NCBI GenBank assembly: GCA_049599475.1
Contig: JBMYOQ010000040.1
Location: forward strand, 1-36,583
DNA from: Opitutales bacterium
GTDB taxonomy: Bacteria > Verrucomicrobiota > Verrucomicrobiia > Opitutales > JABSRG01
Direction of reading: 5' to 3'
Length of the DNA: 36,583 nucleotides
A program made the translations under genes and the position numbers. The notes beneath the pieces were generated by a model. That model had not been told where the DNA came from and did no database searches. It saw nothing but the letters and a program-made list of their open reading frames with translations. Below are positions 1 to 36,583 of the stretch, piece by piece. Every line of letters starts with the position of its first letter. Position 1 is the first letter of the stretch.

Positions 1-51
1 TCAATCGCTTCAATTATTGTCTGGATGCGGGGGTAATTTGAAGACAGCCCC
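1..51 (-). mobile_element. Probable IS terminus (IS5-like TIR) at the window edge, interrupting the TpsA gene
   Basis: Minus strand reads ...cattA|GGGGCTGTCTTCAAATTACC, resembling the TA-flanked GGGGCTGT/GAGGCTGT termini of IS5-family elements. It coincides with an abrupt loss of the adhesin's repeat pattern. No transposase is visible. Confidence 0.5.
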
Positions 52-3000
52 TAATGTTTCCGAGCGAATTGACGGTATTGCTGCTATTCTCAAGCGTATA
101 GCTTCCACTTCCGATTGCGATAAAGCGATCCACCTGAATACCCCCAGTCTGAGTCACATCTGCATCGGCAGTCAGTGTAAAATCCCCAGAGCTCGCGATA
201 GCCGCAATCACGACCGATCCCGTCTCTGTAATACTGATATCTCCCGCCGCATTTAGGGAGTCTGCACCATTGCGACTCTGAGCTGCGATCGAGCCAAAGG
301 TATTCCCGGCATTGTCCAAGGTGATCGCAGCCCCCGAATCATCCAGAGTCTTAAAAGTCGCATTACCGCTCACAGCGATGGCGCCCGTGTTTGTAATAGC
401 TCCCGAAGATACGACGTCCAGCGAGTTCGCCGTAAACGACCCAATAGCCAAACCACCTATATCGTTGAGTTCCACAACTCCAGTATTCGCAAGCAAGGTG
501 CCGACATTGTTGCTACTATTATCCAAGGTGTAGGTCGCGCCAGATCCGTTTAATTCTAGGACTGTTGCCAACACAGTTTGCGACTGAGAAACGGTCCCCG
601 TCGTGCCAAGAGTCAGGTTACTGCCTGTGAGTGAAATACCCACTACAGCATCACCATTTACCGAAAGGCTGCCTATTTGAAAATCGTCCTGGTCGACCCA
701 TGACACACTTCCGCCTTCCGCAGCCAGTACAGATATATCGTTCGCGGTATTCTCTAAAGATTTGGACCCCGCCCCCATAAGTTGCAATCCGTTTGCTGTG
801 ATCGCGGCTGCCTGAGTCACAGTACCTCCGGTATCGATACTTAGGCTGTTTACGCCCAGGTCCAACGCCCCATCAATATCTATATCCCCAGACAAGGACT
901 GGATCAAGACATCGTCTGTAAACGTAATATCCTCCACATCGATGGCTCCGGTACCATCTGTCCTCCCAAGCACAATCGCGGTAGCCCCATCCTGAACTAG
1001 CCCCAACTCCGTCGAATCGACATTGAACACCCCGGTCGATGTATCTCCGATTCCAATACTCGATGCAGTGTTTCCTGGCCTGAAATACACTGCACCTGAA
1101 GTTTCAATGCTCAGGTTCGAAGTCATCACAATACTATCCGCGGCACCATTGGTAGCGGCCTCTAGAGTGAGGTCCCCGGTCATTGCAGACCCACCGAGCG
1201 TAGTCGCCGAAGAAGGATCTAAGAAAATCCCTGCACTCGCACCATTACTCGTCCCTGAGATAGAAATCGATCCACTGCCAGTCGATCGAACTGTAGCCGT
1301 ATCCTTGATGTAAACACCATATCCATTTGCACCCGTTCCCCCAGTACCGGTTATTGTTATATCTCCATTTTCTACCGAAAATATCTCGGTTTCAGACAAG
1401 AGCACACCGTAATCGTCGTCAGTTCCAGCTTGCGACGCTGTACCTATGATCGTGAGCGATGAATCTCCAGTCAGCACTATGTCCGCCGAGAGTTCAACGC
1501 CATGAGCCGTAGTTGAGCCACTTCCAGAACTACTACCAATCCCGGTAAGGGCCACATCTCCCCCTGCGCTCGTGATACCACCGGTATCGTCGAGGCGAAT
1601 TCCGGCGTCATCTGTCGAGGTTGCTTCGCCGTAGATAGTGATATCTCCCGTAGTCGTCTGCAATGTGAAACCGTTAGCCAGACGGACACCATGATTAGTC
1701 CGCCCCTGCCCGCGTATCGTAATATTACCCACGCCCGTAATTATGTCGGCTCGTCGCAAACGCACACCAGAATTGTCGGAATCGCCCGTACCTGAAGCAT
1801 ATCCTATCGTTCTCAAATCATCCAAGGTTGAGTAGTTGCCTCCAGACAGAATGACTTCGCCTCCATTTGTGCTGAACCCAGCATCATTGGAAAGCTGAAT
1901 ACCGCCGAGCCCCGAGCCATCACTATCTGCCTGAAATACGATGCTTATCGAATCATCATTCCCCGAGCTATCCTCAATGGTATTATCTGAGGTCATCAAG
2001 ATATCAGCAGTGGACTTGAGCCATAGTGTATTCCCGGTGCCTGTCCCGTTAATATCCGAACTCGAGCTTATTGTAAAATCACCGGCAGAGCTAAATGTAC
2101 CGTCTGCCGACAGAGCAACGCCCGTAGTCGTCGTACCATTTACGGTAATCGCATTGATCGCGAGGTCGTCGCTATCGTCGTAGATAATACTGCCGCCGCT
2201 CCCGGCGATATTATCCACATCATTGGATGCATGTTGAAGCGTTTTGCTACCGCTCCCCAATAGAACGAGGCCCGTCGCAACGATACTTTCAGTCTGCGTC
2301 AGTGCTCCTGCAATATTCAGGCTCAAATCCTGTGATGCATCCAGGCCGATGCCAGCGATGGCGGTGCCGTCAACGCTAACGGACCCGATCACTAAATCAT
2401 CAGAATCGACGAAGGAAAACTCGCCCCCAGATGCCGCGAGAGTATCGACATCGTTGCCAGCATTTTCTAAAGTCTTGGTGCCACTGCCAGAAAGTTGTAA
2501 ACCACCCGCGGTGATCGAAGCACTTTGCGTAGTCGTGCCGATTGCACTGATCGCCAAATTCGCCGAACCGACACTGAACGCTCCGTCGAAATCAATATCT
2601 CCGCTTCCATTTTGGATTTTAACATCATCAGCAAAGGTGTGGCTTTCTACATCGATCGCGGCACTACCATCAGTCCGGCCAAAGATGATAACCGAAACAG
2701 CCGAGTTCACCGTATCGAGCTCTCCAGCATCCAAGTTTAAGACCCCTGTGGCTCCGTCCCCGAGTCCCATTGTATCGGAGGCCGAGTTGGAGGCGAAAGT
2801 GACAGAGCCCGTGGTCTGAATAACGAGATCTGAATCCAGTAATATCGAATCGCTTCCGCTAGTAGTCTCAGCAGATATTGAAATATCGCCACTCATGCCC
2901 GAACCGCCCAGCGTCAGAGTCGTCGAAGTATCTGTGAACACTCCATAAGTATCTGAGCCCGATCCAACTATCGAGATGCCTCCGGTGCCTGTCGATTCAA

Positions 3001-5239
3001 CGACGGCATCACTCGATAGAGCAAAACCATAACTACTCGCACCCGTGCCTCCGGTGGCCGTTATTGTGAGGTCTCCGTTTTCGACCGAAACGACTGTACC
3101 GCTGTCCTCAACCACAACGCCATAATTTGCGGAGTCCAACGACCGTTGACTTCCGGTTCCGGTAATTGTCAGGGTTGAGTCCCCTGTAAGACTAATGTCC
3201 GCACCACCTGAAATTTCCACACCATGAGCGAACTTATCACCTGTGCTCGACGAGGAATCGCCGACACCCGTAATTGACACATCGCCGCCATCGCTCGTGA
3301 TCGTCGCCTTATCAATAATAATACCTGTATCGTTCGAAGGCGGCACTTCTCCATAGAGCGTTATATTCCCAGTCGTAGTTAATAGTGAAGCTGTATTTCT
3401 AAGTTGGATACCTTCATTATAGCTTCCTTCAGCCCGCATCGTTATATTACCCATTCCCGTATTTAAATCAGCATTATCGATACGGATTCCACGACCGAAG
3501 GACTCTAAGGAGCCACCGGTGAGCCCGGTCGTTCTCAAATCATTCAAAGTCGCTCCATTCCCCCCCGAAAAAATAATTTCACCGCCGTTGGTCGTGATCG
3601 ATGACCCAGTCTGCAACCAAATTGCCCCATCTCCAGAATCATCTAAATCGGATTGAAAAACGACATTCAACGAATCGTCCGAACCCGATCCATCGAAAAT
3701 TCCAACTCCGCTCGACATCTCTATGTTTTCAATAGCCCTGAGCCAAAGCGTGTCTCCGGTTCCGATGCCATTGTAATCGATATCCGTGTCGATCGTTATC
3801 TTTCCATCCTGCGAGCCGGCACCCCCGGTCTCCACCGTGACCGTGACGCCCGAGCCTGAGGTAAGCGCCGCCAGCAGCGTGTCGACATCGATTTCTGCAT
3901 CATCGGTATTGGGATTATCAAAGGGATCACTCGTATCATCGAATTCGTCGACTCCGTTATCCGTGATAACAATGTTGTAGGGGTCGATCAGCCATTCTCC
4001 GCCCTGTCCAGAATCTGAACCAACATCCGGAATGTTTTGACCCAGATCAAACCAGCCAGCACTCGTCTCGATAAAGCCACCTGAGGCCGCCTCAATCCCT
4101 CGGGCCGAAAGATCTCCATACATCCGCAAGGTGTCATTTCCCCACACAATAATTGTGCCGGCTGCGTTTTCAGCACCAGAGCTATCCGCTGAGATGCGTG
4201 CTCCGGCCTCTACGTAAGTCTGGTCGGCGTGAACAACAGAGCTATCCTGCCCTCGACGACTCCCGCCAATCCGCACGCGTCCTCCATCGGCATGATCCCC
4301 ATCTGCAGCTATTTCCGACCCTGCATATATGCCGATCCTCGAGCCGCTTGCGAAAATGTCTCCTCCAGCCCAATCCACATTCTGAGCGGAGACTGTGCCC
4401 GAAATTTCGACTGTGCCACTATCTGCCACCAACCATACCTCGCCCGCGATCTCTTCGGTGCCTGTAGCACGCACGACCCCACCCTGATTAATCGCCAAAG
4501 CAAACGGATTGCTGTGGGAGGCCAGAATCTCAGATCGAGCGGCTTCTATCCGGCCTGTGTTTTCGATCGAAGCGCGGTCGCTCGGCATCGAAATGTAAAT
4601 GGGCCGATCCGCTTGCGGTTTCAGTAGCACCTGTGTTCCCGCGGCCAAGTTTACCGAGCCATCCGTGGCGAATAAGATGCCCTCGTTCCTGATCACTTCA
4701 GCGATCAGCGTAACATCGCCGGAAAGTGCCTCGATCCGCCCCAAATTGACGATTTCCCCCTGGACTGAACCTGTCGCGCGGAAGCTCAGATCATCGCCGT
4801 CGAGGAAGTCACTGTTTTCCAAATCCAACGTAGACGCCGTGAAACTCCCCACGTCGATGCGTGCAGTTTCGCCCACGATAATGCCATTCGGATTGATCAG
4901 GTAAACGTTCCCGTTGGCCTGCAGCTGACCCTGAATCTGCGAGAGGTTACCCGACACCACACGATTGAGCGCCGAAGCCCCCGAACTCGGTTGGACAAAG
5001 CGTGTAAGCTCCCCATCCGCGATCGAAAAATCCTGCCAGTCGATAATCAGCTGTCCGCTATTCTGCCGAATCGCGAGATCCGAGCCATTCTCATCAAACA
5101 CAGCACTCCCATACACCACCTCAGGTCCACTCGGATTCGCCCAAACGAGCGAGTGGTTGGTGGAGAATATGAGCGCGAAAGCGGCGCTTAGGGCCACGCC
5201 TCTCTCGCGAAATTCTCGATGGGGTATTTTCAAGCCCAT
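14..5239 (-). CDS. Filamentous haemagglutinin N-terminal (TPS) domain exoprotein / large beta-helical adhesin (TpsA-like), probably 3'-truncated
   Basis: Signal peptide ending VWA-NP; TPS-domain motifs IIDWQDFSI, ALNRV, GQLQANGNVYLINPNGIIVG; GGFIETS and GGEWLIDP motifs; long G/S/T/D-rich repeats. The ATG at 5239 is preferred over the ORF-track start at 5350. Confidence 0.9.
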   Translation of the reverse strand: MGLKIPHREFRERGVALSAAFALIFSTNHSLVWANPSGPEVVYGSAVFDENGSDLAIRQNSGQLIIDWQDFSIADGELTRFVQPSSGASALNRVVSGNLSQIQGQLQANGNVYLINPNGIIVGETARIDVGSFTASTLDLENSDFLDGDDLSFRATGSVQGEIVNLGRIEALSGDVTLIAEVIRNEGILFATDGSVNLAAGTQVLLKPQADRPIYISMPSDRASIENTGRIEAARSEILASHSNPFALAINQGGVVRATGTEEIAGEVWLVADSGTVEISGTVSAQNVDWAGGDIFASGSRIGIYAGSEIAADGDHADGGRVRIGGSRRGQDSSVVHADQTYVEAGARISADSSGAENAAGTIIVWGNDTLRMYGDLSARGIEAASGGFIETSAGWFDLGQNIPDVGSDSGQGGEWLIDPYNIVITDNGVDEFDDTSDPFDNPNTDDAEIDVDTLLAALTSGSGVTVTVETGGAGSQDGKITIDTDIDYNGIGTGDTLWLRAIENIEMSSGVGIFDGSGSDDSLNVVFQSDLDDSGDGAIWLQTGSSITTNGGEIIFSGGNGATLNDLRTTGLTGGSLESFGRGIRIDNADLNTGMGNITMRAEGSYNEGIQLRNTASLLTTTGNITLYGEVPPSNDTGIIIDKATITSDGGDVSITGVGDSSSSTGDKFAHGVEISGGADISLTGDSTLTITGTGSQRSLDSANYGVVVEDSGTVVSVENGDLTITATGGTGASSYGFALSSDAVVESTGTGGISIVGSGSDTYGVFTDTSTTLTLGGSGMSGDISISAETTSGSDSILLDSDLVIQTTGSVTFASNSASDTMGLGDGATGVLNLDAGELDTVNSAVSVIIFGRTDGSAAIDVESHTFADDVKIQNGSGDIDFDGAFSVGSANLAISAIGTTTQSASITAGGLQLSGSGTKTLENAGNDVDTLAASGGEFSFVDSDDLVIGSVSVDGTAIAGIGLDASQDLSLNIAGALTQTESIVATGLVLLGSGSKTLQHASNDVDNIAGSGGSIIYDDSDDLAINAITVNGTTTTGVALSADGTFSSAGDFTISSSSDINGTGTGNTLWLKSTADILMTSDNTIEDSSGNDDSISIVFQADSDGSGLGGIQLSNDAGFSTNGGEVILSGGNYSTLDDLRTIGYASGTGDSDNSGVRLRRADIITGVGNITIRGQGRTNHGVRLANGFTLQTTTGDITIYGEATSTDDAGIRLDDTGGITSAGGDVALTGIGSSSGSGSTTAHGVELSADIVLTGDSSLTIIGTASQAGTDDDYGVLLSETEIFSVENGDITITGTGGTGANGYGVYIKDTATVRSTGSGSISISGTSNGASAGIFLDPSSATTLGGSAMTGDLTLEAATNGAADSIVMTSNLSIETSGAVYFRPGNTASSIGIGDTSTGVFNVDSTELGLVQDGATAIVLGRTDGTGAIDVEDITFTDDVLIQSLSGDIDIDGALDLGVNSLSIDTGGTVTQAAAITANGLQLMGAGSKSLENTANDISVLAAEGGSVSWVDQDDFQIGSLSVNGDAVVGISLTGSNLTLGTTGTVSQSQTVLATVLELNGSGATYTLDNSSNNVGTLLANTGVVELNDIGGLAIGSFTANSLDVVSSGAITNTGAIAVSGNATFKTLDDSGAAITLDNAGNTFGSIAAQSRNGADSLNAAGDISITETGSVVIAAIASSGDFTLTADADVTQTGGIQVDRFIAIGSGSYTLENSSNTVNSLGNIRGCLQITPASRQ
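350..3790 (-). repeat. Intragenic tandem duplication of a ~570-aa unit in the adhesin (boundaries approximate)
   Basis: TLWL (Trp codons 3743 and 2021) and TNGGE (3578 and 1856) recur 1722 bp apart; GRTDG (2666 and 953) recurs 1713 bp apart. Confidence 0.85.
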
Positions 5240-5373
5240 GGCTGGACCCCAAAAGTCGCCCAAACAGGCGACAGATTGAGGGGAACTTCGCACAGTAGGC
5301 CCTTGAATTCCATAGAATAATCCGTTTAGAAAAGGCACACCACCACCCAACTCAAACGTTCCTGCTCCCTCTT

Positions 5374-6297
5374 ATGTTCAAGCACCGAATCCTCCTCCCC
5401 CTTGTACTATCATTATGCTCATGGATGTCACTCAATGCCTTTGAGACGCGCATACACGCCTCCCTCGATGACCATCACTTGAGATCTCTGTGGACCATCG
5501 CAGATTGGCCCGTAGGCCTGATCGGCTACAATATAGCCATAGCTGCGCACCAGGAAAACTCAGATTTCGATTGGAAGATCGTCAATCAGGAGCCAATCAC
5601 CCTCTCCAACCAAGCGGACCGGAACTGGGCAGATGTGACTCCTGATCCGGAGGAGCAGGCTAAGCTCAAAGAAGACTTCGCGACCATAAACTCTCGAATA
5701 CAACAGTACCTCAAGGTCGAAGATTGGGCAACCGCCGCTAAAGAAGACACCACCGGAAAGATCATTCGCTGGATGAATCAGACCGCTCAGACGCGGCCCA
5801 AGATCGCCATGCAAATCGGACTGGGAATGAAAATTAAAGCCCAGACAGTTCCAGAAAATGCCGTGGTAGGCCTGATCCCCGTATATGAGAATTCGCAGAA
5901 AGATTCAGAGCCTATCTCAATCGCCCACGTGCGGCAGCCATCTGAAATCGCTGAGACCGAAATCGATGTCTCTAGTCAATTCAAGACTGCCGGTAGAGGC
6001 CTAGAACTCATCGTGACCGTTTCGAAAGAAATCGTCGCTACAACAGGCTTATCTCGTTTCCGCTATCACTTTTTAGAAGAGGGAGAGGACTCAGACAACA
6101 TAGTCGGCCAAGGATTAATACGCTTCTTGGAATTAAGTGCCGATGGCCAGGCATACGAATCCAAATACTTAGAATTCCAAAAGGACCGCACCCAAAAGCT
6201 AAAGGTAGTATTGATTCCTCTGACCGCATTCCTCGACGAATTTAAAGAAATCGTCATTCAGTATGATCCCGAAGTAGACCTCTTACCCAATCCCTAA
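5374..6297 (+). CDS. Hypothetical secreted protein
   Basis: 307-aa ORF with a Sec-type signal (MFKHRILLPLVLSLCSWMSLNA-F); no family recognised. Confidence 0.75.
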   Translation: MFKHRILLPLVLSLCSWMSLNAFETRIHASLDDHHLRSLWTIADWPVGLIGYNIAIAAHQENSDFDWKIVNQEPITLSNQADRNWADVTPDPEEQAKLKEDFATINSRIQQYLKVEDWATAAKEDTTGKIIRWMNQTAQTRPKIAMQIGLGMKIKAQTVPENAVVGLIPVYENSQKDSEPISIAHVRQPSEIAETEIDVSSQFKTAGRGLELIVTVSKEIVATTGLSRFRYHFLEEGEDSDNIVGQGLIRFLELSADGQAYESKYLEFQKDRTQKLKVVLIPLTAFLDEFKEIVIQYDPEVDLLPNP

Positions 6298-6389
6298 GGA
6301 CTTGTTCTCGGGTCAGCCTGTATCACGGGGACCTGCCAGTCCGAGAGATTGAACTCTGTCACATTTCGCAGCCTCTACCTCCCAGGAAG

Positions 6390-6454
6390 GGTCAAAATTA
6401 TCCAGCCTTAGGACAGGTACGTCTATTTCGGCTTCCGCAGTTTTAAGTTACAAT
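6390..6454 (+). promoter_or_regulatory. Putative AraC-type operator (two half-sites, 21-bp period) and -10 box upstream of the sugar operon
   Basis: GGTCAAAATTATCCA (6390-6404) and GGACAGGTACGTCTA (6411-6425) lie 21 bp apart; TACAAT at 6449-6454; a similar site occurs on the reverse strand at 9458-9472. Confidence 0.4.
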
Positions 6455-6487
6455 AAGGGTCCTTTCGAATCTTCGATTACGACTCTT

Positions 6488-7540
6488 ATGACTTTGAATC
6501 TTCACGCAAAACCTTCCCCTCAAAATAGACGCATGGACTTGGAAATTCCTAGAATTGTGTTTGGATCCAGCGCTTTGGGGAATCTGTATGAAGTCGTCGA
6601 GGATGATCAGAAACTAGCGATTGTCACCAATTGGATTCGGCATCAAAAATATCCGATTATCGACTCCGCTGGCAAATATGGAGCCGGCCTTTCGCTAGAG
6701 AAGATAGGCTCTTGCCTCAAAGCCCTCAATATCCATCCCCAGGATGTTACAATTAGCAATAAGCTAGGCTGGAAACGCATCCCGTTGACCGCAGCAGAGC
6801 CCACGTTCGAACCCGGCGCATGGAAGGGCATCCAACACGACGCCGAACTCTGCCTCGGGTATGACGGTATTTTAGAGTGCTTTCACCAAGGCAACGAGCT
6901 GCTCGGGGACTATCACGCGGAGCTATTATCTGTTCACGACCCCGATGAATACCTCGCGGAGGCCAAAACTCTGGTAGAGCAAGAGGCCCGATACAAAGAA
7001 ATTTTAGAAAGCTATCGTGCGCTCGCTGAGCTCCGGGATGCCGGAAGGGCCAAAGGTTTAGGAGTCGGATCGAAGGATTGGACCATCATTAAGCGCCTCG
7101 TTGACGACGGTGTCCCCCTCGACTGGGTCATGTTCGCTAATTCCTTCACCCTCTACACGCATTCTGAAGAGATCATCGAATTTATATCCCAATTGTATCA
7201 GTCTGGCATTACAGTCATCAACTCATCTGTGTTCAATGCAGGCTTTCTCATCGGGGGAAAATGGTTTGACTATCGCGAGGTAGATCGAGAATCCGAGCCC
7301 CTACTCTTTGAATGGCGGGATCGTTTTCTTAATATCTGTAAGACTCACCAAGTAAGCCCGGCACTCGCCTGTTGTGAATTTGCCCTATCAGCTCCCGGGG
7401 TTACTAGTTTAGCGCTCAACACGGCGCGCCCGCATCGCGTTGAGGATAACGTATCCCTGGTCAACGAGCAGGCTCCCGCAGCCTTCTGGGCATCCATCAA
7501 GGCCGAAGGCATACTCGATCAGGCCTATCCATACCTATAG
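6488..7540 (+). CDS. Aldo/keto reductase, D-threo-aldose 1-dehydrogenase type (L-galactose/L-fucose dehydrogenase-like)
   Basis: [23 protein letters not shown] (AKR DxAxxY), [32 protein letters not shown]. An alternative start ATG lies at 6533. Confidence 0.88.
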
Positions 7541-7543
7541 GCC

Positions 7544-8368
7544 GTGAAAATCGACGCCCACAACCACTTCTGGCGCTACAATGCCGAGGAGTATGATTGG
7601 ATTGACGACGAAATGTCGGCAATCCGCCGAGATTTCCTGCCTGCCGATTTGCAGGAAGAATTGAGAGGCTCAGGCATTCAAGGAACTGTAAGCGTGCAAG
7701 CACGGATGAACCTGGAAGAAACGGAATGGCTCCTAGAGCTCTCCCAAAACAACAAGTTCATCAAAGGTATCGTTGGTTGGCTGCCGATTGCCGACACGTC
7801 CTTTCCAGATTACTTGGATCGATACGCATCGAATACAAAGCTCAAAGGCATTCGCCACGTAGTTCAAGGCCAGCCAAAGGGGTTTTTAGGTAACCCCGCC
7901 TTCAATCAAGGAATTCGCAAACTAACCGACCGAGACCTTGTATACGATATCCTTATATTTGAAAACCAACTACAGGAAACCATTCAGTTTGTCGACCGGC
8001 ACCCCAATCAACGTTTTGTCCTCGATCACATCGCAAAGCCTCGGATAAGGGACAATGCAATCTCCCCTTGGGACAAAAACATCCAAGAACTCGCAGCCCG
8101 CGAAAACGTAAGCTGCAAGCTGTCTGGCATGGTAACAGAAGCGGACTATCACAGCTGGAATGAGGACCAACTACACCCTTATATCGACATCTGCCTGGAA
8201 GCCTTCGGGGCCAATCGTCTGATGTTCGGCTCAGATTGGCCCGTATGCCTAGTCGCCACACCCTACCCCAAATGGGTGAACCTGATTGAAACCTACATTT
8301 CCCCGCTCACCCAGAAGGAGCAATCCCGTATCATGGGCGGAACCGCCATCGAAGTATACAAGCAATAA
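7544..8368 (+). CDS. Amidohydrolase_2 family sugar lactonase (L-fucono/L-galactono-1,5-lactonase-like)
   Basis: [45 protein letters not shown] start 3 bp after the AKR stop. Confidence 0.9.
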
Positions 8369-8392
8369 ATCGTATCCACTCTTCCATACACC

Positions 8393-9412
8393 ATGAAAGC
8401 ACTTTCAATTACCGAACCCGGAACCTGTGAACTCCTTGAGATCGAATCTCCCGAAAACCCCGGCTATGGAGAAGTCCAACTGAGCGTGCAATATGTCGGC
8501 TACTGTGGTTCGGACCTCACATCTTTTCGCGGACTCAACCCGATGGTCAGTTACCCACGCATACCCGGGCACGAAATCGGTGCAATTATCGAATCGATCG
8601 GTGCTGGTGTCCCGGAGAAGTGGTTTGTCGGGCAGAGCGTCTTGGTATCCCCCTACTCGCATTGTGGGAAATGCAGCGCTTGCAAAGCACGCCGCTACAA
8701 TGCGTGCAAACATAACCAAACAATGGGTGTGCAACGAGACGGCGCAATGGCCGAGCGAATCAATGTGCCCCACGAAAAACTCTTCAGCTCCGAAAAGCTA
8801 AGCCTTCAGGAATTGGCACTCGTGGAGCCTCTCACCGTCGGCTTTCACGCCGTCGCCCGCGGAGAAGTCTCGAGCGACGATACGGTGGCCGTTTTCGGGT
8901 GCGGCGCGATCGGACTAGGTGCGATCGCAGGAGCATCCGCTCGAAACGCCCGGGTCATTGCGATCGATATAGACGATCAGAAGCTTGAGCTTGCAAAACG
9001 CTGCGGAGCTACCGACACCATAAACACCGCGCACCATGATCTCCACACACGGCTCCAAGCACTCACTCAGGACGAAGGCCCGAATGTGATGATCGAGGCC
9101 GTAGGCTTACCCCAGACTTTTAGAGCGTGTATTGAAGAGGTATGTTTTGCAGGTCGCGTAGTATATATTGGATACGCAAAAGCAGAAGTCGCCTACGAGA
9201 CAAAATATTTCGTAATGAAAGAATTGGACATTCGAGGATCGCGCAACGCCCTCCCCGAGGACTTCGAAGCAGTTATCGCACACCTCGAACAAGGAAAGTT
9301 TCCATGCGATGATGTAATATCGCAATCAGTCGACCTCATACAAGGCCCCGCCGCTTTAGACTCATGGAGCAAAGACCCTAGCAAAGTATCCAAGATACAC
9401 ATTAAGTTTTAA
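8393..9412 (+). CDS. Zn-dependent medium-chain dehydrogenase (L-galactonate 5-dehydrogenase/YjjN-like)
   Basis: GYCGSDL, PGHE, CGKCSAC..C structural Zn site, [17 protein letters not shown] Rossmann motif, [11 protein letters not shown]. Confidence 0.88.
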
Positions 9413-9575
9413 GACAAAAAGCGGTCCATCAACGCAAGGACTTGAGAGATCAAAAGCTAGACATTCTTGACCTATATTTGCCTATAGAATAATCAGCCAT
9501 ATGACTGGTTCAAAAAATCGCACCACAAATGAGAAACAAGCCTCATTAACGCCCAGTCACTGAGAAAAATTCTCT

Positions 9576-10448
9576 ATGCAAAAACCCGAATTCATTTCAA
9601 AGCAGGTAGAAGATTCTGAATATATCTTCATTCCAGAGCCATCAGCGCCTTCCGATGGTTACTCAGTGGTTTGTGCCGGAAAAGAAACCTGCACTAAAGA
9701 CTTTCTGATTGATCGAAAGGGGTTCGAATACGTTGCCATAGAACTGATCACATCCGGAAAATTCGAATTGGTCGTCGAAGGAGAGAAATTTGACCTATAT
9801 CCCGGTAGCATCTTTGCATATAATTCAAGCACACATTTTACTTTAAAAGCCATAGGTAACATCTCTCACCGCAAATATTTTATCGATTTTTCAGGAAGAA
9901 ATGCGTCTCACGTGTTGGAAATGAGCGGATTATGCGATAACGCTCCGAAAGTAGTTTCTAGGATCTCCGGTTTGCGGGATGTCTTCAATTTAATTATCGC
10001 GTGCAATACCTACCCTGCAGATCTAGCGCAGAGACTATGCAACAGTCTATCAGATGTATTACTCCTGAAGATACGTGAAGACGCCCGCTCCTCTAAATCC
10101 GTCCAGCATGTAAGCTTTGAGACTTATCTCCGCTGCCACGAATACATCAACCTTCATTTCCGCACAATAAAGAGCGCAGAAGAAGTCGCGAGTGCGTGCA
10201 ATTTGAGCGCTGCTTACATGACACGCCTCTTTAAAAAACACAGCCGAGATGCACCGCACGCCACGATCACTAAGTTAAAGATTGAGCACGCAGCTAGCGA
10301 GATCCTAGCCACGACGATTCCAATTAAACAAGCAGCCAGCCGCGTAGGCTACGATGACCCCTATCATTTCACCCGTGTATTCAAGAGTCATTACGGAATA
10401 CCCCCTCAGCAATTCATCAAACGCTTCGGCAGAAATCTGAGCAGATAA
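9576..10448 (+). CDS. AraC-family transcriptional regulator
   Basis: N-terminal cupin-like sensor; C-terminal double HTH (EEVASACNLSAAYMTRLFKK...VGYDDPYHFTRVFKSHYGIPPQQF). Confidence 0.93.
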   Translation: MQKPEFISKQVEDSEYIFIPEPSAPSDGYSVVCAGKETCTKDFLIDRKGFEYVAIELITSGKFELVVEGEKFDLYPGSIFAYNSSTHFTLKAIGNISHRKYFIDFSGRNASHVLEMSGLCDNAPKVVSRISGLRDVFNLIIACNTYPADLAQRLCNSLSDVLLLKIREDARSSKSVQHVSFETYLRCHEYINLHFRTIKSAEEVASACNLSAAYMTRLFKKHSRDAPHATITKLKIEHAASEILATTIPIKQAASRVGYDDPYHFTRVFKSHYGIPPQQFIKRFGRNLSR

Positions 10449-10582
10449 ATAGCTTATTAATTGAGTCAAGCCAAACAAAACAGCCTTCTAACCAATCGAG
10501 GCTGTGCTATTCCTCAATAGCTTTCGCAAATACTGGAGGGACATTGTTTTCAGAATAGATTAGGATTAATATCATGACAAAA

Positions 10583-10670
10583 AGGTAGGGCTGCGTGTCC
10601 TCACAGAGCCGCAGTATTTAAGCAAATCCCGATCAGCGGAGGCGGCTGCCTCGGAGATGCAGCCCAACCT
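10583..10670. repeat. GTAG-type REP doublet (REPIN-like inverted pair)
   Basis: AGGTAGGGCTGCGTGTCCTCACAGAGCCGC is paired with inverted GCGGCTGCCTCGGAGATGCAGCCCAACCT. Confidence 0.7.
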
Positions 10671-11587
10671 TCAAACGGCGATCTAATTATTAATACCATG
10701 CCTTTGTTAAACCATATTTAGCGCTAAGGCAGCACGGCTGTTACGCCATCTGCGGCAATCCCACCTCGAGGACCGCATTCCTCCCATGAATTCGGGATGA
10801 GGATTATGATTTTCGATGTGATAGGGCTTTCCGCAATCACTCGATGAACGGCCCAAAACATAGCCCCCTTTTGCGTATTTTCATATAAACTACGAACTTA
10901 TATTTATGCCAATAGAAGCACACCCACATAGTTAAGAATCAATACAAAAAAAATTTCTTTTCATAAATCCAAACAAGGCTATCTAGCAAAACCCTATAAC
11001 TGTTAATAACGCCGAAATTAACAGGAATAGATATTCAATTATCAATAAGCCTTTTAATTTTGAAACGAGTGTTAAAAATTGAATACAAGGCCCGCAAAAA
11101 GGTTTTTTAATTGATAGAATAAGAATAGTCCATAGCTCTGTGGTTACCCACAATATAAAATACCCCTAACCATCACCCACAATGTCGTTTTTTGATTCGT
11201 CGCTCCGTGCGATCGGATGCACGTGTTTCACGTGCAAGTATCCATAGCTCAGCGCTTGTGCTACGACAGCAATTCCCTCTAGACCCCACATCGTCCCGGT
11301 GACAGCGGCCCATTGTATGGCCCGACCAGACGTGCTGGTAAATCAAGTGAGATGCGCTCTCGTGTACCCTCTTTCGAAGCTTCCCTAGAAGCTCTCTAGC
11401 CTCACTAAAAAAAACGTTTCTCCCCCGGAAAACAAGGCCCTCAGCCCCTCAGCTCGCCAGGATTCCGTAATGGAACAGCAAACGATCCATCTGGATTCGA
11501 GCCTGAAACGTTTGATCACGAAGTAGAAATTGCACCCCGCATTTCTCACTGTTTCCGAACCACATACACCACCTGCCCCTTTGCCTC

Positions 11588-14500
11588 ATGACGAATAAGC
11601 TACCCCCTTATGCGCATGCGCCAGAACAGACAATTGCCCATGGCGGCGACTTTAAGTCTGTTGATCAGCGCTCCAAGCCGAGCCCCTCGATCGCGAATCT
11701 GACTCCCATCCTGGCACTCCCCGCCCTGATGTGCGTTCACAGCGCACACGCACAGATGTCAGTGCACTTCGAAGATACTGCCCGGGAAATGTCGAAAGAG
11801 TATCTGATGCACTGGGATCGGATTGAGGCCAAGTGGTATGGCCCAGAGCTGACTCTTGTCGAAAACGGGGACATGGGCAATGTGCCCGCCAGCGAGCAAT
11901 CCTTTTCATCCGCAGTCATTGGCGACACATTCGGATTCACCGTAGAAGGCGTCGACGACTGGGACATGGCCGATGCAGATACCGAAAGCGCAAACAACAC
12001 ATTTGGCGCCTACATCGCTGGTCTGAATAAAACCAACATCAACATTCACGGCGGAGTGCCCATGGGGCTGGGCGTAGACAATGGAAACAGCTCTGACGTA
12101 AATGATAGTGTAGTCTTTCAGGACAACGGAAACCGCCGCGACAAGATCGACGATATTGGAGAGGCCCTCATAATCACTTTTGATACCAACGGCGGACTCA
12201 TGCCAGCCGAATCCGGACAGTTCCACCCGAGCCCAGAATCAACCTTCACCAACAATGGCCTCGGCGAATTCTCCAAGCTTTTCATTGAGGGCGTTTGGAT
12301 GAAAAAATACGACACCGCGAGCCTAAGACAGACAGGCAGCGTAGATGTCGTTTTCTACGACGTGAGCGCAAATACAGTGGTCCAGCGCCACCTCTACGTA
12401 GGTGCGGATAGCCAATCTGAAGCCTCGAACGTGCTCAACCGTCAAGAAGTCGAAGATGGCGATGTACTGATCCTGGCAAACCCTACTCTCGGGATTGATC
12501 CAGAAACGAACACACCCGTCGATCTCACATACCTAGTCACCGAACTGTGGGGCTTCACCTTCGATATCGAGTTTACACCGCCCGCAGATGATCCAGTCGA
12601 TACCAGCAACCCACCCCAGCACGCATTCGACGCGGGAACCCCCGGAGTCCCCGGATTCTCCAACATCGTGCGTGAAGATGGTGAGCTCGTAGCGCTCTTC
12701 CGCACCGACGGCACCTTGACCGATTTCGATGCCCTGCGAACCGTCACCTTAGATTTCCACAGAGGTTACCTGATCTCTCAAACACGCGGCACAAGCGTAG
12801 GGAACGCCTGGGGCGTTTTCGATATTTCCGATATCACCTCAGCAAATCCCACTGAGTCCGATCCAGTCGACCGCAGACCCACTCAAGTCGGTGAATGGCA
12901 GAAGACTACCGGCTCCACGCCGATGCACACTTACTTCGGCTACGAGCAAGAGCTTCGCGTGAACAACCCGGGGAGGGACTACTATGACCTATCGACTCTC
13001 CCCACCCTTACCCGCCTCGACTCATATCCTGCGGGCTATCAGGCAGTCGGAACAGGCGGTGGACGCAGCGCCTATAGCCTCCCTTACAACTACCACTCTA
13101 GCGGCAATGGACCGGTCACTATCTGGAATGCCAAGACTGGCGAAGACTTGGCGACACTGACCGATCATAATTTTGGTGCCATCGCAGTCCCCGTTGGGAA
13201 TTTGCTCATCCTCGCGAAAATCCGTGCCGGTGAACGCGCGCTAGCCTTTTACGATATCAGCGATCCAGAACGCCCAGCACTGCTCGATGTCATGCGCGCA
13301 AACGACCCTCGCTGGAGGATTCAGGGCCCTAGTGGTGCTTACGAGCCCGCGATTTTCGAGAATTACCTAATTCTCTCTAACTCCCTCCGCGGAGGCTACA
13401 CAGTCTTCATCGATTTCTCGGACCCGACAGACCTGAAGGTCCACCACCGTATCCTTGGAATCGACGGATCCGAGCGCTACCTTCAATTCCAAGACAAGCG
13501 GATGTTCGCCGGCACTGAAGTGATCGACCTCACCTACCTCGACCAAGGAGTTTCGACTGTAGAGCACGTGTTCGATAATCACATCGTCGACGGTGTCGAT
13601 TACGGCGCTCACCAAGGCGAATACATGCTTCCCTTGGGAAATCTTGTGGTCTGCGCTGAAAACTCGGAACAAGGCATTGAGAGCGTCGCAGCAATCTATG
13701 CATTCCAAGCTGAACCCGATGTGCTCGGACCCACCGTCGGGTATCACGTACCGACCGCCGGCGCTACCGATCAAGCCGTCACCTCGCGCATTGGGTTGAT
13801 GATCCACGAGACACTCGATACCACCACCCTCACCGATCAAACTCTCAAGGTATTTAAATTAGGCGATCCCGAGAACAGCATCGCCGGCACCCGCACCATT
13901 AGCGATAAAGACGTTGTCACTTTTACCCCAGAACAAGCCCTTGACTACAACACGACTTACCGCGTAGTCGCCGAGGGCATCAAAGATATCGCAGGCAATC
14001 CTATGGAGCGCTACGTGTTCGATTTCACTACGCAGCAATCCGATTCCCTGTGGTACCCCACTATCGATAGCGTCGGTATCGCTTACGTGCCTTCCATCAT
14101 CGCTGGCCAGGAAATCACATTCTTTACAAATGCCACTCCGGATAATGGAGAACCCCTCGACACACTCGAGTATCGCTGGGACTTCGGAGACGGCAATATT
14201 CAGGATTGGACATCAAATTTCGAAGCGACACATACATACCGCTTCCCAGGCAAATATGACGTAAAGGCCCAAGTGCGCAGCACAAATGCACCGCACTTGA
14301 TAACCATGCTCCAACTACAGCCATCCGTATTCACCAAACCTGCGGGCGAAGATGGCCATGAGCCACGCCTTGAGGCGGAAAACGGGGTATTGACGGGGCC
14401 CAACATTTCTATCGGCTATTCCGACGACTCATCCGGCGGAGCATACGTTCTATGCGAGGTAAATTCTGGAGTCTACTGGGATTTCGATAGCGTCGGCGGC

Positions 14501-17500
14501 CACTTCGATTTCCAATTCTGGGTCGCTATGCCCGAAGGTGAGGAAGTGCCAAGCAACCAAAGCTTCTCATGGCGCATGGGAGTCTACGTAAGCGAGATCG
14601 TAGACGGCGTCGCCACGAATGAGCAGTATCTCGGCGAATTTGCGACACGCAGCACGACTTACGAATACAAGGGCTTTACCGGCTATCTTCCACGCGAAGG
14701 TCGCTACCGCATCCAGCTCAAAGACGGCTCCGGCCCGCGTGAGCCCCGCGTTGATTTCGTGGACATCAAGGGGACCCCCAACCCAATCCGCTATGAAGCA
14801 GAAATGCTCCCAACGGCAAACATTACAAACGGCACAACCACCCCAGCCAACGGAGCTTGGTCTGACGCAAGCGATGGCAATTATGTAGAAGGTGCCGAAG
14901 GGTTTGAAGTCACCTGGAATTTTGATGCATACCAAACGGGTATTTACGACATCACCCTCAGAGCGAGTTCACAAAGCGCCCAGCCCAGCCAAATGGGATT
15001 GTTCGTAAATAATGTGAAGGTCCAAACCATTACACTCAGTTCCGGCAGTTTTGAAGACGTCTTGATTTCGGTGGAACTCGCCGAGGGCGCCAATACCATC
15101 GAACTCCGCGACTCCGAAGGCGGCGCGGAATTCAATGTCGACTATCTCGACATCGCGATACCTGCCTGGGAGGCACCCGCGCCACCACAGCGCAGCAGCC
15201 AAATTGCTTTGGACTCCGAAAACCGCCGCATTTACACCGTAAATCCGGACAACGACTCCATCACCGCGATCGATGCAGATGCCACTCCGGCCGTTAAACT
15301 CTGGGAACGCACAGTATCGAAAAATCCACGCGGTCTGGGCGTGGATTCCCAGGGACGCATCTGGGTCACCAGCTTCGGTGGAGACAGCATCGACATCGTC
15401 GACCCCAACAATGCGACAAACGATCAAGTGCTGCTCTATCCTCACGGATCAGCGCCTCACGATATCGTATTCAACGATGCGGGCACCCGCGCATTCGTCT
15501 CCTTCTACGGCGACCAGAAAGTGATTCAATTCGATGCTGAAAGCGCCCAAGGCGAAGAAATTTCAGAGGTAGCAACAGGCCCCTACCCAACCGCCCTAGC
15601 ACTCAGCGCAGACGAATCCACACTATTGGTAAGCCGCTTTATCTCCGGCGACGCGCGGGGAGACATTTATAAAATTAGTAACGATCCCGCGAGCGGGAAC
15701 ATGACCCTCGAATCCACGATCCCTCTTGCTGCAGATACAGAAAGCGCAGACGGCGGTATCGAAGGCCGCGGCATACCCAATTACATTACAAATATCGCGA
15801 TAAACCCAGAGTCCGGCGATGCCTACATTGCATCACAAAAGATCAATATCTTTGCCGGAGATTTCCGCGACCCAAGTCAACCCCTACTCCACGACTCAAC
15901 GGTCCGCACCATTGTCTCTGTAATCGATACCGAGACAAACGCAGAACGATTTGACGACCGGGTAGATATCGACAAATCATCTCAGCCCTCGGCTCTCTGG
16001 TTCGATCCTCAAGGCAATTTCCTCTTTGTTGCGCTGCAGGGAAACAACGCCGTCCAGATCCTCGATAACGGTGTAAACATCGGCACATTGGAGGTAGGTG
16101 CAGCACCTCAAGGCCTCACCTTCGACCCAGCGACCAATCGCCTCTACGTTAAGAACTTCATGAGCCGCGACGTGAGTGTCCACGATCTATCGAATTCCCT
16201 CCTTCTTGGCAACTTTAGCAACACGCTAGAGACAACGATAGACACTGTCGCAAGCGATGCCTTAGACGTAGGCAACATTCTACTCGGCAAACAAATTTTC
16301 TACCATGCATCGGCTCAAATGTCCCGCGATGGTTACATCTCCTGTGCATCCTGCCACCAAAACGGTGGACACGACGGTGCCACTTGGGACTTCACCCAAC
16401 GCGGCGAAGGTTTGCGCAATACCACGGATCTCCGCGGTCGTGCTGGCATGGCAAATGGCAACGTGCACTGGAGCGGTAATTTCGATGAGATTCAAGATTT
16501 CGAAAATGACATTGTAAATCATTTCGAAGGCTCCGGCTTCCTTCCCGAAGGCGAAGAGCCCAATGCACCTATGGGCGCTTCCAATGCAGGGCGCAGCTTA
16601 GAACTGGACGCCCTGGCCGAATACATTAGCTCCCTCGAAGACGAGAGCCTACCCAATAGCCCGCACAAAGAAGAAAACGGTCTTTTGACTGCTAATGCCA
16701 TAGCCGGTAAGGCTCTCTTTACTTCGCTGGATTGCGCAAGCTGCCATATTCCACAGGACGGCTACACAGACAGTCTCGGAAGTTTCTTACACGACGTCGG
16801 CACCCTCAAGGAATCTTCAGGTAAACGCCTCGGAGGCACTCTTCTTGGAATCGATACTCCGACTCTACTCGGCATTCACACTTCAGCCCCGTATTTCCAC
16901 GACGGCCGTGCGGCGACACTGGAAGATGTGTTCGACCCCACTGGCGATTCCGAGAGAGTCAATGAAGTCGGACAAGTGCATGACCTCAGCGGCCTTACTG
17001 CTACAGAACGCACCCAACTCATCGCTTTCATCAACGAACTCGACGCCTTGGAAGTAGCTACACCACCTGCCTTCACAGAGGGCACTCTGATCGCAGCCCT
17101 AGGAACCGCAGGGGAAGCTTACTCAGAAAGCATTGCCGGAGATGTAAACTACGCGGGCAACGACACCCTGACCTTCTCCAAAGTATCTGGTCCAGACTGG
17201 CTCAGCGTCGCAGCAAACGGAGACCTCTACGGGACCCCGACGAGCGGAGATGTCGGAGAGAATACTTTCACAGTCCAAGTGTCCGCATTCGATGGCACGG
17301 ATACCGCCGACTTGAGCATTCTCGTGGATCAATCTACTGAATCGACCGTGGGCGCAGTCGACAGCGCAAGCCGCTTGGCTCATGCGACATTCGACAGCAA
17401 TGCTGCAGACAGTGATAACACCTTGAACCTCAGCCTAGCGAGCGGCGCCATCATTGAGAGTGGCATTGGCCAATTCGCAGGATCCGTCCGCCTTGGCGGA

Positions 17501-18679
17501 AGCGGCGCAGAAGTTCGCATCGCGGATCATGTCGATTTCAACAACGGTAATGCACCGTGGGCTGAGCGCACTATAGCGCTGTGGTTCACCGTAGATGCAG
17601 TCGTGGGTCGCCAAATGATCTTTGAAGAAGGCGGCAGCACACGCGGCTTCAATATCTACCTTGAGGATGACACTCTCCACGTCGGCGGTTGGGACTCTGC
17701 CAGTGACGGCAACGATACCGGCACTTGGGCAGGCACCTGGCGCACAGTCAGCGGCATCACAGCCAACCAGTGGCATCATGTTGCGCTCGTCCTCGACGCA
17801 TCAGCGAATCCGACAGCACCCACCGAAGGGCAATTCTTTGCCTACCTCAACGGAGTTGAATTCGACGTGGGCAATAGCATCGGCATGCAAATCTGGAATC
17901 ATGGAGACAATGCTGCAATCGGTGGCATCAACGGCGGTTCAAAATATGCGAGCGGTTCTGCCCCCGCAAACATGGTGGGCAACGTAGACGACTTTGCCGT
18001 CTGGAACCGAGCGCTCACCGCTTCTGAAGTCGCCCGCTTGATGGGCCCATCGCTCAACCTTGCAGTGAGCATGATCAACACTTCAGGAGAGGCTGAGGCC
18101 ACAAAAGCATGGACCTTTACCGATCTCGATAGCACGAACCCCCAAGTCACAAAAGGTAGTGTCACCACCGAGGGTTCGATCGGTATCTTGACAGAAGCTG
18201 ACACCTTCACGATTACAGCCTCATCACTGGATGACTGGTCAACAGCGAATGCATCCGCCTCAACGGGTGACTTCCAGACTTACCTCTCCGGTATCGAAGC
18301 CACGAATACATCCACCCTCGATGCTCTTGGCAGCGGCATCATGGGTGTAAACGGCACGTGGATGGAGGGCACAACTGAGGCAATTGTGCTCACAGTAGAC
18401 ACGGCTGGCTTACCTAGCCTAGCGACACTCTACCTCACAGAGATCAACTTCGCCAATTATACAGGAACCGACCGGACTGACTTCCTTATCTTCCGCCCTA
18501 GCACCAACACGGTTATCGCCAATCAATGGAACGCCAACTACAACGGCCCCGATTCCGTATCCGGAAACTGGGCCCTCGAAGACGGCGACAAAATCATCAT
18601 CGCCACCGGCTCTGCAAACCTAAATCAGTTCCGCTTCAAAGGAATGAGCTTTGTAGTGGCAGATCCTGACGCACTCTAA
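11588..18679 (+). CDS. Giant secreted multidomain di-haem protein: unknown N-domain, LVIVD-like propeller, Big_5, PKD, 2x CBM6/35-like, YVTN propeller, bCcP/MauG-family di-haem domain, Ig (He_PIG), LamG, repeat of the N-domain
   Basis: Signal ending AHA-Q; YDISDPERP/IDFSDPTDL repeats; VTFTPEQALDYNTTYRV (Big_5); YRWDFGDG..HTY (PKD); RLEAE/RYEAE..NVDYL (CBM6/35-like); IYTVNPDNDSITAID and TGPYPTALA (YVTN); CASCH at 16343-16357 and 16733-16747; TPTL..APYFHDG; GPDWLSV..GDLYGTP; WHHVALV..VDDFAVWNRALT. Confidence 0.9.
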   Translation: MTNKLPPYAHAPEQTIAHGGDFKSVDQRSKPSPSIANLTPILALPALMCVHSAHAQMSVHFEDTAREMSKEYLMHWDRIEAKWYGPELTLVENGDMGNVPASEQSFSSAVIGDTFGFTVEGVDDWDMADADTESANNTFGAYIAGLNKTNINIHGGVPMGLGVDNGNSSDVNDSVVFQDNGNRRDKIDDIGEALIITFDTNGGLMPAESGQFHPSPESTFTNNGLGEFSKLFIEGVWMKKYDTASLRQTGSVDVVFYDVSANTVVQRHLYVGADSQSEASNVLNRQEVEDGDVLILANPTLGIDPETNTPVDLTYLVTELWGFTFDIEFTPPADDPVDTSNPPQHAFDAGTPGVPGFSNIVREDGELVALFRTDGTLTDFDALRTVTLDFHRGYLISQTRGTSVGNAWGVFDISDITSANPTESDPVDRRPTQVGEWQKTTGSTPMHTYFGYEQELRVNNPGRDYYDLSTLPTLTRLDSYPAGYQAVGTGGGRSAYSLPYNYHSSGNGPVTIWNAKTGEDLATLTDHNFGAIAVPVGNLLILAKIRAGERALAFYDISDPERPALLDVMRANDPRWRIQGPSGAYEPAIFENYLILSNSLRGGYTVFIDFSDPTDLKVHHRILGIDGSERYLQFQDKRMFAGTEVIDLTYLDQGVSTVEHVFDNHIVDGVDYGAHQGEYMLPLGNLVVCAENSEQGIESVAAIYAFQAEPDVLGPTVGYHVPTAGATDQAVTSRIGLMIHETLDTTTLTDQTLKVFKLGDPENSIAGTRTISDKDVVTFTPEQALDYNTTYRVVAEGIKDIAGNPMERYVFDFTTQQSDSLWYPTIDSVGIAYVPSIIAGQEITFFTNATPDNGEPLDTLEYRWDFGDGNIQDWTSNFEATHTYRFPGKYDVKAQVRSTNAPHLITMLQLQPSVFTKPAGEDGHEPRLEAENGVLTGPNISIGYSDDSSGGAYVLCEVNSGVYWDFDSVGGHFDFQFWVAMPEGEEVPSNQSFSWRMGVYVSEIVDGVATNEQYLGEFATRSTTYEYKGFTGYLPREGRYRIQLKDGSGPREPRVDFVDIKGTPNPIRYEAEMLPTANITNGTTTPANGAWSDASDGNYVEGAEGFEVTWNFDAYQTGIYDITLRASSQSAQPSQMGLFVNNVKVQTITLSSGSFEDVLISVELAEGANTIELRDSEGGAEFNVDYLDIAIPAWEAPAPPQRSSQIALDSENRRIYTVNPDNDSITAIDADATPAVKLWERTVSKNPRGLGVDSQGRIWVTSFGGDSIDIVDPNNATNDQVLLYPHGSAPHDIVFNDAGTRAFVSFYGDQKVIQFDAESAQGEEISEVATGPYPTALALSADESTLLVSRFISGDARGDIYKISNDPASGNMTLESTIPLAADTESADGGIEGRGIPNYITNIAINPESGDAYIASQKINIFAGDFRDPSQPLLHDSTVRTIVSVIDTETNAERFDDRVDIDKSSQPSALWFDPQGNFLFVALQGNNAVQILDNGVNIGTLEVGAAPQGLTFDPATNRLYVKNFMSRDVSVHDLSNSLLLGNFSNTLETTIDTVASDALDVGNILLGKQIFYHASAQMSRDGYISCASCHQNGGHDGATWDFTQRGEGLRNTTDLRGRAGMANGNVHWSGNFDEIQDFENDIVNHFEGSGFLPEGEEPNAPMGASNAGRSLELDALAEYISSLEDESLPNSPHKEENGLLTANAIAGKALFTSLDCASCHIPQDGYTDSLGSFLHDVGTLKESSGKRLGGTLLGIDTPTLLGIHTSAPYFHDGRAATLEDVFDPTGDSERVNEVGQVHDLSGLTATERTQLIAFINELDALEVATPPAFTEGTLIAALGTAGEAYSESIAGDVNYAGNDTLTFSKVSGPDWLSVAANGDLYGTPTSGDVGENTFTVQVSAFDGTDTADLSILVDQSTESTVGAVDSASRLAHATFDSNAADSDNTLNLSLASGAIIESGIGQFAGSVRLGGSGAEVRIADHVDFNNGNAPWAERTIALWFTVDAVVGRQMIFEEGGSTRGFNIYLEDDTLHVGGWDSASDGNDTGTWAGTWRTVSGITANQWHHVALVLDASANPTAPTEGQFFAYLNGVEFDVGNSIGMQIWNHGDNAAIGGINGGSKYASGSAPANMVGNVDDFAVWNRALTASEVARLMGPSLNLAVSMINTSGEAEATKAWTFTDLDSTNPQVTKGSVTTEGSIGILTEADTFTITASSLDDWSTANASASTGDFQTYLSGIEATNTSTLDALGSGIMGVNGTWMEGTTEAIVLTVDTAGLPSLATLYLTEINFANYTGTDRTDFLIFRPSTNTVIANQWNANYNGPDSVSGNWALEDGDKIIIATGSANLNQFRFKGMSFVVADPDAL

Positions 18680-18703
18680 AGCGAAACCACAATTCATTCA
18701 CCC

Positions 18704-18738
18704 AAAGCGGCGCAGCGAAACCTGCGCCGCTTTTTTTT
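18704..18738 (+). terminator. Rho-independent terminator of the giant di-haem gene
   Basis: AAAGCGGCGCAG-cgaaac-CTGCGCCGCTTT stem running into a T8 tract, starting 25 bp after the stop. Confidence 0.9.
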
Positions 18739-18787
18739 ACCGCAGAGACTACAGGTATAAAGTCGTTTCTTAGGGGGGTTGGCAGTT

Positions 18788-18967
18788 TATACGGTTTCCC
18801 ATAAGTGTTTTCGTTCATTTTGGTAAACCCACACTTTCGAAGTGCAGGAGTGGTAGGGCGAACCGTCCCTGGTGAGCCGCACCATTTAAGCCTTTGCTAG
18901 ACCCTCGATCGGCTCACCGAGACGGTTCGCCCATTTGTTTACGAAAATTATTTTGAGAAAGGCTCTA
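18788..18967. mobile_element. MITE-like element copy 1 (imperfect ~27-bp TIRs) containing a REP doublet
   Basis: Left end TATACGGTTTCCCATAAGTGTTTTCGT; right end reverse complement TAGAGCCTTTCTCAAAATAATTTTCGT; 30/31 identity (18795-18825 vs 20007-20037) with copy 2; internal REP pair at 18852-18932. Confidence 0.65.
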
Positions 18968-18969
18968 AC

Positions 18970-19037
18970 GGCAGGGGCAAGCGTCCTTGCTTGACCGTGT
19001 CTTTAGCCTCGGGCCGGCGAGGACGCCGTCCCCTACC
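18970..19037. repeat. Degenerate GTAG-type REP doublet
   Basis: GGCAGGGGCAAGCGTCCTTGC... is paired with ...GCGAGGACGCCGTCCCCTACC. Confidence 0.6.
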
Positions 19038-19248
19038 AGCGGCTGTGGCTATCTCATACTTACCGTAATTAAATCGATTTGATATAAGGAATCTAGATTG
19101 ATCCACTTCTATTCTCGCTGGAGTAGAATTTAGCATCAGCAAATCCAAGCGAGCCTTCAGGCCTTAACTGCGCTACGCAATCCCACAAAGAACACCTTTT
19201 CCAACCCGAGGGAGTTGCGATAGCCACGAAATCTGCATACTCTCCGGG

Positions 19249-19944
19249 ATGTCGATCGATAAACTGTTTGGTAACCTCGCGAGCAGCAGCGCGGCAAAAG
19301 GCGCCCTGGGGGGCGTGGCCGGTGGTGCGCTCGCTTCGATGTTAATCCACCCTAAGGCACGTAAGAAGCTTACCAAAACCGCTGTTAAAGTGGGAGGTGC
19401 CGCGGCCCTAGCTGGCGTTGGATACTATGCCTACAACCAGTGGCAGAAGAAAAAGCAATCCGCGACAATTCAGCCATCAGCCCCCGCGCCCGCAACCCCG
19501 CAGGCTATCCCTTCCGCCCAAACACCCCCTACGACTCAGGCCCAAGCGATTGATTTCACCCAGGCAGTACCTTCAGTCGACACCGCCCTAGCCATGAAGC
19601 TCATAAAAGCGATGATTTCGGCGGCTGGCGCTGACGGACAAATCGACTCTACAGAAATGAACACCCTCATGGACGCTCTCCAAACTGCGCAACTGACACC
19701 CGAAGAGAATGCTGAACTCATGCAGGATCTCAACAACCCTCCCACTGTCGAAGCCATCGCCGCCCTAGCCGTATCGACAGAAGAAGCGGCCGAGCTCTAT
19801 GGAGCCGCCATGAACGCAATCGATCCGGATACTCCCGCAGAAGTTTTCTACCTCAAGCGTCTAGCTACAGCATTACAACTCGACCCCGGTCTGGTAGAGT
19901 CGCTGCACCAAACTGAGAGTCAGCTTCTGAACACTGAGGCCTAG
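19249..19944 (+). CDS. DUF533 / YebE-like (TerB-like fold) membrane-associated protein
   Basis: GALGGVAGGALA...KVGGAAALAGVGYYAYNQW; LIKAMISAAGADGQIDSTE; AAELYGAA..IDPDTPAEVFYLKRLATALQL. Confidence 0.88.
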   Translation: MSIDKLFGNLASSSAAKGALGGVAGGALASMLIHPKARKKLTKTAVKVGGAAALAGVGYYAYNQWQKKKQSATIQPSAPAPATPQAIPSAQTPPTTQAQAIDFTQAVPSVDTALAMKLIKAMISAAGADGQIDSTEMNTLMDALQTAQLTPEENAELMQDLNNPPTVEAIAALAVSTEEAAELYGAAMNAIDPDTPAEVFYLKRLATALQLDPGLVESLHQTESQLLNTEA

Positions 19945-19999
19945 GGCAACATCTAGAGGCCTTCTCAAGAGAGATTTTTCAAGGCCGTCTCAATACTTT

Positions 20000-20135
20000 T
20001 AGAGCCTTTCCCAAAAGTGTTTTCGTTCATTTTGGTAGAAGCCGACGACCCCGGCGGCTTTTCAGCGCGCATTCGGCCGCCGGGGTCGTCGGCCGCTACC
20101 TTGGGTTTACGGATATACTTTTGAGAAACAGTCTA
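20000..20135. mobile_element. MITE-like element copy 2 containing a different REP doublet (20034-20100)
   Basis: Left end TAGAGCCTTTCCCAAAAGTGTTTTCGT; right end reverse complement TAGACTGTTTCTCAAAAGTATATCCGT; TA at both ends; internal GGTAG...CTACC inverted pair. Confidence 0.65.
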
Positions 20136-20206
20136 CCTCAACGCCAGAGTCCTCTGGGATGGCCCTAAGTTTGCTCATCGCGCGGGCGTAGCTCCCGGAT
20201 CGAACC

Positions 20207-21205
20207 ATGCACATTTCCACGCGACGCAACTTCATCAACACAGCCGCAAATGCGGCACTTGGCCTTTCCGTGAGCCCCCACCTCACAGCGCAACCATCGG
20301 ATACCTCAGTTTCCCAAACAGGTTTGGTCTGGGACGATCGCTATATTGACCACACACAAGGAGAAGATCACCCCGAATCCCCAATGCGCCTCAAGGCGAT
20401 TGATTGGCAACTCCAGGCAAACGGTATAAAAGATCGATTATATCCCATCGCTGCCACAGCAGACCCCGAGCCCTATATTCGGATGATCCATTCTGAGGCC
20501 CACATCGAAATGGCAAAGCGTCAGGCATATGATGACGCTATCTGCCGCTTAGCCGTCTCTGGCGCGCTGAGCGCTGTAGATGCAGTGTGTATGGGAAAAG
20601 TGAAAAATGCCTTCTGCGCACTGCGCCCACCAGGGCACCACGCCGCAAACAACGGCGAATACGGCTTTTGCTTTTATAACAACGTAGCAGCTGCAGCCCG
20701 TTATGCACAAAAGCAATATGGATTGGGGAAAGCCTTGATCGTGGACTGGGATTACCACCATGGCGACGGCACCGAGTGGGCCTTCTACGACGACCCTTCC
20801 GTGCTCACCTGCTCTACCCACGCTCTCCATGCATTCCCACGATCAGGCGCTACCGATAGAACAGGCACCGGAGCCGGCCGCGGATATAATCTCAACATAC
20901 CACTCCCCGCTGCCGCCAAGGACTCCGATATACTACAAGCCTTTAAAGAAACACTCCTGCCGCGTGCCTATACCTTTAAACCGGACATCGTATTCATCTC
21001 CGCAGGCTTCGACGCGCGCCACCATGACCCCTTGGGAGATTTCAACATCACAGACGACGGTTTCGCCCATCTCACCCAGCTCATTATGGAGCTTGCTCAA
21101 GAACATTCCGAAGCCCGCACCATCTCTCTCCTAGAAGGCGGCTACAATACCCACGGCCTGGCCCTTGCCGTAGAAGCCCATATCCGAGTATTGATGGATG
21201 GCTAA
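20207..21205 (+). CDS. Histone deacetylase / acetylpolyamine amidohydrolase family protein with Tat-like signal
   Basis: HPESPMRL, RPPGHHA, GFCFYNN, DWDYHHGDGT, SAGFD..DPLG, LEGGY; N-terminal STRRNFI twin-arginine motif. Confidence 0.92.
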   Translation: MHISTRRNFINTAANAALGLSVSPHLTAQPSDTSVSQTGLVWDDRYIDHTQGEDHPESPMRLKAIDWQLQANGIKDRLYPIAATADPEPYIRMIHSEAHIEMAKRQAYDDAICRLAVSGALSAVDAVCMGKVKNAFCALRPPGHHAANNGEYGFCFYNNVAAAARYAQKQYGLGKALIVDWDYHHGDGTEWAFYDDPSVLTCSTHALHAFPRSGATDRTGTGAGRGYNLNIPLPAAAKDSDILQAFKETLLPRAYTFKPDIVFISAGFDARHHDPLGDFNITDDGFAHLTQLIMELAQEHSEARTISLLEGGYNTHGLALAVEAHIRVLMDG

Positions 21206-21261
21206 AATACAAAATCACGCGTAGTCACTCGCCCACTACATTGTCGACAACCAAACCCAAT

Positions 21262-21849
21262 TCATCCTTCCTTGAGCGCCACGCGCTTCGCGTATTTCGC
21301 TACCCCTTGCGTGCTTAGATAGCTCGTCGCAAACCCGACTAATCCGCCGACGACAGGGACTGCCTTTAGCAAAATTTGAGGGGTTTATTTAATTGCCAAT
21401 GAGACGGTAAATTTTATTCCCATTTGGCTTGCCTTGCGCGTCCCGAACATGATCGCAAGGGTCTTTGCGGTATCGATGGTTCCCGGCGTCCGGTTTTGGG
21501 TTTTTAGAATGTATTTAACCAGATTGCTCTGCGATTTAATGGACGTAATAATATCAATAGGAATTGTAATCGGCAAGGTCACCAAGCCACCCAAACCTGT
21601 AAGAAAACCGATCGTGCCTGCGATGCGACATTCTGAGCGAATGACCCGATCCAGAATCTCTACATCCGATGCGTTTTCATACCGCTTACGGTATCTCAGC
21701 TCCTTCTCTGTAAGGGATTCCAAATTCCCCGCTAAGAAACGTTCACACTGTTCCTTGAGCTTCCTCGCGATAATCAAGCAAACGAGCAGGACACTCAAAA
21801 ACGAAATGAGCGTCAGGCTAAAAAATAGAATGAGCAGAGCTCCAATCAC
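21262..21849 (-). pseudogene. EcsC-like membrane protein interrupted by an in-frame TAA at 21385-21387
   Basis: The ORF has AGTIGFLTGLGGLVTLPITIPIDI; after the TAA the same frame continues for 40 codons (TPQILLKAVPVVGGLVGFATSY...KEG*), matching the usual KAVPVVGG C-terminal motif. Confidence 0.72.
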
Positions 21850-21983
21850 GTTATAAGAGCGACACAGCGGCGATCAGTTGTCTCCTGCCTTTAACTACCC
21901 CCATAGCGCCCTGGGTTGCGTAGCTCAACACAACCAGCATCCCGGCTTAGCGCGAAGCATCTTTCAGCAATTGAGCCACTTCC

Positions 21984-22376
21984 CTACCTCGGGTCCGCCG
22001 CGGCTAGGACTTCGATCTCTACCGTAAAAATCTCTCGAGCGAAGCCCGATACAATCATGAGCGTTGAGGCCGGGGCTGGTTCACTAAACAGCTCGTCGCG
22101 CACCTTCATGTAAGCGGGGAGATGCTCGCGGCCCGTCACGTAGGCGTTGATACGCACTATATTTTCCAAGCCCATGCCTGCTTCCTTTAAAATAGCTTCG
22201 ACATTCGCGAAACACAGACGCGTCTGCCCTTCCGTATCCTCGGGAATCTCAGCCGTTTCTGAGATGCCCAGTTGGCCCGAACAGAATAGAAGACGCGCAT
22301 TCGGTGGGACTTCGACACCGTGGCTATATTTGGCAAAAGGCGGTATAATTGAATCTGGGGTGTGGTATTCTAGCAT
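21984..22376 (-). CDS. RidA/YjgF/YER057c/UK114 family protein
   Basis: YSHGVEV, LFCSGQLG, NVEAILKEAG, PAPASTLMIVSGF, VEIEVLAA. Confidence 0.93.
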   Translation of the reverse strand: MLEYHTPDSIIPPFAKYSHGVEVPPNARLLFCSGQLGISETAEIPEDTEGQTRLCFANVEAILKEAGMGLENIVRINAYVTGREHLPAYMKVRDELFSEPAPASTLMIVSGFAREIFTVEIEVLAAADPR

Positions 22377-22417
22377 GAGCGTTTAAAATCAGCAATCCGG
22401 GTACCAGGTCGGAACGG

Positions 22418-23341
22418 TTAAGACTGCTTCTGAGAGAGATAGTATATACCTTCGGTCACTGATATAATCTGTCTGCGATAGACGATTTCCTTGTGCCAGT
22501 TGCTGGGGATTCCGGATAGGCCAGTGAAGGCGCCGACTATCTGCCCTGTGACCGCTGCCGTGGTGTCTGTATCATCGCCAAGATTGACCGCCATCAATAC
22601 GGCGTCGCGATAAGTATTTGTATGAGCCCAGCAATACAGGGCCGCTTCAAGAGTATGCGCGACGTATCCAGTCGTCTGAATATCCGACTCCGCTTTCCTC
22701 CGAAAGTCGCATTGCACAATCGGTGCGATGGCTTCACAATAGCCGAGTTCCGGCCCATTTTTCTGGAGAAACGATACACTCAGGATTTCGGATTTCATTC
22801 GGCCCTGCAATATGCCCCTGAATACACTCGCCATCAAGTGACAGGCATCCAGACAGGTTCTGCTGCCGTGGGTCAACCGACTCGATTCAGCGACGATCTC
22901 GAATAAGCGCGCGCTCTTGTAGAATGTCATCGCGATGGGAGCCAGTCGCATGATGGAACCATTCCCCGAGGACGCTTCATCCGAGCAGCTTGAGAATGGA
23001 TCGTGGGATTTCTCAAATTGTTCAATCGCCTGGCGAGTCGCATTTCCGATATCGAAACACGCCTCGCGAGCACTCCAATAACCGGCCCGATACCATTGGC
23101 GAAAGCGATCTGCAGCGTCCGCCGCATTCCAGCCCTGATGGCGAATCAGAGTCTCAGCCAAACACATAGCCATTGAGGTATCATCTGACCACTCACCCCA
23201 TTGAGCGTTGTGCGCCCCTCCTTTGGCAAAGCTGGTGACTTGCGGAAATGAGCCCCGAGATTGAAACTCCCATGGCATCCCTAAGCAGTCCCCCACCGCG
23301 AGGCCGAGAATTGATCCGTAAAACCGTTCGAGTAAATCCAT
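22418..23341 (-). CDS. ADP-ribosylglycohydrolase (DraG/ARH family)
   Basis: GLAVGDCLG, WSDDTSM, FDIGNAT, SGNGSIMRLAP, LTH, AVNLGDDTDTTAAVTGQIVGA. ATG at 23341 is preferred over GTG at 23347. Confidence 0.93.
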   Translation of the reverse strand: MDLLERFYGSILGLAVGDCLGMPWEFQSRGSFPQVTSFAKGGAHNAQWGEWSDDTSMAMCLAETLIRHQGWNAADAADRFRQWYRAGYWSAREACFDIGNATRQAIEQFEKSHDPFSSCSDEASSGNGSIMRLAPIAMTFYKSARLFEIVAESSRLTHGSRTCLDACHLMASVFRGILQGRMKSEILSVSFLQKNGPELGYCEAIAPIVQCDFRRKAESDIQTTGYVAHTLEAALYCWAHTNTYRDAVLMAVNLGDDTDTTAAVTGQIVGAFTGLSGIPSNWHKEIVYRRQIISVTEGIYYLSQKQS

Positions 23342-23420
23342 ATGCACGCGTCGGGCAGCAATTTACCAAACCCTTCACGGTCAACATTGGATGCACTTTC
23401 TCTGTTTTATCAAACGAACA

Positions 23421-23444
23421 CGATGCCAGCGCGCCCTGGCATCG
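23421..23444 (-). terminator. Hairpin downstream of the sulfatase gene, possible weak terminator
   Basis: Perfect 9-bp stem CGATGCCAG/CTGGCATCG followed on the minus strand by TGTTCGTTT. Confidence 0.35.
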
Positions 23445-23478
23445 CCGAATGGGCATCGCTTGAAGAGATTTCGAAGGC

Positions 23479-24861
23479 CTATTGGGCTTCCGGCAAAACC
23501 GCTTCGTTTCTCAGGATCCATGCATCCATTTTTTGACTCATCTTGAGCGCGACCTCCGGGTGCTCACGGAGGATGTTGTTCTGCTCCCCGATATCCTTTT
23601 CTAAGTTGTAGAGTTCATCTTCCCGATCAGGCTCATAGTTGCGTATGTATTTATACGGGCCATGAATACTCACGGTGGCTGGAGATTGAAAAAACGGACT
23701 GATGATGCGAGGCCGTCCAGCACTGCCATTGTAGACCGGAACGTGCATATGGAGCGTCTCGCGGACGCGCTGCACCTTCCCGGTGAATAGGGGTACCAGA
23801 CTCTCGCCGTCCAATCGATGGGAAGGCGCGACTCCCGCCAGCTCAATCAGAGTCGGATACCAATCGATGATATCGATCAGCGCTTCGCTCTCCCCATGAG
23901 GAACCATCCCAGCCCAGTGCACGAAGGTCGGAACTCGAATCCCCCCTTCATAGACTGCGCCCTTGCACCCGCGCAGGTTGATATCGGGGGCGACGCGGCC
24001 GTTCTGTCCATTATCTGAGGTAAACACGATGAGTGTATTCTTTAGCATGTCAGCCTCTTCTAGGACGTCCACAACGCGTCCCACAGCTCGGTCTAAGGCA
24101 TAGACCATAGCCGCGTATTCTGGGAGCTGCTGGGGGTGGTCTTTTGTGCCTTGATTAAAGCGCTGGATATCGTCCGTTTGCGCTTGAATGGGGTAATGCA
24201 CTGAGTAAGGCGCATAACAGAGGAAGAATGGCTCGCCCGCCTCTGATTGGATGAAATCGATGGACTCTTTCGCGAGTCGATCGGGCAAATATTCACCTTT
24301 CGGCCCATTTTTAAGGGCCGGATTTTTATACGGACTGAAATAGCTTTTCGGGCCACCCTGCTTCCAACCGCCAGCATTGAAGTCGAACCCATTCTCAGTC
24401 GGATCATGGGTGACATGCCATTTCCCAACATAGCCCGTGCGATAACCAGCTGTCTTGAGCGCGTCCGCAAGCATAGTAATCGGCTCCTCGTAGTGGTGAC
24501 CCGATTTCGGTGGCTTTACGTTCATCTCTGGTGGTTTCACGCGGAAAAACCCTTCTACATGATAGATCCCGGTATTGGTTTCATTGAGACCCGTAAATAG
24601 CGAAGCTCGCGAAGGAGAACAGGTGGGGCGTGCATAGGCACGATTGAACACCATCGACTGCTGAGCTAGGCGGTCGATATTGGGGGTCTTGTGATACTGC
24701 GCGCCATTATACCCCAAGTCCATCCAGCCCAAATCATCACAGAGTATAAAGAGGATATTGGGCGCCTGCTCACCGACTATTAGGCGCTTCGTGTCGGCGA
24801 ATAGGCTCGTCGCCCAAACCGTCAGCAAGACTACAACAAAACTGCGTGTGTGTGTTCTCAT
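23479..24861 (-). CDS. Secreted Cys-type S1 sulfatase (formylglycine-dependent)
   Basis: Signal peptide; PNILFILCDDLG; CSPSRASLFTG; GYRTGYVGKWH; FTSDNG; KGAVYEGGIRVP; ELYNLEKDIGE. Confidence 0.95.
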   Translation of the reverse strand: MRTHTRSFVVVLLTVWATSLFADTKRLIVGEQAPNILFILCDDLGWMDLGYNGAQYHKTPNIDRLAQQSMVFNRAYARPTCSPSRASLFTGLNETNTGIYHVEGFFRVKPPEMNVKPPKSGHHYEEPITMLADALKTAGYRTGYVGKWHVTHDPTENGFDFNAGGWKQGGPKSYFSPYKNPALKNGPKGEYLPDRLAKESIDFIQSEAGEPFFLCYAPYSVHYPIQAQTDDIQRFNQGTKDHPQQLPEYAAMVYALDRAVGRVVDVLEEADMLKNTLIVFTSDNGQNGRVAPDINLRGCKGAVYEGGIRVPTFVHWAGMVPHGESEALIDIIDWYPTLIELAGVAPSHRLDGESLVPLFTGKVQRVRETLHMHVPVYNGSAGRPRIISPFFQSPATVSIHGPYKYIRNYEPDREDELYNLEKDIGEQNNILREHPEVALKMSQKMDAWILRNEAVLPEAQ

Positions 24862-25076
24862 ATATCACATCTGAATCCTCTACTCGGGTCGTCATGCAAT
24901 AAAATGGAGTCTTCCGACCCAAAGAGTTACAGCATGAGCGAACCGCGTAAGGGGAATAACACTTACCAATGGATGGATCTTAACAGCTCAGTGAGCGTTT
25001 TTGCAAAAGCTGAGAATTCGAGCGCCCTCCGTCCCGACAGAGCCTAAATCGGAACCCCCAATTTGGGCGACTAGTG

Positions 25077-27017
25077 CTATTTTTCCACGACCTCGACCCC
25101 ATCGGGCAGTTTTGCGAGTTGGGCCGGACGGAACTGACCCGGAGCAACGATAAGCTTTTGCAAACTCTTATGTTCGGACAGCGGATTGAGCGTCTTGATA
25201 CGGAGTCCTCGAAGGTCCAGCTCCCGGACATTTAGAGATTTGAGTGGAAGCAACTGTTGCACAGAGGACTGCTGAAGGCTCAGTTTAAGCGGTTCCACAA
25301 CAGCGAGGACGCTCCATGTGTTGGAAAAACCAAGATGCGCGACTCCGGGATCCACAATTTTCCAAACGCCATCGGAAGACTGCTTCATTATCGGTCCGCT
25401 CGCATCAGGGTTCAGCAGAGCCAAGACTCCATTTACGATGAATATTCGATCTGCCGCTGGCCGCTCGAACGCACTGTCATATATTAAAAGAAGTTCGAGA
25501 AACTGGGTACGGTTGTACAGCGGATTCGTATAAATATCTTGGATATAGTTGAGTAGGTCTTCGGCACTCAGGCAGCCGTTTTCCTGAAGTTTAGGCGCAT
25601 ATTTATGAGCTAAATCAACGAGATCTTGAACGTTCAACGATTCGCTCTCCGGATGCTGATTCCGTTGACGCTCCGTCCTGAGTGCCGCCTGAAAATCTTG
25701 CCGAATGGAGCACAGCCAGACTTTCTGAGTCCACACATAGAGGTTTGGCGGCGGATCATACTGTAGCACTGCATTGACCTGCTTTAGGGCTTCCTTGACA
25801 TTCCTTGCGAGCGCATCGGGCAAAGTATTGAACCGTGTCAAAGCGGTCGCCTGCCTGGCGGCAACTGAGGCTTGGTTCCGGAGGCGCTCTTCGCTTATTT
25901 GCTTCTCTTGCAAGTATTGAGATAGAGCCAATTCCGCTGTAGCACGGCTCTGGTCCAGCTGCATAATGAAAATACTGGTACCAGCGATGAGCAATATGCT
26001 AAACACAAGGGCGACCTGAGATGCCGTCTTATTCCTCAAATAAAATCGCTTAAGCTCCCGTAGAATATGTGTTTGTTCGGTCGATACAGCGTAACCGTCC
26101 AGGAAGCGTTCAATATCAGCACCCAAGGCCTCCATCGTGGCGTAGCGCTCATGAGGATTCTCCTCACAGGCTTTTCGCACGATCGCCACGAGAGCCGGGT
26201 CTGTCATGCTGGATTCATGACCCGCACCGACAGTCTCTTCAATAAGACGTCCCAATGCATAGATATCCATTTGCGGTGTTTTGGCTTCGCGGGGATCCTT
26301 CTGCTCCGGAGCCATAAATCCGGGCGTGCCCGCTTTTAGATTGAGCAGAGGTCCATAGAGGTCTGGATCGAGCAAGGTGGAATCCTCTTCCGTTGAGAAG
26401 ACGACCGCCATCCCCCAATCACACACTTGCACCTCGCCGAAGGTACCTACCTGAATATTCTCTGGCTTGAGATCGAGATGAACAATTCGATTGGCGTGCG
26501 CGTACGTCATCGCATCACAGATCTTTTGTACGACACGCATGCGCTGTTGAATCGAAATGTGTTTTTCGCCCGATTCTATCTGTTTTGTAAGCTCATGTAA
26601 GGAACTGCCTTTTTTGAGCTCCATTGTGAAAAACGGGCGCCCCGCCTTATCCACCCCCATATCAAAGAGGTCTATAATCGCGGGGTGCTCCAAGCGGGCA
26701 GTAAAATGTGCCTCGCGGAGGAAGGCATCATAATGATCCAAGGACACCTCTTCTTTCGGGCAAGCCAGAGCCACGTCTCGCTCAGTCTGCGAATCGTAGG
26801 CCTTGTATATCTGCTTCATTCCCCCGACGCCCAGGGACTCCACAGAATGGTAGCGATCTTCGATCTGATTTAGCCGAGAATACAGAGGCGCGATTTCTTC
26901 CGTGTCCGACGGCTGAGACATCTCCCGAGGATGGGCCTGAGCATAGAGATCTTGGGTGAATTCATTTAAATTCTCCCGGGCAAAATCAAACAGCTCCCGA
27001 CTCTCGTCCTTATCCAT
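25077..27017 (-). CDS. Membrane Hanks-type Ser/Thr kinase with WNK-like Lys placement, non-RD loop, TM helix and C-terminal LRRs
   Basis: GVGGMK, VALA, FLREA, LEHPAI, HLDLKPENI, CDWG, GTPGFMAPEQ, DIYALG; TM VALVFSILLIAGTSIFIM; LRR LKSLNVRELDLRGLRIKTLNPL. Confidence 0.92.
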   Translation of the reverse strand: MDKDESRELFDFARENLNEFTQDLYAQAHPREMSQPSDTEEIAPLYSRLNQIEDRYHSVESLGVGGMKQIYKAYDSQTERDVALACPKEEVSLDHYDAFLREAHFTARLEHPAIIDLFDMGVDKAGRPFFTMELKKGSSLHELTKQIESGEKHISIQQRMRVVQKICDAMTYAHANRIVHLDLKPENIQVGTFGEVQVCDWGMAVVFSTEEDSTLLDPDLYGPLLNLKAGTPGFMAPEQKDPREAKTPQMDIYALGRLIEETVGAGHESSMTDPALVAIVRKACEENPHERYATMEALGADIERFLDGYAVSTEQTHILRELKRFYLRNKTASQVALVFSILLIAGTSIFIMQLDQSRATAELALSQYLQEKQISEERLRNQASVAARQATALTRFNTLPDALARNVKEALKQVNAVLQYDPPPNLYVWTQKVWLCSIRQDFQAALRTERQRNQHPESESLNVQDLVDLAHKYAPKLQENGCLSAEDLLNYIQDIYTNPLYNRTQFLELLLIYDSAFERPAADRIFIVNGVLALLNPDASGPIMKQSSDGVWKIVDPGVAHLGFSNTWSVLAVVEPLKLSLQQSSVQQLLPLKSLNVRELDLRGLRIKTLNPLSEHKSLQKLIVAPGQFRPAQLAKLPDGVEVVEK

Positions 27018-27621
27018 GCTCCCCTTCTAGCTCAAAACGTAGGGTTTGAATTTCCTGAGTAAGGCGCGTCTTCACACGATTCTTGAGCACATAGACACTC
27101 CCCTGCGTAAGGTTCAGTTCCGATGCGATCGCCTCCGACGATTTACCTTTCAGCGAAAGCGCAAGCACGGCAAAGGCTTTGCCAGAAAAAACCGACTGCA
27201 AGCGATCCATGGCCAGCTCGACAATATAGCGCTCCCACTCGCCTTGGATAAAATTTTCTACCTGCGAATTTTCTGGGGATACGCATTCGGGCTCATTCTC
27301 TTCGAGGGGAGAATGTTGTTTGCGTTTCTGCGATTTAAACCAGTTCAAGGCCGTATTCCGGATCAGCGTGGATAACCAATTCCGGAAACGCGCTTGTTTC
27401 TCATCGCGGTGATACTTGTCCAGACCTTCCCACATACGGATGAGAACCAGCTGGCGCACCTCATCGAGATCAGACCCTTTCAACCCCATCCGTCCAAGAA
27501 TTTTGTTCACGAACGGCGTATAATACTCGAGCAACTCATTCCACGCCGGGTCATGGCGATCCGCCTTTACCTGCTGCAGCAAAGAAACGCGTGTAGGAAG
27601 CATATCTGTGTATCGGCGCAT
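27010..27621 (-). CDS. ECF sigma-70 factor of the kinase-associated PVC type
   Basis: TRVSLL..AWNELLEYY, RFRNWLSTLIRN (sigma2); SEAIASELNLTQGSVYVLKNRV (sigma4); 8-nt overlap with the kinase start (ATGGATAA). Confidence 0.93.
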   Translation of the reverse strand: MRRYTDMLPTRVSLLQQVKADRHDPAWNELLEYYTPFVNKILGRMGLKGSDLDEVRQLVLIRMWEGLDKYHRDEKQARFRNWLSTLIRNTALNWFKSQKRKQHSPLEENEPECVSPENSQVENFIQGEWERYIVELAMDRLQSVFSGKAFAVLALSLKGKSSEAIASELNLTQGSVYVLKNRVKTRLTQEIQTLRFELEGEHG

Positions 27622-27893
27622 CGTCTCGAGGGCTTACGTTAAATCAAAGGAAGCCACAAAGACAAGAATGGCCTCGTTGCAAAATCTAGGGCTGGGTTTG
27701 GGGACTCCAAATAGCCGCAAAATCACGCCCTCACCTATCCCAGATTTCCCTCAAAAATCGGAATGCCCAATTATTTAAAAAAATCAGTCAGGAAGGTCAG
27801 ATTCATCTTGTTTAGCAGTCATAGGAAAGCTCTCGACACCACATTTTTTACAGAGCTTGCCCGTGTTTGAACTGATCAACCGCCCCCTACCCC

Positions 27894-30800
27894 ATGAATA
27901 AAATATGTCTCATGTTCGGTATCGCCGCTCTGATACCGAGCCTTACCCCTGCACAAGTTGCATTTCGTTCCGATAATTCTGGTCCCGTCGCTCAAAGGGA
28001 CTTTTTCTTCCACTGGAACGGCTTCGAAGCCGAATGGTTTGGACCCGAAGTCCAATACGTCCAAGACGGCGATACGAAGCTCGTAGATACCAACAGCCCC
28101 ACGACTTTCCCCAACGGATACGTCGGCAGCTCTTTTGCCTACTCCATGACGGGAGTGCAGGACTGGAATACGGAAAACGCTGAGAAGGTCTTGAATGGCT
28201 TAAGTATCGATGAGGGGAACGGCCCTGTCACCTATCCTGATTTCCCAGCCTATCTCGCTGCACGCACTGCAGCGAACGTGGGCAAGCATGGAGGCTCACA
28301 ATTCGGTTTCGGCATCCAGACCGATGTGACCGAGGACGAACTGGGCGGAAACGTGCGCGCAGACAAGTTGGATTACAAAGGCGAGGCGATCATCATCACG
28401 TTCGATACCGACGGCAGCTTAGACATGGACAATGCTGTGGGCACCTTTGGCCCGATTCCGAATCAGCGCTTCGAAAACACAGGCCTGAGGGATGATGTTA
28501 CCCTCACGATCACCGAAGTGCATGTGCGCAGATGGTATGAAGGCCAGGACATCTATGTGGACATTCTTTTCTACGATGCCAGCACCGGCCAAATTTTGAC
28601 TGACGCCAATGGCAGCCCCGCCCTCCATAAATACGAGGATTTGGGCCCGGCAGATAAGGATGATCGAAACAGCCCCGATCGCCCATTTTTCACTCAGGGT
28701 GCTCCCTGGGTGATCGAAGATGGCGACATGCTGATCATTGCGCACCCTACGGATGAGTCCCAGAACTTGAACGGCATCACCTCCGAGCTCTGGAGCATGA
28801 CCTTCGACCTTAACTACGATAAGCCGGCCTTTGAATACCCTGAGGTCCCCGGCGATCCCAACCTTATCCCACAACACCCCTACTCGCCCGGCTTTCACAA
28901 TACCTGGCGTGAGGATGGAGAGCGGATCGCCTTGTATCGCACAGTGCCCAAGGAGCCGGACCCAAATGCAGATCCCGAAACGGATCCTGTCGGCGCTCGG
29001 GATTTCGAAACAATCCGGACTGTTGTGACTGAGTTTCACCGCGGGCACCTCATCACCGATAACCGTATCGCATCCGAGGAAAATAAGGGCATCTACTTCG
29101 ATTTCTCTACGGTCACCGACCCCGATCGCGATGAGTCCAACGAAGATAACCTACGCCCTTCGGTGGCATTCCAGGGGGTAACTGCGGGCGCGATGCACCA
29201 GGCATGGCACCTGATTCCAGACTATCGCGGCAATCACGGCCCGACGAATTGGGTTGAGCTTTCTGGATTGAGTGACCCAAGCCCTACCGTCGAAAAAGTG
29301 TTCACCCCACCAGGCTTTGACTTTCTCGCTGGCGATGCTCGTAGCTCTTACGCACTCCCCTACGTCTACAGCAAATTCGGAGACGGCCGGGAAATTGCCG
29401 ACGCTCGCACAGGAGAGCAACTGTCCTCTTACAGCGAGCACGGTTTTGGCAGCGATGTCATCTCAATGCCGGTGGGAAATATTCTCCTCGTGTGTAAGGT
29501 CCGTGCGGGAGAGCGCGCCATTGCCACATACGATGTGAGTGATCCGCGTCGACCAGCCCTCCTCGATGTTATGCGCGAGGATGATCCTCGATGGAAGGAT
29601 ACGAATAGAGGGGCCTACGAACCCGCTGTTTACAATAATTACATCGTCCTCCCGGCCGGGGTCGGGGGCTCACGCGTCGCCTTTATTGACTACTCTGATC
29701 CCTCAAACCTACGTATGCACCACTCCATCAGAGAGGTAGAGGGAGGTGTCCGCTATGTGCAATTCCAGGATCACCGTATGTTCGTCGGCAGGCAGGTTGT
29801 GGATCTCTTTCATATAGATGCCGGCATTTCATCCATCGAGCACAATTTTACCGGATCCTCTGGAGAATACTTACTCCCCCTCGGAAACCTTTTGCTTTCA
29901 GCTGAAAATTCAGAGCAAGGCATCACCAACCAAGCCGCCATTTACGCATTCCAGGCAGAACCAGACGTTCGCTCGCCCAAAGTGAGCTATCACATCCCGG
30001 CGGATGGCGCAGTCGATCAACACATTAAATCGCGGATTGGTTTAATCATTCACGAGACCCTCGACCTCACCACACTGCATCCGGCAAACCCCAATTCGCC
30101 CAGTGACACCGATCCGCTGAGAGTATATCGCCTCGGAACCGACGGAGAACCCGAGGCGCTGATTTCGGGCACGGTCGTAGTCAGCGACAAAGACGTCATT
30201 ACCTTCACACCGAATGCGGACCTAGATTACGCGACTCGCTATCGGGTGGTTGCAGAAGGCTTCACAGATATCGTAGGGAATCCTGTAATACCTCATCAAT
30301 TCGAGTTCGAAACTCAGAGCGCAGGTGCCATATGGTATCCTGAAATCGAGTATGCGGGACTCGCCCCGGATTCTGAGTCGATCGTCGGACAGACAATTAA
30401 TTTTTCAACCGTAGCCTCTCCTTACGAAGGCGAGTCCGCCGATACTTTGGAATATCGCTGGGATTTCGGCGATGGCACGATCAGTGACTGGATCTCGAGT
30501 TCCGAGGAATCGCACATCTATAGCTTTCCCGGAACATTTACGGTGAGAGCATGGGTGCGTAGCGAGAATGCCCCAGACCTCAAGGTCGTGCGCATGTTCG
30601 AGACTCGAGCCGATTTCAAAGATGCGGGCGAGGACGGCTTTGAACCACGTTTCGAAGCGGAATTCGGGACTTTGACAGGCAATCACAGCGAAATCCAAAG
30701 TGATTCAGATGCATCGGGCGGCCTCACTGTGAAAACGGGAGCCAGCTCCGGAGTCTACTGGGATTTCGAAACTGTGGGCGGCGATTTTGATTTCAAATTC

Positions 30801-33788
30801 ATGATGGCCGTCCCTAGCACCGTAGAAGAAATTCCGTCCAATACGATATACTCATGGCGTAAGGTGGTTACTCTGAGTGAGATCGTAGACGGGGAGGCAA
30901 TCAACCCCACAGACCTTGGAATCATCGCCTCCCGCAGCTTTGATTATAGCAGCCAAAGAGTCTCAGGATACATTCCCAAAGCCGGGCGTTATCGTCTCGA
31001 CACGACAAAGGGCGACGGGCCGCGAAGACCGTTAATAGACTTCGTGGATGTGACAAACGGGAACAACACCTACAGGTATGAGGCCAATCTTGAGGATTCA
31101 GAGAACATCACAAGAGGTACGATCACCAATGCTGAACCTGGGACCAATCTAGAGGACGCCACCGAAGGCGTTTACGTCCACGCCGGTTCACGTTTCGGTA
31201 TGAAATGGGATTTCGAGGCCTTCCAAGCTGGCTCTTATGAAATGACTCTCAGAGCGGCGTCTAGACTCGTAAATAGCTACATGGGCCTCTTCATCAACGA
31301 CGAGAAGATCGATGTGCTCCATCTCAAGGGAAAAACTTTCAAGGAGCTGACTTGGACCGCAGAACTGGTAGAGGGCAACAACGTCATCGAGCTACGAGAC
31401 TCCGAAGGCTCCTCTGAATTCCACGTCGATTACCTCGATATTAAAATACCTGACTGGCAGGCACCAGAAGTTTACCTTCCACGGAATAGCAGCCAGCTAG
31501 CCCTCGATATAAACGGTGGCATGATCTACACGGTGAACCCCGACAATGACACCATTACCGCTATTGAGAGCGTCGAAAATGTAGACCCTGCACCCGTATG
31601 GGAGCTCGATACACCCGGTAATCCCAAGAGCATTGCCATGGATGCAGCCGGGCTTCTGTGGGTCACCTTACATGAGGGTGATGCCATTCGAATCATCGAT
31701 CCAGCACTGCAAGAAAGTGTCCTCGACCTCACCCTCGATTACGGCTCTCGCCCCCACGACATCGTCATGAGCCGCGATGGAACCCGAGCCTTCATTTCGC
31801 TTTATGGAAGCGGGCAAATCATCCAGATGGATACGACTGACTATAGTTTCGTGAGCTCGGTCGATACGGGCCCCTACCCCGCAGCACTCGCCCTCCGAGG
31901 CAGAGATCTAGAACTGCTCGCAGCACGCTTCATTTCCCCAGCAGACTGGGGCGAAATATACTCTATTGCGATCGATCCGGAAACTGAGGATATGAGCCTG
32001 AGCTCCACCTTGACCCTCGCTAAAGATACCGTGAGTGAGGTGGGTCCAAGTTCTGGCCAGGGCGTTCCCAACTATTTGGCGAGCATCGTGATCAACCCCG
32101 AGGACACCATTGCCTACATTGCATCTCAGGAGGTCAACAGCGTAGCGGGCGCCTTCCGCAACGGTGAACAGCTGAATCACGATTCTACCGTTCGCCCCAT
32201 CGTCTCCATGATAAACCTGGAGACAGGCGAAGAAGACTTCGAAAGCCGCATCGACCTAAACGACGCTGCGCAACCCCAGGCGATCACCTTCTCACCGGAC
32301 GGCACATACATGTTTATCGCTCTCCAAGGAAGCAACGTCATCTCCGCGAGAACTACAGCAGACAATGTCGAACGGTCGAGCCTGAGCACCGATCTCGCAC
32401 CTCAAGGCCTGATTGTGGACCCCGGGACAAATCGCCTCTTTGTTAAAAACTTCATGAGCCGCTCAGTCACCGTCCACGATGTTTCTGGCCAATTATCCGA
32501 CAACAGCAGACTAGACATCTCTACGCTCATAGAAAAGGAAGAGGCGCTCGATCCCCAGATACTCCTCGGCAAGCAGATCTTCTATAATGCGGATGACGAG
32601 CGTATGAGCTTCGAAAGCTATATCTCTTGCGCATCCTGCCACCAGGACGGCGGTCATGACGGTGTAGTCTGGGATTTCACCCAACGCGGAGAGGGCCTGC
32701 GTAATACCACCGATCTGCGTGGTCGCTCCGGCACGGCGCATGGCAATGTGCACTGGACCGCAAACTTTGACGAAATTCAAGACTTCGAGTTAGACATCGT
32801 AAACGATTTCGACGGCGATGGCTTTATCGAAGACGAAGACCCCAATGATGCCATGGGAGCGCCCAATGCGGGCCGCAGTGACGATCTCGATGCACTCGCT
32901 GCCTACGTCGCCTCCCTAGGCGAAGAAACCGTGCCTCCGAGCCCTTACCGTGAACCCGATGGCTCGCTCAGCACCCAAGGGATGCACGGCATGCGTCTCT
33001 TTACGGGCGAGCTCACTCCGGCTTCCGGCAACACCCTAAGCTGTATGGAGTGTCACGCTCGCGATTATGAATATAACAATAGCCAGAGCTTCGCCGGGGA
33101 AAGCATTCCAAGTGGCGCATTGCGCGATGTCGGAACCCTCGAAAGTAGCTCGGGCACACGCCGGGGAAGCCCTCTTCTCGGAATCGACACACCGACACTC
33201 TGGGGACTGCACGCAGGTGCTCCGTATCTGCACAATGGCAGTGCAGCAACAATCGAGGCGGTGTTTGACAAGTTCGATCCAGACGCCCCTCTCGGCTCGG
33301 ATGGAGCCGCACACAACCTATCTGAAAGTGGCTACGACTTGACCGACGATGAACATGCAAGCCTCATGTCCTTCCTTTATCAGATCGATAATACTGAGCG
33401 TGAGCAGATGAATTCAGGCACCTGGATGGCGTCCTGGGGTCAGGATCTGGGCCCGAAAACGGCAGACTTCGACGGCGACACCATAAGCAACTTCCAGGAA
33501 TATCTATTCGGAGGCAATCCAATGCGCTTCGATAGCCCCGATATTCTGCCCAAGATCGTATTCGAGGACGGAGTTCCCCAGTACAGCTTCAATTGGCCAG
33601 CGAACGACCCGAATATCAGCTACACACTGCAGACTTCGGTCGACTTGAATGAATGGACCGAATTCATCGACGCAGGCGTTCCCACCGCAGCAACGATCGA
33701 CGCCTTCCTGGATTCTATCCAACTCGTCATTGACGAAAATCAAGAGCAATCCTTCTACCGGCTGGAGGTGTTTGAGTCAGAACTGTAA
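27894..33788 (+). CDS. Second giant secreted di-haem protein, paralogue of 11588..18679, ending in a verrucomicrobial-type C-terminal domain
   Basis: Sec signal ending TPA-Q; same domain order through the di-haem domain; CASCH at 32628-32642 and CMECH at 33042-33056; near-identical WDFTQRGEGLRNTTDLRGR and HWxxNFDEIQDFE; C-terminus DFDGDTISNFQEYLFGGNP...SVDLNEW...FYRLEV. Confidence 0.9.
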   Translation: MNKICLMFGIAALIPSLTPAQVAFRSDNSGPVAQRDFFFHWNGFEAEWFGPEVQYVQDGDTKLVDTNSPTTFPNGYVGSSFAYSMTGVQDWNTENAEKVLNGLSIDEGNGPVTYPDFPAYLAARTAANVGKHGGSQFGFGIQTDVTEDELGGNVRADKLDYKGEAIIITFDTDGSLDMDNAVGTFGPIPNQRFENTGLRDDVTLTITEVHVRRWYEGQDIYVDILFYDASTGQILTDANGSPALHKYEDLGPADKDDRNSPDRPFFTQGAPWVIEDGDMLIIAHPTDESQNLNGITSELWSMTFDLNYDKPAFEYPEVPGDPNLIPQHPYSPGFHNTWREDGERIALYRTVPKEPDPNADPETDPVGARDFETIRTVVTEFHRGHLITDNRIASEENKGIYFDFSTVTDPDRDESNEDNLRPSVAFQGVTAGAMHQAWHLIPDYRGNHGPTNWVELSGLSDPSPTVEKVFTPPGFDFLAGDARSSYALPYVYSKFGDGREIADARTGEQLSSYSEHGFGSDVISMPVGNILLVCKVRAGERAIATYDVSDPRRPALLDVMREDDPRWKDTNRGAYEPAVYNNYIVLPAGVGGSRVAFIDYSDPSNLRMHHSIREVEGGVRYVQFQDHRMFVGRQVVDLFHIDAGISSIEHNFTGSSGEYLLPLGNLLLSAENSEQGITNQAAIYAFQAEPDVRSPKVSYHIPADGAVDQHIKSRIGLIIHETLDLTTLHPANPNSPSDTDPLRVYRLGTDGEPEALISGTVVVSDKDVITFTPNADLDYATRYRVVAEGFTDIVGNPVIPHQFEFETQSAGAIWYPEIEYAGLAPDSESIVGQTINFSTVASPYEGESADTLEYRWDFGDGTISDWISSSEESHIYSFPGTFTVRAWVRSENAPDLKVVRMFETRADFKDAGEDGFEPRFEAEFGTLTGNHSEIQSDSDASGGLTVKTGASSGVYWDFETVGGDFDFKFMMAVPSTVEEIPSNTIYSWRKVVTLSEIVDGEAINPTDLGIIASRSFDYSSQRVSGYIPKAGRYRLDTTKGDGPRRPLIDFVDVTNGNNTYRYEANLEDSENITRGTITNAEPGTNLEDATEGVYVHAGSRFGMKWDFEAFQAGSYEMTLRAASRLVNSYMGLFINDEKIDVLHLKGKTFKELTWTAELVEGNNVIELRDSEGSSEFHVDYLDIKIPDWQAPEVYLPRNSSQLALDINGGMIYTVNPDNDTITAIESVENVDPAPVWELDTPGNPKSIAMDAAGLLWVTLHEGDAIRIIDPALQESVLDLTLDYGSRPHDIVMSRDGTRAFISLYGSGQIIQMDTTDYSFVSSVDTGPYPAALALRGRDLELLAARFISPADWGEIYSIAIDPETEDMSLSSTLTLAKDTVSEVGPSSGQGVPNYLASIVINPEDTIAYIASQEVNSVAGAFRNGEQLNHDSTVRPIVSMINLETGEEDFESRIDLNDAAQPQAITFSPDGTYMFIALQGSNVISARTTADNVERSSLSTDLAPQGLIVDPGTNRLFVKNFMSRSVTVHDVSGQLSDNSRLDISTLIEKEEALDPQILLGKQIFYNADDERMSFESYISCASCHQDGGHDGVVWDFTQRGEGLRNTTDLRGRSGTAHGNVHWTANFDEIQDFELDIVNDFDGDGFIEDEDPNDAMGAPNAGRSDDLDALAAYVASLGEETVPPSPYREPDGSLSTQGMHGMRLFTGELTPASGNTLSCMECHARDYEYNNSQSFAGESIPSGALRDVGTLESSSGTRRGSPLLGIDTPTLWGLHAGAPYLHNGSAATIEAVFDKFDPDAPLGSDGAAHNLSESGYDLTDDEHASLMSFLYQIDNTEREQMNSGTWMASWGQDLGPKTADFDGDTISNFQEYLFGGNPMRFDSPDILPKIVFEDGVPQYSFNWPANDPNISYTLQTSVDLNEWTEFIDAGVPTAATIDAFLDSIQLVIDENQEQSFYRLEVFESEL

Positions 33789-33843
33789 TTCCCGCGGAAG
33801 GGGCGATGTCCCAAAAATGGCGCTGCCTTAAGAGAAAAAAAGG

Positions 33844-33930
33844 GGTAGCAACCGATCTCCGAGCGGTTGAAGACAGCAATTTCGCCCAGCTGATACGCCG
33901 CATTCGGCCGCTCGGAGATCGGCCGCTACC
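33844..33930. repeat. GTAG-type REP doublet after the second giant gene
   Basis: GGTAGCAACCGATCTCCGAGCGGTTGAA is inverted against TTCGGCCGCTCGGAGATCGGCCGCTACC (24/28). Confidence 0.8.
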
Positions 33931-34142
33931 GATGACATCATCCTAAACGCAGCGCCATTGCTTCGCCATCTCCGGCAAGCCTCCGTCCACTGAGGACACC
34001 GTCCCTTCAGAAAATCCTTTATGATTATTGTGGTCCCAGTATGAATAGACTTCCGAGTATTGCTCAAAACCTACAGCCTGCCTCTACACCGCCGATTATT
34101 ACTACGCATACCTCACGCCAGGCGCCATAAATGTAGTCACAT

Positions 34143-36203
34143 ATGAATCAAGAGCTCTCCGATCAAGACTTCCTAAAGGCCTACACCGAGGCGTCGGTAG
34201 ACCTTGGAGAGTTTGATCAATTTCGAGTCAGCATAGACACTCAAAGATATCGCAACGAGAAGTTCGTCGCCGAAGGGGGAACCAAGAAAATATATAAGGC
34301 CTATGACTCGGCAGGAAAGCGTGTCGTCGCTCGCGCTTTCCCAAAACTTGAGGAATCCAAGCATCACGACACCTTCGTTCGAGAGGCGCGCCTACACGCC
34401 CAGCTCGAGCACCCGAATATCATTCCTATTTACGATATTGGTGTAGAGGACGCCAAGCCCTACTTCTCCATGAAGTTTATCGTGGGCGGCACCCTCAAAA
34501 CATTTATCGAAAACGCCGAGGTAGAAGCGTCGCGGATGATATCTGAGAATTTAAATACAGCGTTCGATATCTTCCTAAAGATCTCCGATGCCGTATCCTA
34601 CGCCCATTCGAAGAATATCCTGCACCTCGATTTAAAACCGGATAATATTTACCTCAACGAATACGGAGAAGTCTATGTCGGCGATTGGGGCTTGTCGCGG
34701 GCCTTGGACCCGGAGGACTACGAGGAGAGCGAAGTGCCCAACTCATTGGGCCAATGGTCGCACTACGGACATTTGATCGGGACTCCCGGTTTCATGGCTC
34801 CGGAACAATGCGTAAAAGGCGCCGAAAAAGGATACTACAGCGATGTCTACTCATTAGCTGTATTGCTCATTCAACTACTCACGGGAAAAATGGTCGTAAA
34901 TGGGTCCCCCGAAGAAATGATTGAACAGACGGTGAACGGGGACCTCATCGACTTGAATGGTTTGCTAGACGATCGCCTACTTGGTGTATTGAAAAAAGCA
35001 CTGTCCACCGACCCCACCGATCGCTACCAGTCGGTCAAAGATCTGTTGACCGATATTAACGCCTACAGAAACGGCTTCTTCACCTCGACGGAACAGTTTT
35101 CGGTACTCAAGTTGATATCAGCGATCTACAATCGCAATAAGGTAACTTCTAATCTAGTGCTCGGGTTTGCCGCTATAATATTTGCCTTAAGTATTTTCTT
35201 CGTTGTCGAGATTACTCAGGCCCGTGACTACGCGTTCGCTCAAGAAGAGATCAGTAAGGATAGGCTGGCACAATACCTTGAGAGTGAAGTGCAGCGCTCA
35301 AAGGTCATCACCAACGCTTATAACTTCCTTCTCAGCGAAGGGATCGAGAACTATGAACGCCGTCGGCCCGGCTCTGGGTTCTCGAGTGAGAATTTTTCAG
35401 ACGCCCTCAACATGGCCGAGATTGCTCTCAAATTCGACCCCAGCTCGTCGGAAGCCTGGGCCCTCAAGGCCAAAATATATATGGTAGAGGGCCTTTTTAG
35501 CGAAGCCCACGCAGCCTTTTCGCGTGCCGGACCAGGCTACGAAAAATATATGGAGATATGCACCTTTGCAGACAGCAAGGATACACGAAAACTCCCCGAT
35601 CTCGTCGATGTATTAATCAAACTGCGGACACTCAATGACAATCGCCTGTTTAATCATATAATGTTCCGCGAAATGTATCGACAGCGGCCACCACACAAGC
35701 AAGTCGAGCTGGTGAGAGAATTCCTGATACTTAGAAATAAGTCCAACATTAGTATCAATTTTCGATTCGACAAAGATCGGATGGCCTTAGACCTTTCCGG
35801 CAGTACAGAGCTCGAAATCCTCTACCCTCTCCAAATCCTCCCACTTCGAGAACTCAACCTCGCAAACACAGGCGTACGCCATGGCGACTTTCTGCACATT
35901 CAGAATATGCCCCTCACCCATTTAGACGTTTCAAATACCGTTTTCGACAATGCACGCATGCGCATTCTCGAAAAGAAACCCTTGCATACCCTTTCCCTGG
36001 AAAACTGTTCTGTGAGCGATCTGAGGGCCTTAAAGGAAACACCATTAAAACATCTCAACATAGCGGGTACACCCGTACAAAATTTCAAACCTTTGAAATC
36101 TGTAGAGCAGCTAGAAACAATCGTGTGTTCGCCCTCTCAGTTGCCGAAAATCAAAAGTGTTCTTCCAGCAAATCAAAACATTCAGTTCGTAATAAGAAAC
36201 TGA
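34143..36203 (+). CDS. Second membrane Ser/Thr kinase, WNK-like and non-RD, with TM, TPR-like repeat and LRRs
   Basis: AEGGTK, VARA, FVREA, LEHPNI, HLDLKPDNI, GDWG, GTPGFMAPEQ, DVYSL; TM LVLGFAAIIFALSIFFVV; TPR-like ALKFDPSSSEAWALKAKIY; LRRs LPLRELNLANT, MPLTHLDVSNT, KPLHTLSLENC, TPLKHLNIAGT. Confidence 0.92.
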   Translation: MNQELSDQDFLKAYTEASVDLGEFDQFRVSIDTQRYRNEKFVAEGGTKKIYKAYDSAGKRVVARAFPKLEESKHHDTFVREARLHAQLEHPNIIPIYDIGVEDAKPYFSMKFIVGGTLKTFIENAEVEASRMISENLNTAFDIFLKISDAVSYAHSKNILHLDLKPDNIYLNEYGEVYVGDWGLSRALDPEDYEESEVPNSLGQWSHYGHLIGTPGFMAPEQCVKGAEKGYYSDVYSLAVLLIQLLTGKMVVNGSPEEMIEQTVNGDLIDLNGLLDDRLLGVLKKALSTDPTDRYQSVKDLLTDINAYRNGFFTSTEQFSVLKLISAIYNRNKVTSNLVLGFAAIIFALSIFFVVEITQARDYAFAQEEISKDRLAQYLESEVQRSKVITNAYNFLLSEGIENYERRRPGSGFSSENFSDALNMAEIALKFDPSSSEAWALKAKIYMVEGLFSEAHAAFSRAGPGYEKYMEICTFADSKDTRKLPDLVDVLIKLRTLNDNRLFNHIMFREMYRQRPPHKQVELVREFLILRNKSNISINFRFDKDRMALDLSGSTELEILYPLQILPLRELNLANTGVRHGDFLHIQNMPLTHLDVSNTVFDNARMRILEKKPLHTLSLENCSVSDLRALKETPLKHLNIAGTPVQNFKPLKSVEQLETIVCSPSQLPKIKSVLPANQNIQFVIRN

Positions 36204-36226
36204 GTACTCGGGCCAACTCAACTAAA

Positions 36227-36333
36227 GGTAGCCGACGACCTCCGGGCGGCGGTCCAACGTTGCACCGACAAACCCACTTCGACCGATTGCACCTACATCC
36301 CAAACCCATCGCCCGTTCGGAGAACGAGCTACC
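36227..36333. repeat. Degenerate GTAG-type REP pair downstream of the kinase
   Basis: GGTAGCCGACGACCTCCGGGCGGC resembles the 20034 arm; the distal arm ends GAGCTACC; arms match only weakly. Confidence 0.5.
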
Positions 36334-36531
36334 AGATTCTTGTAGGGTTACTCGATAGTCCTTAAGCAAACCAGAGAGGGAGATTTTTCCTCAATGTCCG
36401 CCACGACGCACTCCGCTGACGGTGAGGAAAGCGTCTCTCCCTTAAATCCTGAACAAGTAATCGAACGGTAATGCGAATGTGCTTTCGAGGAACGCTCTTT
36501 ATCACCAATTCCCGCTACAATCCGTTAAGGC

Positions 36532-36583
36532 TGTCATTTTGCGGGTTAAAGTGCACCACTCGTTTGCGGGTCAAAGTGCACCA
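36532..36583. mobile_element. IS21-family-like terminal sequence at the window edge
   Basis: Begins TGT; contains TTTGCGGGT(T/C)AAAGTGCACCA twice (36538-36558, 36563-36583; 20/21 identical, 25-bp period), the reiterated-site pattern of IS21 ends. istA/istB are not in the window. Confidence 0.72.

Follow-up and report, generated by a model that had tools for sequence, protein, structure and literature searches.

Domain architecture of the two proteins

The window, i.e. the whole stretch of 36,583 nucleotides that was analysed, carries on its forward strand two intact open reading frames whose starts are 16,306 bp apart, encoding proteins A (11588..18679, 2363 aa) and B (27894..33788, 1964 aa). 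They are 45% identical over 1887 aligned columns, with the N-terminal domain the least (36%) and the di-haem domain the most conserved (58%), and their nearest named homologues belong to Verrucomicrobiota and Opitutales. The first-pass annotation had described a pair of giant paralogues sharing one domain order, and both the pair and the order are borne out by Pfam matches, alignments and structural models; the genome as a whole, however, encodes nine paralogues rather than two, every one with an LVIVD-type beta-propeller (P1) and a core composed of a second propeller and a di-haem domain. Cytochrome c assembly genes are encoded in the same genome.

Protein A begins with a predicted signal peptide (11588..11752) that has a long n-region and, by reading of the sequence, a cleavage site after residue 55, with similar sites in the paralogues; the signal peptide of B, read in the same way, spans 27894..27953. 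From these signal-peptide-like starts both proteins are likely exported to the surface, as had been proposed. Each continues with an N-terminal domain of unassigned function (11753..12586 in A, 27954..28829 in B), which in A is lineage-specific and weakly similar to small PEP-CTERM surface proteins, and whose ESM Atlas matches all stayed under 0.8 and were uninformative. The P1 propeller follows (12620..13723 in A, 28875..29969 in B), and then a Big_5 Ig-like domain (13727..14032 in A) and a PKD domain (14096..14281 in A for the Pfam-matched part), the two together occupying 29964..30566 in B. Next are two CBM6/35-like modules, putative glycan binders (14363..15163 in A, 30645..31451 in B), the YVTN propeller (15185..16258 in A, where it is seven-bladed and resembles hydrazine synthase beta; 31479..32543 in B) and the di-haem domain (16265..17047 in A, where profile and alignment liken it to hydrazine synthase gamma; 32544..33392 in B). 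Big_5, PKD, CCP_MauG and cytochrome c models of Pfam score above cut-off in both proteins.

The C-terminal parts of A and B were absent from the first-pass annotation. In A they comprise a He_PIG Ig domain (17099..17323) and a LamG-like lectin-fold domain (17525..18034), both matched by Pfam, and a terminal domain (18065..18676) that recurs in three small PEP-CTERM proteins encoded by the genome. Protein B ends in a domain (33414..33785) that also occurs in many of the genome's secreted proteins, including sulfatases, and is possibly a sorting signal. Upstream of gene A, promoter and terminator signals were no higher than chance.

Relationship of the di-haem unit to hydrazine synthase and peroxidases

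Membership of the di-haem domain in the bCcP/MauG superfamily is upheld by scores of 50.7 and 30.3 bits for PF03150, against a cut-off of 25.6, and by two CxxCH motifs within a CCP-type di-haem domain (16343 and 16733 in A, residues 1586 and 1716; 32628 and 33042 in B, residues 1579 and 1717), together with an HWxxNFDE motif in each protein. The narrower designation 'MauG/bCcP-type' does not survive comparison with solved relatives: the di-haem profile ranks hydrazine synthase gamma first at 104 bits, ahead of the peroxidases 3O5C (82 bits) and 1IQC (73 bits), and well ahead of 6e1c (54 bits), MauG (36 bits), 6nx0 (34 bits) and 4b2n (21 bits), where we take 6e1c, 6nx0 and 4b2n to be MbnH, BthA and RoxA, respectively. 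Specific models point the same way in being far from their cut-offs in A/B, with TIGR03791 at 42/24 bits against 444, TIGR04039 at 38/38 against 363, and the RoxA-type models NF051462 and NF050034 at 14-20 against 900; the hydrazine synthase models NF052341 and NF052342 are likewise far below theirs.

The core of propeller and di-haem domain is predicted as one rigid and confident unit (pLDDT 92.5, pTM 0.94). Its propeller matches 1l0q at Z 35.9 and hydrazine synthase beta at Z 35.1 (rmsd 2.1 A over 303 residues), other propellers reaching 32.7 or less; the di-haem domain was compared by profile only, because propellers filled the fold searches made with the core. The joining of a YVTN propeller to a gamma-type di-haem domain is thus seen in A and B as in hydrazine synthase beta and gamma (PDB 5C2V chains B and C; fused in Scalindua), where the same seven-bladed YVTN propeller is followed by a CCP-fold di-haem domain. 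PMC12758564 describes fused beta-gamma homologues of hydrazine synthase as common, Trp-bearing and of unknown function, and two Sporocytophaga members of the present family (P0188 and P0382; WP_051312830.1 and WP_081990468.1) are tips of its supplementary homologue tree.

A true hydrazine synthase was nevertheless rejected as an identity for A and B, since the gamma residues His144 and Asp168 are replaced by Trp and Gly, Cys165 is not kept and an alpha gene does not stand alongside. A single-query search found no alpha-type gene beside the core in any of 80 homologous loci, and the only such gene of this genome is on another contig (C7). Unlike hydrazine synthase, moreover, proteins of the A/B type have P1 or a copper oxidase as the partner of the core, and additional Ig and glycan-binding modules. 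The family is, on this evidence, a real and uncharacterised variant in the hydrazine synthase beta-gamma branch of the di-haem superfamily.

Residues of the haem pocket

Residues were matched by indexing printed alignments by hand, with gamma numbering for His144, Cys165 and Asp168 taken from PMC12758564 and PMC12607021. The inter-haem Trp (Trp1628 at 16469 in A, Trp1621 in B), whose conservation had been claimed before, is kept in 78 of 78 cases and aligns with the Trp of peroxidases and MauG and with gamma His144. In peroxidases the pocket residues Gln, Pro and Glu lie 10, 14 and 20 positions after this Trp (reference Trp98/Gln108/Pro112/Glu118; PMC10094543). In the family the Gln is replaced by Phe in all 390 motifs and the Glu by Gly in 389 of them, a count that includes duplicates and loci chosen by a pattern containing the Phe; in 120 matches chosen without the pattern both residues are at 100%. 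These are Phe1638 (16499) and Gly1648 (16529) in A and Phe1631 and Gly1641 in B, and Gly1648 aligns with both the catalytic Glu and gamma Asp168. The Pro position holds Ile, Met, Val or Leu, and the position of gamma Cys165 is variable.

At the second haem, A, B and the rest of the family have neither Met nor Tyr in the place of the ligand. The candidate ligand by alignment is His1798 in A (16979; His1807 in B), which corresponds to gamma His332, a ligand of the second haem (PMC12607021), and which may therefore ligate haem 2, although the loop before it is modelled with low confidence. This late His is kept in all nine paralogues of the genome and occurs at +14 in 30 of 33 oxidase-type cores, and among 31 P1-type cores its place is taken by a CBM-like insertion in 14, with no His in three.

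Studies of bCcP, MauG and BthA indicate that the Gln/Pro/Glu pocket is needed for peroxide activation (PMC6405878, PMC10094543); loss of the Glu in BthA is detrimental to peroxidase activity as well as to the bis-Fe(IV) state, and a Tyr-to-His change abolishes that state in BthA and MauG (PMC6405878). Taken with the Phe/Gly pocket, this evidence makes both labels, canonical peroxidase and MauG, unsuitable. A canonical peroxidase was rejected for want of the catalytic Gln/Glu and of a Met ligand, and MauG-type self-modification for want of the Tyr ligand of haem 2 and of the distal Glu; the suggestion that the proteins build their own cofactor in the manner of MauG is accordingly unlikely. Bacterial cytochrome c peroxidases (3O5C, 1IQC; Neisseria BCCP) do have in common with the family the fold, two CxxCH motifs, the inter-haem Trp and the positions of the calcium-site Asn and Pro, but they differ from it in that the family has a Phe/Ile/Gly pocket, a fused propeller, no Met ligand and no His-switch loop. 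MauG, MbnH and BthA are members of the same superfamily, and the Trp is kept as in MauG, whereas their Tyr ligand and distal Glu are missing from the family. RoxA is likewise an extracellular CCP-fold di-haem protein with an acid-free hydrophobic pocket and an inter-haem Trp, and its His/His second haem would correspond to the one predicted here; its sequence is very distant, and it has neither a propeller cap nor a partner module.

Distribution of the family and the partners of the core

Searches with the core matched 3785 out of 8000 long candidates that were scored and 1016 out of 8000 shorter ones, and a scan of species genomes gave at least 545 relatives among at least 602 stretches from many phyla. 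The distribution is patchy in the phylum of the window, where nine of 151 genomes have the core and half of the 18 matches (nine) come from this one genome. Of the first 120 matches, only 10 contain the N-terminal domain and only 10 the CBM pair, which marks both as local additions. The first-pass annotation had put weight on the CBM pair: it is indeed present in A and B, but it is lineage-specific and dispensable for the family.

The P1 of A has no Pfam match of its own, the LVIVD model being matched by 20 of 36 aligned relatives, and it is modelled as a propeller at pLDDT 77. A known enzyme fold was rejected, since structure searches (Foldseek, VIA) returned generic propellers only, at Z about 20. 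ESM Atlas gave LVIVD clusters alone, of low recognition value, and the weakest sequence hint was to phosphotriesterase (E 0.033). There is no conserved Cys in P1. Three residues stand out in an alignment with a mean column identity of 25%: Tyr585 (13340) and Tyr631 (13478) of A are kept in 274 of 274 sequences and His447 (12926) in 264 of 274, the counterparts in B being His435, Tyr575 and Tyr621. Each starts an inner strand, so that in the model they would cluster at one channel mouth and may form a single site; the domain is possibly catalytic.

The core is nearly always accompanied by one of two partners. The 80 loci contain 84 core open reading frames: P1 is fused to 32 of them and a galactose-oxidase-like module to 33, and no core carries the two together. 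This leaves 19 cores. For four of these P1 is encoded by the gene upstream; a fifth is the second fragment of a disrupted P1 gene, and a sixth has a region of LVIVD and Big_5 type that escaped the first profile. The oxidase lies upstream of two more, a contig end truncates nine, and for the remaining two (L048 and one in L090) no partner is visible. Across 151 genomes from the phylum of the window, each of the 17 P1 matches precedes a core within the same frame, and P1 goes with 17 of the 18 cores. Of 129 full-length P1 representatives 80 contain the core, among them every one of the 76 in which P1 is followed by more than 850 residues, and in five genomes chosen for split or lone forms seven of eight P1 matches are directly upstream of a core; three further cores in those five genomes are a contig fragment, an oxidase fusion and one that stands alone. 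P1 and the di-haem domain are separated by linkers that range from 539 to 1157 aa in length.

The oxidase modules keep the Cys, Tyr, Tyr, His and His of copper-radical oxidases in 35 of 35 cases. One of the fusions is Rivibacter RZU02267.1. The cores of the 33 oxidase fusions group as a single clade nested within the P1-type cores (FastTree, support 100), which argues for one fusion event, perhaps with a second represented by a fusion (P0119) that falls outside the clade. SCO1-type genes recur in six loci and a second MauG/MbnH-type gene in seven, all in the oxidase clade, the latter gene being MbnP-fused in one representative scanned. No AA5 module was found with our oxidase profile in A, B or this genome. 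The fixed partnership with P1 and its replacement by a copper-radical oxidase in the sister clade had both been missed in the first-pass annotation.

Association with glycans and genomic neighbourhood

An association with glycan-binding modules, as claimed for these proteins, is upheld across the family. In A and B themselves, the CBM_35 model of Pfam scores in A only, at 26.8 bits just under its cut-off of 28, with no match in B; the CBM-like module resembles a module of a GH98 structure (E 3.7e-5), and the calcium-type motif is kept while the putative binding residues vary among paralogues. In the split forms of Bacteroidota the glycan-binding modules go with P1. Among 14 apparently complete P1-only proteins out of 49, seven have NPCBM, CBM6/35 or ricin modules (five of these seven with a T9SS tail), one has LamG and six have no glycan module, whereas inspection by eye found such modules on none of 37 T9SS-tailed haem halves among the 120 shorter matches listed. 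One P1 half and one haem half of Splendidivirga have consecutive accessions. A split pair is exemplified by WP_346752282.1 and WP_346752283.1, and Sporocytophaga has one as well. The fused gene follows a GH48 gene in two loci, and the Aquimarina versions carry PF00942, which we take to be CBM3. The modules on P1 halves, the GH48 neighbours and PF00942 together point to P1 as the part that meets the glycan.

The neighbourhood in the window, which had been offered as support for a role on polysaccharides, was rejected as evidence. The genome has 109 sulfatase matches in 4.68 Mb, i.e. one expected per window, and three of the nine paralogues lie within 10 kb of a sulfatase compared with 26% of random stretches (105 of the 109 positions used), so that sulfatase proximity is at chance level. 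The sugar-oxidation genes at 6488..9412, for a reductase, a lactonase-like amidohydrolase and a zinc dehydrogenase, show no recognisable signal peptide and are not found again beside homologues; they look like cytoplasmic sugar catabolism.

Possible mechanism and alternative explanations

The near-constant pairing of the haem unit with P1 or a copper oxidase suggests that it is the electron-accepting partner of an unrecognised oxidase. Our leading interpretation, put forward tentatively and with somewhat less than even confidence, is that the substrate is handled by P1 and that the haem unit acts as electron sink or activator for P1. In this scheme the substrate of P1 would be glycan-associated, the target of the oxidase probably being a sugar, and P1 would exchange electrons with the propeller-capped di-haem unit, which would serve as the sink. 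Electrons would pass from the predicted His/His haem 2 by way of the conserved Trp to haem 1, which would reduce O2 or H2O2, its presumed oxidants. In the copper-oxidase fusions the resting Cu-Tyr site would be returned to its oxidised state by the same haem unit, a task for which fungi have peroxidase partners: a weak peroxidase is described as activating a fungal copper-radical oxidase independently of turnover (PMC9770985, PMC12951238), and GlxA with Sco and DtpA gives a precedent for a copper oxidase with a haem partner (PMC4736821). Colletotrichum AlcOx-Perox and Streptomyces GlxA-Sco-DtpA are functional analogies for the sister clade, with its intact AA5 module, haem partner and nearby Sco genes; the haem fold of the family is different, and A and B carry P1 instead of AA5.

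In favour of such a division of labour are the fixed pairing, the oxidase residues, the conserved His/Tyr/Tyr of P1, the glycan modules and the rigid core. Against it count the single clade of oxidase fusions, the dissimilarity of P1 to known enzymes, the non-universal His of haem 2, the variable linkers and the two cores without a partner, and the main objection to an electron sink is the missing pocket acid. RoxA, with its acid-free pocket, is reported to have no peroxidase activity and to be damaged by H2O2 (PMC6797691), from which it follows that a pocket of this kind can serve O2 chemistry and not peroxide. The same comparison feeds a different and rather unlikely explanation, in which haem 1 is itself the catalyst: a small molecule set free by P1 or the copper oxidase would travel through the propeller, like the channelled intermediate of hydrazine synthase, and be oxygenated or oxidised in an O2-binding, RoxA-like pocket. 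The near-invariant Phe and Gly would suit it, the RoxA pocket being hydrophobic and devoid of an acid-base catalyst (PMC6797691), as would conserved propeller loops that, matched by eye, resemble the hydrazine synthase beta loop; but RoxA reaches only 21 bits against the family profile, no substrate suggests itself, and the propeller cap would bar a polymer. Retention of gamma chemistry, with the unit reducing, binding or sensing NO or another small gas, is quite improbable: its closest solved relatives are hydrazine synthase gamma and beta, and gamma has in common with it the Tyr before the first CxxCH and the position of His332, yet His144, Asp168 and Cys165 are all lost, the 80 loci gave no alpha-type gene to the single query, and the oxidase fusions would be left unexplained.

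Very little probability is given to an ordinary peroxide scavenger that protects the cell surface with electrons from outside donors. The CCP_MauG match above cut-off, the retained Trp and calcium-site Asn and Pro positions, the fusion of one clade to an H2O2-making oxidase and the peroxide reduction still seen in BthA Y463H (PMC6405878) speak for it, while the missing Gln/Glu and Met ligand, the fixed pairing with P1 and the presence of nine copies with different binding modules do not. It is just as doubtful that the modules are independent passengers on a surface scaffold, with P1 a lectin or adhesin that exchanges no electrons with the haems. LVIVD domains have been described as surface or interaction modules (bioRxiv 2022.05.06.490989), linkers and accessory domains vary, and some cores lack a partner; P1 nevertheless accompanies the core in 17 of 17 matches, their adjacency outlasts gene splitting, and P1 and the oxidase are mutually exclusive. 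Least credible of all is a MauG-like maturation, driven by H2O2 through a bis-Fe(IV) state, that would give P1 a cofactor derived from Trp or Tyr. Propeller enzymes matured by MauG-type proteins are known, the inter-haem Trp is kept and the P1 tyrosines are invariant, but MauG and TIGR03791 score far too low, Tyr is missing from the place of the haem-2 ligand, and bis-Fe(IV) is lost on Tyr-to-His replacement and requires the distal Glu (PMC6405878).

Taken to its full extent, the interpretation with P1 as oxidase and the haem unit as its sink or activator would make P1 the founder of a new His/Tyr-based class of glycan oxidases with the haem unit as dedicated activator, the pair being older and the copper-radical oxidase swapped in later, and would establish both an oxidative route into polysaccharides and the role of the beta-gamma ancestor before anammox; as a whole this is a speculative and unlikely proposition. 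If true, the polysaccharide route would belong to marine Verrucomicrobia and cellulose-degrading Cytophagales, and the function that the ancestral hydrazine synthase beta-gamma unit had in times before anammox would come to light. Should P1 prove to be an oxidase, a new oxidative family of carbohydrate-active enzymes would be added; if it is not, the bCcP/MauG superfamily is still extended to a pocket without the catalytic acid.

No literature on the function of the family, P1 or the oxidase fusion was found in a search that covered mainly open-access papers, and a keyword search of PMC11267884 returned no mention of haem or cytochrome. Family members are known only as database entries and as tips of the hydrazine synthase homologue tree. 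The chemistry of the common fused beta-gamma-like homologues is left open in PMC12758564, and the family gives a direct test of it, based on a partner whose sister form has known chemistry and on an unusual invariant Phe/Gly haem pocket. Small split versions, of about 800 aa each, are available in harmless bacteria that are in culture, Sporocytophaga and Splendidivirga among them.

Genes surrounding gene B and elsewhere in the window

Gene B, which encodes the 1964-aa di-haem protein (27894-33788, forward strand), is flanked on its upstream side by a divergently oriented ECF sigma factor gene with an overlapping Ser/Thr kinase gene (25077-27621, reverse strand), and on its downstream side by a second kinase gene related to the first (34143-36203, forward strand). 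It is possible that these sigma factor and kinase genes are regulators of B. Another sigma-kinase pair of this type was identified on contig C48 of the same genome. The C-terminal domain of B (33414-33785), which ends in an F-x-R-hydrophobic motif and is also present in 41 ORFs of this genome, may represent a sorting signal; the domain is common to many large secreted proteins of this bacterium.

The forward-strand genes at 6488-10448 encode an aldo-keto reductase, an L-fucono-lactonase-like amidohydrolase (a match under the cut-off), a zinc dehydrogenase and an AraC regulator, and they likely constitute a cytoplasmic pathway for a fucose-type sugar. The histone-deacetylase-family protein encoded at 20207-21205 (forward strand) is probably exported, as it carries a twin-arginine-type signal. 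A two-partner-secretion filamentous protein of 1778 aa with DUF5649 repeats is encoded at 14-5350 (reverse strand), with no partner transporter gene within the window.

Relatives and variants of the di-haem core

A hydrazine-synthase-like alpha and beta-gamma gene pair (contig C7, 65854-71909) is present in the same genome separately from the A/B family; its beta-gamma protein lacks the HW motif and is distant from the A/B di-haem core family. Within one subclade of core loci (L013, L014, L015, L017, L018, L019, L021, L024, L030, L032, L046 and others), a CBM-like module starts directly after the PYxHxG motif of the second haem and takes the place of the helix carrying the distal His; in several of these loci a His-Gly occurs within the module.

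The architecture variants seen in P0008, P0028 (G000:C41:4087-11940) and L070:2317-7515 are two tandem cores on one oxidase in Rivibacter, an additional lactonase-type propeller ahead of the LVIVD-type propeller P1, and an esterase ahead of P1. The GH48 cellulase genes at L012:4960-7929 and L016:5762-8182 are located immediately upstream of P1-type fusions. In another genome, the di-haem match at G163:C44:244823-245608 contains a single TGA, which may reflect a broken gene, an error or recoding.

Follow-up and report, generated by a model that had tools for sequence, protein, structure and literature searches.

A bacterial membrane kinase clade with lysine in the glycine loop and alanine on strand beta3, a likely active arrangement resembling that of WNK

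Can a bacterial protein kinase without the canonical lysine of strand beta3 be an active enzyme that anchors ATP with a lysine of the glycine loop, and how would such a kinase relate to the eukaryotic WNK family? The question arises from a gene in a window of 36,583 nucleotides, the whole stretch of DNA that was analyzed (positions 1 to 36,583 of contig JBMYOQ010000040.1, assembly GCA_049599475.1, from an Opitutales bacterium). WNKs have been described as the sole functional eukaryotic-type kinase family without the beta3 lysine (PMC1821047), and WNK1 is active with its lysine relocated to the glycine loop (PMC4718504; PMC1821047). The original prediction for this locus, made from the letters of the DNA, proposed a bacterial kinase with the same relocation, reached by convergence or deep homology.

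The kinase gene and its active site

The gene is an intact open reading frame with a match to Pkinase (Pfam; E=1.5e-31). Its product runs from N-terminal helices through the kinase domain and one transmembrane (TM) helix to a C-terminal region that is helical and leucine-rich-repeat-like (LRR-like), and that is probably extracytoplasmic, a sidedness that we infer. The features are as follows.

25077..27017, minus strand: membrane Ser/Thr kinase gene, 646 aa, intact (open reading frame and Pkinase match)
26814..26816, minus strand: Lys68, which takes the place of the third Gly in the glycine loop and is the first residue of beta2; equivalent to PKA G55 and WNK1 K233
26763..26765, minus strand: Ala85, at the canonical beta3 Lys position; equivalent to PKA K72 and WNK1 C250
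26712..26714, minus strand: alphaC Glu102, conserved in 175/176 of the clade described below
26457..26480, minus strand: catalytic loop HLDLKPEN, residues 180-187, non-RD, with D182, K184 and N187
26412..26420, minus strand: DWG Mg-binding motif, residues 200-202, equivalent to DFG, and to DLG in WNK
26304..26312, minus strand: APE motif, residues 236-238
25962..26018, minus strand: predicted single TM helix, residues 334-352 (hydropathy)
25080..25955, minus strand: helical plus LRR-like region, putative sensor (feature scores <0.9, a lead only)

The minus-strand translation of 26763-26834 matches exactly the 24-residue N-lobe peptide that had been quoted, and the narrower interval assigned to it, 26763..26831, spans G63-A85 and leaves Leu62 one codon outside. 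In a gap-free alignment to PknB of M. tuberculosis, K68 lines up with the residue that follows GFGGM, and A85 with the lysine of VAVK, which bears out the proposed Lys at the third-Gly position and Ala at the beta3 Lys position. The alphaC Glu, HLDLKPEN, DWG and APE elements, described beforehand as intact, were all found in the 646-aa frame. It was also noted that the Arg of subdomain XI is conserved in the loop-Lys kinases, as in Hanks-type kinases, and that one C-terminal TM helix was predicted by hydropathy in 103/113 full-length homologues. In non-RD kinases, phosphorylation of the activation loop is often dispensable.

The kinase was modeled with AF2 from 48 sequences (pLDDT 89.6). Strand beta2 of the model begins at K68 and strand beta3 ends at residue 87. 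The best fold match was PknB (1mru; Z 28.7, rmsd 2.1, 238 residues aligned), and no WNK stood among the fold matches listed, the top rows of which were led by PknB.

Conservation of the loop lysine and its catalytic reading

A homologue search returned 3789 proteins at E<=0.001, ordinary kinases included, and the best 120 of the 3789 were examined. Among the matches listed, Lys occupied position 68 in 121/121 rows (the query, a paralogue in the window and 119 homologues), and residue 85 was never Lys in these same rows (A 116, T 4, D 1). We also assembled 80 GTDB loci that were picked with hinge and catalytic-loop patterns, blind to sites 68 and 85, and the kinase domains at these loci fell into two clean sets, 51 with the loop Lys and 34 with the beta3 Lys. 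These loci were joined with 131 newly listed proteins from a 50%-identity library, 60 genome regions (about half of them borderline matches) and the genome's own five kinases; the partial domains L058 and the 3' fragment of L014 were left out before counting, and a few proteins, having been reached by two routes, are entered twice. Among the resulting 327 related kinase domains, 176 carried only the loop Lys, 148 only the beta3 Lys, none both and 3 neither, the last being degenerate tandem domains.

In all 148 canonical domains, beta3 carried Lys and the loop position held Gly, Ala or Ser. In the 176 loop-Lys domains, residue 85 was Ala in 175 and Val in 1, and the catalytic residues were retained nearly throughout (alphaC Glu 175, catalytic Asp 176, Lys184 174, Asn187 176, DWG Asp 175), with several of the exceptions stemming from one degenerate copy, L014. 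The W of DWG was found in 176, and the position of the HRD Arg held Leu in 172 and Arg in 1. The catalytic residues of this clade are conserved no worse than those of the canonical comparison set, and K68 and A85 are its two most clade-specific columns when compared with 97 DW-type canonical sisters. Values of dN/dS ranged from 0.03 to 0.19 in 22/23 close pairs, which are not independent and of which one was saturated; by these codon comparisons, the loop-Lys kinase was shown to be under purifying selection.

The clade was drawn from Verrucomicrobia, Lentisphaeria, Kiritimatiellae and Rhodopirellula. Those of the 51 loop-Lys loci that carry names belong to Lentisphaerota (18), Verrucomicrobiota (17), Kiritimatiellota (12) and Planctomycetota (2). 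Of 301 genomes sampled from the phylum, 87 matched an N-lobe profile, at most 11 times each; this is an upper bound, since most weak matches proved to be canonical on fetching (30/60 fetched regions). Close matches were patchily spread within the genome's own order. The genome itself possesses three loop-Lys and two canonical kinases, and one further loop-Lys gene lies in the window.

34143..36203, plus strand: second clade kinase, 686 aa, one TM helix, K48 in the loop and A65 on beta3

The third loop-Lys gene, on contig C48, likewise pairs Lys with Ala. The swap is put down neither to sequencing error nor to chance, because K68 is invariant in 121/121, the Lys is encoded by AAA at 30 and by AAG at 21 of 51 loci, and the same pair recurs in the two other genes of the genome.

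Because the catalytic residues are conserved, dN/dS is low and WNK1 is active with such an arrangement, we take the protein to be an active kinase, a reading from conservation and analogy with WNK1 that we consider likely. With almost the same confidence, it would be a non-RD receptor Ser/Thr kinase of PknB fold in which the ATP-anchoring Lys has left beta3 for the glycine loop, and it is probably functional where standard rules would class it as dead. In such an enzyme, the side chain of K68 would fill the space freed by the small Ala85, by analogy with the small Cys250 of WNK. It would bind ATP at its alpha and beta phosphates and pair with alphaC E102, as K233 does in WNK1, with D182 serving as the base and N187 and D200 coordinating Mg.

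The main rival to an active kinase is a conserved nucleotide-binding pseudokinase, because conservation cannot tell binding from transfer. K68 would then help to bind ATP without phosphotransfer, and the sigma factor encoded beside the kinase (see below) would be controlled by binding, in an anti-sigma-like manner or as a switch. The bacterial pseudokinase atlas defines its members by the missing beta3 lysine (10.1101/2025.01.12.632604), conserved ATP-binding pseudokinases likewise retain such residues, the sigma factor keeps its acidic sigma2.2 motif so that phosphate may be unneeded, and the weak complex prediction reported below is as compatible with binding as with catalysis. However, conservation reaches 174-176/176 for the catalytic base, for K184 and N187, and for both the Mg-binding Asp and the alphaC Glu, whereas the catalogued pseudokinase families, as described, have other catalytic residues missing too. 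WNK1 is a catalytically active kinase with equivalent geometry (PMC4718504), and the partner sigma factor has an invariant Thr. We therefore hold a pseudokinase to be unlikely.

Seven bacterial pseudokinase families are known as DYD, DLHK, CP1, ActPs1-3 and GLW (O'Boyle et al.; PMC12599244; 10.1101/2025.01.12.632604). They share with the clade the loss of the beta3 lysine, and a different way to bind ATP has been proposed for some of them; as described, they derive from actinobacteria, firmicutes, proteobacteria and Leptospira and show Arg substitutions or further degraded motifs. The clade kinase is not a DYD pseudokinase, as these have Arg on beta3, no alphaC Glu and DYD where the clade has Ala, Glu and DWG. 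Nor is it of the DLHK type, which is described as lacking a TM helix and having a degraded DFG and helicase fusions, whereas the clade kinase is predicted to span the membrane once and retains the DWG Asp. A glycine-loop Lys together with intact Glu, Asp, Asn and Asp appears in no bacterial pseudokinase family described in the available text of these two sources. WNK is cited there as a eukaryotic case only, and the main text of the atlas and of the review (PMC12599244) does not include Planctomycetes or Verrucomicrobia; the atlas's unclassified 'Bac_Unique' bin may contain clade sequences.

It is highly improbable that the kinase is active with K88 (of ACPK) or a K/R at residue 86 standing in for the beta3 lysine and K68 incidental: K or R occupies position 86 in 111/121 of the closest rows and K88 is present in the 646-aa kinase, but A85 aligns gap-free with the PknB lysine, K88 lies off the strand because beta3 ends at residue 87 in the model, residue 86 is Cys in this kinase and variable in the clade (n=176; K 31, R 27), and Lys at 88 is found in 37/176 compared to Lys at 68 in 176/176, so that both substitutes were rejected on the strand limits and the variability across the clade. 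The position of the ACPK lysine and the co-variation of the two substitutions had been named beforehand among the places where the proposal could fail. The lysine was found past strand beta3 and not at the canonical position, and the loop-Lys and canonical states were mutually exclusive in 324/327 domains, so the proposal stands on both counts.

Relationship to WNK and origin of the swap

The active-site residues of WNK1 are given as I227, K233, V235, A248 and C250 (PMC12362796). The offsets of L62, K68, I70, A83 and A85 (0, +6, +8, +21 and +23) equal these exactly, in a register derived from published residue numbers and not from a residue-level alignment. The clade has in common with WNK (WNK1; PDB 4pwn, 5w7t, 6cn9) the Lys at PKA G55, a small residue at K72 and the alphaC Glu. 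However, the beta3 Lys position holds Cys in WNK and Ala in the clade, WNK is reported to have HRD (R348) and DLG where the clade has a non-RD HLD and DWG, and the clade kinase, unlike WNK, has a receptor architecture of TM helix plus LRR-like region. The loop-Lys kinase would function like WNK, yet it is not a member of its family.

From profile searches, the closest solved relatives were found to be bacterial. The N-lobe profile scored PknA at 59.5 bits, PknB at 53, WNK1 at 43.6 and CDPK at 43.4, so that WNK1, nearly tied with CDPK, was the best eukaryotic chain at rank 14. A 26-column N-lobe profile did not retrieve WNK1, and no WNK was found among the best 60 matches of the whole-domain search, which PknB led. 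In the trees, the nearest relatives are the Hanks-type PknB/PknA and the DWG-type kinases of PVC bacteria. These share with the clade the fold, the RF/FLxEA segment of alphaC and the layout of kinase, TM helix and outer domain, and they have the beta3 VAxK lysine that is absent in the clade (Ala85).

The trees took in no WNK sequence, and their rows were thinned by identity. With FastTree, 146 loop-Lys domains formed one clade (support 0.96, and 0.92 without the beta1-beta3 columns). A quick tree with closer sisters and the N-lobe (beta1-beta3) columns removed needed 4 changes, none of them forced by strong branches. In a careful tree of 86 rows with the two diagnostic columns removed, 50 loop-Lys rows grouped with one canonical HLD/DWG kinase, L110 (83/97), which was nested inside the loop-Lys clade at weak support; the AU test did not speak against a single loop-Lys clade (p=0.37). 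On this phylogenetic evidence, a single origin of the PVC loop-Lys clade among bacterial DWG kinases is likely, and because the arrangement was probably inherited once, the co-variation counts as about one event and not as 176.

Deep homology, the alternative posed at the outset, or gene transfer would have the clade and the eukaryotic WNKs descend from an ancestor that was already swapped. The register identical to that of WNK1 and the place of WNK1 at the top of the eukaryotic matches of the N-lobe profile speak for it. Against it, PknA and PknB score above WNK1 even on the N-lobe, PknB is the best match by whole domain and by fold, the bacterial DWG kinases among which the clade is nested have a normal lysine, and HLD/DWG in the clade is opposed to HRD/DLG in WNK. 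We consider common descent with WNK to have very little probability. Convergence is favored instead, because PknB/PknA and not WNK are the closest solved relatives and DLG is DWG here, and the swap looks like one that is convergent with WNK and derived from bacterial DWG-type kinases.

A DNA-pattern scan for GxGGMKxVY alone returned at least 119 metagenome stretches and 32 viral ones. At least 74 of these 151 stretches were kinase-like, all metagenomic, and no kinase was found among the 32 viral-contig matches to the pattern. A second group of at least 43 matches has the loop Lys with Ala at the beta3 position, and its long sequences have Glu, Asp, Lys, Asn and Asp intact in 22/22, with (Y/H)RD and DFG. 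This YRD/DFG group was placed among DFG kinases, with an SH-aLRT 96 branch separating the PVC clade, and forcing the two together cost 50.5 log units (AU p=0.078, which is no formal proof). The swap probably arose separately in this second group, as judged from its tree position. A distant third group of at least 25 matches has an aromatic residue at the beta3 Lys position, in a register set by eye, and an HSD loop. At least 3 matches were short fragments, and at least 3 carried both lysines (L230, L253 and L169, the frame of L169 being not kinase-like past beta3). Because such double-lysine forms exist, rare as they are, a stepwise path between the two states is possible, as they suggest.

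For the WNK chloride pocket, F283/L299/L369/L371 with the DLG motif have been described (PMC5346417; PMC10438449). Counted by motif spacing, the positions corresponding to these are L117 (V/I/L across the clade), F130, W201 and M203 (mostly L), and the pocket residues are not kept. A WNK-type chloride sensor found no support, with DWG (W in 176/176) replacing DLG. A broader conjecture is that the WNK-like swap is a recurrently evolved functional design, found in WNKs, the PVC clade and at least one more bacterial group, in which a back pocket opened by the vacated beta3 position, as proposed for WNK, would make activity tunable by a small ion or metabolite. The clade would then comprise salt- or osmolarity-gated kinases that govern ECF sigma factors, with one family possibly governing a ClpXP proteostasis operon as well. 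We think this conjecture as a whole quite unlikely. Its parts differ: the repeated origin of the Lys swap is fairly well supported by the tree comparisons, while ion gating is an analogy to WNK that has no support in the clade, where DWG speaks against a WNK-type chloride site.

The sigma factor partner and related systems

The start of the kinase gene is overlapped by the gene of an ECF sigma factor. Neither this neighbor nor the size of the clade had been part of the original prediction.

27010..27621, minus strand: ECF sigma-70 factor of 203 aa, with an 8-nt overlap at the kinase start
27592..27594, minus strand: Thr10 of the ECF, candidate phospho-acceptor, invariant in 38/38 kinase-linked ECFs

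For this ECF, TIGR02937 was alone above its cut-off. With a profile seeded from the same protein, an ECF was found within 1 kb at 37/51 loop-Lys loci compared to 4/34 canonical loci; none was found within 1 kb at 14/51 loop-Lys loci, 4 of these 14 having less than 700 nt of upstream DNA. No ECF lies beside the second kinase of the window, 34143..36203, where the contig ends 380 nt downstream. The kinase-linked ECFs form one subfamily with acidic sigma2.2 residues (D51 in 33/38, D/E54 in 38/38). Distances among kinases and among ECFs were correlated (r=0.89, 36 pairs, above all 5000 permutations), a correlation that gene linkage or joint inheritance alone can equally explain. The predicted kinase-ECF complex scored 0.39 compared to 0.02 for the best control, which is weak support: the mark used was reached by 116/157 solved complexes and 2/215 mismatches, but the cases that reached it at scores of <=0.60 were just 18 of the solved complexes and both of the mismatches. 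Contacts agreed between runs at >=63%, with partner pLDDT >=73.

From this examination, the co-encoded ECF sigma factor is probably the partner and substrate of the kinase. A signal sensed by the outer helical and LRR-like domain would activate the kinase, which would phosphorylate the ECF, with Thr10 as the candidate site, and so change transcription.

Gene context differed among the loop-Lys loci. In one family (46/48 genomes matched), a short form of the kinase stands directly behind tig-clpP-clpX at 12/12 fetched loci, a form also seen at two named Lentisphaeria loci, and no ECF linkage was found in this family. Neighbors of 48/50 loop-Lys loci (116/122 ORFs scanned) were mixed: 5 loci had sulfatases, there were several esterases and glycoside hydrolases, and many ORFs were unrelated or had no match; as this survey had no control set, no regulon is claimed.

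Phosphorylation of an ECF by an adjacent kinase is established for ECF43 (PMC8999054) and has been proposed for planctomycete groups (PMC7826278). The clade shares with ECF43 (EcfP/PknT, EcfK/PknS) and with planctomycete ECF59/61/62/217 a membrane kinase at +1 and no separate anti-sigma gene. In ECF43, the acidic DAED of sigma2.2 is described as replaced by a Ser/Thr motif, whereas the clade's ECF keeps its acidic residues and has an invariant N-terminal Thr; because the acidic residues are retained, the activation mechanism of EcfP is not directly transferable. The available text of these sources does not report an unusual kinase active site in the ECF43 or ECF59/61/62/217 systems.

Within the open literature, to which our search was limited, no description of the loop-Lys clade was found, and the clade is apparently undescribed. 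Its conceptual microbial precedent is the CAK-chloro subfamily, for which a shift of positive charge out of position 72 and into 55 has been proposed as in WNK (R55/M72; Kannan et al. 2007, PMC1821047). As described, CAK-chloro is part of the choline/aminoglycoside-kinase group, with Arg as its basic residue and Phe in place of the alphaC Glu, whereas the clade is Hanks-type, with Lys and an intact Glu.

The swap is expected to surprise kinase specialists. The relocation of Lys in WNK is often attributed to chloride sensing (PMC5346417), and a large bacterial clade together with a probable second one, both having the swap without the DLG pocket, can test whether relocation is tied to ion sensing or is an equivalent build of the active site. 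A survey of Planctomycetota took kinases to be functional only with the canonical lysine or K-D-D triad (PMC11032199), and pipelines for PVC kinases based on the canonical triad would drop the loop-Lys clade. A kinase-dead mutation in the clade would have to hit the loop Lys. For these bacteria, the clade supplies many kinase-ECF pairs with a sigma factor unlike that of the EcfP model.

Genes neighboring the window kinases

Further genes of the window were annotated from their domain matches as follows.

14-5350 (-): protein of 1778 aa that combines a two-partner-secretion domain with DUF5649 repeats
5374-10448 (+): consecutive genes for an aldo/keto reductase, an amidohydrolase, a zinc dehydrogenase and an AraC regulator
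11588-18679 (+): large multidomain protein, its domains being of the PKD, Big_5, beta-propeller and di-haem cytochrome c peroxidase-like kinds
27894-33788 (+): large multidomain protein with the same four kinds of domain

It was noted that the two large multidomain proteins are similar in build. Because the one at 27894-33788 is oriented divergently to the ECF sigma gene and is followed by the second loop-lysine kinase, we consider it a candidate target gene. The row at 5374-10448 is probably a sugar catabolism cluster.

Elsewhere in the source genome, the ECF adjoining a canonical kinase (contig C8, 6781-7503, -) carries an N-terminal T-x-x-S-L motif, which was mostly absent from the genome's other ECFs. 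Among the comparison loci, a split, degenerate second loop-lysine kinase copy (L014:6433-7502) was found downstream of an intact one.

Kinase-like groups beyond the main clade

The pairing of a loop lysine with an alanine at the beta3 position was also observed in a YRD/DFG kinase group from metagenome contigs (L147, L155, L178, L188, L194, L218 and others), which probably originated independently of the main clade. Three further loci (L230, L253 and L169) encode kinases possessing both lysines, and these may be intermediates; in L169, kinase likeness is lost beyond beta3. In a distant kinase-like group (L144, L148, L157, L158 and 21 others), one loop reads GGMK and another HSDLSYxN, and a residue near the beta3 position is aromatic; Pkinase was the group's sole match, and none of the curated NCBIfam families passed.

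A short kinase behind clpX

In a Lentisphaeraceae genome, a canonical-lysine HLD/DWG kinase (L051:3366-6184) was followed by a ClpX-like gene. A short loop-lysine kinase (L121-L132, L034 and L035), with an open frame of approximately 370-445 aa, was also recorded. It lies immediately after tig-clpP-clpX in all 12 fetched genomes of one family, in which 46 of 48 genomes had a profile match, and the same arrangement was encountered at two named Lentisphaeria loci. No ECF was found nearby at these 12 family loci or the two Lentisphaeria loci. This position directly behind tig-clpP-clpX suggests a conserved role for the short kinase near ClpXP proteostasis.
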